IMG/VR virus record: IMGVR_UViG_3300022752_003600
Span: 306 to 64,305 of that record
Direction: 5' to 3' (one strand)
DNA from: a virus
Lineage: Duplodnaviria > Caudoviricetes
DNA length: 64,000 nt
The position numbers and the translations under genes are program-made. Within the stretch, counting starts at the first letter, position 1; each line of letters starts with the position of its first letter. The notes beneath the pieces are model-generated. The model was not told the origin of the DNA, searched no databases, and worked only from the letters and a program-made list of their open reading frames with translations. This document shows positions 1 to 64,000 of this stretch, piece after piece.

Positions 1-2
1 AT

Positions 3-1028
3 GGCGAACTATCAATGGGGGCAACAGAGGCTGTTCCGGGAAGTGGCGCAACTACTTGGGTAACGCGAACATCAAACTTTGGTAATACAGTCATCAACTC
101 CGTTGCATTCGGCAACAACCTCTGGATCGCTGGCGGTTCTTATGGTCAACTCCGCACCTCCACCGATGCAATAACTTGGGTAACAAGAACATCAAACTTT
201 GAGAATACAAACATCCAGTCCATTGCTTTCGGCAACAACCTTTGGGTTGCTGGTGGCTATTATGGTGAACTCCGCACCTCCACCGATGCAGTCACTTGGG
301 TAACAAGAACATCAAACTTTACAAATGATTTTTTTGGAATTATCAACTCCATCGCCTACGGCAACAACCTGTGGGTTGCTGGTGGATTTGTCGGCAACCT
401 CCGTACCTCAACAGACGCAATAACATGGGTCACGCGAACATCAAACTTTGGCAATACAGGCATCCGCTCCATTGCCTTCGGCAACAACCTTTGGGTCGCT
501 GGTGGGGTTGTTGGTCAACTCCGTACCTCGACTGACGCAATAACATGGGTCACGCGAACATCAAACTTTGGCAATGAAGGCATCCAGTCCATTGCTTTCG
601 GCAATGGTCTTTGGGTTGCTGGCGGGTATTCCGGTCAACTCCGCACCTCTACCGATGCAATAACTTGGGTAACAAGAACATCAAACTTTGGTAATACAAA
701 CATCAACCTCATTGCCTACGGCAATAACCTCTGGGTTGCTGGAGGTAATTCCGGTCAACTCCGCACCTCCACCGATGCAGTCACTTGGGTAACACGAACA
801 TCAAACTTTGGGAATACAGCCATCTTCTCCATCGCCTTCGGCAACAACCTCTGGGTTGCTGGTGGCAATCTCGCTCAACTCCGCACCTCTGCCACCAACA
901 CCGCTCTTTACGAAATCCCAGTAACCCTTTCTGCTGATATTTTGGGTTCTGATGTAAGGCTTCGTGCAACAATTACAGATGCAGCAACCACTAGTGCTCA
1001 GGTAAAGGTACTTAAAACCGCTCTTTAA
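3..1028 (+). CDS. Repeat beta-propeller protein (7 x 40-aa blades), probable virion fibre/receptor-binding protein; 5'-truncated
   Basis: Seven copies of TWVTRTSNFGNTxIxSIAFGNNLWVAGGxxGQLRTSTDAI (120-nt unit). The frame is open from nt 3 (GELS) to ATG15, so the true start is probably upstream of the window. Confidence 0.75.
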   Translation, partial: GELSMGATEAVPGSGATTWVTRTSNFGNTVINSVAFGNNLWIAGGSYGQLRTSTDAITWVTRTSNFENTNIQSIAFGNNLWVAGGYYGELRTSTDAVTWVTRTSNFTNDFFGIINSIAYGNNLWVAGGFVGNLRTSTDAITWVTRTSNFGNTGIRSIAFGNNLWVAGGVVGQLRTSTDAITWVTRTSNFGNEGIQSIAFGNGLWVAGGYSGQLRTSTDAITWVTRTSNFGNTNINLIAYGNNLWVAGGNSGQLRTSTDAVTWVTRTSNFGNTAIFSIAFGNNLWVAGGNLAQLRTSATNTALYEIPVTLSADILGSDVRLRATITDAATTSAQVKVLKTAL

Positions 1029-3080
1029 AAAGAGATCTGATATTATTATATATACATCAACGGGAGAGTGAACAGAGATGGCTGATAAAAATTTTAAAGT
1101 AAAAAATGGGTTGGATATCGGAGATAATATCTCTATATCTGTTACCAAGACAGTTATTGATACATTGTCAGAAACGACACTTGATTCAGTTTTGTCTGGT
1201 ACAGCCAAATCGGTAGATTATTTACTGACCATCTATCAAGGCAATACTGGTAATACTGCTAAAAAGTATCTTGTTACAGAAAATGGCGCTTACGTATCGG
1301 CTCATGAATATGCCTCATCCTTGACAAACAGAGAAGAATATTCTGGTGTTTGGAATTGGACAACACGAACCTCAAACTTTGGTACATCAGGAATCCGTTC
1401 CATTGCCTTTGGCAACAACCTATGGGTTGCAGCTGGAGTTTACGGTCAACTCCGTACCTCTACTGATGCAATCACTTGGGTTACAAGAACCTCAAATTTT
1501 GTAGGTACTTATGGCGCAGTAATCCGTTCCGTTGTCTTTGGCAACAGCCTTTGGGTTGTTGGAGGATACACCGGTCAACTCCGCACTTCCACCGATGCGA
1601 TTACTTGGACAACACGAACATCAAATTTTGGTAATACAGGCATCTTATCCATCGCCTACGGCAACAACCTATGGGTTGCAGCTGGAGTTTACGGTCAACT
1701 CCGTACTTCGACTGACGCTATTACTTGGACTACACGGACATTAAATCTTCAACCATTTGATGCACCAATCCTTTCAGTTACTTACGCAAACAATCTTTGG
1801 GTTGTTGGTGCCTACTATGGTCAAATCCGTACCTCCACCAACGCAATCACTTGGACAACAAGAACCTCAAATTTTGGAAATACGGCTATTCAGTCAGTTG
1901 CCTATGGCAACAATTTATGGGTTGCTGGTGGGGGTGCCGGTCAACTTCGTACTTCAACTGACGCAATCACTTGGACAACAAGAACATCAAACTTTGGAAA
2001 TTTATCCATTGACTCCGTTGCCTTTGGCAACAATCTATGGGTAGCCGGTGGGGGTGGTGAAATCCGTATTTCGACAGATGCTATTACATGGGTAACGCAA
2101 ATATCAAACTTTGAAAATAACCCTGTATATTCAGTTGCCTACGGCAATAACCTCTGGGTTGCTGGAGGTAATTCCGGTCAACTCCGTACTTCTCCTGTGT
2201 TGAATCCACCAGCATCGGTTCCAGCAACCATAAGTTTGTTTTTTTCATATAACTGGACTATACAAACATCAAACTTTGGAAATACTACAATAAATGAAAT
2301 CTCTTACGGCAATGATCTTTGGGTAGCCGGTGGATATGCCGGTCAACTCCGTACCTCAACTAATGCAATAACCTGGACCACACGGACATCAAATTTTGGT
2401 AACTCAAATATTAAATCTGTTGCCTACGGCAATAACCTCTGGGTTGCTGGAGGTAATTCCGGTCAAATCCGTACCTCCACCGACGCAATCACTTGGACAA
2501 CAAGAACATCAAACTTTGGTAATACAAACATCTTCTCCATCGCCTACGGCAACAATCTATGGGTTGCTGGAGGATACAGCGGTCAACTCCGCACTTCTAC
2601 TGATGCAATCACCTGGGTGACCCGCACATCAAATTTTGGCAATACAAACATCCGTTCCATTGCCTTTGGCAACAATCTATGGGTTGCAGCTGGAGTTTAC
2701 GGTCAACTTCGCACCTCAACTGATGCAATAACTTGGGTTACAAGAACATCAAACTTTGGAACTAGTTTTATTGCCTCCATTGCCTTCGGCAACAACCTTT
2801 GGGTTGCTGGTGGATATGCTGGTCAAATCCGTACCTCCACCGACGCAATCACTTGGACAACAAGAACATCAAACTTTGGTAATACTATAATAAATAAAAT
2901 CTCTTACGGCAATGGTCTTTGGGTTGCTGGTGGGAGTGCTGGTCAAGTTCGTGTCTCAACTGATTCAATCACCTGGACAACAGTAACCTCTACCTTCGGT
3001 ACAACTGGTATTAATGTCATTACTTATGCAAACAATCTTTGGGTTGCTGGTGGGGGTGCCGGTCAACTTCGTACAGAAAA
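50..3080 (+). repeat. 21 imperfect ~120-bp coding repeats (propeller blades)
   Basis: Recurrent acatcaaactttgg...ggcaacaac.t.tgggttgctgg...ggtcaactccg at about 120-nt spacing. Confidence 0.95.
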
Positions 3081-3183
3081 CCCAGCAGAACGCTCAATTA
3101 AATTAACTGCAACAGTTGGTAATGCGTTCTTGTCCAACTCAGCAGCAACAGCGATTGTTGAAAAAAAGACGGTTACTGCCTAG
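1078..3183 (+). CDS. Double beta-propeller repeat protein (2 x 7 blades), probable fibre/adhesin
   Basis: MADKNFKVKNGL phage-fibre-like N-terminus, 14 copies of the same 40-aa repeat in two blocks, GGGAGAG SD-like sequence upstream. Confidence 0.8.
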   Translation: MADKNFKVKNGLDIGDNISISVTKTVIDTLSETTLDSVLSGTAKSVDYLLTIYQGNTGNTAKKYLVTENGAYVSAHEYASSLTNREEYSGVWNWTTRTSNFGTSGIRSIAFGNNLWVAAGVYGQLRTSTDAITWVTRTSNFVGTYGAVIRSVVFGNSLWVVGGYTGQLRTSTDAITWTTRTSNFGNTGILSIAYGNNLWVAAGVYGQLRTSTDAITWTTRTLNLQPFDAPILSVTYANNLWVVGAYYGQIRTSTNAITWTTRTSNFGNTAIQSVAYGNNLWVAGGGAGQLRTSTDAITWTTRTSNFGNLSIDSVAFGNNLWVAGGGGEIRISTDAITWVTQISNFENNPVYSVAYGNNLWVAGGNSGQLRTSPVLNPPASVPATISLFFSYNWTIQTSNFGNTTINEISYGNDLWVAGGYAGQLRTSTNAITWTTRTSNFGNSNIKSVAYGNNLWVAGGNSGQIRTSTDAITWTTRTSNFGNTNIFSIAYGNNLWVAGGYSGQLRTSTDAITWVTRTSNFGNTNIRSIAFGNNLWVAAGVYGQLRTSTDAITWVTRTSNFGTSFIASIAFGNNLWVAGGYAGQIRTSTDAITWTTRTSNFGNTIINKISYGNGLWVAGGSAGQVRVSTDSITWTTVTSTFGTTGINVITYANNLWVAGGGAGQLRTENPAERSIKLTATVGNAFLSNSAATAIVEKKTVTA

Positions 3184-4081
3184 TCAGCAATACTTTCCAC
3201 TGCTGAACAATCCTGTCCCACGAATAAAAATGGTTGAAGTATTCGGATTGTTTTTGAAGGATTGATTGATTATCCCAATAATTATCAAGTGTTGAATTCA
3301 GCGCATTGGCGTATTTCTCTGCCAACGTTTTATCGTCAATTCTTATCGGAACCAATGTTGCAAATTCTCCACCTGTTTCATACAGCGCTCCAAGATTATG
3401 CCCAACAAGTGAGCATCCAGCAGCGCCAGCCTCAATCATTGCCAAGCAACAAGTTTCTTCAAACATGCTCGGATAGGCAAATATATGAGCAGATTGCAAC
3501 GCCTTAATTACCTCATCATTCGGTGCATATCCATGGTAAATAACATTCTTTATATTTGCCGCTCGCTCGAACAAAGGTTTGTATTGCGCGGAGTGAGCAG
3601 CGTTATAACCGCTTCCATAAACAATGGTTGAAGAATAAACATGAAGTTCTGTGTCATCCCTATTGAGCAATTCAAATGCGTCAAGCAGAACATTTAGTCC
3701 ACGAAATGGCGCTGATGTGTAAATCAATTTAAATTTCTCGCCCTTAGGTCTCGGCAGATATTCAATCGGGTCAATGGCATTTTTGATTACATGAGCATTT
3801 TCAACCGGGCAATGATAAACATAACGGAACTTTTCATGTTGCCAATGAGATACGTATACCCATTCGTCAATCGCACGGGTGAAGAATTTATTATTCATCC
3901 CTTGGGTTAACGGTTCGTTGTAGTTCAAGTGTTGCCAAAGGATGTTGATTTTCCCATCAACAATTTGGTCTTCGGTGCATCGAGAAAGAATCAGATTGAC
4001 GTTGTAATCATCAAAATTGATGCGCTTGCGCAAGCCCTGCTCCATAATGTCAGAGCCGCCACGCGGTGGAATTACGTTCAT
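3173..4081 (-). CDS. Glycosyltransferase, GT-B/GT4-like
   Basis: YTSAPFRGL motif and AYPSMFEETCCLAMIEAGAAG (EX7E) motif. Confidence 0.85.
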   Translation of the reverse strand: MNVIPPRGGSDIMEQGLRKRINFDDYNVNLILSRCTEDQIVDGKINILWQHLNYNEPLTQGMNNKFFTRAIDEWVYVSHWQHEKFRYVYHCPVENAHVIKNAIDPIEYLPRPKGEKFKLIYTSAPFRGLNVLLDAFELLNRDDTELHVYSSTIVYGSGYNAAHSAQYKPLFERAANIKNVIYHGYAPNDEVIKALQSAHIFAYPSMFEETCCLAMIEAGAAGCSLVGHNLGALYETGGEFATLVPIRIDDKTLAEKYANALNSTLDNYWDNQSILQKQSEYFNHFYSWDRIVQQWKVLLTRQ

Positions 4082-4749
4082 TGCGGCCAGCGCAACTTCA
4101 TCGTCTTTTGATGACCAACCCGAACGAGCGGGTCAACCCAAATATCAACACCCATCTCACGAACTTTCGTGCACCACGATAAATCTTCCCCGACCAGCGG
4201 GAACTTACGCTCGAATTCTCCAGTCTGTTCGTTCTTTACATCCACCCACGTGGAGCCAAACCACGGTCTTTCCATGCGCTCAAATACCCCAGAACGAACC
4301 GCCAAGAAGCCGAATCCAACTCCAGCACACTTGAACGGAGACTTAAGTTTTAATATATCGTTTTTGTGCATTGCTGGACCCATCGGTTCGTGATAAACAG
4401 TCACGGTTTCGTCTTCCAACATGTAGCAACCTGAAATCACCTGCTTATCCGACTGCATCAGGCGAAAGAAGTCGTCTGGCTCCCATTCGATATCGGAGTC
4501 AATCCAGAACAACTTGTCATATGTCCATTCCCCGTTTCCGGGCTTTTGCTGGTGTCTATCGTTGAACGCAGTCCCCCCTACGGTTCGCTCTCTGGCGTCG
4601 GCCACGTGAGATGAGTACTCATTCATAAAATTCCAAGGGATGTTTTGCTGGTTCAGGACATAGGTGGTCTTTAGCAGGCTCCTGACGTACGAAGCCGTCA
4701 TGCTGTGCCCTGGGGTGCAAATAACTACGGGAAAGTGCGGTTTATCCAT
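4078..4749 (-). CDS. GT-A-fold glycosyltransferase-like protein
   Basis: LFWIDSDI (DxD), GFGF and GEDLSWC motifs. Start reassigned to ATG4749, which lies 7 nt downstream of a TAGAAT -10 box. Confidence 0.75.
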   Translation of the reverse strand: MDKPHFPVVICTPGHSMTASYVRSLLKTTYVLNQQNIPWNFMNEYSSHVADARERTVGGTAFNDRHQQKPGNGEWTYDKLFWIDSDIEWEPDDFFRLMQSDKQVISGCYMLEDETVTVYHEPMGPAMHKNDILKLKSPFKCAGVGFGFLAVRSGVFERMERPWFGSTWVDVKNEQTGEFERKFPLVGEDLSWCTKVREMGVDIWVDPLVRVGHQKTMKLRWPQ

Positions 4750-4813
4750 GATGGCCATTCTATACAAAACAACGCCAACTCCCAGCCTCTTAATACGTGG
4801 TATTATAAGACCT
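4750..4813. promoter_or_regulatory. Divergent leaderless promoters
   Basis: Plus strand: TGG-TATTAT (4798-4806), 7 nt, then ATG4814. Minus strand: TAGAAT (4762-4757), 7 nt, then ATG4749. Confidence 0.55.
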
Positions 4814-5473
4814 ATGAGACTTGCAGGAACATACGAATACAACGAAACATTCGCCGCACAACTCCACAATGCGTTGTGTGCCTCATATTCAGACAAGGCT
4901 AGCGGGCATGACTATCACAAGGCCTATGCCCACGTCCTTGAAGAAGTAACCGTTAATAACTTTCTTGAAGTTGGATTGTTTCTTAACGAATTGCAGCATA
5001 CTGACCTGACTGCTTGGGCAGCGATTTACCCAGAGGCAAACATTTACGGCGCCGATGTAAAAGAATCGCAGTTGTTCAATCGCGACAACATCCAGATGAT
5101 GTATGCAGACCAGTCAAACACGGACTCGCTGACCGCTCTCAAGGCTGCGTTTCCAGTTGAGTTTGATGTGGTTATCGATGATGCGTCGCACATGTACGGA
5201 CCAACCGTCAACACGTTCTCAAATCTCTTCCCGGCGGTAAAGAGCGGCGGTGTCTACATCATCGAGGATTGCCAGTCGGACAACCCGGGCAACAACGGAT
5301 GGCAACAGACGGTTGCTTCGCTTGAAGAGTATCTGACCGGTGGTGGATACACATACGAAGTATTTGAGTCTCGCTCGCCAAGAAAGAAGATGGATTTCGA
5401 ACAACAGCCTCCCGTCGAGACAGAAGAGGATGCTCCGAGCGACGACTACATCATTTGCGTTTATAAGTCGTAG
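4814..5473 (+). CDS. Class I SAM-dependent methyltransferase (sugar O-methyltransferase-like)
   Basis: SDK..GHDY...FLEVG...IYGAD...FDVVIDDASH...GGVYIIED motifs. Confidence 0.8.
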   Translation: MRLAGTYEYNETFAAQLHNALCASYSDKASGHDYHKAYAHVLEEVTVNNFLEVGLFLNELQHTDLTAWAAIYPEANIYGADVKESQLFNRDNIQMMYADQSNTDSLTALKAAFPVEFDVVIDDASHMYGPTVNTFSNLFPAVKSGGVYIIEDCQSDNPGNNGWQQTVASLEEYLTGGGYTYEVFESRSPRKKMDFEQQPPVETEEDAPSDDYIICVYKS

Positions 5474-5478
5474 TTTTA

Positions 5479-6099
5479 ATGGCGAATATCGCCATCTTCT
5501 ATCACTTGTATCAACATGGTGATTGGCGTTCATTTTTCAACGGACAGTCGTCCCTGCTGAATGATTCAGGCTTGGTTGATGAGTGCCAGTTCGTTCATGT
5601 TGGCGTGAATGGTGACGATGTCCCTGAATCACATGAAAAGTTCAGATTTGTCAAAAACACTGAACCGCTGAACGAAGAAACACCAACTTTGGTTTCACTT
5701 CGTGACTTCTGCGTCAGCAATCCAGGATGGAAAGTCCTGTACATGCATACAAAAGGGATAACACAACCGATGCAATCAACGCATGACTGGCGCAAAATAA
5801 TGGAGTATTACTGCATTGAGCGGTGGCAGGAATGCGTAAAAAAACTAGAAGAACACGATGCCGTTGGGTGTTTGTATATGGACCATTGTTATTACGGGTA
5901 TTTCCCGCATTTTTCAGGCAATTTTTGGTGGGCGAATTCTGATTACATCAACAAACTTGATGATTCATATCTGAGCAGTGGCATACGCCAAAACAGAGAG
6001 TTTTGGATTGGTAGCGGCGGTGGCTCTCTTTACAGTTTTCACACCACCGGATTGAACCATTACGCCCACGAATATCCGCGCCATCTCTACGTTAATTAG
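5479..6099 (+). CDS. Putative glycosyltransferase-like phage protein
   Basis: LYMHTKG and HFSGNFWW motifs typical of viral GT-like proteins; cluster context. Confidence 0.55.
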   Translation: MANIAIFYHLYQHGDWRSFFNGQSSLLNDSGLVDECQFVHVGVNGDDVPESHEKFRFVKNTEPLNEETPTLVSLRDFCVSNPGWKVLYMHTKGITQPMQSTHDWRKIMEYYCIERWQECVKKLEEHDAVGCLYMDHCYYGYFPHFSGNFWWANSDYINKLDDSYLSSGIRQNREFWIGSGGGSLYSFHTTGLNHYAHEYPRHLYVN

Positions 6100-6779
6100 T
6101 CAAGCCACTCGTGGTCTATTCGTCGCTGTAGGTCATACTGCATGCAGTTGATGTGCGGGTTTTCTGGAACTGATTTGGCTATTCGATAGTCGGCATTTTG
6201 CTTGTTGGTGAACACGTTTTTTTCGTAGAACTTCCTATCGCTATGCACGGTCAAGGAAGCCTGAACTTGATAAATCGCAGCAGTAGACCAGACGATATTG
6301 TCCTCCAGTCCTGCGTATCTCATGCGGAGTCGCCAGTCAGTATCTTCACTGTAGGCGGGATGGAAGTTCTCGTCGAATAGACCTATCTTTTTGACTATTT
6401 CACTACCCAGCGAGAACGCATTAAAAGCAAGATTCGACATCACCATCTTGTCTGGCGCCGATAATCTCTGCATTTCTGCTAAGCCACCTGGCATCCAGTG
6501 GTTGTCGTTTGAGCAGATGAGCCAGTAGGGTGCATGGGGAAAGCACTTTATTCCCAGGTTCCACGACCCGGCTACGCCCATATTGGCGGGCATATTGAGT
6601 ATCTGGCATTTGGTGTTCTTCAGATTTTCATGAACTTTGAGGTCTGTCGACATCGAATACGAATTGCTGTTGTCGATAATCAGAATATTGTCAATCGGAT
6701 AATCCATGCATTGCAGACTCTGCTCAAGCATGTCAAACCGATTAAGCACCGGGATTATTACGACCGGAATCGGCGTCAT
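6096..6779 (-). CDS. Glycosyltransferase family 2
   Basis: IIPVLNR...IIDNS...NMGVAGSWNLG...GLFDENFHPAYSEDTD; TAATG overlap with the upstream gene. Confidence 0.85.
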   Translation of the reverse strand: MTPIPVVIIPVLNRFDMLEQSLQCMDYPIDNILIIDNSNSYSMSTDLKVHENLKNTKCQILNMPANMGVAGSWNLGIKCFPHAPYWLICSNDNHWMPGGLAEMQRLSAPDKMVMSNLAFNAFSLGSEIVKKIGLFDENFHPAYSEDTDWRLRMRYAGLEDNIVWSTAAIYQVQASLTVHSDRKFYEKNVFTNKQNADYRIAKSVPENPHINCMQYDLQRRIDHEWLD

Positions 6780-7498
6780 TACTTGTATGACTTCTTCTTC
6801 CAAAACTGCAACTGATACGAACGAACGATTTTCCCCTTCAAGATGAACCCCTGACGCTTCTGCTCTTTTTTGTCAAGAGGAATGACTTCGCTCTTCCAGT
6901 CATCGCGTCGGAACGGAATGACCTGGCAGACGGGAGTGCCCTTTTCGAGGATGAATACATCTTTATCGGTCTCCAATAGACGAAACGGGAACTCGACGCC
7001 GAGTTTGTATGAATCTGTATCCACGACGCCAGAAATAGTTACAAACGGAAGGTCGAAACGGTTCAGTGGATGAGCGAACAAACAACTGTATCCAGGAGGT
7101 GTAGCGACTCTCCAGCCTGGACGCCACTTTAAAATGCTGTTGATTGCACCATGTGGCGCAGGTAATCCTGGCGCTTGGTCTGGTCCATGCTGCCCAATGA
7201 GGTCTTGATTCGTTGCCCAGCGAAGTCCGACCATTCCATCTTTTTTGCGAATCTCCATGTCGCATGGAAGGGTAAACACATACCCAGATGTCATTGCATC
7301 CAAAAACGGAATGCAGCCCTTCAGCGTGAGGTTGCTTGTTGCAACCCCATCTTTGTCCAGCGCCGTTTCTTTTTCGCCGTTTATGTGCAGAGCCATATTC
7401 CTGTACCAACTTGGCAGGTTCTCTATCGCCGGAGATGGTGCTTCATACAAAAGACCAGCATCTTCCGTGGTCGGTTCAAACTGAATCAGTTTGGTCAT
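6779..7498 (-). CDS. Conserved phage protein (DUF6065-like)
   Basis: KGCIPFLDAMTSGY...TPPGYSCLFAHP...SGVVDTD...KGTPVCQVIPFRR pattern, recognised from memory. Confidence 0.5.
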   Translation of the reverse strand: MTKLIQFEPTTEDAGLLYEAPSPAIENLPSWYRNMALHINGEKETALDKDGVATSNLTLKGCIPFLDAMTSGYVFTLPCDMEIRKKDGMVGLRWATNQDLIGQHGPDQAPGLPAPHGAINSILKWRPGWRVATPPGYSCLFAHPLNRFDLPFVTISGVVDTDSYKLGVEFPFRLLETDKDVFILEKGTPVCQVIPFRRDDWKSEVIPLDKKEQKRQGFILKGKIVRSYQLQFWKKKSYK

Positions 7499-8145
7499 GG
7501 TTTGATTGGTACCTTTTTGTTGTGAGTGACTTTTGTAAGCGGGTCAAGATGCACCTTGAATCCGCACTTGCGCGCGGAAATGCACCAGGAGTAATCTTCG
7601 CCAAATGGGATGAACACTTCTTTCCCGGTCGCCTCATCAACAATCTTGGCGAACTGAGTATCAAACCACGGGCGAGGCATTGCTTCAAACACCCCTTGTT
7701 TCACGCAGATAAACCCGAACCCAGCACCCATGACTTCCTGTGGTTCAGTCGCCGAAATCATCGCCCTGATGTCGTCTTTTTCGGACATCGGTGTAAACAT
7801 TGGAACGCCATGGTCGCTCAAATACAGACCAGAAACAATGTCTAGGTCAGACTTGTAGAGGGCATAGAAGTCAGATGGCTCCCAAGACATGTCGCTGTCA
7901 ATCCAAAATATCTTCCTGTATTGGACATTCCCCGACAGCGGAGCGTTGTTGAATGCATCAAGAAAGTCAGAATCCATCGCCGTTGCTTCGCGTGCCGCCG
8001 CAACCCTGGATGTGTATCTATTCGCATAGTGGAAAGAAATGCCGCGCTCGGTCAAAAACGCCATCGTGTTCACAAGGCTGCGCACGTACGCAGACTCCAT
8101 CATTGAGCCCGGAGTCGCAATAATTACATCAACCGATGTTGCCAC
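7495..8145 (-). CDS. GT-A-fold glycosyltransferase-like protein, paralogue of 4078-4749
   Basis: TPGS.M.SAYVRSL, IFWIDSD, GFGF and GEDYSWC shared with 4078-4749. Confidence 0.75.
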   Translation of the reverse strand: MATSVDVIIATPGSMMESAYVRSLVNTMAFLTERGISFHYANRYTSRVAAAREATAMDSDFLDAFNNAPLSGNVQYRKIFWIDSDMSWEPSDFYALYKSDLDIVSGLYLSDHGVPMFTPMSEKDDIRAMISATEPQEVMGAGFGFICVKQGVFEAMPRPWFDTQFAKIVDEATGKEVFIPFGEDYSWCISARKCGFKVHLDPLTKVTHNKKVPIKP

Positions 8146-9046
8146 TATTTCTCCAGAACTCCATGTTTGCGTACTTCTGAATCACGCGAGGCGGCAAAAC
8201 TTCCGCAACATTTACGGTGCTGCGCGACAATCTGCGCCGAACGTCATGCATGCCATAAAGTCCGTATGTCTCGTCTCTTTCGTGGAATTTGTTCTCAATG
8301 TTTGAGTAGTCATGCTCGAACGGCTCAATGCCCAAGAAATTGTATATACCGTCAATTGTCTGTTTTGTGTTTGCCACAACATCCGAGTACTCAACGATAT
8401 GGAAATATGGCTTGTTTTCCGGTTGCGACGCAAAGGCGACTCCATATAGCGCATTGTCTATCGGCCCGCCCGCTCGCATCAAGCTGTCGCAACGAGTTTC
8501 GTGTGGGTGGTGGTAGAAGTGAACCTGCTTGTGGGCCTCTATCTCTCTGTCAATAAATGAGGCGTTGCCGGAGTTGTTGTTCACCAAGTTAATAAATGAG
8601 GCAAGAATCTCAATGATTGAACGGACGCACACGATAATTTTTGGCTCATACGGCAAAATGCGCTTTAGCAGCTCAAAGTGCTGAGGCATCGCCCATTCTC
8701 GCGATTTATCAATAATTAGTGGTTCGGTTCTGTCAGAATAAAAAGACTCAAGAACTCCAAGAACCATCGGCGGGACTACGTGCATCTTTGGGTAGGCATT
8801 GAACTGTTCTGAAGCAACAATGCTACGTTCAAGGTTCCACATCATGCCGCACATTGGAGAGTTTGCTCCAGCGTGCAGTTTTTGGTTTTGATTAAGTATT
8901 GACGCAAGAAGTGTGCTTCCAGATCGCGGCAGTCCAGACAGAAAAGCGTACTGTTTAAGAGCATGACCGCCTCTTGGGGCCATATTTGGCTTGCTTCCAG
9001 CTACTGTGATCTCCATGCGGTTAAACCTCTTACGTCTTAAAGACAA
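8129..9046 (-). CDS. Sulfotransferase family protein (start uncertain, ATG9016 or later possible)
   Basis: 5'-PSB loop SGLPRSGSTLL, IIDKS, KIIVCVRS...ILAS (3'-PB), IVEYSD. Confidence 0.85.
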   Translation of the reverse strand: MSLRRKRFNRMEITVAGSKPNMAPRGGHALKQYAFLSGLPRSGSTLLASILNQNQKLHAGANSPMCGMMWNLERSIVASEQFNAYPKMHVVPPMVLGVLESFYSDRTEPLIIDKSREWAMPQHFELLKRILPYEPKIIVCVRSIIEILASFINLVNNNSGNASFIDREIEAHKQVHFYHHPHETRCDSLMRAGGPIDNALYGVAFASQPENKPYFHIVEYSDVVANTKQTIDGIYNFLGIEPFEHDYSNIENKFHERDETYGLYGMHDVRRRLSRSTVNVAEVLPPRVIQKYANMEFWRNSGNIG

Positions 9047-9102
9047 TATTCTGTGTCTAAGGCAATACTAACAAGACAAGTCATAGTATTGTGTATCTTA
9101 AG

Positions 9103-10854
9103 ATGAAAATCGCAGTTTACACCATAGCACTTAATGAAAAAAAGTTCGTTGACCCGTGGTACGAGTCAGCGAAGGACGCAGACTACCTGCTGATCGCCGA
9201 CACCGGCTCGACAGACGGGACCGTCGAGCGGGCCCGTGAGCTCGGTATTCACGTTGCGCAGCTCACCGTCAAGCCCTGGCGGTTTGACGACGCGCGCAAC
9301 GCGTCGCTGGCGCTGATTCCGGCGGACATTGACTTCTGCATCGCGCTCGACATGGACGAGGTCCTCGTTTCAGGCTGGCGCGAGCACCTCGAAAAGACGC
9401 CGCCCGGCACGACGCGGCCGCGCTACAAGTATGTCTGGAACTGGAACCCAGACGGCAGCGAGGGGCTTGTGTACGGCGCCGACAAGGTGCACGCGCGCCG
9501 TGGATACCGCTGGGTGCATCCGGTGCACGAGGTCCTGGCGCCGACAGACGGCGAGGTCCAAAACTGGATCGGCATGGAGATCCACCACTTTGCCGACCGA
9601 TCAAAGTCACGCGGCCAGTACCTGCCGCTGCTCAAGAAGGCGGTTGACGAGCGTCCGATGGACGACCGCAACGCATACTACTACGCGCGTGAGCTGTTTT
9701 TCTACGGCCAGAACGAGGAGGCGCAGAGAGAGTTCAAGCGGCACCTCGCGCTGCCGACCGCGACCTGGCGCGCCGAGCGGGCGGCGTCCATGCGCTACCT
9801 GGCCAAGATCGAGAAGCACGAGGCCGAGACGTGGCTGCTGCGCGCATGCGCCGAGGCGCCTGAGTTTCGCGAGCCGTGGGTCGAGCTCGCGACCCACTAC
9901 TACGGCAGGCGCTCCTGGGAGAACTGCCTGTCGGCCGCACGGCGTGCGCTGACGATCAAGGAAAAGCCGCTCGTGTATATCAACGATGCGACCGCGTGGG
10001 GCTCGCTGCCGCACGACCTGGCGAGCATCAGCGCGTGGCACGTCGGCCAGAAAGACGCCGCGATCTCGCACCTGCGAGACGCGCTGGCGATCTCTCCGAA
10101 CGACGAGCGCCTCCAGGCGAACCTAGCGATGATGCTGCGCGACACGCGGCCTGAGCCGGTGGTCGCCGTCGTTCCTTCGAAGTCAAACTTCAGCGGTTGC
10201 CTGAGTGTCATTGAAAAGCTCGTCAAGGACCCACAGGTCAAGAGAGTGATGCTTGTGGCCGATGGAGACGAGGCGCACGAAGAGTACAGCAAGCTGCTGA
10301 GAGACGAGAAGTTTAATGACGTTAAGCTGCATAAGGTGCCGCTTGGCGCTGGAATCCACGCGATGTGGAACATCGGCGCCGAGGCGGCGTCACGGCTTGG
10401 AACGGCACTCGCACTTGTCAACGACGACGTCACGATCTCAGACACAACGATCGGCACGCTTGCGTCGCTGCTCGCCTACGACAAAAGCATCGGGCTCGCG
10501 TGCCCGGCCTACGACTACCGCAAGTTTAAGGACATCTGCCAGGACGTGAGGACGGTCTGCAACGGCAGGTACGACGGCACCGGCGGCCTCGCGGGGTTCT
10601 GCATGGTCTTAGGCAAAGACGTCGACTGGCGCTTTGACGAGTCGATGAAGTGGTGGTACGGCGACAACGACGTGCTGCTGCACGTCTTAAGGGTCAAGAA
10701 AAAGCGCGCTGTCATCACGAGTCTGGCCAGGTGTAGTGGCAACTCGTCTGCGACGGTCGACAACGACCCGCCGGCTGACTTTGTGAAGACGGTGCAAGAC
10801 GACAAGCTCAAGTTCTGCGTCAAATGGGGAATCGAGGACTCAAATGCATGGTGA
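9103..10854 (+). CDS. GT2 + TPR-like + second GT2-like fusion
   Basis: N-terminal IAVYTIALNE/DTGSTDGT/LDMDE/VHE, helical TPR-like middle, C-terminal LVNDD...WWYGDND. Confidence 0.85.
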   Translation: MKIAVYTIALNEKKFVDPWYESAKDADYLLIADTGSTDGTVERARELGIHVAQLTVKPWRFDDARNASLALIPADIDFCIALDMDEVLVSGWREHLEKTPPGTTRPRYKYVWNWNPDGSEGLVYGADKVHARRGYRWVHPVHEVLAPTDGEVQNWIGMEIHHFADRSKSRGQYLPLLKKAVDERPMDDRNAYYYARELFFYGQNEEAQREFKRHLALPTATWRAERAASMRYLAKIEKHEAETWLLRACAEAPEFREPWVELATHYYGRRSWENCLSAARRALTIKEKPLVYINDATAWGSLPHDLASISAWHVGQKDAAISHLRDALAISPNDERLQANLAMMLRDTRPEPVVAVVPSKSNFSGCLSVIEKLVKDPQVKRVMLVADGDEAHEEYSKLLRDEKFNDVKLHKVPLGAGIHAMWNIGAEAASRLGTALALVNDDVTISDTTIGTLASLLAYDKSIGLACPAYDYRKFKDICQDVRTVCNGRYDGTGGLAGFCMVLGKDVDWRFDESMKWWYGDNDVLLHVLRVKKKRAVITSLARCSGNSSATVDNDPPADFVKTVQDDKLKFCVKWGIEDSNAW

Positions 10855-11362
10855 TGTGCTTACCTGGGTGCGCGGAGCGCTTGCTACTCACAAGGAGACT
10901 GCCAACCCAAAGTCAAGTGGAAACCACGTCCTAGAGATAGGCAGCCTCGACATCAACGGCAGCGTCCGGTCACTGTTTGACGAGCTCGTGCGCGACGGAG
11001 GGTCCTACCTCGGCATCGATGTCCAAGAAGGCCCCGGAGTAGACCTCGTGGCCGACGCAAGCGTCTACAGCAGTGACAAAAAATATGACACCGTCGTGTG
11101 CGCCGAGGTGTTCGAGCACACGCCGCTGTGGCCGAAGATCGTCAAAAACGCGCACTCGCTCCTTGTACCAGGCGGGATGTTTGTCGCAACCATGGCCGGA
11201 GAAGGCCGTCCACCGCACTCGGCAATTGACGAAAACCCGATACGCGACTGGGAATACTACAAAAATGTCACATCTACGATGCTCGAGGCTGAGTTAAAGA
11301 TATTTTCTCACTACGAGGTCAACGTGCTGAAGACAGACACGCGCTGCTGGGCGATCAAGTAG
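10844..11362 (+). CDS. Class I SAM methyltransferase (type 11-like)
   Basis: VLEIGS.DINGS...YLGID...GPGVD...EVFEH...LVPGG. Confidence 0.85.
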   Translation: MHGDVLTWVRGALATHKETANPKSSGNHVLEIGSLDINGSVRSLFDELVRDGGSYLGIDVQEGPGVDLVADASVYSSDKKYDTVVCAEVFEHTPLWPKIVKNAHSLLVPGGMFVATMAGEGRPPHSAIDENPIRDWEYYKNVTSTMLEAELKIFSHYEVNVLKTDTRCWAIK

Positions 11363-11888
11363 CTTTCTTTTTCTTTTCTTCTTTTAGTCGTTTCTTTTCT
11401 TCTCGTTCTTTTTTCTTGCGCATCTTTGCCTCGCGCGAAGCGTGGTAGGCGTTCACAGCGTTTGCGCTTGTCCTGCTCTTCCAGTTAAAGCCGCACTTTT
11501 CGCACGTCACGATCTTTGTCGTAGACCACCTACCGCCTCCGTCAAGCTCGTGCTCTGTGACACTGAGGTGCACCGGTCGAGCGCTGCAGTACGGGCACTG
11601 CGGCGACCTGCGTCTGCGGATCTCCTGCCCGGTATGTGAGACTGACAGCGCACGGCGAATGTCGTCTTCTGTCCTTCCTCCCCAGACACCCCACAGCTGC
11701 TTTGTATCAAGCGCCCACTTGAGGCACTCTTGCCGCACATCACAACCAAAGCAGAAGTTGCAAGCGCGGTGCTGCTCGTCAAGTTCCGAAGAAAAGAACA
11801 GTTCTTTTATCGACCTAGCTTCTTCAGTTTTGTCCGCGCACCGCGCACGGCCGTGCCATGAAACATCTCCTAGAGAAAAGATACTCAC
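11355..11888 (-). CDS. whiB: WhiB-family regulator with C-terminal zinc ribbon
   Basis: WhiB Cys pattern (C...CxxCx5C) and GVWGG, followed by CPYC...CEKC and a basic tail. Confidence 0.85.
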   Translation of the reverse strand: MSIFSLGDVSWHGRARCADKTEEARSIKELFFSSELDEQHRACNFCFGCDVRQECLKWALDTKQLWGVWGGRTEDDIRRALSVSHTGQEIRRRRSPQCPYCSARPVHLSVTEHELDGGGRWSTTKIVTCEKCGFNWKSRTSANAVNAYHASREAKMRKKKEREEKKRLKEEKKKKAT

Positions 11889-11892
11889 AGCT

Positions 11893-12228
11893 TTACAACT
11901 CTACAAGTGTTACTGGGACCGGCTCCTCGACCGTGTCACCGAGCGATGTCTCTCCTCTGTCATTGCATATCGCGTAGTCTTTAGCTTCGTCGAGCTCACC
12001 GGCGTATGAGTGCACGCAGAGTCCGGTCTCGACTGTCTTAAACGCCTCTCCCAGTGTATCCACAAGTCCTTCACGCTGCACGGCAGACGCGAGGGCCCTG
12101 CGGACTACATCGTTCTCGATGTCGACGTGCTCGACGGTGTAAAAGACTACAGAGCCACTACGCTCTTTTTCGTACAGTTCACCGGTCCACTCTGACCAAA
12201 GCGACTCACCTCTTCGCGTGTCTTTCAC
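11893..12228 (-). CDS. Hypothetical protein between the two whiB genes
   Basis: Fills the gap in a tightly packed minus-strand operon. Confidence 0.7.
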   Translation of the reverse strand: MKDTRRGESLWSEWTGELYEKERSGSVVFYTVEHVDIENDVVRRALASAVQREGLVDTLGEAFKTVETGLCVHSYAGELDEAKDYAICNDRGETSLGDTVEEPVPVTLVEL

Positions 12229-12553
12229 TCTCAGATACTATCGCGCTTAGGCTCAGCGCGCGGCGCTTTGCCTTGTATTCTCTAGCACGCATGCGGCGGT
12301 GCATCATCTTGTCGTCGACAAAGTACCCGGCTAAAAACCTCTCGTCAGCTGTCTCGCCTCCCCAGACGCCAAGCTCTCCGTTCTGTCTGGCGTACTCGCG
12401 GCACTCATTGACGACAGTGCAACCTGCGCAGATAGACTTCGCGACCGCAACTCTCCTAGCTGTCATCTGTGGCCTTTCAGACGCCTTCTCAAAGAAGTAG
12501 CTAGTCTTGCCCTTGCAGTTTGCTTCTTTGATCCAGTCAATGATGCCTGTCAT
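12206..12553 (-). CDS. whiB: WhiB-family regulator
   Basis: W...ANC...ICAGCTVVNEC...GVWGG; GGAG SD upstream. Confidence 0.9.
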   Translation of the reverse strand: MTGIIDWIKEANCKGKTSYFFEKASERPQMTARRVAVAKSICAGCTVVNECREYARQNGELGVWGGETADERFLAGYFVDDKMMHRRMRAREYKAKRRALSLSAIVSESERHAKR

Positions 12554-12637
12554 ATGCTTCTAACGCTCCTATATGTCTTGGTGGTGCGAAACCGAATTAT
12601 CTTGTTTTTGCGTCACGAAATGTCATCTAATAGCACG

Positions 12638-13150
12638 CTATGCAGCGAGTACGTAGCCGTCCTGGTGTGGCCACGCGTATTCGTAGGTGCCAGGCGCGGC
12701 GCCGGTGTCCTCGGTCCAGCCAAACTGCTTGTACCAGTCGTAGTGCTTGCACAGCAGCGCGGTACGGTGCGTCGAGCACAGGCGCTCGTAGTACTCGACG
12801 TCGGACATCCAACGAGGCAGCGTGTACTCTGGTGAGATGCGGCCAAGCTCGACGGCGCGGTCATATGTAGAGAACATCTTTTCGAGCAGTGTCGACTTGT
12901 AGCCGCGGCCGCGCCACTCGTAGTATGTCGCGGTTAGGTACGCGAGTAAGACGGTTTCGTGGCCGCGCCACATGCGGACAACAGGGTGGTTTGCCCAGCC
13001 TTTGGTCGTCTTGTCGGTGCCGTCAGGGTTGAGGCCTGTCATGGTAAGCAGGCACTGCCAGCCTTCGAGCGTCTGCTTATGTAGACGTTTGTTGTCGAGG
13101 TGCCTAGCGATCGTCTCGAATGAGGCCGTGTCAGTTAAGAATGTTTGCAT
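12638..13150 (-). CDS. MSMEG_6728-family / pyrimidine-dimer-glycosylase-like protein
   Basis: MQTFL...LDNKRLHKQTLE...GWANHPVVRMWRGH...STHRTALLCK; GGAG SD upstream of ATG13150. Confidence 0.75.
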   Translation of the reverse strand: MQTFLTDTASFETIARHLDNKRLHKQTLEGWQCLLTMTGLNPDGTDKTTKGWANHPVVRMWRGHETVLLAYLTATYYEWRGRGYKSTLLEKMFSTYDRAVELGRISPEYTLPRWMSDVEYYERLCSTHRTALLCKHYDWYKQFGWTEDTGAAPGTYEYAWPHQDGYVLAA

Positions 13151-13185
13151 GTCGCTCCGTATGTAGTGTCGTCGTTGCGTATCTA

Positions 13186-13194
13186 ATTGTACCA
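13186..13194 (-). promoter_or_regulatory. Extended -10 promoter (TGGTACAAT)
   Basis: Intergenic TGn-TACAAT upstream of ATG13150. Confidence 0.55.
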
Positions 13195-13220
13195 CGGCGC
13201 GCGCCGAATCTGAGGAAGAC

Positions 13221-14468
13221 CTATTTCTTCTTTTCGGCCATCTTTCGCTTGACATAGACGCGTGAAAAGCCCTTGTCTGTGTGGTGCATATACTCATGGT
13301 CGCCGATCTTTTCTCCTGCCGGTCCGCCCTGCTCTTCGTCGAGGCAAGCGGCGACGTGCTTTCCGATCCACGCACCAGCCTGCGCGGCTACAGCCTTGCC
13401 CCAGGTGGCCTTCATCATCGAGTAGTCTTGCGCTCCCTCGATGGTCCACGCGTCAGGCAGTCCCTGGATGCGCGCGGCCTCGCGGTGCGTAAGCAACCGT
13501 GGTTGGGTCGGGTGGACGACGTGCTGCAGCGCGGCTCCTGTCAGCACGCGACACACTCCACGGCCGTCCCAACGACCCGGCTGTGAGTACCCGAGCACAA
13601 ACTTACGCCTACGGACATTCTTCTCAGAGCCGAGCCACGACTGCGGAAACTTGTTGTTGTTGAGCCGCACGGCCTCCTTGAGGACCTCTTGCTGAATCTC
13701 ATTTGGCTTCCACCCGTCATTGCCGATGATCGCAAAGATGTCCTCGACCTTAGCTTTTGAGCCGTCACTAACGCCGATGTGGCCGTCGACGGTCGAGCTC
13801 TTTGAGCGGAGGTGCTTGACGTATTGTGACGGCTTGTCCGTGATCTTTTGCGATGACCACTGTAGCGGCAGGTGCTCAAGGTCACCGATGATGTCCATGA
13901 CCGTCGGAAAGCGTTTTGGCTCGTCAACTGTCACGCCGAACTTCATGCCGCGGCGCACCGCCACCCAGAAGTAGCGCGGCCTGTACGAGAAGCCGCCAAG
14001 CTGTAGGTTGTTGTGAAGCACATGGTGCAGGTCATACTTCTTGCCAGAGATCTCCTCGACCATGTCTCGGTACTTGAGCATGACCTCACGCCCGTCTGAG
14101 TATGCCTGCTGGACGCACTCGAACACGATGGCCTGCGGCTTGACCGCGCCGGCATAGCGCATGAACGCTCGCGTGTGCTCGTGCGCCTTTGACTCCGGTC
14201 CGCGCTGAGTGTGAGACGACCACACAGACCAGCCTGAGCATGGCGGGCAGCCGACAACAGCGTCTGTCTTTAGCCGAGGCCAGTCATCAGATTCGTCTGC
14301 AAAGCTCGCTTCCCATGACTGGCCGAAAAACGACCGGTTTGCCTCGACCACGGGGTTGCCAAAGTCGAGCGTACCTGTACGGGCAACCATCTCCATGCCA
14401 GACTTCACGAAGCCGTAGCTCATGAATCCAGCGAGTCCGTTGCAATCTACAAATGTGTGCTTTGACAT
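13221..14468 (-). CDS. C5-cytosine DNA methyltransferase-like protein (atypical motifs I, VI and X)
   Basis: GCPPCSGWS catalytic PC, ECV (ENV), RPRYF, RLLTHREAARIQGLPD. Leaderless TGA-TACGGT lies 7 nt before the ATG. Confidence 0.8.
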   Translation of the reverse strand: MSKHTFVDCNGLAGFMSYGFVKSGMEMVARTGTLDFGNPVVEANRSFFGQSWEASFADESDDWPRLKTDAVVGCPPCSGWSVWSSHTQRGPESKAHEHTRAFMRYAGAVKPQAIVFECVQQAYSDGREVMLKYRDMVEEISGKKYDLHHVLHNNLQLGGFSYRPRYFWVAVRRGMKFGVTVDEPKRFPTVMDIIGDLEHLPLQWSSQKITDKPSQYVKHLRSKSSTVDGHIGVSDGSKAKVEDIFAIIGNDGWKPNEIQQEVLKEAVRLNNNKFPQSWLGSEKNVRRRKFVLGYSQPGRWDGRGVCRVLTGAALQHVVHPTQPRLLTHREAARIQGLPDAWTIEGAQDYSMMKATWGKAVAAQAGAWIGKHVAACLDEEQGGPAGEKIGDHEYMHHTDKGFSRVYVKRKMAEKKK

Positions 14469-14481
14469 GAAGACTACCGTA

Positions 14482-14775
14482 TCACGCCTGCGTCAAAGAG
14501 GTCTTACCCACCTCGTAGCCACACGCGGCGTATCCAGCGATGTCGGTCCAGGTGTCTCCCTGGAAGCCGGACTTAGACGCGTAGCGGGCGACCTTGACCG
14601 CGACCATCGCCATCGCGACGTCCTCTCTTGTGACCTCGATGCCGAAGATAACCGACCAGATCTTAGCGATCCTGTCAAAGTTCTCCTCAGGGCCACCATA
14701 CTGCTTGTCGCGCTCGCCGTTGATGATCCTCGCGGCCTCGTCGAGGCACTTTTCTCTCTCAAGCTTCTTTGCCAT
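14482..14775 (-). CDS. DUF6378-like phage protein (nucleotide pyrophosphohydrolase-like)
   Basis: GERDKQYG.PEENFDRIA..WS...VKVAR...DTWTDIAGYAA. Confidence 0.75.
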   Translation of the reverse strand: MAKKLEREKCLDEAARIINGERDKQYGGPEENFDRIAKIWSVIFGIEVTREDVAMAMVAVKVARYASKSGFQGDTWTDIAGYAACGYEVGKTSLTQA

Positions 14776-14777
14776 GT

Positions 14778-14975
14778 CTACCTCTCTGTGATCCGCAGCC
14801 GCACTGTCACGGTTGCCTTGTACTCTTTTTCTGAGTGCTCTTCTACCTTAAACTCGCTGTCGTGCGGCAACGAGGCCTCGCTGTCGCCGACAAACTCGCG
14901 CCACTGCTTGACAGCCTGCTTCTTAAGCGCATCAAAGTCGCTGCCATACACCGTCATAGACACACTTCCAATCAT
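14778..14975 (-). CDS. Small hypothetical protein
   Basis: TAATG coupling with the upstream gene; fills the operon. Confidence 0.65.
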   Translation of the reverse strand: MIGSVSMTVYGSDFDALKKQAVKQWREFVGDSEASLPHDSEFKVEEHSEKEYKATVTVRLRITER

Positions 14976-15394
14976 TACTTGATCCTCTTTTCAAGCTTGT
15001 GCGGCGAGTGGTGTGTTCCGTCGAGAAAAGGCACTTTTTCATCCGTTGACCTAAAGATGACGTCGCCGTAGCGCACCGCGACGACCTTTCCGACGCGCCC
15101 GTTGTGCAGCGTGCCGAGCTTTCCTTCATACGCGTCGTGCCTAACCCGCACGATGTCGCCGACTGATATCGCCCCCGGTCTAGCCTCGACCCACACTTCT
15201 TCTGACGCGTCTTGAAGCAGCGAGTGCGCCACGGCGAGCTTGCTAAGCAGCGACAGCACCTCGGCAGAGTCTTTGTCGGCGTGTTTTAGGTCTTTCCACG
15301 CCTCGAGTAGCGCCATGACTGACGCTCCAACCGACTTTTTTGCCCGCACACTTGCGAGTTGCGCGCTAGCCCAGTCAAGGTCAACGTGTTTCAT
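14975..15394 (-). CDS. Hypothetical protein with SH3/KOW-like C-terminus
   Basis: VGDIVRV...GRVGKVVAVRYG; operon packing. Confidence 0.65.
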   Translation of the reverse strand: MKHVDLDWASAQLASVRAKKSVGASVMALLEAWKDLKHADKDSAEVLSLLSKLAVAHSLLQDASEEVWVEARPGAISVGDIVRVRHDAYEGKLGTLHNGRVGKVVAVRYGDVIFRSTDEKVPFLDGTHHSPHKLEKRIK

Positions 15395-15863
15395 CTTTGC
15401 TCCTTTGTGGACATGCTTGTTCTCTGCAGCTTTCAGTGTCGTAGTCGTCGAGCGCTCGTGCGCATAGTTGGCACTTCACGCCGGCGTCAAGGACCTTGTA
15501 GCCTTTCTTTTGGCGGTCTGCGTTCTTTTGCATCTTTGCCAGGTACTCAGCGTTGAGCTCCTCGTCGGTCCCGCCGACGGCGCAGATGATGTTCGCGACA
15601 AAGTGCAATACATCGACGCACTCTTTAAGTACCTCGCGGCGGTCAACATACGGGTCGTCGTGCTGCCAAGGCTTCCACGAGATGGCCTTGCGCACCTCGG
15701 CGAGCTCATCGTCGATCGCGAGCATGTTCCACCGCAGGTACTCAATGACAGCGCGCAGCGAATCATGGTCATCGCTGTGAAGCTTTGCGTAGTCAACGTT
15801 GTAGCAGTCTTGCTGCAACTTAGATGTTGCCTCAAGCCACTTTCCGAATAACTTATCAGTCAT
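15381..15863 (-). CDS. All-alpha dNTP pyrophosphatase (dimeric dUTPase/dCTPase, MazG-like)
   Basis: DELAEV...WKPW...ECVDVLHF...KMQKNADRQ motifs as in dimeric dUTPase/T4 gp56-type enzymes. Confidence 0.8.
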   Translation of the reverse strand: MTDKLFGKWLEATSKLQQDCYNVDYAKLHSDDHDSLRAVIEYLRWNMLAIDDELAEVRKAISWKPWQHDDPYVDRREVLKECVDVLHFVANIICAVGGTDEELNAEYLAKMQKNADRQKKGYKVLDAGVKCQLCARALDDYDTESCREQACPQRSKDETR

Positions 15864-16875
15864 GTTTGTCAATCACCTGTCGTAGTGTTTCTAATGCTTC
15901 TTCTCTAGAAGGTATCTTATCTAGATATTCGCGAGATTGGTGAACCGAAAGTTCGTATGCGTCTAACCTACTCATGTTTTCAATCCTCGCGGCGAGGACG
16001 GCCCATGACGGGCCAGCCGTGTTGCTATACTTCCACTCTGTGACCACAGGAGTACCGACGTTGAGTGACTTCACAAATAGCGGCGACCACCAAGGCCTCT
16101 TGTCGTCGTGAATCGTAAGTATCACGCCGAGTAGCGAGCCGATCTTTTTCTTGACTTCTGCTCCAGACATGTGCTTTTTGTCTTTGATGCCAGAGTGCGG
16201 TAGTCCAAGTGTGTGCGCGATAGACCTTGCCCATCGAGTAGACGTTAGGTCGATCCCCCACGCTCGAGTCCTCTCTCGTTGTAGCGCTTCTGTGCCAGGT
16301 TGGCGCGTGTAGAGCGCGTCAAACGACAGCCCGACAAGCGAGTGCTTTAAGCCGTCTCTTACTCCGACAATGTCGGACGCGTCTTTGTACCACGGAAGCG
16401 TCGGCCACAGTGTCGTAGGCCACTTCGCAGTTAGAAGGCCGAGAGCAGACTCAATGACTCGTTCTTTTGCGCCTTCATCGGCCAGTGCCAAGCTGTACCC
16501 GCTTCTTCGAGAGTAAAAAGGCTTAAACAACTTCTGTGGGTCACGCTGGATCGACCTAAGCCCGGCAAATATCTTTCCAGGCTCAGGAGCGTCAATGAAC
16601 AGCGCGAGTCTTTCATCTCCACGCAGCAACGATGCGACGTTAAGTGCGCCATAGACTCCGTTTGACGACACGCTTAGCGGTGAGGTCAAGCCTACAAACA
16701 CCTTGTCATATTCTGCGAGGTCATCAAGTGTCCATGACACGTCTGCTTCTGCCTGCACGACCTCGTACCCTAGTTGGCGGACAGCGTTTGCCAGCATTCC
16801 GGCATACGTAAGCGCGCGCTGCGCTACAGATGACGAGTAGTGCTGCGCACTGGTACCAGTGACTAGCACTTTCAC
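15856..16875 (-). CDS. GT-B-like putative DNA/nucleotide glycosyltransferase
   Basis: MKVLVTG...LGYEVVQ...DLAEYDKVFV N-lobe and WWSPLFVKSLNVGTPVVT C-lobe; lies beside a nucleotidyltransferase. Confidence 0.55.
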   Translation of the reverse strand: MKVLVTGTSAQHYSSSVAQRALTYAGMLANAVRQLGYEVVQAEADVSWTLDDLAEYDKVFVGLTSPLSVSSNGVYGALNVASLLRGDERLALFIDAPEPGKIFAGLRSIQRDPQKLFKPFYSRRSGYSLALADEGAKERVIESALGLLTAKWPTTLWPTLPWYKDASDIVGVRDGLKHSLVGLSFDALYTRQPGTEALQRERTRAWGIDLTSTRWARSIAHTLGLPHSGIKDKKHMSGAEVKKKIGSLLGVILTIHDDKRPWWSPLFVKSLNVGTPVVTEWKYSNTAGPSWAVLAARIENMSRLDAYELSVHQSREYLDKIPSREEALETLRQVIDKHD

Positions 16876-17633
16876 GACTGCGCCTCTTCGATCGCGGCCT
16901 CAAACGCCGCGGGGACACCGACATCCATCGCGTTGACGTCAAACAGGTGGGTTGGGTACCTAAGTATGTCTGTTAGATACGGTCCGATCTTCAGCTCTCC
17001 CGCTGTTTGACCGCGTTCTTTCCACGCATATGAAAGTACATTACGTGCGCGGTGCGTGTCCATCACCACAGGACCGCACCACACGACCGCCAACGGCATC
17101 GCCGCTGTAGGATCAACAAAGTCACTGTCTTCTAGAGCAGCGCCTTCAGCAAACTCGTACATCAAGTCTCTGGTAATGCCGTCTGACCACCTGTTTCTCA
17201 CTCTAGTAAACCGATGAGCCTGTGTTTTTGGCACCGTGCGCGTGCCGACGGCATTTGAGTTAGAGATCTCAGTTGTTACTGCCATGTCAACTACTTTTTC
17301 TTGGTCCATGATGTTGTCACTCATGAGCAGCATCACACGCTTTGAGTCGCCAAGCGCGTTGATACCGACAAGCGCCGCGTGTCCCGGCCCGCGCGGCTCG
17401 TCTTGGACAACGACCTGTACCCACGACGAGTATGGCTCGAGGACTTTCTTGACCTGCGTGATGTTGTGTGGTGAGACAACTACGATAGTCTTCTCTGCGC
17501 CGGCAGCTGCCGCGTATTCGGCCGCGTAGGCCAGCAACGTGATGCCGTTAACCTCAAGAAGCGGCTTAAAGAACGGCATCGAGTATCCCAGCATGCGCTG
17601 GCCTCTTCCCGCGGCGAGGATCACTGCGTCCAC
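16872..17633 (-). CDS. Sugar-phosphate nucleotidyltransferase (NTP_transferase)
   Basis: AVILAAGRGQRM...KPLLEV...QDEPRGPGHA...LMSDN...DVG. Confidence 0.9.
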   Translation of the reverse strand: MDAVILAAGRGQRMLGYSMPFFKPLLEVNGITLLAYAAEYAAAAGAEKTIVVVSPHNITQVKKVLEPYSSWVQVVVQDEPRGPGHAALVGINALGDSKRVMLLMSDNIMDQEKVVDMAVTTEISNSNAVGTRTVPKTQAHRFTRVRNRWSDGITRDLMYEFAEGAALEDSDFVDPTAAMPLAVVWCGPVVMDTHRARNVLSYAWKERGQTAGELKIGPYLTDILRYPTHLFDVNAMDVGVPAAFEAAIEEAQS

Positions 17634-18136
17634 GGCCACTCCTGTCGCGCCCACACGAACTTCCAGCCAGCCTCACGCGCCGGTGCCTGCCCGTCGATCC
17701 TGTCATCAATGTAGACTCCAGTCACTGCCACTTTTTTGAGGATCGCGACGCGCTCACTCGTCGACACGCTACCGGCTAATAGCGCGCCTGGCGTAAGCCC
17801 TAAGGCCTCAAGAACGGCCTCGGCCGCGTCGCGAGCGGCTCCGGTGACGTACGTCACGTCGCCAGGAAACACGCGCTCAAGCGCGAGCAAGATGTCGGCG
17901 TACGGAAGCTTGTTCTCGAGCGCCGCGCCTGACTTGATCACGTCTACGTACACGAGCGTCTTCTCACTGTGCACCCTGCGCGCGTCCTCAAGCGAGCCAA
18001 CTGCGGACGGAAGCCACATCTGCCACGGATGTCCCCACGCCTCATCTGGCATGTTGACGCCAACTTTCTTGTACGCCTCGCGGACGAGGTGCCTCGAGTT
18101 TACGAGCACGCCGTCAATGTCTGAGCACCACTTCAT
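17621..18136 (-). CDS. HAD-superfamily phosphatase
   Basis: MKWCSDIDGVLV (DxD), YVTG, YIDD...G...AREAG; ATGA overlap with the upstream gene. Confidence 0.85.
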   Translation of the reverse strand: MKWCSDIDGVLVNSRHLVREAYKKVGVNMPDEAWGHPWQMWLPSAVGSLEDARRVHSEKTLVYVDVIKSGAALENKLPYADILLALERVFPGDVTYVTGAARDAAEAVLEALGLTPGALLAGSVSTSERVAILKKVAVTGVYIDDRIDGQAPAREAGWKFVWARQEWPWTQ

Positions 18137-18912
18137 CTGTAAAAACCTCCTGCTTGAAGTGCCTTTGATAGTACCGCAGACACTGCGCCAAGCGACGCCG
18201 GTGCTTGTCTCTTGACGTAGGGTATCGCGCGGATGACGTGGACTACGGCCCACGCCTGGCCCGCAACAAACAGGTCTTTGTCTGCAACAGCCTGCTCTAC
18301 ATCTTCGACAGAGTACGCTCTCCACTCGCGCCTGTACTTTGCCTCTTCCCAGCCGTAGGCGCTCTGCAGCATCTTGCCGACGTCGACGCACGGCGAGTCT
18401 GGCACAGTCAGTGTTGCGGGTATCGGGTCAATGAGCACAGGACCAAACCCACGCCTGTACATCACGTTCTCAGCAGTCGCGTCCCCATGCGACAGCGCCG
18501 GTTGCGCCGACAGCGCGGCCTCATAAGCTCGCTCGGCGGCCGCAAGCGCGGCGTCGACATGCGCTGTAGACAGGTGCAGACCGCTGTTTTCTAGGTTGCG
18601 CGTGACCTTGCTGCGCAAAAGCTCACGGGTCTCTTGTGCCGCCGGCTGAGTTGCCGGCGCGTCCCAGACGTACCTACGAAGCAGCGAGACCACGTCTGCA
18701 GCACGCACCTCAGCCGGTGACATGTGGTCAAGCCGCTCCATGACGTAGCCGTCACCCGTCAGCTCAAACACCAGCGGAAGTGCAGGCGAGGTGTTTTCCA
18801 TGATCCAGCGCCCTTGTTCGATCGTCTTCTCGACGATCCCACCTCGCTTCGTGACCGTTGCCTTATTGTTCTCGACGACGACGGCTCCAGAGAGGCCGCT
18901 GTTCATGCTCAC
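18133..18912 (-). CDS. APH/choline-kinase-like phosphotransferase
   Basis: GLSGAVV loop, YVME, HGDATAENV (Brenner motif), LIDP, DVGKMLQS. Confidence 0.8.
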   Translation of the reverse strand: MSMNSGLSGAVVVENNKATVTKRGGIVEKTIEQGRWIMENTSPALPLVFELTGDGYVMERLDHMSPAEVRAADVVSLLRRYVWDAPATQPAAQETRELLRSKVTRNLENSGLHLSTAHVDAALAAAERAYEAALSAQPALSHGDATAENVMYRRGFGPVLIDPIPATLTVPDSPCVDVGKMLQSAYGWEEAKYRREWRAYSVEDVEQAVADKDLFVAGQAWAVVHVIRAIPYVKRQAPASLGAVSAVLSKALQAGGFYR

Positions 18913-20156
18913 GAAAACGCGCTCTCGATCATGACCTGAGCTGTTTTCTTTGGGTCGTTTCGCGTGCGCAACACCTCACGGTTGTGGCGCGCGATCTCAG
19001 CACGCTCAGCGTCGGGAATCTCGAGACACGTCATGAACGCGTCGGCGATCTTTTGGATCAGTTCTAGGCCTTCAGCTTGAACTAGTCGCGACTGCGTTGG
19101 CGACTTTGTGTACCAGTCGAGCACCATCATGCGAAACTGAGGATCTGATAGGTGCCCAGGAACGATGCACATCGCACCAGCGTCTGCGGCCTCAAGAGAT
19201 GAGTATTCGACTAAGCCGCGCGCAAACGCGTGCGCGGTCAAGTTCATGTGGACCTTGAACCGTGAAGCAATTGCCGCAGAGTCAGTGTAGTTGCCTAGGT
19301 AGCGCACAAGCGCCTTACCAGGGACACGCGCGTCCCAGGGATACGGCGTGACGATGTTTCCGTCCATGCTTCCGTTAAACTTCTCAGGGTTGACGACCTT
19401 CGCGTACCTCTTGACCTGCGCTTTAAAGTGATCTTTGAGGATCTCATAGACAATGTATGTCGGCGAAGGCCCTAGGCCGACTGAGCACGATCCCCAGACC
19501 TCAACTGTTACGTCTTCTGGCAAGAAAGCGCCGGCCAGGGCGACGAGTGGCTGTCCCTTGTTGTAGATAAACCGACCAGACGTCCCGACGACACGCTCAT
19601 TTGGTATCGGAGCGTCAATGTCAAACTGCGGGATGTACGGCATCGGTCCCTTGATCCACTCCATCGAGGCAAACAAGTCATTGCTGTGCTTCGCGGACTC
19701 TTCGCTCATCGTCACAAGCTTGCTTCCTCGCGACGGAGACTCGAGCAGCTTCTTGACAAACGGGATGTCTTTCTCTGGGTAAAACGAACCGTGGAGTGCC
19801 GTAGTCCACCTCGCCTTCGTGCGAAGCAGCGCGTCTACATACTCTGGTATCGCGTCTTCACCCTTCTTGATCGCCTGCTTGTCGTGCAGCGGAATCTTGA
19901 TCTCTGGAAGCACGACCATGTCATACTTATCCAGTGTCTCGACGATGTTCGCTGTCTTTACGACGACGTCAGGGGCCTCGCTCCACCACCTGCCGCCCGG
20001 CTGTGGCTTGCCCCACGCCGAGCGAGTCTTTCCGCTCTTTGTGAATGACACGACATCACAGTCGTGTCCAAGTTCTTTGAATCCGTGACGAAGCCTGAAC
20101 GCCCAGGCAGTCGGTCCTTTGACTCCTGGTTCTGGCTCAAAAACTGCGACTTTCAT
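18909..20156 (-). CDS. GT-B glycosyltransferase resembling phage DNA alpha-glucosyltransferase
   Basis: GRFIYNKG and VEYSSLEAADAG motifs; the latter recalls the T4 Agt EYTHLE.GA.G segment (from memory). Confidence 0.65.
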   Translation of the reverse strand: MKVAVFEPEPGVKGPTAWAFRLRHGFKELGHDCDVVSFTKSGKTRSAWGKPQPGGRWWSEAPDVVVKTANIVETLDKYDMVVLPEIKIPLHDKQAIKKGEDAIPEYVDALLRTKARWTTALHGSFYPEKDIPFVKKLLESPSRGSKLVTMSEESAKHSNDLFASMEWIKGPMPYIPQFDIDAPIPNERVVGTSGRFIYNKGQPLVALAGAFLPEDVTVEVWGSCSVGLGPSPTYIVYEILKDHFKAQVKRYAKVVNPEKFNGSMDGNIVTPYPWDARVPGKALVRYLGNYTDSAAIASRFKVHMNLTAHAFARGLVEYSSLEAADAGAMCIVPGHLSDPQFRMMVLDWYTKSPTQSRLVQAEGLELIQKIADAFMTCLEIPDAERAEIARHNREVLRTRNDPKKTAQVMIESAFS

Positions 20157-20200
20157 GGTGTCTCTCCTAGTTGTTACGTACCTTGTCTAATTTTGACACG

Positions 20201-20238
20201 AAAAGACGCGCCCCGGTGTTACCGGAGCGCGCCTTTTT
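20201..20238 (-). terminator. Intrinsic terminator after the SSB gene (possibly bidirectional)
   Basis: Minus strand GGCGCGCTCCGGT-AAC-ACCGGGGCGCGTC-TTTT, with A/T tracts on both sides. Confidence 0.75.
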
Positions 20239-20258
20239 CGCGTAAAGTGCGGGCTAGC

Positions 20259-20801
20259 TCAGAACGGAGCTGCCGGAGGCGTGTTTGGGTTAGCCGCTCC
20301 TGCTGCCGCTGCTGCCGGTGCCGGTGCCGGTGCCGGTGCCGGTGCCGGTGCCGGTGCCGGTGCCGGTGCCGGTGCCGGAGACGCCGAAGCGACCGCAGGG
20401 ACCGAGTAGTACGACTTGATCTCGTTCTTCTTCTGACCCTGCCAGGTGCGCGTGCCGACCGCCGCGCGGAAGGTGCGACCCTTCAGTGCTGCCTCGATCT
20501 GCGCGTTGGTCGGGTTTGACGTGAAGTACTCACGCGGAAGCCCGAGTGCGGCCATCTTCTTGAAGAACATCCCAAGCGCGTTGGGGTTGTCAGTGGTGAC
20601 GACAAGGTTGTCCCAGACAAGCCGCTTGGCGTGCGCGCCGGTTTGAACCTGCGCCTTGACGGCGAACATGGTCTTTCCGGTCTGCGTCACCTTTGCGACT
20701 GCTTCGACGACCTGGAGGTCGTAGTCGCCGTCTGGCAGCGGGTCGTACCCGCCCGTGTCGGCTGCGTCCTTGATGAGGTCGCCCCAGTTGAGTGATGACA
20801 T
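20259..20801 (-). CDS. DUF669-type ssDNA-binding protein
   Basis: YDPLPDGDY...RLVWDNL...NEIK; Pro/Ala tail ending in PF; directly downstream of the AAA recombinase gene. Confidence 0.8.
   Translation of the reverse strand: MSSLNWGDLIKDAADTGGYDPLPDGDYDLQVVEAVAKVTQTGKTMFAVKAQVQTGAHAKRLVWDNLVVTTDNPNALGMFFKKMAALGLPREYFTSNPTNAQIEAALKGRTFRAAVGTRTWQGQKKNEIKSYYSVPAVASASPAPAPAPAPAPAPAPAPAPAPAAAAAGAANPNTPPAAPF
20313..20378. repeat. Perfect (TGCCGG)11 microsatellite encoding (PA)11
   Basis: Direct count in the sequence. Confidence 0.95.
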
Positions 20802-20803
20802 TG

Positions 20804-21592
20804 TTACTTGCTCGCTTTCTCTGTTGTTGTTGTTGTTTTTTCTTGCTTTTGTTCTGGCCGTGGGCCGAACACTATCTCGAGCATCCTCTCAATTCCGAGG
20901 TCTTGCTGCTCGACAACTTTACCCAGCCGTCCCTGCACGCGCTCGCCGGCCTCGAACTTGCTCGTTCGCTCGACGTACATGCGGCGCGCCTTGTACGGCG
21001 GCTGCGTCGGGTCTGGGTGTGGGAACTCTTCAACCGTGATCGCACCGAGGACGTCGTAGAAGTACGGCGCCTGGATCGCGAGCTGGCCCTGGAGGTATGG
21101 ACGAGCGCGCCCGTCCTGCCCGGTGCGAGACATCGCGGTCAGCACAACCGCCTCAAGAGGCGCGGTCGGGTGCATCGTCAAGTCGCGGAGGTCGCGAAGC
21201 AGCGCGCCCATGTGGCGAAGAAGCTCGCCCCACTGCTGCATCTGCATCTGGTTTGTTCCGGCGATGTTGTCCACGCACTTGACCTGGAGCTCCGATACGG
21301 AGTCAATGATCAGCGACTTGAACTGGTGACGTCCGAGCTGGAGCCACTGGTACGCCTTCATCATCGTGTCATACTTGGTGATGTTGACGACGCAGGTGTC
21401 CCACGTCCCGTCAGCCACCGGCGGCTCCTCGCGTAGAGGGTCCCAGTACTTAACCGTGATTGGAAGAAAGCGGTGGCCGCCCTCTACGTCGAGCATAAGC
21501 CGCGGGTACGGTGCTGTGACCGCAAACGTCGACTTGCCGACCTTTGATTCTCCGTACACCATGAGTGTAAGAGAACGTTGGACATTTGTCAT
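20804..21592 (-). CDS. AAA_24/Sak4-like ATPase recombinase
   Basis: Walker A YGESKVGKST, LDVEGG, Walker B LIIDSVSE. Confidence 0.8.
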   Translation of the reverse strand: MTNVQRSLTLMVYGESKVGKSTFAVTAPYPRLMLDVEGGHRFLPITVKYWDPLREEPPVADGTWDTCVVNITKYDTMMKAYQWLQLGRHQFKSLIIDSVSELQVKCVDNIAGTNQMQMQQWGELLRHMGALLRDLRDLTMHPTAPLEAVVLTAMSRTGQDGRARPYLQGQLAIQAPYFYDVLGAITVEEFPHPDPTQPPYKARRMYVERTSKFEAGERVQGRLGKVVEQQDLGIERMLEIVFGPRPEQKQEKTTTTTEKASK

Positions 21593-21594
21593 GT

Positions 21595-22521
21595 TTACTC
21601 GTTTCCTTTGGTCTCTGATTTGTAATAGCCGTACGGGTCGTCGACCACGTACATTTCGCTGATTGCCTGCTCGGCGGCGGAACCGTCGTCGAGCAGCGGG
21701 CATACAGCGAAAAATTGGCACTTCCACTTGCAGTCGCGGCTCGGCCGCGGGTACGCAAGCGTCGTGTGATCTCCGCCCTCTTCAAGCCCTTTGCGGACCC
21801 TGAGGAGGTCAGTGATCGTGCCATGAATCCTATTCCAGAAAGAGCGCAAACTGAAGATGTTGTGCCGCACTTCAATCTGGTCGTAAAACGGCGGGCGCGC
21901 GTTAGCAGTCCGCTTGACCTTACGCAGCATCGTAAAGATGCCGCCGTCACAGCGCTCGGTCTCGTCTTTCTTTTGCGCTTCAAGAAGCATGTACGTAAGC
22001 ACTTGCTCGTTCATGTGCGCCATGCTTGTGAAGTCAGCAAACGAGCCGCCGACTGTCTTGAAGTCACGAAACATGCGGACGCCGTCAGCCTTGCGGCGGA
22101 CACGCATGTCGAGCTTTCCTTGCAGCTCGACCTGGCCGTCAAGTAGAGTCGCGCTGACGACCTCTTCACTCGAGATGAACTCGAGCTCGGCGTCAATGCC
22201 GTTTTCTTCAACCCAGCCGAGGTACCCTTCGAGCATGATCCGGCCAAGTTCTGCCTCAGATTGCAGGTCGACCGTGTCGCGGAAGCCCTCAATAAGCAGC
22301 TGCTTGTCGCGTTCGACGAGCTCGGCGTGCGCATCGAGTAGCGGCACCCCGTTTGCGTAGTACTGCTCAAACGCTGAGTGAATGCGCGTGCCGAGCGCGA
22401 GCGGGCCGACCATCTGCTTTTCCCTCGGCTGCAGCCGCCTGAAGTACGTTAGCCACCAGCGGCGCCGGCAGTCTTTAAACGTCTGAAGCTCGCTGTTAGA
22501 TACTTTGAGTGGTTGTGTCAT
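21595..22521 (-). CDS. PD-(D/E)xK RecB/Cas4-like exonuclease
   Basis: SNSEL..FKDCRRRW, GTRIH, GKLD...DFKT, C-terminal CKWKCQFFAVC. Confidence 0.85.
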   Translation of the reverse strand: MTQPLKVSNSELQTFKDCRRRWWLTYFRRLQPREKQMVGPLALGTRIHSAFEQYYANGVPLLDAHAELVERDKQLLIEGFRDTVDLQSEAELGRIMLEGYLGWVEENGIDAELEFISSEEVVSATLLDGQVELQGKLDMRVRRKADGVRMFRDFKTVGGSFADFTSMAHMNEQVLTYMLLEAQKKDETERCDGGIFTMLRKVKRTANARPPFYDQIEVRHNIFSLRSFWNRIHGTITDLLRVRKGLEEGGDHTTLAYPRPSRDCKWKCQFFAVCPLLDDGSAAEQAISEMYVVDDPYGYYKSETKGNE

Positions 22522-24317
22522 AGCTTACCTGCCTTGTCTTCTTTGAGCATGCTGAGCAGCTTGTCCTTGTCTCGGACTATCTGCTCGAAGTTGTCTGCCT
22601 TTGTGTCAAGCACCTGGATCACGCGCTCCTCAACGGTGCCTTCGGTCACGTAGTCAGTGATGATGACGCTGTCGTGGATCTCTGACCCGATGCGGTGGAC
22701 GCGGTCAAGTGCCTGCTTGTGGTCGACCAACGACCAGGGACGTTGAAGCATGATCAACCTACGCGCCGCGGTGAGTGTCACGCCTACGCCGCCAGCCTGC
22801 GCCGTAAACAAGATCCACTTCGTCCTGCCTGACTGAAAGTCGTCGATAGACCGCTGGCGCTCTTCTTCATTTTGCGCGCCGGTGATGAGTCCGTGTTCGA
22901 TGCCAGCCTTTGTCATGGCCGCGCTTAGCAACTCAATAAGCTGCCGCGACACGGCGCATACAGCGACTGAGTCGCTGCCGAAGTCGCCACTCTCGATGTC
23001 GTCCATCAGCGCGTCAACCTTGCACGACGGCTCGGCGAGCACCGCTCGCACCTCGCCAGTCTCTGTGTCGGCGACCATGTCAGCATACGAGCTTGCAAAC
23101 TGAAGCAAGCGCGTCACCTGTGTAAGCGGGCTTGTCGCCATCAGCGCGGCACCGCTCTCAAGCTCGGCGATCATGAGGTCACGCATCTGCGAGTAGGCCT
23201 TGGCCTGTTTTGACGACATCTCGACGTCACGGCGCTCATTTATGACTGGCGGCAGCCAGTGCAGCACCTTCGCCTTGAGCATGCGCCGCATACGCGGGTT
23301 GATGCTTGCGTAAAACTCCTGCTCCATCTGTGGCTTGACGCCGAGGACCATCATGCCGCCGAACGCGTTAAGCATCGTGTTGATCATGCGGTCGATCCAG
23401 CGCGTCTTGCTCGGCCACTCTTCTGGAGACAGCCAGTGCAAGATAGGCCACAGGTCGACGACGTCATTCGCGATCGGCGTGCCGGTCAGCGCAAACCGGA
23501 TGTCTGCGTCACCTGTTGCGGCCCACAGCGCACGCGTCTGCTTTGACTTTGGATCCTTTGACCGGTGTATCTCGTCTGCGACGACGGCCTTGAAGTCAAT
23601 CGCGTTAAGTTCGCGCGGTGTGACCTCGCACTGCTTTTCAGTGACGCTGTCATCGTGGCCACCCATCGCGACACAACGTTTAAGGGCGATTGAGCCGTAG
23701 GGAGCGAGACGCGAGTGAGCGCGCAGCGACTCCCAGTTGATGACATAGACATCAGCGCCAGACTCAAAAGACTTTCGCCGCTGCGTCGCCGTTCCAGAGA
23801 TGACCTCGACATTCACACTTGGCCACCAGCGCGCAAACTCGCGCTTCCAGTTCTTTTTCACCGTGTTCGGGCACACGACCAACGCTGGAAACACCTGCTC
23901 GCCTGCGTCTTGAAGGGCCTTAAGCGCGCGGATCGCCTGCGCGGTCTTGCCCAGGCCTGGCTCGTCGGCGAGCAACGCACGGCGTGCGACCTTGAGAAAC
24001 TGGACACCGGCGCGTTGGTGAGGAAACAAGTCTTCATCGCCATCGGCTTCTTCGAGCTCGCGCAGTTTGTTAGCTGGCTCGACTCGAGATGTAAGCTCGC
24101 TGGTCGCCCACGCGGTGAGCGACTGTCCGATGACGAGCTCGGTCTTGAACGTCGACCTCAGCGCGAGGCAGGTAGACCAGCTTAGCGGGACGCTCCAGAC
24201 CTTATCTGTCGTCGACCACTTTGCCCCTGGGATGCTCTTGCAAAGCTCCTTGTAGCGCCAGTCGGCGTCAATGCGGATGTGTTTTCCGTCTTTGTCGATG
24301 TCAACTAATACTGTCAA
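22518..24317 (-). CDS. SNF2-family helicase/ATPase
   Basis: DEPGLGKT, DEIH, LTGTP, GGVGVTLT, QALDRVHRIG. Confidence 0.92.
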   Translation of the reverse strand: MTVLVDIDKDGKHIRIDADWRYKELCKSIPGAKWSTTDKVWSVPLSWSTCLALRSTFKTELVIGQSLTAWATSELTSRVEPANKLRELEEADGDEDLFPHQRAGVQFLKVARRALLADEPGLGKTAQAIRALKALQDAGEQVFPALVVCPNTVKKNWKREFARWWPSVNVEVISGTATQRRKSFESGADVYVINWESLRAHSRLAPYGSIALKRCVAMGGHDDSVTEKQCEVTPRELNAIDFKAVVADEIHRSKDPKSKQTRALWAATGDADIRFALTGTPIANDVVDLWPILHWLSPEEWPSKTRWIDRMINTMLNAFGGMMVLGVKPQMEQEFYASINPRMRRMLKAKVLHWLPPVINERRDVEMSSKQAKAYSQMRDLMIAELESGAALMATSPLTQVTRLLQFASSYADMVADTETGEVRAVLAEPSCKVDALMDDIESGDFGSDSVAVCAVSRQLIELLSAAMTKAGIEHGLITGAQNEEERQRSIDDFQSGRTKWILFTAQAGGVGVTLTAARRLIMLQRPWSLVDHKQALDRVHRIGSEIHDSVIITDYVTEGTVEERVIQVLDTKADNFEQIVRDKDKLLSMLKEDKAGKL

Positions 24318-24343
24318 CTTAGTCCCTCAATCATTCGTCATTC

Positions 24344-24354
24344 ACTGTACCACA
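24344..24354 (-). promoter_or_regulatory. Extended -10 promoter (TGTGGTACAGT)
   Basis: AT-rich intergenic gap upstream of the helicase gene. Confidence 0.5.
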
Positions 24355-24409
24355 TACTAGGAAGATTTTGATGATCTCCAGCAAATATTTTTCTTAGTAC
24401 ATAAGCTCT

Positions 24410-24880
24410 TTACTCAAGAAGTACTCTTGGCACCCAGCCGGTCTTGGCTAGCCGCAGCAGGCCGTGGCGCATCGCGTCAAGCGCGTGTCCGCCACCGCCG
24501 ACGTGCCAAAAACCGAGCTTCTTCAACGCGTCGTTGGTAAACAGCTTCTTGGCATCAGATGGCGACTGAAAGTAGATCTTTTCGGGGTCAAGACCGCTGC
24601 TGTGCACTACGTACTTCATGATGCCGATCTGCTCAAGGCTAAACGGAGCCTGCGAGTTCTTGATTGTCTGCGCGTTGATGACGAAGCGCTCACACACGAC
24701 GTCTATCGACGCTCCGGCCTCTTTTGCGGCCTTGATCTCGTCACTAAGAGCCATCGCGAACGCATATGGCCCAAGCTCGCGAGACACCAATAGCGCCGGC
24801 GACTCTCCAGCGTACGTGATGACGGCGAACCCTGTGGTCTTGCCAGGGTCGATCGCGATGACTGTTTTTGCTTGTTTCAC
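24410..24880 (-). CDS. RuvC-like Holliday junction resolvase
   Basis: IAIDPGKTTG...VVCE...HALDA; GTGA overlap with the polymerase stop. Confidence 0.8.
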   Translation of the reverse strand: MKQAKTVIAIDPGKTTGFAVITYAGESPALLVSRELGPYAFAMALSDEIKAAKEAGASIDVVCERFVINAQTIKNSQAPFSLEQIGIMKYVVHSSGLDPEKIYFQSPSDAKKLFTNDALKKLGFWHVGGGGHALDAMRHGLLRLAKTGWVPRVLLE

Positions 24881-26697
24881 TTGTACTTGTCTCCCCATGT
24901 CTCGAGCGGGCCGTCGATTCCCGCCGTCAGCGGGACGTTCCAACCTTCAGTTGTAGTCATGCAGTCTTTTACAATGTGCTTGATCTCTTCTGCGTCCTTG
25001 CGCGGCGCGTTGAGCACGATTTCGTCGTGCACCGGCACGATCAGCAGCTCGGTGAGGTCCGCCTGGTCGAGCTTGACGAGGTTTGCTTTGAACACCTCGG
25101 CCGCGCCGCCCTGGATCAGGTAGTTGACCAGCGTGTACACGCGGTCCTCATCGCACGGCAGGCGGCGGCCGGTCCATGTGTAGACGTATCCCTGTCCCTC
25201 TTCACGGACACGGCGCATCCCGGCGTCTTCAATCTGCCGCTGAAACATCGACATCCCAGGGTACCGCCCGTCGAACGCGTCTGACACCTCTCTCATCTGC
25301 GGCTCGGCGACGCCCGCGGTGAGCGCCTGCTTTGCGACGCCGGCGCCATACAGGCGACCGTAGACCGTGCCCTTGATGAGCGCACGGCGCTTGTCTGACT
25401 TTTGCATTGTCGGGTCTCTATAGATCTCTCGGCCGATCTCGGTAAACGGGTCAGACCCTGTTGCGTCGGCGCGGTTGAACAGTGTGATGAGGTTTGGGTC
25501 GTTTGACAGGCTCGCAAACATGCGGAACTCGACCTGGTCGAGGTCCGACGTGATGATGACGTGGTCATCATCCTTAGGCAAGAACGCGCGGCGGACGACG
25601 TCGTCTCCTTTTGGCAGAGTCTGAAGCGCTGGGTTTTGGATCGACATGCGGCTCGTGCGAGCGCCGAGCGTCTTCACAGACGGGTGGACAAACCCGCCGA
25701 CGTTTTCGCTCAAGAAGTTCGAGAAATATGTGTTGGCGAGCTTGTCGGCCTTGCGCTGCTTCAGGACTGTGTCGGCGAGCGTTGACACTTCCTCATTTCC
25801 GTTGATCTTGAGCAGCTTGAGTTGATCTTTGGTGCATGATTTTTGCCCAGTCGGCGTAAACTCGGTGATCTCGGCGCCGAGGTCCTCGAACAAGCGCACG
25901 AGCTGCTGGTTGCTCGTGATCGACACACCGCCATACTTGCCCTTGGCCCACTCTTTGACGGTTGCTGTATATGCGGTGAGCTCGTCGTACTTTTTCTTCG
26001 AGTACTCAAGGTCGACGCGTGCACCGTTGATCTCCATGCGCGTCACGATCTTTCTCGCGGCCATCTCGAGCTCGTAGGCGCGGCTATACGGCTTGCCAGG
26101 GCCGCATTTTTCGTAGAACATCTCCCACAGGCGCATCGTCAGCACCGTGTCGAGCGCGCCGTACGACCAGTACGGCTGAAACGTCACCGGAACAGTGCCC
26201 CACGTCCACCCGTTCTTTGCGAGCTCTGTGTCTAGCGTGTCTTGTAATGCGACGGCGCGGCCGTCGACGTGCAGTGCGGCAAGCCGCTTAAGCGCCCCCG
26301 ATCCAAGCGGGTCAATGATGTGCGCCATGATCATCGTGTCGTGCGCGCGGCCCCACGGCAGGCCCCAGCGTGACTGTACGTCAAACCAGCGGGCCTCGAA
26401 CGCGATGTTGTGGCACACGATCGGGCCGTCAAACCTGTCCATGGCCTCGTAGAAGACGCCAGACCACTCTCCCCACGGGATCGCCCAGCCCTGCTGCCCG
26501 TCGCCAACCTGTACGAGGCGCAGTCGACCGTGCCACGGAGACAGCGCGTGTTCTCTAGGGTTGCCTGGAAGCTCACCGGTCTCAGTGTCAATCGCGATCG
26601 CGCCGTGCGGCCTACGCTCACTGAGCCAAGCGACGAATTCAGACGCCTTCTGCGCTGAGTCTACCAGTGAAAGCTTGACGCTGGAGAGGTCGCTCAC
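24877..26697 (-). CDS. polA: Family A DNA polymerase with 3'-5' exonuclease
   Basis: DTET, HNIAFE, DLDQVEFR (motif A), R...K...YG (motif B), NYLIQG, VHDE (motif C). Confidence 0.95.
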   Translation of the reverse strand: MSDLSSVKLSLVDSAQKASEFVAWLSERRPHGAIAIDTETGELPGNPREHALSPWHGRLRLVQVGDGQQGWAIPWGEWSGVFYEAMDRFDGPIVCHNIAFEARWFDVQSRWGLPWGRAHDTMIMAHIIDPLGSGALKRLAALHVDGRAVALQDTLDTELAKNGWTWGTVPVTFQPYWSYGALDTVLTMRLWEMFYEKCGPGKPYSRAYELEMAARKIVTRMEINGARVDLEYSKKKYDELTAYTATVKEWAKGKYGGVSITSNQQLVRLFEDLGAEITEFTPTGQKSCTKDQLKLLKINGNEEVSTLADTVLKQRKADKLANTYFSNFLSENVGGFVHPSVKTLGARTSRMSIQNPALQTLPKGDDVVRRAFLPKDDDHVIITSDLDQVEFRMFASLSNDPNLITLFNRADATGSDPFTEIGREIYRDPTMQKSDKRRALIKGTVYGRLYGAGVAKQALTAGVAEPQMREVSDAFDGRYPGMSMFQRQIEDAGMRRVREEGQGYVYTWTGRRLPCDEDRVYTLVNYLIQGGAAEVFKANLVKLDQADLTELLIVPVHDEIVLNAPRKDAEEIKHIVKDCMTTTEGWNVPLTAGIDGPLETWGDKYK

Positions 26698-27176
26698 TTA
26701 GAACTACGTTCTGGAATCGCGCGGACTTCAAGTCCGCACTTCTTTAGGTATACGATAACCTCGCTTGGCTTACGGTGAAAGTCGACATCGCGCACAACCA
26801 TGACCACACGAGATACTCCAGAGTTCGACACAAGCTTCGCGCACTGTATGCAGACCGCGCCTGTCACGTATAGTGTTCCGCCTTCGACCTGGGACCTGTC
26901 GACATAGAGCAGCGCGTTTGCCTCGGCGTGTATCGCGGGACAGGCGTCGTATGTATTGTCCAACGGTGCGTCGCCCTGCGCACGCGGGCACCAGAACGAG
27001 CACGGTCGCTCGTCTGGCCACGTCGCCGCCGGGCCGTTGTACCCAGTCGCGCAGATGCGTTGGTTCTTTGACACGATAACAGCGCCGATCTGCGCCCGCG
27101 TGCAGCGCGATCTGCGAGCGACGGCCTTGGCGACGTTAAGCCACGTCTCGTCCCAGTTCGTGCGGTCAGGAAGCAT
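26694..27176 (-). CDS. dCMP deaminase
   Basis: RSRCTRAQIGAVIV...TGYNG...HAEANA...CIQCAK; start reassigned to ATG27176. Confidence 0.9.
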   Translation of the reverse strand: MLPDRTNWDETWLNVAKAVARRSRCTRAQIGAVIVSKNQRICATGYNGPAATWPDERPCSFWCPRAQGDAPLDNTYDACPAIHAEANALLYVDRSQVEGGTLYVTGAVCIQCAKLVSNSGVSRVVMVVRDVDFHRKPSEVIVYLKKCGLEVRAIPERSSK

Positions 27177-28023
27177 TTTTCTCGTTCTTTGCGATCGCGC
27201 TACGCATCGCCGAGGCGTACCACCTGTCCTCAGCCGGCAGAGACTCGTACACAGCGTCGTCGTGCGCGGCGTCGAGGCACTTGACGGCGCGCGCCTGGAT
27301 CGCGCTCCACGACCGGGCGACAAAGACGGGTATCGGCTTGCTCGGCTCCGACGCGTAGGACAAGTTTTCCGCGGCGGCAAAGTTGTTCTCATAGACATGC
27401 AACGAGCCGACGTGGTGGCCGTAGGTGCCTGGCTCGATACCGAGGATAGACGCGATCGCGACCTGCACGCGTGTGAACTGGAAGAAGTCATAGGCTGCGC
27501 CAAGCCACACGTCGTTTGAGCGCATGTAGACGCTCATGTTGAGCCTGTTCTTTCGGACTCGAAACTGGTGAAGTATCGTGCACGGGTAGTCGCGCTTCTT
27601 CTCGAGCATGTCACGCTCGGGATTCCAGATGGTGACGACCGCCTGACGCGACTCGGGGTCTTTCTTGAGGCGGTCGACCACGACCTCGTACTGGCCGAGC
27701 GTCCGCGTTCCGTACGAGCCGTGAAACTGCCCGTCATCCTCGGTGTAGTTCGCAAACTGCGGGCCGACGGCGACTACCGTCTTCGGCCGCGACACGCCGC
27801 CGAGCAGCTGGCACGCCTCAACCGCACCGATCCCTGAGACGACGTTGCGGCCGACGCCGACCGGCAACGTATTGTATACGTCCTCGATGAAGATCATCGC
27901 GTCCTCGATCTCGCGCGTCTTCATGCCGCGCGGCGCGGCCTCCTCGCCGTAGCGAAGGACGTGCCTGACGAGGTCAACGTATCCGTTGACGCCGTCTTGT
28001 ATGTGTATCACCTTAGTGTCCAT
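27166..28023 (-). CDS. Thymidylate-synthase homologue, predicted dCMP-modifying enzyme (hydroxymethylase-like)
   Basis: SRQA, DYPCT, MRSNDVWLGAAYD, GSLHVY. Asp occupies the position of E. coli ThyA Asn177. Confidence 0.8.
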   Translation of the reverse strand: MDTKVIHIQDGVNGYVDLVRHVLRYGEEAAPRGMKTREIEDAMIFIEDVYNTLPVGVGRNVVSGIGAVEACQLLGGVSRPKTVVAVGPQFANYTEDDGQFHGSYGTRTLGQYEVVVDRLKKDPESRQAVVTIWNPERDMLEKKRDYPCTILHQFRVRKNRLNMSVYMRSNDVWLGAAYDFFQFTRVQVAIASILGIEPGTYGHHVGSLHVYENNFAAAENLSYASEPSKPIPVFVARSWSAIQARAVKCLDAAHDDAVYESLPAEDRWYASAMRSAIAKNEKNAS

Positions 28024-29009
28024 GGGTCTACCTCCATGTGTGTTGTGGATAACCGTTCAATCGCGCGGCCGTACTCATAGCCGTCGCGGTGGTGGAACCT
28101 GCGCACGTACTGCGGGTGCGGGACGACGTTGACCAACTCGCGCGGTATCGACGCGTCTTTGAGGCTCTTCTCGGCCATGCGCCCGAGCGCAACTATCCGC
28201 GGTCGCCCTATGGTTGCCCACAGCAACGACATCCGCGAACCACAAAGCTCGGTGCCGTTGACGATACCGACGTTCTTCCAGAACGGATCTGGGAGGTGCG
28301 TGAGCAGGTAGTCACCTGAGTTGCCGCGCGCGGGGAAGAACGGAAGTATCGGTCCGTTAGGGTCATTGCGCCTGTCACCGACGAGCAGCACGCTTGGCCT
28401 TGCCGGGCCGATGTACTCAGGAAACTGCGCAACATTCTTGACCTGTGCCTCGCGCTCTTTTGCGATCGTAAGCATGCGGTCTGCGAGAGCAGGCAACGCT
28501 GACATGTCATATGGATCCGGCGAGACGACCTCGACGCGGGCCGCGTTGCGCATACCGAAGTCATACAGCTCGCATATCTTTTCAAGTTCGGACGTCTTGA
28601 CAAAGTCGTCACCGCGTACGCCGACACGCTCGACGATGACGTCAAGCGGCTGCTTCATCACAAACTGCACAGCGCCACGCGACAACAACATGAGCTCAAC
28701 GAGCCGCCAGCCGCCCTTGCCGAGCAGGCCGTATTCGTCCGTGCATGTGTGCGGACGCTTGATCGGCGCGTACGTGACCTCGCCCCAGTGCCACCTGTCG
28801 GCGATCACGATGTAGCCGTCTGTCCAGTTGACGTTTGCGACCGAAGTTGCCCACTCATTCAAGACCCACGCCCTGGTCTCCTCGGCCGGCCTACCCATGT
28901 GGTACGTCACAACCTCGCGGTCGGAAAACATGGAGGTCGCGCGCTCGATGAGCGCGGACACGACCGAACTCTTGCCTGAGCCGTCAGGGCCTTCAACAAC
29001 TATAAACAT
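28008..29009 (-). CDS. dNMP kinase fused to a UDG-like domain
   Basis: EGPDGSGKS P-loop and DRWH; C-terminal VLLVGD...PF...SG.YL...IVALG...HPQY. Confidence 0.75.
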   Translation of the reverse strand: MFIVVEGPDGSGKSSVVSALIERATSMFSDREVVTYHMGRPAEETRAWVLNEWATSVANVNWTDGYIVIADRWHWGEVTYAPIKRPHTCTDEYGLLGKGGWRLVELMLLSRGAVQFVMKQPLDVIVERVGVRGDDFVKTSELEKICELYDFGMRNAARVEVVSPDPYDMSALPALADRMLTIAKEREAQVKNVAQFPEYIGPARPSVLLVGDRRNDPNGPILPFFPARGNSGDYLLTHLPDPFWKNVGIVNGTELCGSRMSLLWATIGRPRIVALGRMAEKSLKDASIPRELVNVVPHPQYVRRFHHRDGYEYGRAIERLSTTHMEVDPWTLR

Positions 29010-29041
29010 GACCGTCCTTCGTCTTTAGGATATGAATATTA

Positions 29042-29518
29042 CTACGGAATAAGCTCAACCTTGTAGATCATCTCAATCCCCTTGTCGTTCCGCGCGGCCT
29101 CCTCTAGAAGCCGCTGCGCGACGTGGGTCAGGTACTTTGCGCCGCTTGCGTCATACTTGTAGAGCGCGTCGAGCACCGCGCTCGGCTCCTCGCTGACCTG
29201 CGCCCAGTAACGGTTCTTTTCAGGAAACACGACTGGCGCATTGAGAGATGGCCTGCATTCCGGGCAGACGATCAGCCTTTCTGGATTTTCTACCTCGGCT
29301 GTCGCGACCTCTTCAAGCCCGTAGCGCTGCACGAGGTGGCACGCGCCGGTGTGGTACATTACGGACACACCAACACGAGAGAGGACGTATGAGCCGTTTT
29401 CTGTCCGGTACAGGTCAAACTCGATCCAGCGGTTAGCGCCTGGACGACTTGAAGAAGAGTGGCCAAGCAGCTTGCCGCTGAACTGCAGTGTTCTTGAGCC
29501 GTCTTTTACCTGGATCAT
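29042..29518 (-). CDS. Hypothetical phage protein (possible Zn site H..C...CPEC)
   Basis: Full ORF with ATGA coupling. Confidence 0.7.
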   Translation of the reverse strand: MIQVKDGSRTLQFSGKLLGHSSSSRPGANRWIEFDLYRTENGSYVLSRVGVSVMYHTGACHLVQRYGLEEVATAEVENPERLIVCPECRPSLNAPVVFPEKNRYWAQVSEEPSAVLDALYKYDASGAKYLTHVAQRLLEEAARNDKGIEMIYKVELIP

Positions 29519-29727
29519 GCTTCTTTGTTTCTGTGAGTGGTTTCGGTAGTAGATACCGTATCATGACTATTGTCTTTGACGTAGCGCTCTGCTAGCAACA
29601 TCGCCTCGAGCTCTATCGACGTGTCAATGGACCTACTCAGCGATTCTTTTAGCACCTTTACAAGCATCGAAAGCTTGATGTTTTCGGCTTTAAGGTAGTC
29701 TACTTCTCTTTCGTCGTTGTTTGTCAT
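29515..29727 (-). CDS. Small hypothetical protein
   Basis: GAGGAG SD and TGGTAAAGT extended -10 (29752-29744) upstream. Confidence 0.7.
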   Translation of the reverse strand: MTNNDEREVDYLKAENIKLSMLVKVLKESLSRSIDTSIELEAMLLAERYVKDNSHDTVSTTETTHRNKEA

Positions 29728-29764
29728 TTTTTCTCCTCGCTAAACTTTACCATAAGCTGGTCGA

Positions 29765-31318
29765 CTACGGCGTCTGGAGCGCCGATTCAATTGCCTCTAC
29801 TCGAGCCGCGAGCTCTTTGATCGCGGCGACGCACGTCGCGATCATGCCGTTTGTCTGCCACATGGTCGTGATCGCCGAACTTCCGTCTGGCGACGAGTCG
29901 TAGACAGCCAGGTGAGGAGCTACTTCCTCGACTTCCTCCGCGACAAACCCTGCTTCCTTGTGCGCAGACACTTTTTCGTGGACAAGCTCGTTGGGGTGCT
30001 CATACATCGACTTGTCTTTCCACGCAAAGCGGCGCGGACGGAGAAGCTTTATGACTTCAAGCGCGTTTTCAACGTCCTCGATCTGCTCTTTCATGTCTCT
30101 TCGTGAACCGTCAATGAGAAAGTACCCGTCAGAGTTTCTTCTGCGTAATGGCTGGCTGTTTGCGGGCAAGACTGTGGCGGTGCCGAGGCCGCGGATATAG
30201 TCGCTGTAGACTAGGTTTACTCCGTAGACAACGTTGTTTGCCTGGATGTTTCCGTTTACTTGAAGGCTGCCGCTTACGCCCATGTTTGCGCCGGTGTTGA
30301 TGTTACCGCTTACGTCAAGCTGCTGGCCGATGTCAATGTTTCCGTCCGCGTACAAGATCGTGTTTCCACTGCCGCTTAGAATCCTGTTTGACGTCAAAGA
30401 CCAGCCACCGATTGTGCCAGTCGTGGCCGAAAGCGACACGGTCGCGCTGAGCGTTCCGCCGCTGATCCTGTCGGCGGATAAGGTTCCTGCTGTTATCTGC
30501 CCAGCGTTGATGTTTCCGGCATAGACATATGCTCCAGAGATCTGCGTCGCGGTGATGGTGCCGGCCGTGATCTTGCTCGCGTCGAGGCTACCGGCGGCGA
30601 TCCTCGCCGCGGCAAGTGTGCCCGTCGTGATGTTGCCTGCGTTGAGGTTAGAGACGGTGATGATACTCGCATCAATTGTTCCGGCCGTGATCTTGCTTGC
30701 GCTGAGGCTGGCGATCGCGTTGTCGCCGAGGTTGTTTGCGACCCATGTTGAGCCGTCCCAGCGGTAGATCCTGTTGTCGTCGTCTGTGTCAAACCACAGG
30801 TCACCGGCCGCTGTCGCCGTCGGCGCCGACGTCTGGCGAAACACCTTGTTTTTACCGTTGGCTGTCGACTGGGCCGCGCTAGCGGCCGACTGCGCAACTG
30901 CAATTGTTAAGTCGCGAACCGACACCCACGCGGTGCCATTGTAGCGCTTGAGGTTGTAGTTATCCGATGTGTCAATCCACAGGTCGCCCTCTCCAGGAGC
31001 TGCCGGCTGAGATGGCAAGACGCTTGTCTCAATTCCACCGAGCTCGTCCTGCGTTGCACCGTCGATCTTGTCAAGGTCAATTGCTCCGTCAGCGATGTTG
31101 TCGGTGTCTACCGCGCCAGGCGCGATGGTCTCGGTCGTGACAGAGTCTGGCGCAAGTTCAACATTTGTCACCGCGTCAACGTCGATGTTGTCAGTTACAA
31201 CAACACGGTCACCTATACGCCGCGGCGCAGGCCGTCGCGACAGCCGCTTGACGCGGCGGTCAAGCCTGTTTACATAGTTGCTGAGGCGTCGAAGAGCTCG
31301 GCGACGGTTACTAGCCAC
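29765..31318 (-). CDS. Tail fibre/spike with C-terminal intramolecular chaperone (Peptidase_S74-like)
   Basis: GDLW.DT modules, ASKITAGTI repeats, SRRDMKEQI...GFVAEEVEEV...AAIKELAARVEAIE. Confidence 0.85.
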   Translation of the reverse strand: MASNRRRALRRLSNYVNRLDRRVKRLSRRPAPRRIGDRVVVTDNIDVDAVTNVELAPDSVTTETIAPGAVDTDNIADGAIDLDKIDGATQDELGGIETSVLPSQPAAPGEGDLWIDTSDNYNLKRYNGTAWVSVRDLTIAVAQSAASAAQSTANGKNKVFRQTSAPTATAAGDLWFDTDDDNRIYRWDGSTWVANNLGDNAIASLSASKITAGTIDASIITVSNLNAGNITTGTLAAARIAAGSLDASKITAGTITATQISGAYVYAGNINAGQITAGTLSADRISGGTLSATVSLSATTGTIGGWSLTSNRILSGSGNTILYADGNIDIGQQLDVSGNINTGANMGVSGSLQVNGNIQANNVVYGVNLVYSDYIRGLGTATVLPANSQPLRRRNSDGYFLIDGSRRDMKEQIEDVENALEVIKLLRPRRFAWKDKSMYEHPNELVHEKVSAHKEAGFVAEEVEEVAPHLAVYDSSPDGSSAITTMWQTNGMIATCVAAIKELAARVEAIESALQTP

Positions 31319-33281
31319 GCTGGTCTACCTCCCACTCTGTCACGAGGTCTAGGTCGACGTCTTCCGGAAACGACGGGTTGTTCGGGACGTTTACCTTGAT
31401 TGCGTCAATCTTGCGGACAAGCACCGTGTCACGCACCTCCATGTCACTTGCAAGCCGCATGCGTACAAACTCATCGTCTGCGACGATTGAGCACCAGTCG
31501 CCAGGCGCGTACGTCCCGACCTGTGGGTCGAGCGAGCCGTTGACCCGGATCGTGACGTCGGCCACAGGCGGTCGAAACTCGTTAAGATACCGCACAGCGT
31601 GGTCGTACAGCTTTTGCTCGTCGGCCGTGTCATTTTTTTCTTCTTCTTGGTCGAGAAGCGGCCACCCTGCCTCGAGCAAGTCGGTCGCCGTCGCGGCGGC
31701 GTACGGCTGGCTGATGTCGTCGCCGAGGTCTGAGATGTTACCGACAACAAAAAACCTGGTTGCGGCATTTTCAGCAGACTCTTTAACCGTCAGGTCGCTG
31801 ATGTTTCCTGGATACTCAAACACGAGCCTGTCGGCGCCAAAGCGGCTGACAGGAGACACTTCGCCGGGCGCCGGCGGGTTAGGAAAGTCAATTGGTATGA
31901 AGACAAATGTTCGTGTAAATGACCTTGTGCTTGGGTCGTAGTCGCAGTCAACGCGGTACTCAAAGCCGTCGACCGTGTCAGAGTACTCGTCAAGTTCCTC
32001 GCCGACAGACCGCAGCTCATAGCCGCGGTACATCTTATTTTCAAGGTTCTTTGACGCAAAGTCTCCCGTTGAGTAGTCAATGAGGATGTCAGAGTTTGCG
32101 GGAAACGAGCCATACGTCGCCAAGATCGCGGCGCGGTTGATCGCGACGGTGCCGCTAGACGCCACCGATGTGATGTCTGTCGCGTTGAATGCGGCGTAAG
32201 TAAACGTAGTTGCTGTAGGCGTAGTTAGCACCTCGACGCCTTCAGCGTTAAACACTTCTGTCGTAGACGATAGGTCGTCGACTCCAGATATCGTTACTAA
32301 GTCTCCTGGCAAAAGCCCGTGCGATGCGCTTGTTGTCAACGTCGCTACTCCAGCTGCGTAGGCTTTGTTCGTCACCGTCTTTGTCGTGTTTGAGTAGGCC
32401 GTCGGACCTTCATTTGCACCAGTATTTTGGACTCTAAATGTCGTCACTGACGGAATCTCTGTGATTTCGTACTCTCCGTTGTACGCCGCACTGATGTTAG
32501 TGATCTTAACTGTCTGGCCAATGACACCTCCGTGCGACCCACTCACGGTGAATGTTGCAACATTTGAAGCACGAGACACTGAAACAATGTCATAACTAGT
32601 GCTCTGTGCCGGTTCAATCTCGTCGTTTGGAAACGCAATGTTTATGAAGTCAACCATCGTTGAGTCAAGCAGCTGGCGCATGTAGTCATACGCATCTGTC
32701 CTGACATACACGGTTGCCAACGTGTAGGTGCCGTTTGGCATAGTGGGTATTGACACAGAAAATGTGGTCGTGGTCGGCGCGGGGCTTGCGAGCACGGTGT
32801 AGTAGCCGTTGTACTGAAAATCGCCTACTTCATAGAAAATGATCCTGACGCTAGAGCCGGTTGGGGCCTCGTACTCACCGTTGTCAAGCGTCACCGCCGC
32901 GACGCCAGACGTGACAACGACCGTCGCGCTAAAGTCGTGCGTGTACGTCTTCCAGATGTTGCGGTGGTGAAAGTAGCTCGTGAACTCAGAGCCACTGACC
33001 GTCAGCTCGCGCGTCCGAGCGGAGTATGACCTGTCCCAGATGATTCCGCCCCACACGCAGACGTCGTCTCTTACGACGTACAGCGCCGTCTTGCCCGGCA
33101 TGGTGTTTTCATAGAGGTTAAACACGTTTGACGACTCAACGACCGGCACCTTGCCGCTAAACGACCCAGCGCCCTTGATCGACCGCTCGTATGACACGTC
33201 GGTAAACGGAATCTCGGCGATGACAACGTTGCTGAGCAGGTCAGCCGTGAAGTACCTATATGTCGCTACTCTGTCTGTCAT
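31311..33281 (-). CDS. Minor tail protein (Tal/hub-like)
   Basis: YRYFTADL...WGGII...EYPGNI...GWPLLD; third gene of the TMP-Dit-Tal order. Confidence 0.8.
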   Translation of the reverse strand: MTDRVATYRYFTADLLSNVVIAEIPFTDVSYERSIKGAGSFSGKVPVVESSNVFNLYENTMPGKTALYVVRDDVCVWGGIIWDRSYSARTRELTVSGSEFTSYFHHRNIWKTYTHDFSATVVVTSGVAAVTLDNGEYEAPTGSSVRIIFYEVGDFQYNGYYTVLASPAPTTTTFSVSIPTMPNGTYTLATVYVRTDAYDYMRQLLDSTMVDFINIAFPNDEIEPAQSTSYDIVSVSRASNVATFTVSGSHGGVIGQTVKITNISAAYNGEYEITEIPSVTTFRVQNTGANEGPTAYSNTTKTVTNKAYAAGVATLTTSASHGLLPGDLVTISGVDDLSSTTEVFNAEGVEVLTTPTATTFTYAAFNATDITSVASSGTVAINRAAILATYGSFPANSDILIDYSTGDFASKNLENKMYRGYELRSVGEELDEYSDTVDGFEYRVDCDYDPSTRSFTRTFVFIPIDFPNPPAPGEVSPVSRFGADRLVFEYPGNISDLTVKESAENAATRFFVVGNISDLGDDISQPYAAATATDLLEAGWPLLDQEEEKNDTADEQKLYDHAVRYLNEFRPPVADVTIRVNGSLDPQVGTYAPGDWCSIVADDEFVRMRLASDMEVRDTVLVRKIDAIKVNVPNNPSFPEDVDLDLVTEWEVDQRG

Positions 33282-33290
33282 CTTTTCTTC

Positions 33291-34946
33291 CTAGCCGATC
33301 CACCCTGACCGGTAATATACTGTCAAGTCCGCGGTCGAGTTTGCGTTACCGTCGTCTTGAAATGTAAACTCGTTTGCGCCTGGCGCGAGCACGATCCAGT
33401 CGGTCAACGTATCAAGCATCGACCGCGTGTCATTGGTGTCTCCGTTGAACGCAACCTCAAGGTTATACGTGTCAATCTCGAGTACGTCCACCGGGATAGA
33501 CGCCGTGCCGCTCGCCGCCGCCGGTGAGATGTTTGCGTTTGTTTTGTCGTAGGTAAACGTGGTGGTCGTCGGCGTGTCGGCGATGACGTAGGTGCCGTCA
33601 AACGCCGCGTCAGAGATTACAACCGTGACGGTGTCGTTCGGCAAAAACCCGTGCGCCGAAGACGTAGTAAGTGTCGCGACGTTGCTTGTCAACGACTTGT
33701 TTGTGACGCTACGTGTTGTCGCGTCGCGCAGCGGCTGGATGATGACAAGTTCTTGGTCGCTTCCTGCGTTGTAGATCGAGAGCGGACCGGTCGACGGGCC
33801 GGTGACCTCGAGGATCACATTTACGTCGATGTTGCCGTTGTTGTTGATCGTTGCGACTCCAGACTGTCCGCCGGAGCCGCTCTTGCACGGTATCGTCGTC
33901 GTGTTGTAGCCGTCAACCTGCTCCCAGTTCCAGCCGTACTTGATCGGGTCCGGAGCGCGCAGTCCGACGCTAAACTCGGTCCTGCCGCGCGGGTTGACCG
34001 TCTCCATGTCCGGCTTGCCGCTGAGGCGCACCTTTGACGCCTTTGTCGGAGTCTCGTTGACGTACAGCCACGCGTTGCGGTAGACGAGGCTTGTCGCCTC
34101 GATGAGCTTATTTCTGGCGGCCGCGACGTACGACGCATTAGGCGGCAAGAACACGCCTTCAAGGACGATGTCGCGGGCGGCCCAGCGCCCGCGTGTGTCG
34201 TATGAGCCGTCTCCCCAGCCGCGCCGGATGTCCTGCATCTCAGGATCTGGCTGTCCCCACCAGCCCTTGATGTCGGTGACGACCCACACAACTCCGTTTT
34301 CATCGATGGTGTTGAAGACCATCTCGCCGAGCTGGATGTCAGCGTTGAGCTTCATGCCGGTGAAGACCGGCGGTGGCAGCTGCTTCAGCGAGTTGTCGAC
34401 CGTGCTTGTCTCGTACGCCTGCGTGAAGTCGTCGGTGTAGAGGTTGATATATGCGCTCTGTTCAAAGAGAACTCCGTCAACCAAGAACTTCTTTGATGCT
34501 GTACCGGCCGTCGGCTGGATGACCTTGATCGACGCCGCGACCGCGCCGACCGGCGCCGCTCCGACCTTGCCGATGCGGACCCAGTCCGAGCCAGGGTCCA
34601 TCTCAACAAGCTCGCTTAAGAGTGACGAGACGAGGCTGCCGCCGGTAAGCGCCGTGTACCACTCGACGTCAAGACGCACGCTCGATACGTCTTCTCCTGT
34701 TGGGACCTTGAGGTAGGCCGAGATCGCGTACGAGAGTCCAGCCGTCACGGCGATGCGCGACGACGTCACGGCGCCGGAGCTCGTCGTGTTTGACTTTGTC
34801 ACCTCGAGACACGCGCCGCCGAAGACATAGTCCGTCGTGACGCGGGCCACGGTCGCGCTGCCGGTTCCGGTCCAGCCGGTCGCGTTTGTCTTAAATGACG
34901 GGTTAGAGACTAGGTTTGTACGCGCAATGTTCTCAAATGACGTCAT
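33291..34946 (-). CDS. Distal tail protein with N-terminal carbohydrate-binding-like domain
   Basis: NLVSNPSF...VDGVLFE CBM-like domain, LRAPDP.KY and LAPGANEF Dit motifs; follows the TMP gene. Confidence 0.8.
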   Translation of the reverse strand: MTSFENIARTNLVSNPSFKTNATGWTGTGSATVARVTTDYVFGGACLEVTKSNTTSSGAVTSSRIAVTAGLSYAISAYLKVPTGEDVSSVRLDVEWYTALTGGSLVSSLLSELVEMDPGSDWVRIGKVGAAPVGAVAASIKVIQPTAGTASKKFLVDGVLFEQSAYINLYTDDFTQAYETSTVDNSLKQLPPPVFTGMKLNADIQLGEMVFNTIDENGVVWVVTDIKGWWGQPDPEMQDIRRGWGDGSYDTRGRWAARDIVLEGVFLPPNASYVAAARNKLIEATSLVYRNAWLYVNETPTKASKVRLSGKPDMETVNPRGRTEFSVGLRAPDPIKYGWNWEQVDGYNTTTIPCKSGSGGQSGVATINNNGNIDVNVILEVTGPSTGPLSIYNAGSDQELVIIQPLRDATTRSVTNKSLTSNVATLTTSSAHGFLPNDTVTVVISDAAFDGTYVIADTPTTTTFTYDKTNANISPAAASGTASIPVDVLEIDTYNLEVAFNGDTNDTRSMLDTLTDWIVLAPGANEFTFQDDGNANSTADLTVYYRSGWIG

Positions 34947-37900
34947 GCGGCACCTGCCCTAAGTTGAAACGCGAGCTGACGTGAGACCATCGCGGCGAGC
35001 TCGCGCTCGTCCATGCCCTGCGACGGGTAGATGTTGAATGTCTGACCGCCCTTGCCGCCTGACAGGAGCGAGATGATCGCCTTGTCGCGCTTTGAGAGGC
35101 CGTCTTCGTCGAGCGGCTCGATGCGCTCCGGCTTGCCGGCCTCGGCGACCTTGACGAGCGTTCCGCCGGCCGACGGAAACACCGTGCCGCCCATCGCGAG
35201 CTCTGGAAGCTTCGGCGCTGAGATCGTGTTTCCGCCGATGATCGGAACCCACCGCGGCACGCTCCACGAGAGTTTTCCAACAGAGTTGTTCCAGCCTTTA
35301 GCGATGAGGTTAAACGCGGCCTTAAACGGCGCAAAGAGGATGTTCGTGATGCCGCTAAAGATATTCTTCAGGCCGTTGACAAGGTTTCTAAACGCACTTT
35401 CAAAGAGCTGCTTTGCTCGGTCAGTGTCGCCTTGAAGCAGCGCAAAGAAGCCCTTGATGACGTCCCACACGGCCTTGAAGATCTGGCTGATACCGCCGAT
35501 GATCCTGATGAACCCGACAACATTGTCAGCGACCATCTTGATAGCTCCGACAAGGACAACTTGCAGTAGCGGTACCAGCGTGACCGCGAGGAAGTCACCG
35601 ATCTTTTCAAAGATATCGCTGAAGCTAGAAATCTGCGGCATAAACTTCTGGATCTCTTCTAAAATCCGTGCGAACGCTTCGCCAAGCGCGTCTTTTACGG
35701 CCGCGACGAGCCCCATGACCGCGTCGCGGAACTTCTCGCTGTTCTGCCAGGCGAGGATAAAGATCGCGACGAGCGCGGCGATGATCGCGATCGCCGCGAT
35801 CATCGGGCCGGAGACAGTTATGCCAAACGTCGCAAACGCCGAGCTGAGGCCGGACAGGCCGCCTCCCGACAGCTTGAACGCAACTGACGCGGTCTTAAGC
35901 TGCGTCGCAAGACCGCTGAGCATGCCAGGAAGACCGGTCACGGCCCTAAAGATGTCGCCAAACTTCTGCGCATAGCCGGTGAGTATGGTAAATGTCGTCA
36001 TGCCGAGGTTCTTGATCAACGTGATCGCCTTCAAGAAGCCCATGAAAGCCGACACAGACAAAAGAATCTTCATGATCATGTCGTTGCTGAAGACCTTTAT
36101 CATGATGTCAAGCGCAAAGTTAAGCACCGAAAAGAACGTCTGTATTGACTCAGACTCGGCAAAAAGCGCCATAAATGTTGCAAACTTGTCAACAAAATCC
36201 CCAAGTGCCGGTGCGCCGGTCAGCAGCCTTTGAAGTGCGCCTGCGATTGCGCCGACTGCCTTTGACAGGCCGTCGGCAAACTTGGTGACACCTTCGTCAT
36301 CACCGAGGCCAAGCACCGCCATGATGATGTTGTTAAACAACCTGCCGATCGCCTCAACGTTTGGAACGACACGCTTAAAGTAGTCTTGTAGCGACCCGTC
36401 TCCGCTGATCTTTGCCGTAAAGTCGGCAAACTTCTTGGTCGCGTTCTCGAACGACGTCAGCAGCATCTCGCCGGCGCTGCCAGGCCCCGCCGCGGCGCGG
36501 CCGATGTTCATCAGCGCGTCCCAGATGTTCTTGAAGATGTCTCCAAGCTGCGCGGCGACGTCGCCAGCATAGTCAAAGATGCCTGTCATCCTTTCAACTT
36601 GTTCGTTAGTGGTGAACGCGGCTGCCCAGCCGTCAGTAAGCGTGACGACCCAGTCTGCAAACCGCCTCGTCAGTGGCCCGGCGGCTTCAAGTATGCCAAG
36701 AAGCGCTGTGTACAGGTTTCCGGCAACAGTTCCCATTCGCTCGATGACATAGATGTTTGTCTCGCCGACCGCCTCAAAACTGCGAAGCGCTTGCTGCGAC
36801 GTCGCAATCTCTGCAAACTTCTTTGCCGTCTCGCCGAGCGCCTTTCCTGTAGCAGGAAGCAGCCGCTCGAGCGCCGGAAAGTATGAGTCAACAAGTAGGC
36901 TAAGTGCCTCACCAAGTCGCGGCAAGAACTCTCGCTGGACCTCTTCTTTGATCTTTTTGAACTTGTCTTTCACTGACTCAAGAAGTTTCACGAAGTCTTG
37001 CGCCTCCGGGATCAGCTTCGTGAACGCGTCATCTCCCGCGCCTCCGCCGCCGCCCTTCTTAGCCGCATCTTCACGCGCCCGCGCAAGGGCGCGCTCCGCG
37101 TCTGTCTGCGACCTCAGGCCGTCGCGTTCAGTCTTTGCCTGCTGCTCTCTTGCGTCCTCTAGCCGCCTTGTGGCCTCGACAACTTCGTCGGAGCCCTCAA
37201 CGCCTTTCTTGTTTGCCTCGTCTTGCGCCTTCGTGAGATCCGCATTTCGATCTTTAGCGCGGCGCAGGTTGAGGTCGGCCTCGGCAAATGCAAGTTCAGC
37301 TTCACGCCGTGCTCGAGAGTTAGGCGGCAGGTCTTGTACACGCTGCAGCCGCTCGCGCGCCTTCTCAAGCTCAAGTGACGCCTTTTTCTCGCTGATCGCG
37401 GCGTCTTCTGCATCAAAGTTGAGTTGCTGCAGGTTTTCAGCGGCTTCTTTTCTCGCTCGAGCGAGGTTGTCTTCGGCGTCGGCAAGCTCGCGCGCCGCGC
37501 GCACGAACGACTCTCTGTTGTTCTCAATGACGCGTGCCAACGAGCGCTCTGCGTCCTCGATCCTGCGTAGCGCGGCCTCGTTGTCTTTGCCCGCGCCTTT
37601 TGCCTGCTTTGCCCGTGCCTTGAGCGCCTCTCCGATGCCGCTAAGCGCCATCTTGACGACGCCAAATCCTTGGCCTATTGCGGCCAGAGCTCCGCCTAGC
37701 GCGGCAAGCGCAGGAATCGCGGCCGCAACCTGCGAGACTAAGATGACAAGTCCGGATGCCAGCGCGCCTACCGCTCCGACGACGCCAGCGATGGCTGGAC
37801 CAAGAAAGTAACCTACGGTGACAAGCTGCCTAAATGCGTCTGCCGCGTCACGCCCGTTGGCGCGCATGTCCGCAAAAGCGCCGGACAACCCGTTAGCCTG

Positions 37901-38056
37901 CCGCTGCAGCCCCGACCCAAATCCGTTAGCAAACGACTGAGAGGCCTGCTGGCCGGCGCCTTGTAAGTTGGCACGGCGCAACGCCTGCTGGACGTCACGC
38001 TCGAAGTTGGTCGTGATCGCACGAACGATGACATATGCGTCACCGACTACCGGCAT
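34943..38056 (-). CDS. Tape measure protein
   Basis: 1037 aa, Ala-rich and helical with hydrophobic stretches, LAMGG...VAEAG.PE C-terminus; follows the chaperone pair. Confidence 0.9.
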   Translation of the reverse strand: MPVVGDAYVIVRAITTNFERDVQQALRRANLQGAGQQASQSFANGFGSGLQRQANGLSGAFADMRANGRDAADAFRQLVTVGYFLGPAIAGVVGAVGALASGLVILVSQVAAAIPALAALGGALAAIGQGFGVVKMALSGIGEALKARAKQAKGAGKDNEAALRRIEDAERSLARVIENNRESFVRAARELADAEDNLARARKEAAENLQQLNFDAEDAAISEKKASLELEKARERLQRVQDLPPNSRARREAELAFAEADLNLRRAKDRNADLTKAQDEANKKGVEGSDEVVEATRRLEDAREQQAKTERDGLRSQTDAERALARAREDAAKKGGGGGAGDDAFTKLIPEAQDFVKLLESVKDKFKKIKEEVQREFLPRLGEALSLLVDSYFPALERLLPATGKALGETAKKFAEIATSQQALRSFEAVGETNIYVIERMGTVAGNLYTALLGILEAAGPLTRRFADWVVTLTDGWAAAFTTNEQVERMTGIFDYAGDVAAQLGDIFKNIWDALMNIGRAAAGPGSAGEMLLTSFENATKKFADFTAKISGDGSLQDYFKRVVPNVEAIGRLFNNIIMAVLGLGDDEGVTKFADGLSKAVGAIAGALQRLLTGAPALGDFVDKFATFMALFAESESIQTFFSVLNFALDIMIKVFSNDMIMKILLSVSAFMGFLKAITLIKNLGMTTFTILTGYAQKFGDIFRAVTGLPGMLSGLATQLKTASVAFKLSGGGLSGLSSAFATFGITVSGPMIAAIAIIAALVAIFILAWQNSEKFRDAVMGLVAAVKDALGEAFARILEEIQKFMPQISSFSDIFEKIGDFLAVTLVPLLQVVLVGAIKMVADNVVGFIRIIGGISQIFKAVWDVIKGFFALLQGDTDRAKQLFESAFRNLVNGLKNIFSGITNILFAPFKAAFNLIAKGWNNSVGKLSWSVPRWVPIIGGNTISAPKLPELAMGGTVFPSAGGTLVKVAEAGKPERIEPLDEDGLSKRDKAIISLLSGGKGGQTFNIYPSQGMDERELAAMVSRQLAFQLRAGAA

Positions 38057-38074
38057 AACGACCTCCTGTTGCTC

Positions 38075-38500
38075 TTAGTTTAGCGGGGCGTCAAGTGTCG
38101 TTCCAAACGGTCTCGCTGAGCCTTCGTCAATGCGCGTAGGCGCGACATACGGCTTGGTTGACATAGCTGTCTGCCGCTCTATGTCGATAGGCCGTACGTC
38201 ACTTGGAATATCTTCGCCCAGCGGCGGGTCGATGGACGAGGCCGCAGCGCCGATGCCGGTTGAAAACTTGTACGCGTACTCTCGAGAGTACATCTCTCTG
38301 TACAGCATCGACCGCGACTTAGACACGGCCTCGGCCTGCTCGGCGCTCGTGAACCGCATGTCTTCCTCAAACATGTAGTGGAGGACGTCAACCATGTCGC
38401 CCATGTCTAGCTCACTAAGCTTGACGCCGCTCATGATCGCCTTTCCATTGACATACGGCCAGAGGTCTATGCCCCAGTGGGCAAGGCTTCTGGCCGCTGC
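38075..38500 (-). CDS. Tail assembly chaperone, frameshifted extension (gpGT-like)
   Basis: Overlaps the upstream chaperone in the -1 frame with no convincing start of its own. Confidence 0.7.
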   Translation of the reverse strand, partial: AAARSLAHWGIDLWPYVNGKAIMSGVKLSELDMGDMVDVLHYMFEEDMRFTSAEQAEAVSKSRSMLYREMYSREYAYKFSTGIGAAASSIDPPLGEDIPSDVRPIDIERQTAMSTKPYVAPTRIDEGSARPFGTTLDAPLN

Positions 38501-38811
38501 GTAGGGCGGTTGGTATACTCCGCGACGAGCCACGCGGCGATCTCGGCGAGTGTGTCAACCGAGATGATCTTGTCAGGGTCGCTGCACAGCTCCTCGAACT
38601 TGCGGTGGTCTTCCGGCATGAGGACCATCTCGAAGAACTTGTTCATCGCCTCTGCGCTCTTTGCCGGGTCGTCGGCGTTGGCGACCAGGTTAAGCAGCAG
38701 CTTTCCCTGCACCGCGCGGCGGCAGTTGAACGTGTCGCCGTGAAGCTTGAAAGACAGCGGTTCAACTCCCGACAGGTCGGGGCCGCTTCCAAAGTCCTTG
38801 AACCTTGACAT
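38467..38811 (-). CDS. Tail assembly chaperone (gpG-like)
   Basis: Position upstream of TMP, W...YT.RPT C-terminus, AAGGAG SD. Confidence 0.8.
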   Translation of the reverse strand: MSRFKDFGSGPDLSGVEPLSFKLHGDTFNCRRAVQGKLLLNLVANADDPAKSAEAMNKFFEMVLMPEDHRKFEELCSDPDKIISVDTLAEIAAWLVAEYTNRPTQRPEALPTGA

Positions 38812-38921
38812 TACTATTCTCCTTGTGTAGGTGTGTCGCTGAGGCTGGACATCGCCTCGTGCCGGTCGGCACTGCGTCCGTTAGCTACTGTAACAAACCT
38901 TAGAGCGCGTGACACGCGCCT

Positions 38922-39332
38922 TTAGGTGAAGATATACAGGTTCATCGACAAGAACTTGTTTGGTCTTGTGCCAGGATGCATGACACGGTGGGCATAGACC
39001 ACTCGACCACCTTTGGTGAACCGCAGTACTCTTCGACGATACTGGGTTCTTCGCTTTCCTTGTATGACGTGCGGTCGCGTGCCTTCGTGGTGGTAGTACG
39101 CATACGGCATGCGCGAACCGATGTGCCACACCTGGCCGTTTCTGCGCGCCGACTTTTCTAAGATCGTTATAGAAGACTGAAGCTCGCGCGTGCGCACTCC
39201 AACTTGACGCTTGGCCGCGATGATGAAGTACATCGACTTATCCCATAGGTACCTACCGACCTCGCCTGTAGGCTCATTGAGGTAGTAATGCAAGACGGGC
39301 CTGCGCCAGACGATGTGCGCTCTTGTTGGCAT
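38922..39332 (-). CDS. Tail completion / HK97 gp10-like protein
   Basis: GVRTRELQSSI...YAYYHHEGTRPH...HPGTRPNKFL; TGATG coupling at 39332. Confidence 0.75.
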   Translation of the reverse strand: MPTRAHIVWRRPVLHYYLNEPTGEVGRYLWDKSMYFIIAAKRQVGVRTRELQSSITILEKSARRNGQVWHIGSRMPYAYYHHEGTRPHVIQGKRRTQYRRRVLRFTKGGRVVYAHRVMHPGTRPNKFLSMNLYIFT

Positions 39333-39844
39333 CAGGGAATCGCCATCGTAAGCTGCATCGTGACGACGCGAAACCCGCCCTCTGGGTCGCCCGACTCGAC
39401 TGTCGCGATCACGCCGGGACCGTACACTCCCTGCGGCTCCCACATGTCAAACAGGTTGAGCGACTGCAGCAACACCCACGCGTCTACGGCTGAGATCTCA
39501 GACCCCGCGGAGATCTTCTCCGGCGAAGGAGGCTTTGTCCCCTGCGTGACGACGACCGGAAGCTGGCGCGCGATTGAGATCGCGATCGTCGCACTGCGCA
39601 CGATGTTACACCTGTTCGGCGTGCTGTCTTGCGCTCCAGGTGCGCCGAGGTACGCCTGCATAAAGTGCACGACAAGCTGCTCGCAGTCGATCGCTGGCAT
39701 GCCCATCGTCCAGTAGCGCCGCGCCGGGATCGGGACGTTGTACGAGGCGTAGACGTTTTCAACACGCTCAAGTATTCCCTCAAGCATGTCACGCAGGTTA
39801 AGCGCGTCTGGGTTTACTCCTGAGATGTCGATGATACTTGTCAT
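39332..39844 (-). CDS. Head-tail joining / tail terminator-like protein
   Basis: Position; DCEQL.V and GPG...EGG motifs resembling actinophage neck proteins. Confidence 0.6.
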   Translation of the reverse strand: MTSIIDISGVNPDALNLRDMLEGILERVENVYASYNVPIPARRYWTMGMPAIDCEQLVVHFMQAYLGAPGAQDSTPNRCNIVRSATIAISIARQLPVVVTQGTKPPSPEKISAGSEISAVDAWVLLQSLNLFDMWEPQGVYGPGVIATVESGDPEGGFRVVTMQLTMAIP

Positions 39845-39853
39845 ACGTCTACT

Positions 39854-40000
39854 TTACTCCGGTTGCTGCTGTTCTTGCTGCTCTTCTTGCTGCTGATCTT
39901 TACGCCACTTGCGCACCGGGCGCGATGCGGACGGTGACTCAACGGGTTGCCCGTTGGGCAGGTAGTCTTCTTTGTTCTTTCTTGGTGCTGGCCGCGGCAC
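39854..40000 (-). CDS. 48-aa small protein (below the ORF-track cutoff)
   Basis: AGGAG-5nt-GTG; MPRPAPRKNKEDYLPNGQPVESPSASRPVRKWRKDQQQEEQQEQQQPE*; fills the gap exactly. Confidence 0.65.
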   Translation of the reverse strand: MPRPAPRKNKEDYLPNGQPVESPSASRPVRKWRKDQQQEEQQEQQQPE

Positions 40001-40008
40001 GCTTGCTC

Positions 40009-41160
40009 CTACAGCGGATTGCCGGGCTCAAGGGTGATCGCGTCGACAATTGACGTCGCGAGCGAGATCTTGAGGTTACCTGAGCAGATGTATGCGGTCT
40101 CTGTCTCGCCAGGAAAAAGCGGGTGTGGCCTTGATGCGTACAGGTCATACGTACCTGGGTCAACCTTGCCCAAGATTGGAAACGCATCTGCGTAGCTTAC
40201 GGTGACCTTGATCTTTGTGTCACTCTCTAAGAACTGAACTGCAGACAAGTCAAGTTCTTTTGATCGAGACTCAGCGAAGTTTCTTACCGTCACAGAAGGC
40301 AACCAGCCCGGCTCGTCGACAAGAAACTCAGCGTTGATCTTGTCCAGCGCGATCGTCATCGAGCCGTAGGTGTGCTGCGAGACCGCGATGTCGAGCAGAC
40401 TCTTGCCAAGCTTGGCGGCCTTAGGCGTGTAGGTGCGCGCACGCGGTACGTCAGGGTTGAACACCCGTGCGCGCGCTCGAGCGCCGTCCGGGTTCACTGA
40501 CTTGAGGAATAGGTCGACCGTGTAGACACCGGTGCGCAGCTCTTGGATAAACTCCTGGCTGTCGAGGACCGTGTACGAGACGCCCTGGCGCGACACAGAC
40601 GTCACGCGCGCCGGTAGGTCGCAGTCCTCGCCGGACCAAAGCTTGATGAACTGGATCGCCATGTACTTTGCGGCCTGACGCCCAAGCTCTGGTGCCTGCG
40701 CGCCGTAGGTGTATGTCACCTCGATGTCGCACGGCGCCCACGGGACGCCCTGCGTGGCCTGGATTGTCGAGTGGTCGACAAGGTAGTAGTTTGCCGGCGA
40801 GATCTGCTCGCCGGCGCGGTTGCGGATGTTGTGGATCTCGATGACAGGCCGTCCGCGCAGCCGCAATCGCGACTGCGGTGTCAAGCCGTCGCTCGTCACG
40901 TCGACGTAGTTGTTGAAGTCCTGGTATGGGATGTTGTACACGTTGCCGTTGAGTAGCTCGGCCGTGAAGTTGCGCTCAGATGCTCCGTACCTGTAGCGGC
41001 GGGTTGTGCAGATGTAGCGCTCGGTGACGGTGTTGATCCCGGAGTATTTTCTTCCAGACATCGCCCACAGAAGCTGCGACGCTGACTTGCATGCCTGGTA
41101 CGAAAACTCGCTGTTTGCATATTCTCCGAGCTCGCTTGGTGTTATCCAGAGGTTTGACAT
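40009..41160 (-). CDS. Head-to-tail adaptor protein
   Basis: ASQLLWAMSGRKY...CDLPARVTSVSRQGVSY...TGVYTVDLFL..VNP. Confidence 0.75.
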   Translation of the reverse strand: MSNLWITPSELGEYANSEFSYQACKSASQLLWAMSGRKYSGINTVTERYICTTRRYRYGASERNFTAELLNGNVYNIPYQDFNNYVDVTSDGLTPQSRLRLRGRPVIEIHNIRNRAGEQISPANYYLVDHSTIQATQGVPWAPCDIEVTYTYGAQAPELGRQAAKYMAIQFIKLWSGEDCDLPARVTSVSRQGVSYTVLDSQEFIQELRTGVYTVDLFLKSVNPDGARARARVFNPDVPRARTYTPKAAKLGKSLLDIAVSQHTYGSMTIALDKINAEFLVDEPGWLPSVTVRNFAESRSKELDLSAVQFLESDTKIKVTVSYADAFPILGKVDPGTYDLYASRPHPLFPGETETAYICSGNLKISLATSIVDAITLEPGNPL

Positions 41161-41192
41161 CTGCTGAGCTGTCCTTTACGCTGGTGTGACTA

Positions 41193-41236
41193 GCGGACGG
41201 CGCGCTAGTGACACTGCACTGTTGCGCGCCGCCCGC
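41193..41236 (-). terminator. GC-rich hairpin after the major tail gene
   Basis: gcggacggcgcgc...gcgcgccgcccgc inverted repeat with no long U tract. Confidence 0.55.
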
Positions 41237-41246
41237 TTGTCGAAGG

Positions 41247-42293
41247 TCAGGAGGTCGGATCCTCCGTTGACGCGATGATGAAGTCCACCGCGTTGTCGGC
41301 ATTGTAGTCGACGTTTCCTGGTACGTTGTACGAGGTCGTCGACCCCTGCGACAAGAAGTCGCTGACCAGTCGGCCGTTGGCGTAGACCACCGCGGTGCCG
41401 CTGTCGGCTGTCGAGCCGATTGTGCCGCTTGTCGACGTGGTGTACGTGAACGTCGTGCTTGACGGCGTACCTGTGACCGTGTATGTCCCGTTGAGCGCTG
41501 TCGTCGTCAAGCCAGCGACCTCAACAGTGTCACCGGTCTCAAACTCGTGCGCGTTGGACGTCGTGACCGTCGCGGTCGAACCCGTGCGTGCGACGTTGCT
41601 GACCGTCTCGGTGAGGTCGCCGTGCCACGAGTAGAAGCCCTTGCGGCCTGTCGGTGCCCACGATGAGCGGGCGTATGAGTACGCGCGCTCTGTCGCCGCA
41701 GCAAACTCCCAGCGGTCATCAAGGCCGTTGCTGAAGTTGACGTTGCCGAGGCCGTAGCCCTCAAACGTTGTCGCGAGCATGCCGTTCTCGATCACGCGGT
41801 CGCCTGACTGGCGAAGCTTGCAGTACGGAAACACCCAGTGGAAGTACGGGCGTGTCGCCGCACGGCGGCCGTCGGCCACTGCAAACGACCAGCACTCAAT
41901 CGCGACGCCGAAGCCCGACGGGTCATCACCGACCGCCGGTGCCGACCAGCCGATGCTCTGGCGGTCAGGCGATGCGAACGTGCCGAGGTTCTTGCGAAGC
42001 AAGAGACCGCCCGAGATGAGCTGCGTCAGCTCCGGGTCCGGCTCACAGATCGCGAGCTCCATCGTGATGCGCTTGAAGGTGTTCGGCGCCTTGTACGACA
42101 CACAGATCGTGCCGTCCGCTGACTTTTCGATGATCTCATCGCCTTCCTCGTACTCCGGCGTGAACGACATGCGCATGAACGCGCTTGTCGTGTAGCTGTC
42201 GCCGTCGTTGTTGAGCAGGTTGCCCGACGCGTCAAGCCGCGTCACGCGGATCGCAACGCCCTGGATGCTTGCTGCGTAGTCTTGTGTTGCCAT
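41247..42293 (-). CDS. Major tail tube protein with inserted accessory domain
   Basis: IRVTRLD...EEGDEI..KSADG.IC...CEPDPEL...YFHWVFP; AAGGAG SD; position. Confidence 0.8.
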   Translation of the reverse strand: MATQDYAASIQGVAIRVTRLDASGNLLNNDGDSYTTSAFMRMSFTPEYEEGDEIIEKSADGTICVSYKAPNTFKRITMELAICEPDPELTQLISGGLLLRKNLGTFASPDRQSIGWSAPAVGDDPSGFGVAIECWSFAVADGRRAATRPYFHWVFPYCKLRQSGDRVIENGMLATTFEGYGLGNVNFSNGLDDRWEFAAATERAYSYARSSWAPTGRKGFYSWHGDLTETVSNVARTGSTATVTTSNAHEFETGDTVEVAGLTTTALNGTYTVTGTPSSTTFTYTTSTSGTIGSTADSGTAVVYANGRLVSDFLSQGSTTSYNVPGNVDYNADNAVDFIIASTEDPTS

Positions 42294-42329
42294 GTGGAGT
42301 TGCTCCTTGGTGACTAGTTCTTCGTAATC

Positions 42330-43199
42330 TTACACCGAGAGGTCAACCCTGATCGCGAGGTGAATAGTCGCGTCAAAGTAGACCGCCGCCGGTCGAATTG
42401 CCTTTATTCTCATGTCGTTCTGGTTTCCGGAGACATTGTAGGCTTGAGAGAGGTTGTCGTTGACGACGTCAATGTCTCCGAGGTAGATCTTCACCGTGCC
42501 CGTGCCATATATCCACTTGTTTGTGGCCGTCGGCGTCTCGTTTGCGTCTCCAGCAGGGCCCTGTCCGGTGTACCCTGAGCCGATGATGATTGGAGTGCCA
42601 GAGACTGTCTCAATTCGGCCGTCTTCCTTGTGGAAGAGCATGTAGTTCGCCGAGAGGATCGCGGCCGTGTCGCGGGTCATGTGAATGACGCCGCGTTCGC
42701 CGCACGGAGAGTCTAGTCCGATCCGGTGCTCAAGAAGTGCGAGCGCACGCGCCGCACTGAGCGCGGTGCCGCCGTTAAGCACGGTTGCGCTTGCATCTGA
42801 CAACGCCAGGTTTGCGTGACTCTCACCCTTGCGGATCGCGCCCGTCCAAAGCTCGTTTTCAAGCGACTTTTGCGTGACGCCCTCGACCTGCTTTGTGAGC
42901 TTGTCGATGCGGTCGATGCCTAAGAAGCCAAGCGTTGAGCGGACCTCCTCAACCTCGATGAAGAACGGCTTGATCTCGGTGTAGTACGTCGGAGTCGCGT
43001 CTGACGCGATCGTCTGGCTCGTCGTGTCTGTGTCGTCCCACAGCTTGGCTGAGTACAGCGACGTGTCCCACTCCTGTGAGAAACCGCGGATCCAGCGGTC
43101 TTCGTTCGTTGAGCTCTCTGGCTTTACGACGGAAAGAATGCCGTAGTCTGGCGGCGTGATTGCTGGAGCTTTTACTACTCCGTTTGTTGGAAAAGCCAT
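42330..43199 (-). CDS. Second capsid protein (pentamer-type)
   Basis: Directly follows the major capsid gene; LENELW...GVIHM...GTPIIIGSGY...WIYGTG resembles pentamer proteins of Rosebush-like actinophages. Confidence 0.6.
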   Translation of the reverse strand: MAFPTNGVVKAPAITPPDYGILSVVKPESSTNEDRWIRGFSQEWDTSLYSAKLWDDTDTTSQTIASDATPTYYTEIKPFFIEVEEVRSTLGFLGIDRIDKLTKQVEGVTQKSLENELWTGAIRKGESHANLALSDASATVLNGGTALSAARALALLEHRIGLDSPCGERGVIHMTRDTAAILSANYMLFHKEDGRIETVSGTPIIIGSGYTGQGPAGDANETPTATNKWIYGTGTVKIYLGDIDVVNDNLSQAYNVSGNQNDMRIKAIRPAAVYFDATIHLAIRVDLSV

Positions 43200-43244
43200 C
43201 TCGTGCCTTTGCGTGTCGGTTGCCGGACCTTATTCTAACCGAAC

Positions 43245-43279
43245 TGCGGAGGAGCCTGGTTTCCCAGGACTCCCCCGCA
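43245..43279 (-). terminator. Stem-loop after the major capsid gene
   Basis: Minus strand TGCGGGGGAGTCCTGG-GAAA-CCAGGCTCCTCCGCA. Confidence 0.6.
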
Positions 43280-43305
43280 TCCGATTTCTTACCTACCGAG
43301 TTGGA

Positions 43306-45177
43306 TTAGAACTCGATGGCTGCGGCTGCCGCACCGCCAGTCGTGTCACGGAGGGCTGCTGCCACGCCGTTGACCGCGATGGTCGATGTGATCGCCAGGG
43401 ACTCGATGCCGACGAACGCGACGCCTTCGAAGGTCTCAACGAACATCTTGTAGTCGTTGGTCCCGACGAGTGTCGAGTCGCGGATGATGCCCAGGTCCAG
43501 GGTGCCGCCGTCGAGGAACAGGAAGCTGCCCTCGGCGAAGAGGTACCACTTGAACGAGTCAGCGAACTCGACGAGCGACGTTGCGCCCTGCGAGCCGAAC
43601 ACGTTCTGGTCCGGTGTGAATGTCACGTTGACGCCGCGCGATGCGAGGTAACCCTCGACTTCGCCTGTGGCGTTGAGCGTGCTGTCACCAGGCATGTTGA
43701 GGGCGAGGTCAGCGACCATCGCGTCCTTCACCCATGCCGGCGCGATCATGCGCAACGGGGCGTCTGTGGCCATGCGATGACGCGAGCGGTATGCCGCCGC
43801 GGCGCGACCGACGTTGACGAGGAAGTCGCGAGCGAAGCCCATGAGGGAGCTTGTCGTGACGGCCGTCGAGGCATCGTTGATCTTGCCGAGGAGGTATTGC
43901 TCAGCTTCACGAGCGTGCTGGATCAGACCGAGCTCGTTGTGGCGAGCGATCAGTTCCGGGTACGCGCGTGTCATCAGGTTACCGAACTGCAGTTGCAGCG
44001 TGACGGCGTCGGTCGCGACGGTGTTCTCCGTTGCGGCGGCGACTGTCAGGCTGGTCTTGACATCGGTGCCAGGGCTGGTGTCTGTGGCGTTTGTCCACAC
44101 ACCCACCGCGCTGCCGTAGCTCGAGAGCACGGGCGGTGTGATGAAGCGGATACCACCGCGGTCGGCCGAGAACTTCGGCAGCGCGTCGCGCACGGGGCGC
44201 TCCGTTGTGCCGAGACCGAAGATCTCGTAGCGGACCTCGTACGGAGCCGAGTGTCCGCCTGAGGCAACGAGGGCCTCAGGGCCTGTGACGGCCTGGACTT
44301 TCGCCCAGTTGGACTCGGCATCCTGCGTGAGGATGCGCTCTTCCGGGTAGTGGGTGCTGAACGAGGCAACGATGTGCTGCTCGCCGTCACCGCCGTTGAC
44401 GCGGCGGAGACCATGCAAACGCTTGGCCATCGCCTCGGCAACTTCCTTCATGTCGTTGATCGGGCTGCCCGCGGTGTAGCCGGGGATGTCCGCGCCGGCG
44501 GTGATTGTCACCGGGGCGGGTTCCGACTTGACCTTGGGAGCGTGATCAGCCGGTGCCTGGAAGGTTGTGACTTCCGCGACCTCGGTCTTCTCTTCGTTAG
44601 CTGCTGAGCTCACGACTGTTTCTGCTTCCTGCGCCTCTGGCGCACTTGTTGATGTTGCTGTTGCTTGTTCTGTCACTGCTGCTTCGGCCTCGGCTGGAGC
44701 CTCGACAACTGCCTCAGCGACAGGTGCTGCCGCTGCTTCAGCTGCCGGCTGCGCCGGTGCTTCTGCTGTTTCGGTCGAAAGTTCGGCGGCTACTTCAGTC
44801 GCTGTCGACGCTTCTGCCATTGGAGCAGGCATTTCCTCTTCTTCTTCCTTTTCCTCAGCGGGCATTTCCTCTGGGGCTTCGGCTTCAGGGGCCTCTTCTG
44901 CTTCTGGCATCTCCATGTCACCCTCACCGCCCTTGACTCGGGCCGCGGCTTCGGCTGCGCGTGCGGCAAGCTCTTGAGCCTGTGCCTCACGACGCTTAGC
45001 CTCTGCGCGAACCGTGTCGAGCATGTCGGCAAGTTGTGTCATGTTGTCGACGGACTGAGGAGTCGGCTCTTCGCCTTCGACCTTCTCAAACGTCGAAACG
45101 ATTTCGTTCTGCAGGGCGGCGAGTTGCTCGTCCGACAGCTCCGTGATCGTGTCGATCTGTGTTTTGATTTGGTCCAC
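43306..45177 (-). CDS. Major capsid (hexamer-type) protein with acidic scaffold-like N-terminus
   Basis: Glu/Ala/Pro-rich leader, LVASGG.SAP.E..Y, RGGIRF, FLFLDGGTLDLGIIRDSTL..TNDY.MF.E.FEG. Confidence 0.88.
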   Translation of the reverse strand: MDQIKTQIDTITELSDEQLAALQNEIVSTFEKVEGEEPTPQSVDNMTQLADMLDTVRAEAKRREAQAQELAARAAEAAARVKGGEGDMEMPEAEEAPEAEAPEEMPAEEKEEEEEMPAPMAEASTATEVAAELSTETAEAPAQPAAEAAAAPVAEAVVEAPAEAEAAVTEQATATSTSAPEAQEAETVVSSAANEEKTEVAEVTTFQAPADHAPKVKSEPAPVTITAGADIPGYTAGSPINDMKEVAEAMAKRLHGLRRVNGGDGEQHIVASFSTHYPEERILTQDAESNWAKVQAVTGPEALVASGGHSAPYEVRYEIFGLGTTERPVRDALPKFSADRGGIRFITPPVLSSYGSAVGVWTNATDTSPGTDVKTSLTVAAATENTVATDAVTLQLQFGNLMTRAYPELIARHNELGLIQHAREAEQYLLGKINDASTAVTTSSLMGFARDFLVNVGRAAAAYRSRHRMATDAPLRMIAPAWVKDAMVADLALNMPGDSTLNATGEVEGYLASRGVNVTFTPDQNVFGSQGATSLVEFADSFKWYLFAEGSFLFLDGGTLDLGIIRDSTLVGTNDYKMFVETFEGVAFVGIESLAITSTIAVNGVAAALRDTTGGAAAAAIEF

Positions 45178-45283
45178 TGTCCCTCCTCGGGTCAGTCAGT
45201 TGTGCAGCCGCGGATGCGGACTACTTTGGATGGGTCACGGAGAGGGACTATGCGCAACAGCGCCAGGCGCTCACCTAATGTCA

Positions 45284-45292
45284 ACTATAGCA
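45284..45292 (-). promoter_or_regulatory. Extended -10 promoter (TGCTATAGT) for the capsid gene
   Basis: TGn-TATAGT about 105 nt upstream of the GAGGAGG SD/GTG start. Confidence 0.5.
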
Positions 45293-45297
45293 CGAGT

Positions 45298-45849
45298 TCA
45301 AGTAAGCAATCGCAACAGTTTTGACATCTCGCCGGAGACCTCTCCATGCGACAAGACGTCATTGCCAGACTGATACGTCCGAAGCTTCTGTGACGCGACG
45401 TCTGCGTCCTTCTTGCCGATCTTTTCCTCAACCCTCTGCATCATGTCTTTCATGAGGTCTCGAAGCACCGGCGGCAGGTCGCTGAACCGGACCTTCTGGG
45501 TCTCCTGGCCGAACGGCAGCGGTAGGTTGGCCATGACCTCTCCAAGAGCTCTCGCGGCCTCGCGGACGTTCTCTACCGAGTCAGCGTTGAGAGCTCCGCT
45601 GTCGAGGCGCTCAAAGATCTTTCGAAGCTCTGCCGCGGCGCTATATGCCGCCGCGTAGTTTCCCGCGTCGTCTAGGTTCTCGGCCTCCTCGATCTTGCTG
45701 ATCGCGTCGTCGAGACCTGTCCTGCCGAGGTCTTCCTTGATGCGGGCGAGCACCTGGCGGAACTTACCCTTGGCGTCACGGGGCTGCGTCTTGCCGGAGA
45801 CGTAGATCCCCGGCTTTCTTGCAAACTCTCCTAGGTGCCTCTCAGCCAC
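45298..45849 (-). CDS. Head-module hypothetical protein with QPRDAKGKF motif
   Basis: ORF between the protease and capsid genes. Confidence 0.75.
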   Translation of the reverse strand: MAERHLGEFARKPGIYVSGKTQPRDAKGKFRQVLARIKEDLGRTGLDDAISKIEEAENLDDAGNYAAAYSAAAELRKIFERLDSGALNADSVENVREAARALGEVMANLPLPFGQETQKVRFSDLPPVLRDLMKDMMQRVEEKIGKKDADVASQKLRTYQSGNDVLSHGEVSGEMSKLLRLLT

Positions 45850-45854
45850 TCGAG

Positions 45855-48800
45855 TCAGTCCTCTTTTGCGCTCTTTGGCGCCTCTTCCCAGTTCTCTGGG
45901 ATCAAGTCGCTCTTGCCGAGCGCGCGTGCGCGCTTGACGATGTGGCGTCGAACCTTCGCCCTGTCCTCTGGGTTCGCTCGGCCGTACGCCTGGATCGCGT
46001 TCTTCAGGTCACTGGTGTTGCGGATCGGGTACGAGCCATCCGGCAGTGCCTTGCCTGTCTTTGCAAGTCGCTCGCGCACCTTCGGTGAGATGTCCGCGAA
46101 CTGCGCGATCTCCTTGGCGGACGCAACGCGGGCGCGAAGCTCATCGGTCGACACGTCATCTTCTTCGATGAACAGCGACGCCGTCTTCCACTTTTCCGGG
46201 ACCAGGTCAGACTTGTCGAGCGCGCGTGCGCGCTTCATGATGTGTCGACGGATCGCGGCGCGCTTTGACTTCTTACCGCGGCCGTACGCTTGGATCGCGT
46301 CCTTGAGCTCATCGACGTTGCGGATCGGGTACGAGCCGTCTGGCAGCGCCTTGCCTTCATCTGCGAGCTTGCGGCGCTTTGTCATCGGCATGTAGCCAGC
46401 CTCGTCATAGCCGACAGCCGACGCGACTCGCGCTGAAAGCTCCTCGGACTTTGCCGCAAGCTCGGCGGCGCGCTGCGCCTTAGCCTCTGCAAAGCGGGCC
46501 TTTGCGGCCTGCGCCTGCGCCTCGAGCGGTGCCTTAGTGATCTTCTCGACCTCCTCGAGTCGCTTGTTGAGGGCGAGCAGCGGGTCGTCTGCCTTCAGCT
46601 TGGCGAGGACAGCGGCGCCTGCCGCGACGAGAGCGTGCACCTTGCCAGAGGCCATGAGTGCGCGTGCGATCGGAAAACCAGGGACGTTGACCTGGCAGAC
46701 CGCGACGAGCTCGAGCGAGCCGCGGATCGGGCGCCAGTCGCCTGACGGTGCCGAGGCGCGAAGCGCACGGACCTGCTCTGGAGTCGTGCCTGGGCGCAGT
46801 GCGCCGGCGACCCAGATGCCGTAAGAGTCTTCACCGGCGTGCACGTCGGCGATCGCGGACGCAGTGTCGTCGTAGTGCTTGACGGCGTCACGGGCGCTCG
46901 CCTCGAGCGGCGCGTGGCCACCGGCGAGCGTAAGCTGCCCGACGGCGTAGTCCTTGCCGTCATCGGCGCGGACGACTCCGGTGTGGAAGTACGCGTACTT
47001 GCTCTTGCTGCGTGGCGGCTTGGTGCCTGCGGTCATGCCGATGTGGTCGACGTGCCATGCCGCGATGTGGCCGAACACGCGACCTGCGTCGTCTACGGTC
47101 AGCGGTGTCGGCTTGTCGAGCTTTGGGTCTGTAAACCAGCCTGCCGGCGGAACGACCGGGATCGACGCGGCGATCGCACCCGACGCCACGATTGACTCTG
47201 CGGCGAGCGCGTCCATCTCTTCTGTGTATTCTCCGTCTGGAATCACGGTATCCTCCTGGATGACCTGAGGCGCGTACTCGACGGCCTCTGTTACTTGAAT
47301 CTTACACTGCTCGAAGGCAGGCTTCGGCACGATTGTCACAGCCATCACGCGGGCCTTGGTGATGTTGATCTTGTCGCCGCCGATCTTGTCTGGCTTCTTG
47401 TCTCCACCAGCCACGTCGGCCGCCTTCTCTGAGTCGGCCTCAAACTGGTCGAGGTCCGCGGAGACGCCGCGCAAGAACCCAGACTTTACAAGCCGCTCTG
47501 CCTCGCGACCGTACGGACCGGAGTCAAACACGCCGGTAGCGTTTCCGATTCCTTGCTCAGTCCGCTCCATCGTGTCGATCCGACCGACCACGACAGAGCC
47601 GTTGTGCCCGTCACCGGTCTTGATCTGCCAAAGCAGCGGAAGTGGAAGCTCGCGCATCGCGATCGCGCCCTTGTTGAACTTACGTCCGTCGCCAGACTCA
47701 ATGTCTTCTGGAATTACGAGCGGTATGTAAAACGCACAGCCGTCAGGTCCGTCTGTGTAACCTCCGGCCGTGATGACGCGCGACGCGACGTCATTTGACT
47801 CGGCGTTGAGCGCCGCAAGCTGGATATACCGTTCTTCTGCAACGATTGAGTCAGTAGAGAACGCCTTGTTTCTGCCGAAGCCATAGATCTGCCTGTGCAA
47901 CTTGTCTCCGGTCCAGAGGCCAGTCGCCTCTTTGTGCCGCAGCGCACAGTAGCCCTTGGCACGCGGACCCATGTACTTGACAAGGTGCCTGAAGCAGCGT
48001 GTCCAGTCACCCGGCGTGTTCCAGCGGATCTTCAGCGCGCCGCGGCCATACAGCCAGTACCGGCGCAGCTTCTCGGCGTTGCCACGGTTGCGGTCAAGGC
48101 CGCCCTTCGCGACGAGCGCACCGGCGTTGCCGCGGTTCTTGTCGATCCCTCCCTGCGCAAACTCCGCGCTCGACGTCATTGCGCCGTCGACTTGCTTGAG
48201 GACGTCTTCATACGTTGAGTTGTCGAGCGCGACGACCGGAGGCGGCGTCGGCGATGACAAGTCGGCGAGGATCTGCGTGTCTTGCTCCCACTTGCCGTCG
48301 ACACGCTTGAACGTCATCGGCGACGGCATCATCGTCGACTTCGGCACGATCGCGACGAGGTCGAGCACGGCGCGTGGGTCGTCGGGTGACACGAGCGCGA
48401 GGTACATCGGCGGGACGTCACTCGTCTCTGGAGTCAGCGCCTTGCCGCGTTCTTTTCCTGTCGGAGCGTACTTTTCCGCGCCAGCTGACGTGATCGGGCT
48501 GTAGTACAGCGCGCTCTCTTTCTTGCGCTTGAAGAAGTCCTTGAGCATCGGGTGCTGCTTCGCGTCGAGGATCGTCTTCTTTCCAGAGCGCTCTTCGAGT
48601 CCCTTTCGGTACTCACTCGCCTCCGGCTCAGGCGCGTTGTCGCCGACCGGTTGCTGCGGCTTCGGCGTCTCAAAGCGCTCGGCCTGCTGCTTGTCGCGCA
48701 TCGACTTCACCCACGCGGGGTAGTCATACAGCACGGTCCGGAGGTCTTCTGGCGACAGCGCAGGCAGCGCGCCTGGTATCTGCGCCTTCGGCCTGTCGAT

Positions 48801-50183
48801 CGGCGCACGTGGCTGGCCAAGTATTCCTGAGGTGTCAAGCGGCGCGGTGTCCGTATTTCCACCCTCTTGGGCTACGGCTCGTTGCTGCGCGTCTTCTTCT
48901 TTCTCAGTGAGGTTCGCCGCGACGTTCACGGTGTTGCCGTTGTCGAGCTTCACCGACACCTCCTGCGTCGCAGGGTTGATTCCGGTGATGCTTCCGCGCC
49001 CGTTCTTCATGTCTCCGCCGACGACGACTCGAGAGCCCATCGCGGCAAACCTGCCGCCCTTGTCGCGCACCTGACCCTGGGCCTTCTCTGACCGCTCTTC
49101 TGGAGTGTATACTCCAGGAGACTCGTCATCAAGTCCGCCTTCTCCGGCGGCGACCATCGCCATCTCGATCTCGCTCCAGTCAAGTTCATCGAGCCCGAGC
49201 AAGATAAGTTGCGCCTCTTCTGGGTCAATGTCTTCGGCGCGTACCGACATGAATGGTTGCTGGTGAAGTCTTGCGCAGATCGCCATCGCCGAGTCGGCGT
49301 CAACAAGTATGTGGTCTTTTTCTACGCTGTCATACGGGTCATCAAGCGCCTTGTCATACGTCAAGACATCTCCGTCAGTGGTGCCTAGGCTGTCCCAGTA
49401 GCCATCATCCCACACCATGACCGAACCGTCATTCTCAACCTTGTACACGCGGTCGATGCCGCTGCCGTCAAGCCGCACTCTGGCGACAAACTCCGGACCA
49501 AACCCGCTCTCTCCAAGTTCTTTTGCGAGCTTGAACGCCTCTACGTCTCCCCTGAGGCTTACTAGGTCGTTGTAGTCGTCGTACTCTGCATAGTTTTCAT
49601 TGACAACGTAGCCACCGGCGCGTACTGACTTTTTCTTCTTGTTTTCGCGCTCGACGATGGCTCGTGCCCAGCGCCACGCCGTGTCACCGCCCCACAGCGC
49701 CCACGCGATCCGTCCCGCTGACGGGAACCCGTCTTGGCCTGGCTTGTAACCTTTGCCTTTCTTGTCAACCTCGTGCCGTGGAAAGTACTTTGCGATGTGA
49801 CGCACCTTCTCGATGCCGATCTGCCCGCCGCGCGCGAGTGTGCGTGCGGTGTTAACTCCAACAGGCGTTCCTCCTCGTCCGTGCTCTTTCCTCCACTTTA
49901 GACCTCGCTCGGCCTCGGCCTTTGCGCCGGCTGGGATCGTGTACATGCGCCCGGCTGACGCAACAATCTGGACGCTCAAGTCTGCAAGTGCGCCTGTCGC
50001 AAGGTCAAGTGCCGACTTTGGCACTGGCGTCGGCTCGACCGCCCAGCGGTGCGCGCTTGCAAGCAAAGAAAAGTCGCCTGCGTCGTCAACGATGTTGTGC
50101 GCGATGTCAATGACGACTCCCTGCGCCCGTTGGTCATCTGTAAAGAGCGCAAAGTCGCCAGACACGCCGTATAGTTTAGTCAC
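45855..50183 (-). CDS. Multidomain capsid maturation protease polyprotein
   Basis: ESGDGR...LPLLWQ...GHNGSVVVGRI...GVSAD...VPKPAF protease domain, GRVFGHIAAW/SGDWR domain, two ALPDGSYPIRN repeats, AWALWGG and KIRWNTPGDWTRC modules. Confidence 0.8.
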   Translation of the reverse strand: MTKLYGVSGDFALFTDDQRAQGVVIDIAHNIVDDAGDFSLLASAHRWAVEPTPVPKSALDLATGALADLSVQIVASAGRMYTIPAGAKAEAERGLKWRKEHGRGGTPVGVNTARTLARGGQIGIEKVRHIAKYFPRHEVDKKGKGYKPGQDGFPSAGRIAWALWGGDTAWRWARAIVERENKKKKSVRAGGYVVNENYAEYDDYNDLVSLRGDVEAFKLAKELGESGFGPEFVARVRLDGSGIDRVYKVENDGSVMVWDDGYWDSLGTTDGDVLTYDKALDDPYDSVEKDHILVDADSAMAICARLHQQPFMSVRAEDIDPEEAQLILLGLDELDWSEIEMAMVAAGEGGLDDESPGVYTPEERSEKAQGQVRDKGGRFAAMGSRVVVGGDMKNGRGSITGINPATQEVSVKLDNGNTVNVAANLTEKEEDAQQRAVAQEGGNTDTAPLDTSGILGQPRAPIDRPKAQIPGALPALSPEDLRTVLYDYPAWVKSMRDKQQAERFETPKPQQPVGDNAPEPEASEYRKGLEERSGKKTILDAKQHPMLKDFFKRKKESALYYSPITSAGAEKYAPTGKERGKALTPETSDVPPMYLALVSPDDPRAVLDLVAIVPKSTMMPSPMTFKRVDGKWEQDTQILADLSSPTPPPVVALDNSTYEDVLKQVDGAMTSSAEFAQGGIDKNRGNAGALVAKGGLDRNRGNAEKLRRYWLYGRGALKIRWNTPGDWTRCFRHLVKYMGPRAKGYCALRHKEATGLWTGDKLHRQIYGFGRNKAFSTDSIVAEERYIQLAALNAESNDVASRVITAGGYTDGPDGCAFYIPLVIPEDIESGDGRKFNKGAIAMRELPLPLLWQIKTGDGHNGSVVVGRIDTMERTEQGIGNATGVFDSGPYGREAERLVKSGFLRGVSADLDQFEADSEKAADVAGGDKKPDKIGGDKINITKARVMAVTIVPKPAFEQCKIQVTEAVEYAPQVIQEDTVIPDGEYTEEMDALAAESIVASGAIAASIPVVPPAGWFTDPKLDKPTPLTVDDAGRVFGHIAAWHVDHIGMTAGTKPPRSKSKYAYFHTGVVRADDGKDYAVGQLTLAGGHAPLEASARDAVKHYDDTASAIADVHAGEDSYGIWVAGALRPGTTPEQVRALRASAPSGDWRPIRGSLELVAVCQVNVPGFPIARALMASGKVHALVAAGAAVLAKLKADDPLLALNKRLEEVEKITKAPLEAQAQAAKARFAEAKAQRAAELAAKSEELSARVASAVGYDEAGYMPMTKRRKLADEGKALPDGSYPIRNVDELKDAIQAYGRGKKSKRAAIRRHIMKRARALDKSDLVPEKWKTASLFIEEDDVSTDELRARVASAKEIAQFADISPKVRERLAKTGKALPDGSYPIRNTSDLKNAIQAYGRANPEDRAKVRRHIVKRARALGKSDLIPENWEEAPKSAKED

Positions 50184-50868
50184 CTGTTACCGGTCCTCCT
50201 GTGATCCACGCGTCGCACGTCCGCGACGCAGCACACTTAAAGTCAAACGCCTCGCAGTAGCCAAGCGCGCCGGCCTCGACCGTCTCCCACGCGTCTCGTG
50301 CAGGGCCACCACCGGACTTCAAGCCCTCGGCGATGCAGTCAAGCATCTTGCTCGTGACGATGAACGCGGCGCAGTTTCCGCAGAGCGACTGCTTTGCGTC
50401 GTCAGGTGAGACAGTCCAGCGATCTGCCTTCTTCTGCCAGAACTCCGTGTTTGGCAGCTTCGGGTTGAGCGGGCCGTATCCAGCGGACTTGATCGCGTTC
50501 TCGCGGTTGCGCAGGTTGAGCGCTACGTCTTGTGTCGCCGGCGGACAGTCTGCCGCGGCCGCCGCCGTGATCGGCATGTCTTCAGGCTCAATGAACCTGC
50601 GGATGTCGGCCACATTGATCTTCTTTTCGGCCTCTTCCTGCTTGTCAAAAAATGGTATGAACGAAAGCTTGACCCTGTAGGCGGCTGTGTCTTCGAGCGT
50701 CTCTTCCTCGACCTGAGCCCACGCACGCCCGTCACGGATAAACGTTCCGTCTTTTTCCTTACTGTAGAGGACCAAGTACTTGACGGTCTCGTCGCTCGTG
50801 TCTTCTGCAACGTAGAGGAGGTCATCAGGACCAAGAGATGTCGGCCAGACTGCCACTATAGGCTCCAC
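50176..50868 (-). CDS. Hypothetical head-module protein with Cys-rich domain
   Basis: CPPAT...CGNC...GYCE..DFKCAASRTCDAW. Confidence 0.75.
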   Translation of the reverse strand: MEPIVAVWPTSLGPDDLLYVAEDTSDETVKYLVLYSKEKDGTFIRDGRAWAQVEEETLEDTAAYRVKLSFIPFFDKQEEAEKKINVADIRRFIEPEDMPITAAAAADCPPATQDVALNLRNRENAIKSAGYGPLNPKLPNTEFWQKKADRWTVSPDDAKQSLCGNCAAFIVTSKMLDCIAEGLKSGGGPARDAWETVEAGALGYCEAFDFKCAASRTCDAWITGGPVTGD

Positions 50869-51257
50869 ATGGTTCGGTTGTTCAGCAGCATCGTCTTGAG
50901 CTCTTCCATGTTCTTTGGCTTGTTGATCTTATCCGAGCGGCCGAGGGCCCAGTCTGCGTCGCTAAACCTTACCGCTCTTATCTTATACGTGTTTCCGTAG
51001 GCCGAAAAGCGTATATTTGACCGGTCTTCTGCGACCTTGACGGCGTCGAGGTTCTCGACCAGGTACGCCTTGGCGGTCCCGTCTGAGCGCCCGATGAGTA
51101 CCGCTCTGGTCTCATCGCGCCCTGGCGGAGAGATCGAGACTGAGTAGGCCACGCGGTTCTCTCGAGCGCCGCCTTTTCTTCGTACCTCCATGACGGCCGG
51201 AGCCGGCATGATAAAGACCGTTGACTGGTTTTCTTCTACCTGCTTTTCAAACAGCAT
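50856..51257 (-). CDS. Hypothetical protein
   Basis: GAGG SD; immediately follows the 3033-aa gene. Confidence 0.7.
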   Translation of the reverse strand: MLFEKQVEENQSTVFIMPAPAVMEVRRKGGARENRVAYSVSISPPGRDETRAVLIGRSDGTAKAYLVENLDAVKVAEDRSNIRFSAYGNTYKIRAVRFSDADWALGRSDKINKPKNMEELKTMLLNNRTMWSL

Positions 51258-51266
51258 GTCGGTGCC

Positions 51267-54200
51267 TCACGCTTGCGGTTGGGGTGGAGTCTTGCTGGTT
51301 TGCGTGCCGCGTATGAACTTGATATACGCCGGGTCAATATACTTTTGAACAATCGGGTTTTCTAGCGCCTCGTCGTCCTTCGATATGCCGAACGTGACTA
51401 CCTGCCTGATTGGCTTGCCACCGATCTCTGTGACGCCGCGGTCTTCAAGAGCTTTTACAAGAGCGTCTTTCTTGTCTCTCGATGACACAAGGATAAACCC
51501 GATGTCGTCATGGCTGACCTCTCCCTTGAACATGACCTCATAAGAGGTTCTCTTGACTTTGCCGATGACGTAGTCTGTGGTCGGCTCAAGTGACTCTTCA
51601 GGCACGGTGCGAAAGCCGAAGTAGTCGCCTTCGTTGGCGTAGAAGTCTATGCGCCGAAACATCGTCTCTGAATCGTATACGAACGTCACTCCCGATGTGC
51701 TGTTTTCTCCATAAAGTATGTGTGACGCCATTCCGCTGCTCATGTCACTCGGCGTGAAGAACACGTAGTCTGCTCCGCCTGTTTCTATGTCACGGTACGT
51801 AGACTGTCCAAGCGCGCGGCTGCCGTGCAGCGCACGCTGCACTGACGATCGCAGCGCCTGCCCATCTTTAAGCATGTCGGCGATGCCGTTGATGACGCCC
51901 TGCTGCCCTTCATTGCTCATGCTGCCTCCACTAAAGTTAGTAGTCGTTATTGTGTGGTGAAGCAAGTCGACGCCTGTCTTGTTTCTTATCGCTTTCCCAA
52001 GCGACGGCGGACCGACGATCTCTACCTTTCCGCCGCTACCGATCTTGACGGTGAAGTCTTCTGGTCTGACTCCATATTTTTCAAAGATGCTGTCTAGCAC
52101 CTCTCTTCGCCTAGCGGGGTCTGTCACGTACACCGTCGGGTCCGCCTTGCCTCCAAGCACGCTTACCATCCTGTTTTCGATAAGCAGCTGTAGAGCCTCG
52201 CTCGTTCCCGGGCCGGGGTCTCTGACTCCGCCCGCCTGCAGCGCCTTTGCGACCACCTGTGTCGGCGTCCCTTCAGGCACGTCAACTGAAACAAAGCCGT
52301 CAAATGCCTTGAGCGGCGCGTCTCCACTGTTGCGCGAGCGGACGTAATTGATCGTGACGTCGTATCCGTCGACGTCGACGGTCTTCGTCCATGTACCGCT
52401 TTCTGTGTCGCTGTCTTTCCATTCCACGTCATAGCTAACAGCCGTGTACGTCCCGAGTGTTTGTTCGCCTGGAATGCCTATCTGGATAGAAGGCTCGTAC
52501 CTTGCGTTAGGAACGGTTTGGTCACGGTTTACCGTAAAGCCACTGTCTTCTTTGCCTACTACGTCTTTGAAAAAGTCGTCCGACGCCCATGACGTCAACT
52601 TGTACTGGTACCTGGTCTTTGAGACATACTGCGGCCCGCCTCCTGGCGGAGGCGCCATGCCGGTGACAACGTTGATGACCATGTCCTCAATGTCCGTGCC
52701 GTCGCCGAGCGTCTGGACGATGTCAGCTGTGGTGCGGCTGCTTATCTCTTCGTCTCGCTGCACCTTGATTGCGACCGACCGTTGGGTTGCGTCGTCAATT
52801 GAAAGTATCTTTGGACTAGCGGGAGTAGACCAGTCAACCGGATCTGCGTCGATGTCGCGGTAGGCCGGTTTTGCTGGGTCAAACATGCCACCACCTCTAA
52901 AAGGCGCTTTTCGGGCTTCGCGCTCCTTGACTTTGACATATGCCGAGTTGTACCTATGAGAAAAGTCGTATGACTGATATTTAGCGGATTCGATCATCCT
53001 GTTCACGCGCGTCTTGAGCACAAGCAGCCTGTCAGCTTCGTTAAGAAGCGTGAGCGCGTTCCTGTCTCCTTTGGCCGCGCTTACACTCGCCGCGCTGCTT
53101 ACTGCCTTAGCCAAGCGGTTTATGTCTACGACCGACTGAGCTATCTGCTCAGCGCTGGGGCTGTCGGGAGACTTAAACTTGTCGCTCTTTGATAGCCCCA
53201 GCTCAGAGATAGTCTCTGCACGCAGCGCGAGCGCGAGCTTTGTGAGGACGGTGGCGTCGCCGATCCGCTTAGCCAGTAGCCCGATCGCGTAGAGCGAGTC
53301 GCTTTCTTCCGCCGTGGAGGGCTTTTTTCCCGTAGAGTACATCGCGCTAACGACCTTTTCGATATCAGCAAGCTCGCTGGGCTTTCCCGGGAGGGTGACT
53401 CTTAGCGCGTCGTCATTGAGAAGTTTGGCAAGAGACGCGATGCCTTCGTATTTTGTCTTTTTCTTGTCTTCGGCATCAAAATCTGACAGCCACAGCTCGC
53501 TAAGGTCACGTGGGTCGTGCTTCAAGATGTCAAGCGGCGGAAGCGCTGTCGCAGGGGTCCCGTCCTGCGGCGCCCAACGCGTGCCGTTAAGCCGCTCGTT
53601 TGCGGTATACTGAAAAAGTTCATATGCGTCCTGAAGCTGCCTCTTGGTGTCGTTGACTTCTGATCCAAAGTTAACGCCAGGCATAAATCCTTTGTCAGCT
53701 TCCATATGCTGGTCGAATCGGTCCCTAGCCAAAGTGACCAGCTCTTCCATGTCTTTTTTAAGCGTCTCAAGCGTGTACTCTCCTTCCTCAAGCTTGCCTC
53801 TTATGTCGTCGACCTTGTTACGCATATACGTGAAGCCGACTGTGCTCGAGTACGTTGACAGCGCAAAGATGGTTTCAGCGCTCGCCGTGAGGTCAACTAG
53901 GTCACTTTTTTCCGACTTGGTGGCCTCAGCAAAGGTGATCACAGGAGCGGCGTCTTTGCTTGGCTCTTCGGCTTTTTCTAGCAGGTCTGCGGTCGGCGCC
54001 TCGGGCTCCGGCGCCAAGATCTCGTCTCCGAGTTTTTCTTCTTCGTCCGGGGTCGCCCCCGAGGGGGCCTCAGCTTTTGGGAGCTTACCGTCCTCGACCG
54101 CCTGCTCGTATTTTTCGCGCGCTTTCTTGTCCCAGGTCTTGAAGCCGCCTGTTGCGTCGGAGGGGTCAATCGGCTCGAGCGACCACGTGACCTTGTTGAT

Positions 54201-57200
54201 CTTCTTGCCGGTCTTCGAGTCGATCACAAAGACACCGTGCCACTGAGACTTGTTGGCGTACCTATCGACGACGCCCTCAAAGCCGTTCTTACCGCGGACG
54301 AGCATGCCAGGCTTGATGATCGTCGTGCCGTCCTTAGCGACGCCGAGCACGCGACCTGTCTTCGGATCTGTCGCTCCCATCGGCGGCAGGTCTGGGTCTT
54401 GCACCGGCTCAAACGCCTTGCCGCTGAAGACGTCACGGGCGCGCTCGATCTCTGTCGCGATGTAGTCTAGGTCGTCGTTTTTCCTGTCGAGTCCGCCGAT
54501 GACCTTGTCAAGCTCGGCCTGGGCCTCGTCGGCGTCGATGTCACCCTTGCGGAAGCGCTTGATGACGTCTTTCGCGGCGTCGGCAGCCTTTTTTGCGTTT
54601 TTCTTAACGATGAGCTTGACACCGGGGTCCTCGTCGACGACCTGAAGCGCGTCATTGACGTCCTTCTCCGCGTCCTTGAGCGCCTTGGCGACCTGCTGCG
54701 TAGTGACGTCGACGCCGTCTTTGCTCGGGACCTCCTGCGGCGCGCTGTCTGTCGGCTTGGCCTGGACCTTCCTAATCAGCGCATCGACAGACGGGACCGA
54801 GCACGGTCCGTTTTCTGGTCCGACGGCCGCGGTTAGTCCTGAGCCGCCGCAGTTGAGTGCCGCACGAACGGCCTTGTCAGTCTCAAACCTCGCGAGCTCG
54901 TCACGCCACGCCTCGATCTCCTCTGGAGACGCGTCAGGCGAGATCTCTGGTCTGTGCAGCGGCTCAAGGTCGCCCTTCGGCGGAGTCTTTCCACCTCGTG
55001 CGACGTCATTGACGTCGTCGACCCCGAACTCAAGACGCTGCGACTTGCCACCTGGATAGTAGCCTTGCACGCTAATCTTTCCGTCTGGCGTCTCGTCGTC
55101 GACAAACGCGCTCTCGACGACAAACGAGCCGTCGTCAAGGATGTCTCCAGCTCGAAGCTCACGAGCCGACACTTTTTCAGTGGTTGTAACGACCGGCATG
55201 TCGTCGGACTCGTCGACACCTAAGATGCGTCGCAAGATGTCGGCGCGGCGGTTACGCAGTCGGATCTTGAGCATCGAGGCCATCTCTGGGTCGCTGACGA
55301 TCGAGTCAACGACAGCGTCGACAGCCTCTGGCTCGATCGCACGCAGCCTGTTGGCCTGGTCTACAAGCTCTTGGTCGGTGATGCCGCCAAAGATCCTCGA
55401 GTTTTGCGGATTGAGGTCTCGGTCGCGCAGCGTGTCGAGCTCGCCGACCGAGTCGCCAAAAGCGCCACCCTTCGGTGCGCCTCTCGCACGAAACACGAGC
55501 GCGCCACCCGGGTCAACGCGGACAGGGTTGCCATCCGCGTCAGACATGACGTTGTCGTACACGAGGCCTGCGACGTCCCAGTTGGCGAGCCACGCGTCGA
55601 CGACAAAGCCGTCACGCAGCTTCTTGATGTAGTCTTCGTCATAGAGCCGATCTTCAAGCTCGTTTGTCGCTCCGGGGATCAGTGGAGAGACGATGCGCGT
55701 GCCCTCTGACGAGTCGCCGAGCAGCGTGCGCGCCGCCGGCGTGCCGGTTAGCTCGTAGAGCGCCGCGGCAAGCGCCTCGTTCTCTGCGTGCGCCTGCGAC
55801 TTGGGAACCTTGACGTAGTACTCGTTGCCGTCTGGGTCTCGGTAGAAGCCGCCCTCGTTGGAGCCGGCCTGGCCGCTGTACATCTCCCAGTCATCGACGT
55901 TGGGGCGCGTGTCCTCGAAGATGTCTTCCTCACTCGGGGCCTCTGCCTTGCGTGCTGACTTTTTGATCGTGACAACGTACTTTGGCTTGCCGCGACCCAG
56001 TGGATCTGGAACTTTTTTGACGTCTGTGACCTCGTATGTTCCGACACCGAGGTGCTCTTTTTCTCCAAACCACGACACGCCTGAGATAGAGAACGAGTCT
56101 AAGTCGCCGGGTTCCGCGACAAACACGAACTGAGCGTCGTTATTTTCAGGCCTGAACAGCATCGCGCTGGCGAATCCCTTGCCTGTCAAGTCATTTTCAG
56201 TAAATGAGCGCGAGTCCATCGGAAACGTAGCGCCGACTGTCAGGTACGTTGACGCAAGCGGATCGTCTTCTGAGACACCGATTGAGCGTGACAGACGCAC
56301 AGTGTTTGGAGCCGCAGCGACCCTGCTCAGTCGGTACAACGCGGCCGCAGTAGAACCGTCGTCAAGGTCGCCTTCTCCGTTTGCGATGCGGTTGCGCCCG
56401 GCGACAAACTCTGGAAAGCCGCCGTACTCTTCAATCAATGTCGCGTACGCGTCTTCTATGTCAACACTGTCGAGGCCTTCTGCATTTTCAATAGCTCGAC
56501 TGACGATGCCTAAGATTGAAGCCGGATCCGCGTTGAGGTCCGGTCCGTCTTCAAGCGTGCCGCTGCTGTCACCGCCGTCTGCGCTCATGACGACGCCCCA
56601 CAGCGCACGGAACGCCTCGCGCTGCTGCGCCGTGCCGCGTGACCACGGCAGGTACCTTGTCAACAGGCCTACAAGGTTTTCTTCGTCTAAGCCACCAGAC
56701 TCGGCCGTTTCTTTGATTGTTGATGCGATCTCAACGATGCCAGAGTTTGTCTCGTCTCCATACTCGTCCATGAGGTCGACAGCTCGCTGCGCGCTGTTTG
56801 GCCTGCCGAGTTCTCGGTTTAGCGACCTAGCCAGATCAATCTCTTCGCGACGAGACTTCGGGCCGGTCGGCGCGAGCTCCGGCGCCTCGTCGGGGCCGAC
56901 TCTCATGTCATCGCGGACCTGGCGGACCTTGTCTGCGTTGACCGGCTCATCAAGCAACGAGTCATAGAGGCCGGCGAGTACCATGTCGGCGTCAAGACCT
57001 TGCTGCTGGAGCGCCTCGTATAGCGCCTCGGCCGGGACGAGCTCGTCTCCGTCATCAAACGGCATCAGACCTTCACCGCTGGCCGGCTGGCCGCCGTCCG
57101 GCAAGACAGCCTCTCGCAGCGCTCGACCTAGCGTCGCGGCGTCAAACTTACTAGCGAGGACGGCTGGGTCATCAGTGTAGTCCTCGGCGCTCTCGGTCGT

Positions 57201-60200
57201 ACGCCCACGTGGCGTAAACAGGTCAAAGATGCGCGGCTTGTACGCGCCGTTAGGCACCGTGAACAGCTCGTCAAACTCGGCGTCGCCTGGAGCCTCGGCG
57301 CCCTCCTCGGGGAGGACCTCCGGAGTGGGTGGAACGGTGTCTCCTGCGCCTTTGAGCAGTGAGTTGATGGCGCGCTCAGAGCGGCGCTTGGCCTCCGTCG
57401 CCGTGATCTCTCCTCTGGCGAGGCGCTCAAAGTCAGCCTTGATTGAGTCATACACCCGGTCTTTTTGCGGGCTGTCTGGGACGTCGGCCATGACCTGCGC
57501 CAGCTCGTCGAGTTCTGTCGTCGGGTCAAGCTCGCCGCTCTCGATTCCATCAAAGCGCGGCAGTAGGTCGTCGACGATGCTTCTGTAGGTGTCGTCGTCG
57601 ATCTTGCTGTCGGGTTTTCGAGCCTCAAGAAGCGCGTCAACCTCGCGACGAAGCGTGAGTATCTCGTCTTTGCTCAGGAAGTTTTCTTCTCCGATAGAGT
57701 CAACGGCCTCTCGGATGTCAAGCCCCGATGGATCATCGCCAAGCTCATCCAAGACAATCTGTGCGATGCCCTTGATCTCGTCTTCTTTGGACTCTGGCAT
57801 CTCGCCTTCGGCCTCGCGCTGGGCGACCAACTCGTCGACCTTTTCGTTGAGGCGCCTGATCTTTTCTGGAGACGGTAAGACTCTGTTTACGACGTCGTCG
57901 ACCGCCTCCTTGCGGTCTTTTCCACCCACGATCTCGTCAACGATGTCATAGGCCGCTTCGTCTGGGTCAAAGTCAAAGGCGCCGAGTGCGCGAGACGGAT
58001 AGTCAGCCTCGGTGCGCATGTCATCAAACGCCGAGTCTTGCAAGATCTCGTCAAGTTCGCGCAGGTGCTGGAGAGCCTCGTTCCAGATCCCGCGGTCATA
58101 CGCGTCTTTAAACTCAGCATACTTGGCCAACGCCGCCTCGGCCTCCGGCGTACCTTTCTCTTTGAGGACAGGCACAAGTCCGCGGTTTCCTGCCGCGTCC
58201 GTCTGTTCATCTTCTGCGACGTCAATGAAGTACCCGCCGATCTCATAGACCTCAACCTGCTCGTCCTCGGACAGCATGGCGGGCGCCGCCGGAGCGCCCT
58301 CCTCGGGGAGCTCAGGCGCCTCAGGCGCGGCCATCTTCGCGGCGGCGTCATCAGCGAGCTTCGCGTAGTCAGAGTAGTCTCTGTCAAAGTTCTTTCGTGA
58401 CGCTTCGGCAAATCGCTCAATCGCAGCCCGTGCAGCCACGGCGTCTCCCGCGTCGACTGCCGTCTGGACATCTCTCAGCGCGTCACGCTGGTCAAAGTAG
58501 TATTCACTCATGTCAGGGTCACCTGACTTCAGCTCAGACCTAATCGACTCAAAGATCGACTTGGTCGACCCTGTCTTCTTGTCTCGGATGTGTCCAGAGC
58601 CAGGTCTGTTGACCTCAGCTAGGAAGCTCTTTGCCTCATCTAAGCCATCGGCTGCTGGGACCTCAGGCGCGGCTGGGGCCTCAGGCGTCGGAGTTGGAGC
58701 GCCGGCGCCTGACTTCGTGATCTTTGACAACGTGAACTGCTTTGTCTTCTCGCTGCCGACCTCGTTGCCGACGATGTTGACGTTGCCGTTCTTTGGGTTA
58801 GTCCAGTAGGAGGGCTTGCCGTCCTTCGTCACCTCTGGGAAGACGACGCGCGTCTTGCCGTTGTAGTCAAACGTGATCGGGACGTTGTCGTCGATCGCCT
58901 TTTGAAGCTGCTCGTCGAGGTCGCCGGCCGGGTCAAAGCGAAGCGCGTTTTCTGGCACCGAGACCGGCGCCTCCGGCTGCTCGCCTGGCGCCTGCGGGGC
59001 CTCGATCTTGTCGAGCGTGAATGACTTCGTGTTGCCGTCGGAGTCCTTGCCGAGGAGGTTGCGCTTGCCTGACTTCTCGCCTGTCGAGATCTTCTCTGGC
59101 GTGACGATGCGCTCCTTGCCGCCGTAGCTGAAGCGGACCTTCTTGCCGTCCTTGACGGCGTCAGAGACCTGTGACGTGATGTTCTTTGCCGGGTCAAGGT
59201 CGACGACCTCCCCCTGCGCGCCGCGCTCCTTCGCCGCCTCTGCCTCGATCAGCTTTGCGTAGTCGTCTTGGTCATCGAGCGCGCCCTTCGAGATGTCAGC
59301 CCACGAGCGGCTGCGCATGACCTCGCTGCCGGGCTTGTTTGTCGCAAAGTCAGTGCGGCGCAAGACAAGCTCGCCGTCTGATGTCTGCTCGACAAAGTAG
59401 CCGTCGGCTGAGCGCCACAGCTTAGCTGAAACTGGAGACAGCTTTTGCAGCTCCTTCGGCTTGATGGATTCCCAGCCGTCAGGCGTGTCTTTGCGCTTCA
59501 GCGTAGACGCGTCGATCGCGTCTTTGTCGACGCCTGTGATAGTGCGCTTTGCTCCCTTTACCGGAGTGATGATCGCCTTGACCCCGGTACCTTTGTTTGC
59601 AGGCAGCGAGTAGATGCCGTCTGGCAGGTCTGGGTCACCGATGACCTCGATGTCAATGTCGTTGTCGCCCGATGACCCGACGACGCGACCCGAGAGCGAC
59701 CGAAATATGTTTCCGACCTTGATGTTGAAGTTAAACCCGCCGCCCATGAACGCAAAGCGGCCTCTTAGATCACGACGCTGGAGCTGAGCGCGTATCCTGC
59801 GCGCCGCGATCGAGTTTCCGCCGATGAGGCTAAGCGCTCCGGCGACAATCGCCTCTGCGTTGTCGATCGTCAGCCAGAGCGGCACAGACGAGCGCGGTGT
59901 CGCGGCGAGTCGAGCGAACAGGTAGCCGCGCTCAGGCGTCAGGTAGTCAGCCGCGTGCGCGGCCGCGACGAGCGGCCGCAGCTCGTCATCGACGAGCGGG
60001 TCGGCCGCGTACCAGCGCGCTCGTGCGTGACGAAGCGCGCCGGCTGTCATCGAGTTCGGCTTTGCTGACATCGGGTGCCCGACCGGGAGCAGGTCAGCGT
60101 GCTTGTACGCGTCGATGACGTCCTTGCCGCGGGTCGCAAACTCGATGAACGCGTTGACCGCGCGGATCGCGCCGAAGGCGCGTGCGGCGGAGAACGGGTT

Positions 60201-60368
60201 GGCGTTCTTCTTCAGCGCGCGGTTTGCGACCTCGATCGCCGCGGCGTACGTGACGCGACGCTCAGGCTGCAGGCCGCGGTTCGCCTTGTTGACGAGCCTT
60301 GAGACCTCTGCCTGGAGGTAGTCGCGGTGCTTATGCCACAACGCCTTGCGTTTCTTAAGCTTCTTCAT
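51267..60368 (-). CDS. Giant polyvalent protein (2 WYL-like, ART-like, PI3/4K-HipA-like kinase, C-terminal ART-like domains)
   Basis: 3033-aa uninterrupted ORF; domain motifs are listed in findings. Confidence 0.8.
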   Translation of the reverse strand: MKKLKKRKALWHKHRDYLQAEVSRLVNKANRGLQPERRVTYAAAIEVANRALKKNANPFSAARAFGAIRAVNAFIEFATRGKDVIDAYKHADLLPVGHPMSAKPNSMTAGALRHARARWYAADPLVDDELRPLVAAAHAADYLTPERGYLFARLAATPRSSVPLWLTIDNAEAIVAGALSLIGGNSIAARRIRAQLQRRDLRGRFAFMGGGFNFNIKVGNIFRSLSGRVVGSSGDNDIDIEVIGDPDLPDGIYSLPANKGTGVKAIITPVKGAKRTITGVDKDAIDASTLKRKDTPDGWESIKPKELQKLSPVSAKLWRSADGYFVEQTSDGELVLRRTDFATNKPGSEVMRSRSWADISKGALDDQDDYAKLIEAEAAKERGAQGEVVDLDPAKNITSQVSDAVKDGKKVRFSYGGKERIVTPEKISTGEKSGKRNLLGKDSDGNTKSFTLDKIEAPQAPGEQPEAPVSVPENALRFDPAGDLDEQLQKAIDDNVPITFDYNGKTRVVFPEVTKDGKPSYWTNPKNGNVNIVGNEVGSEKTKQFTLSKITKSGAGAPTPTPEAPAAPEVPAADGLDEAKSFLAEVNRPGSGHIRDKKTGSTKSIFESIRSELKSGDPDMSEYYFDQRDALRDVQTAVDAGDAVAARAAIERFAEASRKNFDRDYSDYAKLADDAAAKMAAPEAPELPEEGAPAAPAMLSEDEQVEVYEIGGYFIDVAEDEQTDAAGNRGLVPVLKEKGTPEAEAALAKYAEFKDAYDRGIWNEALQHLRELDEILQDSAFDDMRTEADYPSRALGAFDFDPDEAAYDIVDEIVGGKDRKEAVDDVVNRVLPSPEKIRRLNEKVDELVAQREAEGEMPESKEDEIKGIAQIVLDELGDDPSGLDIREAVDSIGEENFLSKDEILTLRREVDALLEARKPDSKIDDDTYRSIVDDLLPRFDGIESGELDPTTELDELAQVMADVPDSPQKDRVYDSIKADFERLARGEITATEAKRRSERAINSLLKGAGDTVPPTPEVLPEEGAEAPGDAEFDELFTVPNGAYKPRIFDLFTPRGRTTESAEDYTDDPAVLASKFDAATLGRALREAVLPDGGQPASGEGLMPFDDGDELVPAEALYEALQQQGLDADMVLAGLYDSLLDEPVNADKVRQVRDDMRVGPDEAPELAPTGPKSRREEIDLARSLNRELGRPNSAQRAVDLMDEYGDETNSGIVEIASTIKETAESGGLDEENLVGLLTRYLPWSRGTAQQREAFRALWGVVMSADGGDSSGTLEDGPDLNADPASILGIVSRAIENAEGLDSVDIEDAYATLIEEYGGFPEFVAGRNRIANGEGDLDDGSTAAALYRLSRVAAAPNTVRLSRSIGVSEDDPLASTYLTVGATFPMDSRSFTENDLTGKGFASAMLFRPENNDAQFVFVAEPGDLDSFSISGVSWFGEKEHLGVGTYEVTDVKKVPDPLGRGKPKYVVTIKKSARKAEAPSEEDIFEDTRPNVDDWEMYSGQAGSNEGGFYRDPDGNEYYVKVPKSQAHAENEALAAALYELTGTPAARTLLGDSSEGTRIVSPLIPGATNELEDRLYDEDYIKKLRDGFVVDAWLANWDVAGLVYDNVMSDADGNPVRVDPGGALVFRARGAPKGGAFGDSVGELDTLRDRDLNPQNSRIFGGITDQELVDQANRLRAIEPEAVDAVVDSIVSDPEMASMLKIRLRNRRADILRRILGVDESDDMPVVTTTEKVSARELRAGDILDDGSFVVESAFVDDETPDGKISVQGYYPGGKSQRLEFGVDDVNDVARGGKTPPKGDLEPLHRPEISPDASPEEIEAWRDELARFETDKAVRAALNCGGSGLTAAVGPENGPCSVPSVDALIRKVQAKPTDSAPQEVPSKDGVDVTTQQVAKALKDAEKDVNDALQVVDEDPGVKLIVKKNAKKAADAAKDVIKRFRKGDIDADEAQAELDKVIGGLDRKNDDLDYIATEIERARDVFSGKAFEPVQDPDLPPMGATDPKTGRVLGVAKDGTTIIKPGMLVRGKNGFEGVVDRYANKSQWHGVFVIDSKTGKKINKVTWSLEPIDPSDATGGFKTWDKKAREKYEQAVEDGKLPKAEAPSGATPDEEEKLGDEILAPEPEAPTADLLEKAEEPSKDAAPVITFAEATKSEKSDLVDLTASAETIFALSTYSSTVGFTYMRNKVDDIRGKLEEGEYTLETLKKDMEELVTLARDRFDQHMEADKGFMPGVNFGSEVNDTKRQLQDAYELFQYTANERLNGTRWAPQDGTPATALPPLDILKHDPRDLSELWLSDFDAEDKKKTKYEGIASLAKLLNDDALRVTLPGKPSELADIEKVVSAMYSTGKKPSTAEESDSLYAIGLLAKRIGDATVLTKLALALRAETISELGLSKSDKFKSPDSPSAEQIAQSVVDINRLAKAVSSAASVSAAKGDRNALTLLNEADRLLVLKTRVNRMIESAKYQSYDFSHRYNSAYVKVKEREARKAPFRGGGMFDPAKPAYRDIDADPVDWSTPASPKILSIDDATQRSVAIKVQRDEEISSRTTADIVQTLGDGTDIEDMVINVVTGMAPPPGGGPQYVSKTRYQYKLTSWASDDFFKDVVGKEDSGFTVNRDQTVPNARYEPSIQIGIPGEQTLGTYTAVSYDVEWKDSDTESGTWTKTVDVDGYDVTINYVRSRNSGDAPLKAFDGFVSVDVPEGTPTQVVAKALQAGGVRDPGPGTSEALQLLIENRMVSVLGGKADPTVYVTDPARRREVLDSIFEKYGVRPEDFTVKIGSGGKVEIVGPPSLGKAIRNKTGVDLLHHTITTTNFSGGSMSNEGQQGVINGIADMLKDGQALRSSVQRALHGSRALGQSTYRDIETGGADYVFFTPSDMSSGMASHILYGENSTSGVTFVYDSETMFRRIDFYANEGDYFGFRTVPEESLEPTTDYVIGKVKRTSYEVMFKGEVSHDDIGFILVSSRDKKDALVKALEDRGVTEIGGKPIRQVVTFGISKDDEALENPIVQKYIDPAYIKFIRGTQTSKTPPQPQA

Positions 60369-61720
60369 CTACTCACCTTCGGCAAGAGGTCGGCGTCACG
60401 GCTGTCGTATAACTTTACCGCAAGTTCGCGGGCGCGACCGAACGGTTCTTCGTTGGACTCGACGGCGCGTAGCCACGCTGAGCGAAACGCCGGGATCGAC
60501 TCGTAGCCGAGGCCGGAGTACTCCGCAAACGCAAAGATCGCGTCCTCGTCACTGGCGTAGTCTTCGTGCTCACCGAGCTCGACAAGAAGCTGAGACTCGT
60601 CATATTCTTTATCTGCAAAAAGCTCTGCGATCTCGTCGACGGCCTCAGGCGCGGGGTTCTTCGCCTGGACGGCGCCGGCTGGAAAGATCGCAAAGCGGCA
60701 CTTTGCGTCATCCTCGATCTTGAAGCTGAGGATCGCGCAGGTGTCGCCTGACTGGTACAGCATGCAGTTGCTGCACTTGACACCGATCGCAGCGTCAGTG
60801 TTCTCGGCCGCGGGCTGGTACCCGACCCAGATGCCGTTCTCCTCTAGGTCAAACTTGCCGTGCGTCTCTGCGAGCTCAACGAGCGAGCGAGCGAGGTCCT
60901 GCTCAGCCGGTGTGTAGTATCCGGTGTTGCCGCCTGCTGACGCGGTCTTCGCCTTGCTGCTCTTCGGGTGCGTCCGCGGCAAGAGGTCGTTGTCCTGCTT
61001 GTAGTTTGGGTTTGACGGGCGGCCTGACCTAAGAAGCTTGAGGTACGCATTCACTCGCGCCATCGCCCATTGGTCACGGGTCTTGCCCGGACGGTGCGAC
61101 GACGAGAACGCTCCGGCGCCGCGCCGATACACGGCCTTGAGCTGCGCGAGCGTCGCCTTGCGTCCCTTGGGTGCGTTCTTGTTGTGCTCGGCGACCTTGT
61201 TCTTCAGCGCGGTCGTCGTCTTCTCAGAGAACGTGATCGTCTTGCCACCGGACGCGGAGCCCTTTGGATTTTTCTTCGAGCCGTGGATGCGGTCTTTCTT
61301 CGGAGCAGGCCGTGACGCTGCGAGCTCTGACTCTTGCGGAGACGCGTCTGCGGAGTCGACCGGCACGCAGTTTGGGACACGCTTGCCGCCCTTAATCTTG
61401 AAGCCGACCTGCTTGTAGCCGTCCCAGCACGGGCTACTTCCGGCGGCGACGATGTTTTCAGCCTCACCTGCGGTGACCAGGTCAACGTTGCCCGCGGTGA
61501 GCTCGTCGATCCCGACGAGGACGGTCCACCTGTCGGCGGTGTCCGGTCGAGAGAACAAAGAGTAGAGAAGTACGTCGGTGCCGATGGTGATGCGGCTTCC
61601 GTCGGCGGCCTCCGTCACGATAGAGCCGCGGGGAAGGCCGTCGCCGTCTGTTCCGGTGTACACGACCTTGACGGCGCCGTTCGCCTGCGTCGCGACGATG
61701 ACTTCCTTCTCGCTGCTCAT
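60365..61720 (-). CDS. Modular head-associated protein
   Basis: CWDGYKQVG...VPNCVP, LKAVYRRGAGAFSSSHRPG...WAMARVN and C..C...C...C modules typical of phage head regions. Confidence 0.75.
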   Translation of the reverse strand: MSSEKEVIVATQANGAVKVVYTGTDGDGLPRGSIVTEAADGSRITIGTDVLLYSLFSRPDTADRWTVLVGIDELTAGNVDLVTAGEAENIVAAGSSPCWDGYKQVGFKIKGGKRVPNCVPVDSADASPQESELAASRPAPKKDRIHGSKKNPKGSASGGKTITFSEKTTTALKNKVAEHNKNAPKGRKATLAQLKAVYRRGAGAFSSSHRPGKTRDQWAMARVNAYLKLLRSGRPSNPNYKQDNDLLPRTHPKSSKAKTASAGGNTGYYTPAEQDLARSLVELAETHGKFDLEENGIWVGYQPAAENTDAAIGVKCSNCMLYQSGDTCAILSFKIEDDAKCRFAIFPAGAVQAKNPAPEAVDEIAELFADKEYDESQLLVELGEHEDYASDEDAIFAFAEYSGLGYESIPAFRSAWLRAVESNEEPFGRARELAVKLYDSRDADLLPKVSR

Positions 61721-61908
61721 TCTGGCTTGTCCTCTTCTGTGGCTGGTTCCCAGTACCCGCGTGAGAGTACCGAATCTATCATGACGTCAATCTTTGAGCC
61801 GTTCTTCATCAAGACATAGCCCATCCGGCGGGCCACGCCCGTCTTGAAGCTGTCGTGCGTGTACACGAGCTTGTCTCCTCCACGGACCGCGATGACTGTT
61901 GGTTTCAT
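61717..61908 (-). CDS. 63-aa small protein coupled to the DUF3626-like gene
   Basis: ATGA overlaps at both ends. Confidence 0.7.
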   Translation of the reverse strand: MKPTVIAVRGGDKLVYTHDSFKTGVARRMGYVLMKNGSKIDVMIDSVLSRGYWEPATEEDKPE

Positions 61909-63998
61909 ACCGGTGACTCCTCAACCTTTCTATCTCCAGTGACCTCACCCGTTGCGAGGTCGACTTCTTGGCCGCGATCAAACCGAATCACGCGGACGCC
62001 GATCTTTTCGAACTTTTCCTTGATCTCGGCAAACTGCTCTTCAGACACCACGGGGTCGTGGCTAAACTCTATGGGCTCTCGCGTTACTTGAACCGCGACG
62101 TAGTCGACGTCTTGGAGCGAGACGCCGCCGTGGATCTGGGCCTCGCCATACCCGAAACCGTACATCGTCGCCTCGGGACTTGCCTCGCCAAACAGCTTCG
62201 GTTGGAGGTTCGGCGAACCCAGGCTGTCTTCGCCGGTGTATGTCGAGCGACCATGCACGTCTTTCTTCATGACAAGCTGCACCGCGCCATACTGCGCTAC
62301 TCCGCCGACTGACTGCTCGTTCATCTTTCCGCCGGATGTGAGGTAACCGTAGATCGGACGCTTGGTTGGTTCGACAGTTGGGTGGTAGCCTAACTGAGAG
62401 ATGTCGACCTTGGTGCGCGCCGTCGGGTGAAGAGCGCCTCGTGACGTGCGCGTCTCAAATTGCGACTTGAGCCGTCCGTCACCGATGACCTTGTCAACGA
62501 GCTCATACGGAACCGCAACAGCGATCCTCGCGTCTCGCAAGACCTCCGCTGAGCGCGCTTTTCGCGCCTCGTCGCCGTACTTTTTGTCGTAATACTCCGG
62601 TGTTGACGTCTTCTTGAGGTGCATGAACTCGCGGTAGTTGTCGACGTCTTCTGTGATCGCGGCGTGGATCGTCATCGCCTCTTCGTACGTAAATCCTATC
62701 TTTTCGTACTCCTCAAACACAGCCTTTTGGAGGCGTGCACGGGGAGCTTCGGTGTAGCCAGGCGGCATCTCTTCTCCCTGCGGAAGCTCGGACATCTGTG
62801 TAAACAGTCCCTTGAGCTCGTCATAGGCGGCCTGCACCGGCTCGGGGAACGTGCCGCGCTGAAGCTGGCGAAGCGGGCGGCCTGTGGCCTTGGCTTCTTC
62901 AATGTCATCAGTGGGAGTGAGCTGGGGGTGGAGCTGGGGAGTTGGCTCGGCTGGCTCGGCAGACGAGACTTCATCAGCATAGCGATTTTTTACCTCTCCT
63001 GTGTTTACGTCAAGCGCCTCGGCATCTCTTATAGGCACGACGCGTATTCCAGCTCGCGAGAGCGCCGCACTGATCTTCTCATACTCTTCTTCGCTAACTC
63101 CATTTTGCCCGCTGTCTATCTCGTCTGCAGGCCTCACAAATACAGTGGCGTAGTCGACGTCTTGGAGCGAGACGCCGCCGTGGATCTGGGCCTCGGCGTA
63201 TAACGAGTAAAAGTTATCGGGACTAACAGAAGTGGCGGCGCTCGGCACACCAAAAGGTGCCGGTTCAAGTGATGAAAACGAGATGCTATCTTCTGATGTA
63301 TATGTTGCGCGAGCTTCAACATCTTTCTTAAGCACAAGCTGTAGTTGCCCATACTGTGAAATTCTCATTAGTGAGTCTTCATCAATCTTTCCGCCGGATG
63401 TGAGGTAACCGTAGATCGGACGCTTGGTTGGTTCGACAGTTGGGTGGTAGCCGAACTGAATCGCTTCAACTCGCAAGCGTGCCCACTCAGCCACCAACCC
63501 GCCAGATGTCTGTGACTCAAATTGCGACTTGAGACGGCCGTCAGCGATGATCTTGTCCAGCACGTCTGTGCTTACCGCGACTGAGATTCGTGCGTCCTTA
63601 AGCGCGTCTTTGGCTGTTTGCAGCCTTATCTCGTCTGAGTACTGTGCGTCATATGCCTCTTTTCCCATACGCCACTTCATCTCAGCCCGCATGTGGCGCT
63701 CTTGCAAGTCGTTTTGGATCGCTTGACTGATGTCTGATACTTCGCTGTCAGTAAACCCGACCTTTGCGTACTCTGACTTGATCGCCTCTTGAAGGTCGCG
63801 TATCGGATTCGCAGTCGCCTCTTGCTTAACTCCGTCGTAGACCTCGTATCGTTCAACAAGTTCTTTCAGTACTCTGTCGTATGCGGCCTGCACCGGCTCG
63901 GGGAACGTGCCGCGCTGAAGCTGGCGAAGCGGGCGGCCTGTGGCCTTGGCTTCTTCAATGTCATCAGTGGGAGTGAGCTGGGGGTGGAGCTGGGGAGT
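61905..63998 (-). CDS. Tandem DUF3626-like repeat protein (5'-truncated)
   Basis: Two copies of GRLKSQFE...RPIYGY...YG...EAQIHGGVSLQDV; the frame stays open to the window edge. Confidence 0.75.
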   Translation of the reverse strand, partial: TPQLHPQLTPTDDIEEAKATGRPLRQLQRGTFPEPVQAAYDRVLKELVERYEVYDGVKQEATANPIRDLQEAIKSEYAKVGFTDSEVSDISQAIQNDLQERHMRAEMKWRMGKEAYDAQYSDEIRLQTAKDALKDARISVAVSTDVLDKIIADGRLKSQFESQTSGGLVAEWARLRVEAIQFGYHPTVEPTKRPIYGYLTSGGKIDEDSLMRISQYGQLQLVLKKDVEARATYTSEDSISFSSLEPAPFGVPSAATSVSPDNFYSLYAEAQIHGGVSLQDVDYATVFVRPADEIDSGQNGVSEEEYEKISAALSRAGIRVVPIRDAEALDVNTGEVKNRYADEVSSAEPAEPTPQLHPQLTPTDDIEEAKATGRPLRQLQRGTFPEPVQAAYDELKGLFTQMSELPQGEEMPPGYTEAPRARLQKAVFEEYEKIGFTYEEAMTIHAAITEDVDNYREFMHLKKTSTPEYYDKKYGDEARKARSAEVLRDARIAVAVPYELVDKVIGDGRLKSQFETRTSRGALHPTARTKVDISQLGYHPTVEPTKRPIYGYLTSGGKMNEQSVGGVAQYGAVQLVMKKDVHGRSTYTGEDSLGSPNLQPKLFGEASPEATMYGFGYGEAQIHGGVSLQDVDYVAVQVTREPIEFSHDPVVSEEQFAEIKEKFEKIGVRVIRFDRGQEVDLATGEVTGDRKVEESPV
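62099..63998. repeat. ~1.05-kb tandem duplication with perfectly identical sub-blocks
   Basis: 62827-62942=63883-63998 (116 nt), 62323-62390=63385-63452 (68 nt), 62099-62145=63149-63195 (47 nt). Confidence 0.92.
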
Positions 63999-64000
63999 GT

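Follow-up and report, generated by a model that had tools for sequence, protein, structure and literature searches.

The phage that carries this DNA encodes what we judge, at slightly better than even chances, to be a T4-style pre-replicative replacement of cytosine followed by glycosylation of the DNA. Most likely, cytosine is replaced by hydroxymethylcytosine (5hmC), to which sugars are then attached. The window is the whole stretch that was analysed, 64,000 nucleotides of a 64,305-bp record with an estimated completeness of 48%. It is about half of a siphovirus-like phage of about 130 kb with a host in the Actinobacteria. An initial annotation had called the pathway complete, which a fragment of this size does not support. 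Its ORFs, thymidylate synthase (TS) motif, gene overlaps, families and GT-B folds stood, its UDG did not, and its HAD phosphatase is weak. Its interpretation is carried in part, by the TS signature, the companion enzymes, the two GT-B proteins and the donor-sugar trio, but not in its completeness, its UDG or its RB69 base.

All of the named ORFs were present on the minus strand at the expected positions. The gene set forms two operons with tight gene overlaps. The first encodes a kinase fusion, the TS homologue, a dCMP deaminase and a family A DNA polymerase (PolA). The overlaps are 16 nt between kinase and TS, 11 nt between TS and deaminase (after the deaminase start was corrected to 27176) and 4 nt between deaminase and PolA, in keeping with the translational coupling proposed earlier. 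The second operon runs from the glycosyltransferase GT415 through an APH-fold kinase, a HAD protein, a nucleotidyltransferase and the GT-B-like protein X339 to a MazG-like protein. It is coupled as described, and every junction overlaps: 4 nt at GT415/APH, APH/HAD and nucleotidyltransferase/X339, 17 nt at X339/MazG and 14 nt between MazG and the next gene. The HAD and nucleotidyltransferase genes overlap by 34 nt with the called start; an alternative start at the in-frame GTG at codon 11 of the nucleotidyltransferase would shorten this to 4 nt. The final gene (14975..15394) encodes a conserved 139-aa protein with no family match in Pfam; it follows MazG in related loci. The two modules are separated by a recombination/repair block (20259..24880) with Pfam matches to RuvC-like, SNF2 helicase, PD-(D/E)XK nuclease, AAA_24 RecA-like and DUF669 proteins. 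Its gene order is identical in DSL-LC01, Phendrix and Kurnik. Promoter- and terminator-like sites showed no excess over shuffled expectation in the window. The structural genes lie at 29.7-64 kb. A separate low-GC cluster encodes GT1, GT2 and GT2-TPR glycosyltransferases and a sulfotransferase, and Kelch-repeat proteins adjoin it.

The TS homologue (27166..28023) is a predicted dCMP 5-hydroxymethylase (5hm-dCMP synthase). It matches Pfam Thymidylat_synt at 2.9e-26 and carries MRSNDVWLGAAYD, the RSND-x3-G-x3-D motif that had been reported. The best solved relative is the CMP hydroxymethylase MilA (8e-24). In alignments with MilA, a ThyA, T4 gp42 and RB69 gp48, Asp occupies the ThyA Asn177 site, as annotated (residue numbers are those of E. 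coli ThyA). It also contains Asp143, Cys146, Ser167 and Asp169, which with Asp177 make up the T4 gp42 pattern, unlike RB69 gp48. These five residues are kept in 95 of 96 aligned sequences (the window and 95 loci, T4 gp42 included, some loci being overlapping pieces of one record). The sole exception is RB69 gp48, which has Glu143, Gln168 and Asn169. N177D is reported to mark a dCMP substrate, L143D/E a hydroxymethyl and not a methyl product, and D169N a 5-hydroxy-dCMP synthase (PMC13326640). Ser167 and Arg126 are reported to recognize deoxyribose (PMC5175136). The signatures for cytosine, deoxyribose and a hydroxymethyl product all occur in the homologue, which points to a 5-modified cytosine, as had been proposed. 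From the T4 gp42-type signature and the lack of Asn169, we predict that its product is 5-hydroxymethyl-dCMP. Since the RB69 signature is missing, the T4-type 5hmC reading holds and is better grounded than by Asp177 alone. The RB69 analogy fails at the base, as RB69-type phages are reported to arabinosylate 5-hydroxycytosine and not 5hmC (PMC13326640). The same source presents 5-hydroxylation by a TS fold as unexpected before 2026.

GT415 (18909..20156) is a GT-B-fold glycosyltransferase of 415 aa from an unannotated family. It has no Pfam match, and none of its 61 homologues contains a Pfam domain. The AF2 model has a pLDDT of 94.4. Its Foldseek matches in the PDB include HepE (1.9e-11) and, at rank 3, T4 alpha-glucosyltransferase (AGT; 2.9e-11), so that the modeled fold suits the earlier label Agt-like. 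X339 (15856..16875) is a conserved GT-B-like protein of 339 aa, also from an unannotated family. It has no match in Pfam, NCBIfam or PHROG, and its family has 275 cluster representatives at E<=1e-3. The AF2 model has a pLDDT of 96.4. At E<=1e-3 it has four PDB matches, every one a GT-B enzyme, and two are the glycosyltransferase of phage HY126. The annotated pair of GT-B proteins is thus matched by both models. The X339 matches are weak (E 3e-5 to 5e-4; TM 0.41-0.48) and count against our explanation, as does the fact that GT415 is as close to cellular GT4 enzymes (HepE, GlgM, MshA and BshA) as to T4 AGT. In its favor, the replication/nucleotide module contains both glycosyltransferases in a single operon of overlapping genes that also includes MazG. 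We infer from gene neighborhood and fold only that DNA is the sugar acceptor. X339 is the proposed base-proximal DNA glycosyltransferase, and GT415 is the candidate enzyme for the second (outer) sugar.

Three genes may supply the donor. The APH-fold kinase (18133..18912) is a proposed sugar or sugar-phosphate anomeric kinase. It matches Pfam APH at 2e-6, contains the HGDxxxxN and IDP motifs in 7/7 aligned sequences and falls with APH-bearing viral clusters in the Atlas language-model search (0.98-0.99). A natural fusion of GT415 and this kinase occurs in locus P0038 (kinase part, E 1e-28). The HAD-superfamily phosphatase-like protein (17621..18136) has 171 aa. Its Pfam Hydrolase score is under the cut-off (19.3 versus 26.4 bits; E 1.6e-3), but the DxDG, TGA and DD motifs are kept in all six aligned homologues. 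The sugar-1-phosphate nucleotidyltransferase (16872..17654) matches NTP_transf_3 (1.4e-14) and NTP_transferase (1.9e-12); this family and that of the kinase agree with the initial annotation. Its solved relatives are GlmU, RmlA, GalU, heptose-1-P guanylyltransferase and MurU (1e-6 to 3e-3), and the GRGQR loop is conserved in the aligned homologues. As noted before, neither an SIS isomerase nor an NAD epimerase was found in the window or in an 87%-complete relative.

An X339-family gene was present in 37 of 40 TS-bearing related IMG/VR records and in 4/4 of those at least 90% complete. Downstream of the TS gene, the three negative records cover less than 10.3 kb each. It was found in 14 of 50,697 phage records (DSL-LC01 and eight Gordonia phages); all 14 are among the best TS matches, and the five that were checked have the same TS signature. 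MazG adjoins X339 in 24 of the 25 related loci that extend past X339. The order from GT415 to MazG is kept in 7/7 GT415-type loci that reach MazG, with identity down to 38-77%. The block upstream of X339 is a swappable cassette. It holds the GT-B, kinase, HAD and nucleotidyltransferase genes in the window and a UDP-galactopyranose mutase gene in DSL-LC01. Micrococcus phage Kurnik is the only cultured phage with GT415, which it pairs with a T4-like hydroxymethylase, two further glycosyltransferases, MazG and a homologous methyltransferase. A 19.7-kb contig of one relative (L098) has an X339-like gene and the 139-aa protein gene; its syntenic sites contain no kinase, TS, deaminase, MazG or methyltransferase. 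A literature search on actinophage hydroxymethylcytosine or dCMP hydroxymethylase and on Kurnik and GodonK/Phendrix/GMA2 returned nothing relevant.

It is possible, though we think it rather unlikely, that the TS makes 5hm-dCMP, possibly giving DNA with 5hmC, while the GT-B pair and the NDP-sugar module act on virion proteins, envelope polymers or a small molecule. Virion glycosylation is known in mycobacteriophages. The cluster of three glycosyltransferases and a sulfotransferase near Kelch-repeat proteins suggests that this phage also glycosylates something else, which makes a non-DNA acceptor plausible, as do the cellular likeness of GT415 and the retention of X339 without TS in L098. The DSL-LC01 authors interpreted the mutase gene as auxiliary to the host cell wall (PMC10611076), and a bulk survey reports that about 65% of phage glycosyltransferase contigs have no nearby base-modification enzyme (preprint 10.1101/2023.12.21.572611). 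Against this, the two genes are co-transcribed with MazG in the replication module, away from the structural genes, and among phage records X339 occurs only alongside an Asp177-type TS. GT415 recurs with the unrelated T4-like hydroxymethylase of Kurnik. The UDP-Galf mutase in the DSL-LC01 slot parallels that of RL38J1, a proven DNA-galactosylating phage in which it is reported to serve DNA galactose (PMC13326640).

The kinase fusion (28008..29009) is a two-domain protein of 333 aa. Its Thymidylate_kin match (6.5e-5, Pfam) spans residues 1-180, the dTMP kinase model TIGR00041 scores under its cut-off (1.7e-5), and the best solved relative is YorR (2axp/3kb2, 2e-4). This P-loop Tmk/YorR-like domain is a candidate 5hm-dCMP kinase. 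Most freshwater relatives align over the full length; Godonkavirus loci align over residues 1-208 only. The conserved C-terminal domain (about 150 aa) had been annotated as UDG. It matches nothing in Pfam or the PDB: there is no Pfam UDG match at E<=5, a six-frame search found none at E<=10 (13/14 controls recovered), and a 26-homologue profile found no UDG among solved structures in the PDB. Its top Atlas clusters (scores 0.89-0.90) contain PF03167 in 36%, 19% and 30% of members. The kinase half of the annotated fusion stands, but "UDG-like" is a language-model lead only.

The dCMP deaminase (26694..27176; dCMP_cyt_deam_1 1.8e-18; PHROG 174 1.6e-44) and PolA (24877..26697; DNA_pol_A 7.9e-54), which includes a 3'-5' exonuclease domain (DNA_pol_A_exo1 1.3e-4), belong to the families first assigned. 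PolA would need to accept modified dCTP. The MazG/dimeric-dUTPase-like NTP pyrophosphatase (15381..15872; PHROG 18650 3.9e-22) is a candidate dCTPase/dUTPase. It matches the dUTPase_2 family (6.2e-12), and its closest relatives of solved structure are dimeric dUTPases (E 4e-4); a role as dCTPase is guesswork. These relatives, the overlap of the deaminase and TS genes and a methyltransferase suggesting that the phage handles 5mC too would suit a base not derived from 5hmC. The TS would then be an RB69-like 5-hydroxy-dCMP synthase or a dCMP methylase, or its product would be deaminated, with 5hmU derivatives replacing thymine. We consider this improbable. The TS fold is reported to support several chemistries, but Asp169 is kept here and every tested 5-hydroxy-dCMP synthase has Asn (PMC13326640). 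Asp143 replaces the Leu of methyl-forming enzymes, and Asp177 marks cytosine substrates. T4 has its own dCMP deaminase alongside 5hmC. ThyS-type pathways in general are reported to be accompanied by dCMP deaminase (preprint 10.1101/2023.12.21.572611).

The C5 cytosine DNA methyltransferase (13221..14468; DNA_methylase 5.9e-21) is conserved beside the module in each of the three phage groups (freshwater phages, GodonK, Kurnik). Homologues with 34-35% identity adjoin MazG and the glycosyltransferases in Kurnik and GodonK. It contains PPC, which we take to be motif IV, and what is presumably the motif VI glutamate. It would have no substrate under full cytosine replacement, which argues against a T4-like total replacement. 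Its conservation, and its loss from L098 along with TS, the kinase, the deaminase and MazG, would suit a mixed protection by sequence-specific 5mC and hydroxymethylated or glycosylated cytosine, with only some cytosines modified. We give this little credence. Where a pathway acts on the nucleotide pool and includes an NTP pyrophosphatase, as in T4, it normally drives replacement to completion, and the extent of replacement is not readable from any sequence feature here.

Under 5hmC replacement, the TS homologue would convert dCMP to 5-hydroxymethyl-dCMP. The Tmk/YorR-like domain and a host NDP kinase would raise it to the triphosphate, and the MazG-like enzyme would cut competing dCTP and dUTP. 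The deaminase would supply the dTMP branch, and PolA would incorporate 5hm-dC. After replication, X339 may attach the first sugar to the hydroxymethyl group from a common host NDP-sugar. GT415 may attach the second from a donor made by the phage. Making this donor would take three steps: phosphorylation of a host sugar phosphate at C1 by the APH-fold kinase, removal of its other phosphate by the HAD phosphatase, and formation of the NDP-sugar by the nucleotidyltransferase. Such DNA would resist restriction enzymes and possibly other nucleases.

The anti-restriction strategy is already known; here it would be at work in an unstudied phage group, with new enzymes. The TS homologue shares the full residue signature of T4 gp42 and has Asp169 in place of Asn169, the marker of the RB69 5-hydroxy-dCMP synthase. 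The kinase, HAD and nucleotidyltransferase trio follows the logic of the RB69/HY126 UDP-arabinose module, and by this analogy the phage may well make its own activated donor, as the initial annotation held. Sequence similarity to RB69 gp51-53 is little or none: the APH-fold kinase matches the kinase part of RB69 gp52 weakly (E 0.004), and similarity of the HAD protein to gp51 is undetectable. The same kinase, HAD and nucleotidyltransferase logic occurs with AfhE/AfhF in arabinosyl-5hoC phages.

The window makes up almost the whole of a contig of 64,305 bp that lacks terminal repeats and was estimated to be 48% complete (IMG/VR). The closest relative with a name is DSL-LC01, an uncultured Actinomycetia phage of 129 kb, with 76% nucleotide identity over 27% of the region. 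When the region was searched at the nucleotide level against 50,697 phage records, DSL-LC01 was the sole match, and a partial one, and identity with a known phage was rejected. It is syntenic with the window across the tail, replication, and recombination genes. A WhiB-family regulator (11355-11888) is consistent with an actinobacterial host, as is the backbone that the window has in common with the phages Kurnik (Micrococcus), GodonK, and Phendrix (both Gordonia). At least 112 related loci were retrieved from IMG/VR (112 of 117 pattern-matched stretches), several of them on contigs of 110 to 136 kb. The window also contains two very large minus-strand ORFs (45855-50183 and 51267-60368) of 1,442 and 3,033 aa, neither with a Pfam family. 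DSL-LC01 contains a very large CDS (4.9 kb in view; annotated "ALK tyrosine kinase receptor") near its collagen-like genes.

All genes named in the initial annotation exist, and all lie on the minus strand. As an observation, it was essentially right. The first operon contains the genes for a 333-aa kinase fusion (28008-29009), the thymidylate synthase (TS) homologue (27166-28023), a dCMP deaminase (26694-27176, with a corrected start), and PolA (24877-26697), followed by a RuvC-like gene. Neighbors overlap by 16, 11, 4, and 4 nt in that order. The second operon starts after a recombination block and a 102-nt gap. It contains the genes for GT415 (18909-20156), an APH-like kinase (18133-18912), a HAD protein (17621-18136), a nucleotidyltransferase (16872-17654), X339 (15856-16875), and a MazG/dUTPase_2 protein (15381-15872), followed by a conserved 139-aa protein. 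Neighbors overlap by 4 to 34 nt. A scan for promoter-like sites (2 versus 5.1 expected) and terminator-like sites (22 versus 16.0 expected) was uninformative. A conserved 158-aa protein without a family (29042-29518) is encoded directly upstream of the kinase gene. It is 66% identical in DSL-LC01 and is kept in relatives including L098 (a 19,665-bp related contig), and its paired Cys motifs (CH..., CPEC) hint at a zinc site. A DUF669 protein (20259-20801) has about 11 alternating Ala-Pro (AP) repeats, then an alanine-rich tail at its C terminus.

The TS homologue matches Pfam Thymidylat_synt (2.9e-26). Among solved proteins, its best match is the CMP hydroxymethylase MilA (8e-24). A first alignment (96 sequences) combined the window protein with 95 loci, among them T4 gp42 and RB69 gp48, extracted from the respective genome records. 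A second alignment (A4) set it beside the complete genes of DSL-LC01 and four Gordonia phages. The diagnostic residues (E. coli ThyA numbering) are set out in the accessible text of PMC13326640, published in 2026, which alters the background against which the initial annotation was made. N177D marks a dCMP substrate, L143D/E marks hydroxymethylation rather than methylation, and D169N marks the 5-hydroxy-dCMP synthases. The acidic residue at 143 is described there as admitting water, which gives a hydroxymethyl instead of a methyl product. According to the available part of the MilA structure paper (PMC5175136), Ser167 and Arg126 are tied to a deoxyribose, not a ribose, substrate.

The window protein, all actinophage relatives, and T4 gp42 have Asp143, Cys146, Ser167, Asp169, and Asp177 in common. 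The catalytic Cys146 was present in 96 of 96 aligned sequences, and so was Ser167. The catalytic Glu (E38 in the window) and Arg126 were invariant in alignment A4. The initial annotation had claimed an Asp at 177 of the T4 gp42 type, where ThyA has Asn. This claim was borne out by Asp177 in all 96 sequences, and Asp177 also appeared in the pairwise alignments to MilA and ThyA. MilA (PDB 5b6d) has Asp at 143 and 177 like the window protein, but it has Ala and Lys where the window protein has Ser167 and Arg126. The TS-family enzyme of Kurnik is of the T4 subtype itself.

A 5-hydroxycytosine product is the alternative offered by RB69 and DLP3, whose DNA contains arabosylated 5-hydroxycytosine made by a flavin-using TS homologue (PMC13326640, accessible text). 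We rejected this route because of Asp169. RB69 gp48 alone among the 96 sequences has Glu143, Gln168, and Asn169, and the motif reads MRSQN there versus MRSND in the window. By current residue criteria, the TS homologue is predicted to be a dCMP hydroxymethylase rather than a methylase, hydroxylase, or conventional thymidylate synthase. It would thus make 5hm-dCMP from dCMP and methylene-tetrahydrofolate. For this protein alone, we hold that assignment with good confidence. The residue test at 143, 167, 169, and 177 is an inexpensive means of separating phage TS homologues by product (methyl, hydroxymethyl, or hydroxy).

The kinase is Tmk/YorR-like and contains an extra C-terminal domain, unlike T4 gp1. 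This second half had been called a uracil-DNA glycosylase (UDG), a label that the searches do not bear out. The domain has no Pfam match at an E value of ≤5, and PF03167 (UDG) was not found in six frames at an E value of ≤10 over five records. A 26-sequence profile of the domain matched no solved UDG among the PDB sequences. Shorter stand-alone homologues gave three matches, none with a Pfam family. The sole UDG lead came from a language model (Atlas), whose top three clusters (scores, 0.90 to 0.89) contain PF03167 in 36%, 19%, and 30% of members.

The MazG-like protein matches dUTPase_2 (6.2e-12) and the PHROG dUTPase family (3.9e-22). It belongs to the all-alpha class of MazG/dimeric-dUTPase-type NTP pyrophosphatases. 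Its nearest solved proteins are dUTPases (4e-4), which are no guide to its substrate specificity. From its sequence, it is a candidate for a T4 gp56-like dCTPase/dUTPase role.

The donor module consists of the APH-like kinase (Pfam APH, 2e-6), the HAD protein, and the nucleotidyltransferase (NTP_transf_3, 1.4e-14), and the motifs are conserved in the first and the last. The HAD protein had been called a phosphatase. Its catalytic motifs are conserved, but its score (Pfam Hydrolase, 1.6e-3) is under the family cutoff, and it does not resemble RB69 gp51. Together, APH-fold kinase, HAD phosphatase, and sugar-1-phosphate nucleotidyltransferase activities make up the set of AfhE/AfhF, which are described in the available text of PMC13326640 as converting arabinose-5-phosphate to the 1,5-bisphosphate and then to UDP-arabinose. 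In the window, the kinase and the nucleotidyltransferase are not fused but are encoded by separate genes with the HAD gene between them. Direct homology to RB69 gp51/52/53 was rejected, since the single pairwise E values (45, 0.004, and 1e-4) are too weak. A metagenomic protein of 683 aa (P0038) is a natural fusion of GT415 and the APH kinase, which ties the donor module to GT415.

The initial annotation saw no isomerase or epimerase, and this holds beyond the window. The SIS isomerase family (PF01380) and the NAD-epimerase family were both absent from five records (the window; relatives 87%, 64%, and 55% complete; and DSL-LC01), and 14 of 14 control genomes were positive. This makes a common host sugar phosphate the likely donor substrate, and the sugar is probably not arabinose made by the SIS isomerase route.

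The two TRANSFERASES are GT415 (415 aa) and X339 (339 aa), and neither has a Pfam match at an E value of ≤0.01. At an E value of ≤5, the only Pfam match was Glyco_trans_1_2 for GT415 (0.15). Profiles built from 62 X339 and 31 GT415 sequences found no solved glycosyltransferase among all solved-structure sequences, so the glycosyltransferase identity came from fold comparison alone. Neither protein fell within the sequence families of the T4 alpha- and beta-glucosyltransferases.

The 61 metagenomic homologues of GT415 all lack a Pfam domain. The AlphaFold model of GT415 (pLDDT, 94.4) matches GT-B enzymes, with Anabaena HepE first. The T4 alpha-glucosyltransferase is the third match (1y8z; 2.9e-11; TM, 0.55 to 0.58), and T4 BGT (1j39) matches at 1.5e-8. 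The label "Agt-like" thus stands for the fold, since T4 AGT is among the top three, but DNA is not singled out as the acceptor because the E value of HepE is nearly equal.

X339 belongs to a large, unannotated family with 275 cluster representatives at an E value of ≤1e-3 and 119 at ≤1e-30. Its AlphaFold model (pLDDT, 96.4) has only four PDB matches at an E value of ≤1e-3, all of them GT-B transferases. The TM scores are low (0.41 to 0.48). Two of the four are the glycosyltransferase of the arabinosyl-5-hydroxycytosine phage HY126. The role of that solved enzyme is taken from its title and from the accessible text of the citing paper, PMC13326640. Neither T4 glucosyltransferase was among the 50 structure matches listed for X339. 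In a viral structure library, X339 has close matches (TM, about 0.8), among them one encoded by Gordonia phage Phendrix. From context only, we infer that GT415 and X339 transfer sugar onto the 5-hydroxymethylcytosine (5hmC) of duplex DNA.

The comparison of loci was the most telling part of the analysis and revealed a fixed operon end, X339 followed by MazG, and a variable part upstream of X339. The window and its nearest kin have GT415-APH-HAD-nucleotidyltransferase in that position. This order was found in all seven loci that read through to MazG, with 38 to 97% identity. Most relatives have a second X339 paralogue of about 410 aa upstream of X339 (about 400 to 430 aa in most of relatives G005 to G041). 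Its match to the X339 profile is broken into two parts (1-120 and about 103-335), pointing to an inserted segment. In DSL-LC01, the slot (16727-19872) contains an X339 paralogue and a UDP-galactopyranose mutase, the latter lying between the two X339-family genes and before MazG. The mutase was published as a host cell wall auxiliary gene (PMC10611076, accessible text). We consider it more likely that it supplies UDP-galactofuranose for the same modification pathway.

Of 40 TS-bearing records, 37 have an X339-family gene, as do all four of those that are ≥90% complete. In the three records without one, the contig ends 4.9 to 8.6 kb downstream of the TS gene, before the X339 position. Among the 50,697 deposited phage records, X339 was found in 14, which represent DSL-LC01 and eight Gordonia phages. 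All X339-bearing phages are among those with the closest TS homologues. GT415 was found in only one deposited phage of the 50,697, Kurnik. Kurnik has a 56-kb genome and encodes a GT415 homologue with 35% identity in the same slot (loci L110, 9001-13847, and L115). It also encodes two further glycosyltransferases of about 250 aa, MazG, and a C5 methyltransferase homologue, adjoining the T4-type dCMP hydroxymethylase.

Contig L098, a natural backbone variant, lacks much of this set. Over 272-8786, the 158-aa gene is followed directly by PolA, without the kinase, TS, and deaminase genes. Its syntenic sites also lack MazG, the methyltransferase, and a pyrimidine-dimer DNA glycosylase gene, and it keeps an X339-like gene (29% identity) and the 139-aa gene. 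The joint absence suggests that the missing genes work as one unit, although on a contig this short (19.7 kb) genes absent at the syntenic sites could be elsewhere.

The gene content of L098 and the dUTPase relatives of the MazG-like protein do not fit readily with the proposed pathway, and neither do two further features. The first is a C5 cytosine DNA methyltransferase (13221-14468), conserved two to three genes past MazG. It occupies this position in the freshwater phages, GodonK, and Kurnik, with 34 to 35% identity in Kurnik and GodonK, where the homologues adjoin MazG and the glycosyltransferases. It sits ill with total cytosine replacement, because no substrate would remain. Also conserved downstream of the MazG gene is the pyrimidine-dimer DNA glycosylase (Pyr_excise; 12638-13375). 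The 139-aa gene is separated from the methyltransferase gene by 506 nt, in which a 97-aa ORF (14482-14775) clearly matches DUF6378 (5.7e-29), and similar small ORFs occur in this gap in relatives.

The second feature is a separate cluster at 15-10854 with a lower G+C content (43 to 48% over 1 to 8 kb versus 55 to 63% over most of the rest). It encodes Kelch-repeat proteins (15-1028 and 1078-3183), a GT1 (3173-4081), a GT2 (6096-6803), DUF6065 (6779-7498), a sulfotransferase (8129-9046), and a GT2-TPR protein (9091-10854), with a SAM methyltransferase at 10844-11362. The cluster has the look of an island for glycan or protein glycosylation-sulfation. Given this separate set of glycosyltransferases and a sulfotransferase, the phage surely directs some of its glycosylation at other targets. 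In the place of this cluster, DSL-LC01 has halogenase, glycosyltransferase, and collagen-like genes.

The full pathway as proposed would replace cytosine with 5hmC in the T4 style and then glycosylate the DNA with a phage-made donor. We favor it slightly, and the remaining probability is spread over rival readings. The interpretation in the initial annotation is still the best reading, but "complete" was an overstatement for a contig that is 48% complete, and we only infer the DNA acceptor. A broader reading would join these elements, and we consider it unlikely as a whole. It supposes that a widespread, unstudied actinophage lineage (the ~130-kb freshwater phages and the cultured Gordonia and Micrococcus phages) uses X339 as a 5hmC DNA glycosyltransferase, with swappable cassettes that diversify the outer sugar. 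A split, isomerase-free kinase/HAD/nucleotidyltransferase route would turn a common host sugar phosphate into an NDP-sugar new to DNA, giving a new disaccharide-5hmC base. The conserved C-terminal domain of the kinase and the C5 methyltransferase would then be working parts and not bystanders.

The new elements are the phage group, two GT-B families that lack annotation, the arrangement in cassettes, a donor route that is split and has no isomerase, and the kinase fusion. Glycosylated 5-substituted cytosines have so far been documented in phages of Proteobacteria (T-even, RB69-like, DLP3, and RL38J1). We found no literature report of actinophage 5hmC or its glycosides; related contigs may stand in the supplements of PMC13326640 (TS alignments and tested IMG/VR accessions) and 10.1101/2023.12.21.572611 (contig lists). 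The accessible literature on DSL-LC01, GMA2, GodonK, Phendrix, and Kurnik contained no DNA modification data, and the available text of the DSL-LC01 and GMA2 papers proposed neither 5hmC nor a glycoside.

If the proposal is true, hypermodified DNA occurs across a large family of actinophages that are abundant in freshwater, as well as in Gordonia and Micrococcus phages that are easy to grow. Sequencing, cloning, and host-defense matching of such phages would be affected. Two GT-B families without annotation would gain a function, one of them with 275 cluster representatives. The cassettes would be natural, interchangeable material for studying DNA-glycan diversification under defense pressure. 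The published cell wall role of the DSL-LC01 mutase would be reinterpreted. The prediction is directly testable in cultured Gordonia and Micrococcus phages, and Kurnik is a small cultured candidate.

The T-even 5hmC set consists of the gp42 dCMP hydroxymethylase, the gp1 kinase, the gp56 dCTPase/dUTPase, the cd deaminase, and the alpha- and beta-glucosyltransferases. The window TS homologue has the gp42 active-site signature. The window also follows the same prereplicative logic (kinase, deaminase, and all-alpha NTP pyrophosphatase) and has GT-B transferases. As for differences, the TS homologue shares only 23% identity with gp42 and stands closer to MilA, and GT415 and X339 match no T4 glycosyltransferase Pfam family. 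The window phage also differs in appearing to make its own NDP-sugar and in its family A polymerase, C5 methyltransferase, and actinobacterial host.

Post-replicative pathways, which combine a methyltransferase, a 5mYOX/TET enzyme, and a glycosyltransferase (PMC8256090 and preprint 10.1101/2023.12.21.572611, available text), resemble the window in having a C5 methyltransferase near glycosyltransferases. The window differs in having a nucleotide-level TS route. Tet_JBP (PF12851) was found in none of five records (the window and four relatives), but it was also found in none of 14 control genomes. The accessible text of the same preprint, a bulk metagenomic survey, associates GT-B genes of phage contigs with ThyS, APH phosphotransferases, methyltransferases, and dCMP deaminase.

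Rhizobium phage RL38J1 (Pootjesviridae) has hexosylated 5-hydroxycytosine and a phage UDP-galactopyranose mutase (PMC13326640, available text). DSL-LC01 likewise has such a mutase, in the slot of the window's kinase/HAD/nucleotidyltransferase cassette. RL38J1 differs in its D169N synthase, the window has no mutase, and the phages are unrelated.

The RB69/DLP3/HY126 set consists of a 5-hydroxy-dCMP synthase, the AfhE kinase-nucleotidyltransferase, the AfhF HAD phosphatase, an arabinose-5-phosphate isomerase, and GT-B arabinosyltransferases (PMC13326640, available text). The window differs in keeping Asp169, so that 5-hydroxylation is not predicted. It also differs in its unfused kinase and nucleotidyltransferase, the lack of a SIS isomerase, and marginal or absent similarity to gp51-53. 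As in these phages, the TS homologue adjoins a Tmk/YorR-like kinase and GT-B genes, and the donor route would combine a kinase of the APH fold, a putative HAD phosphatase, and a nucleotidyltransferase of the MurU/RmlA type. X339 has the HY126 glycosyltransferase among its best solved matches. Overall, the window follows the logic of T4 and, for the donor, that of RB69/HY126.
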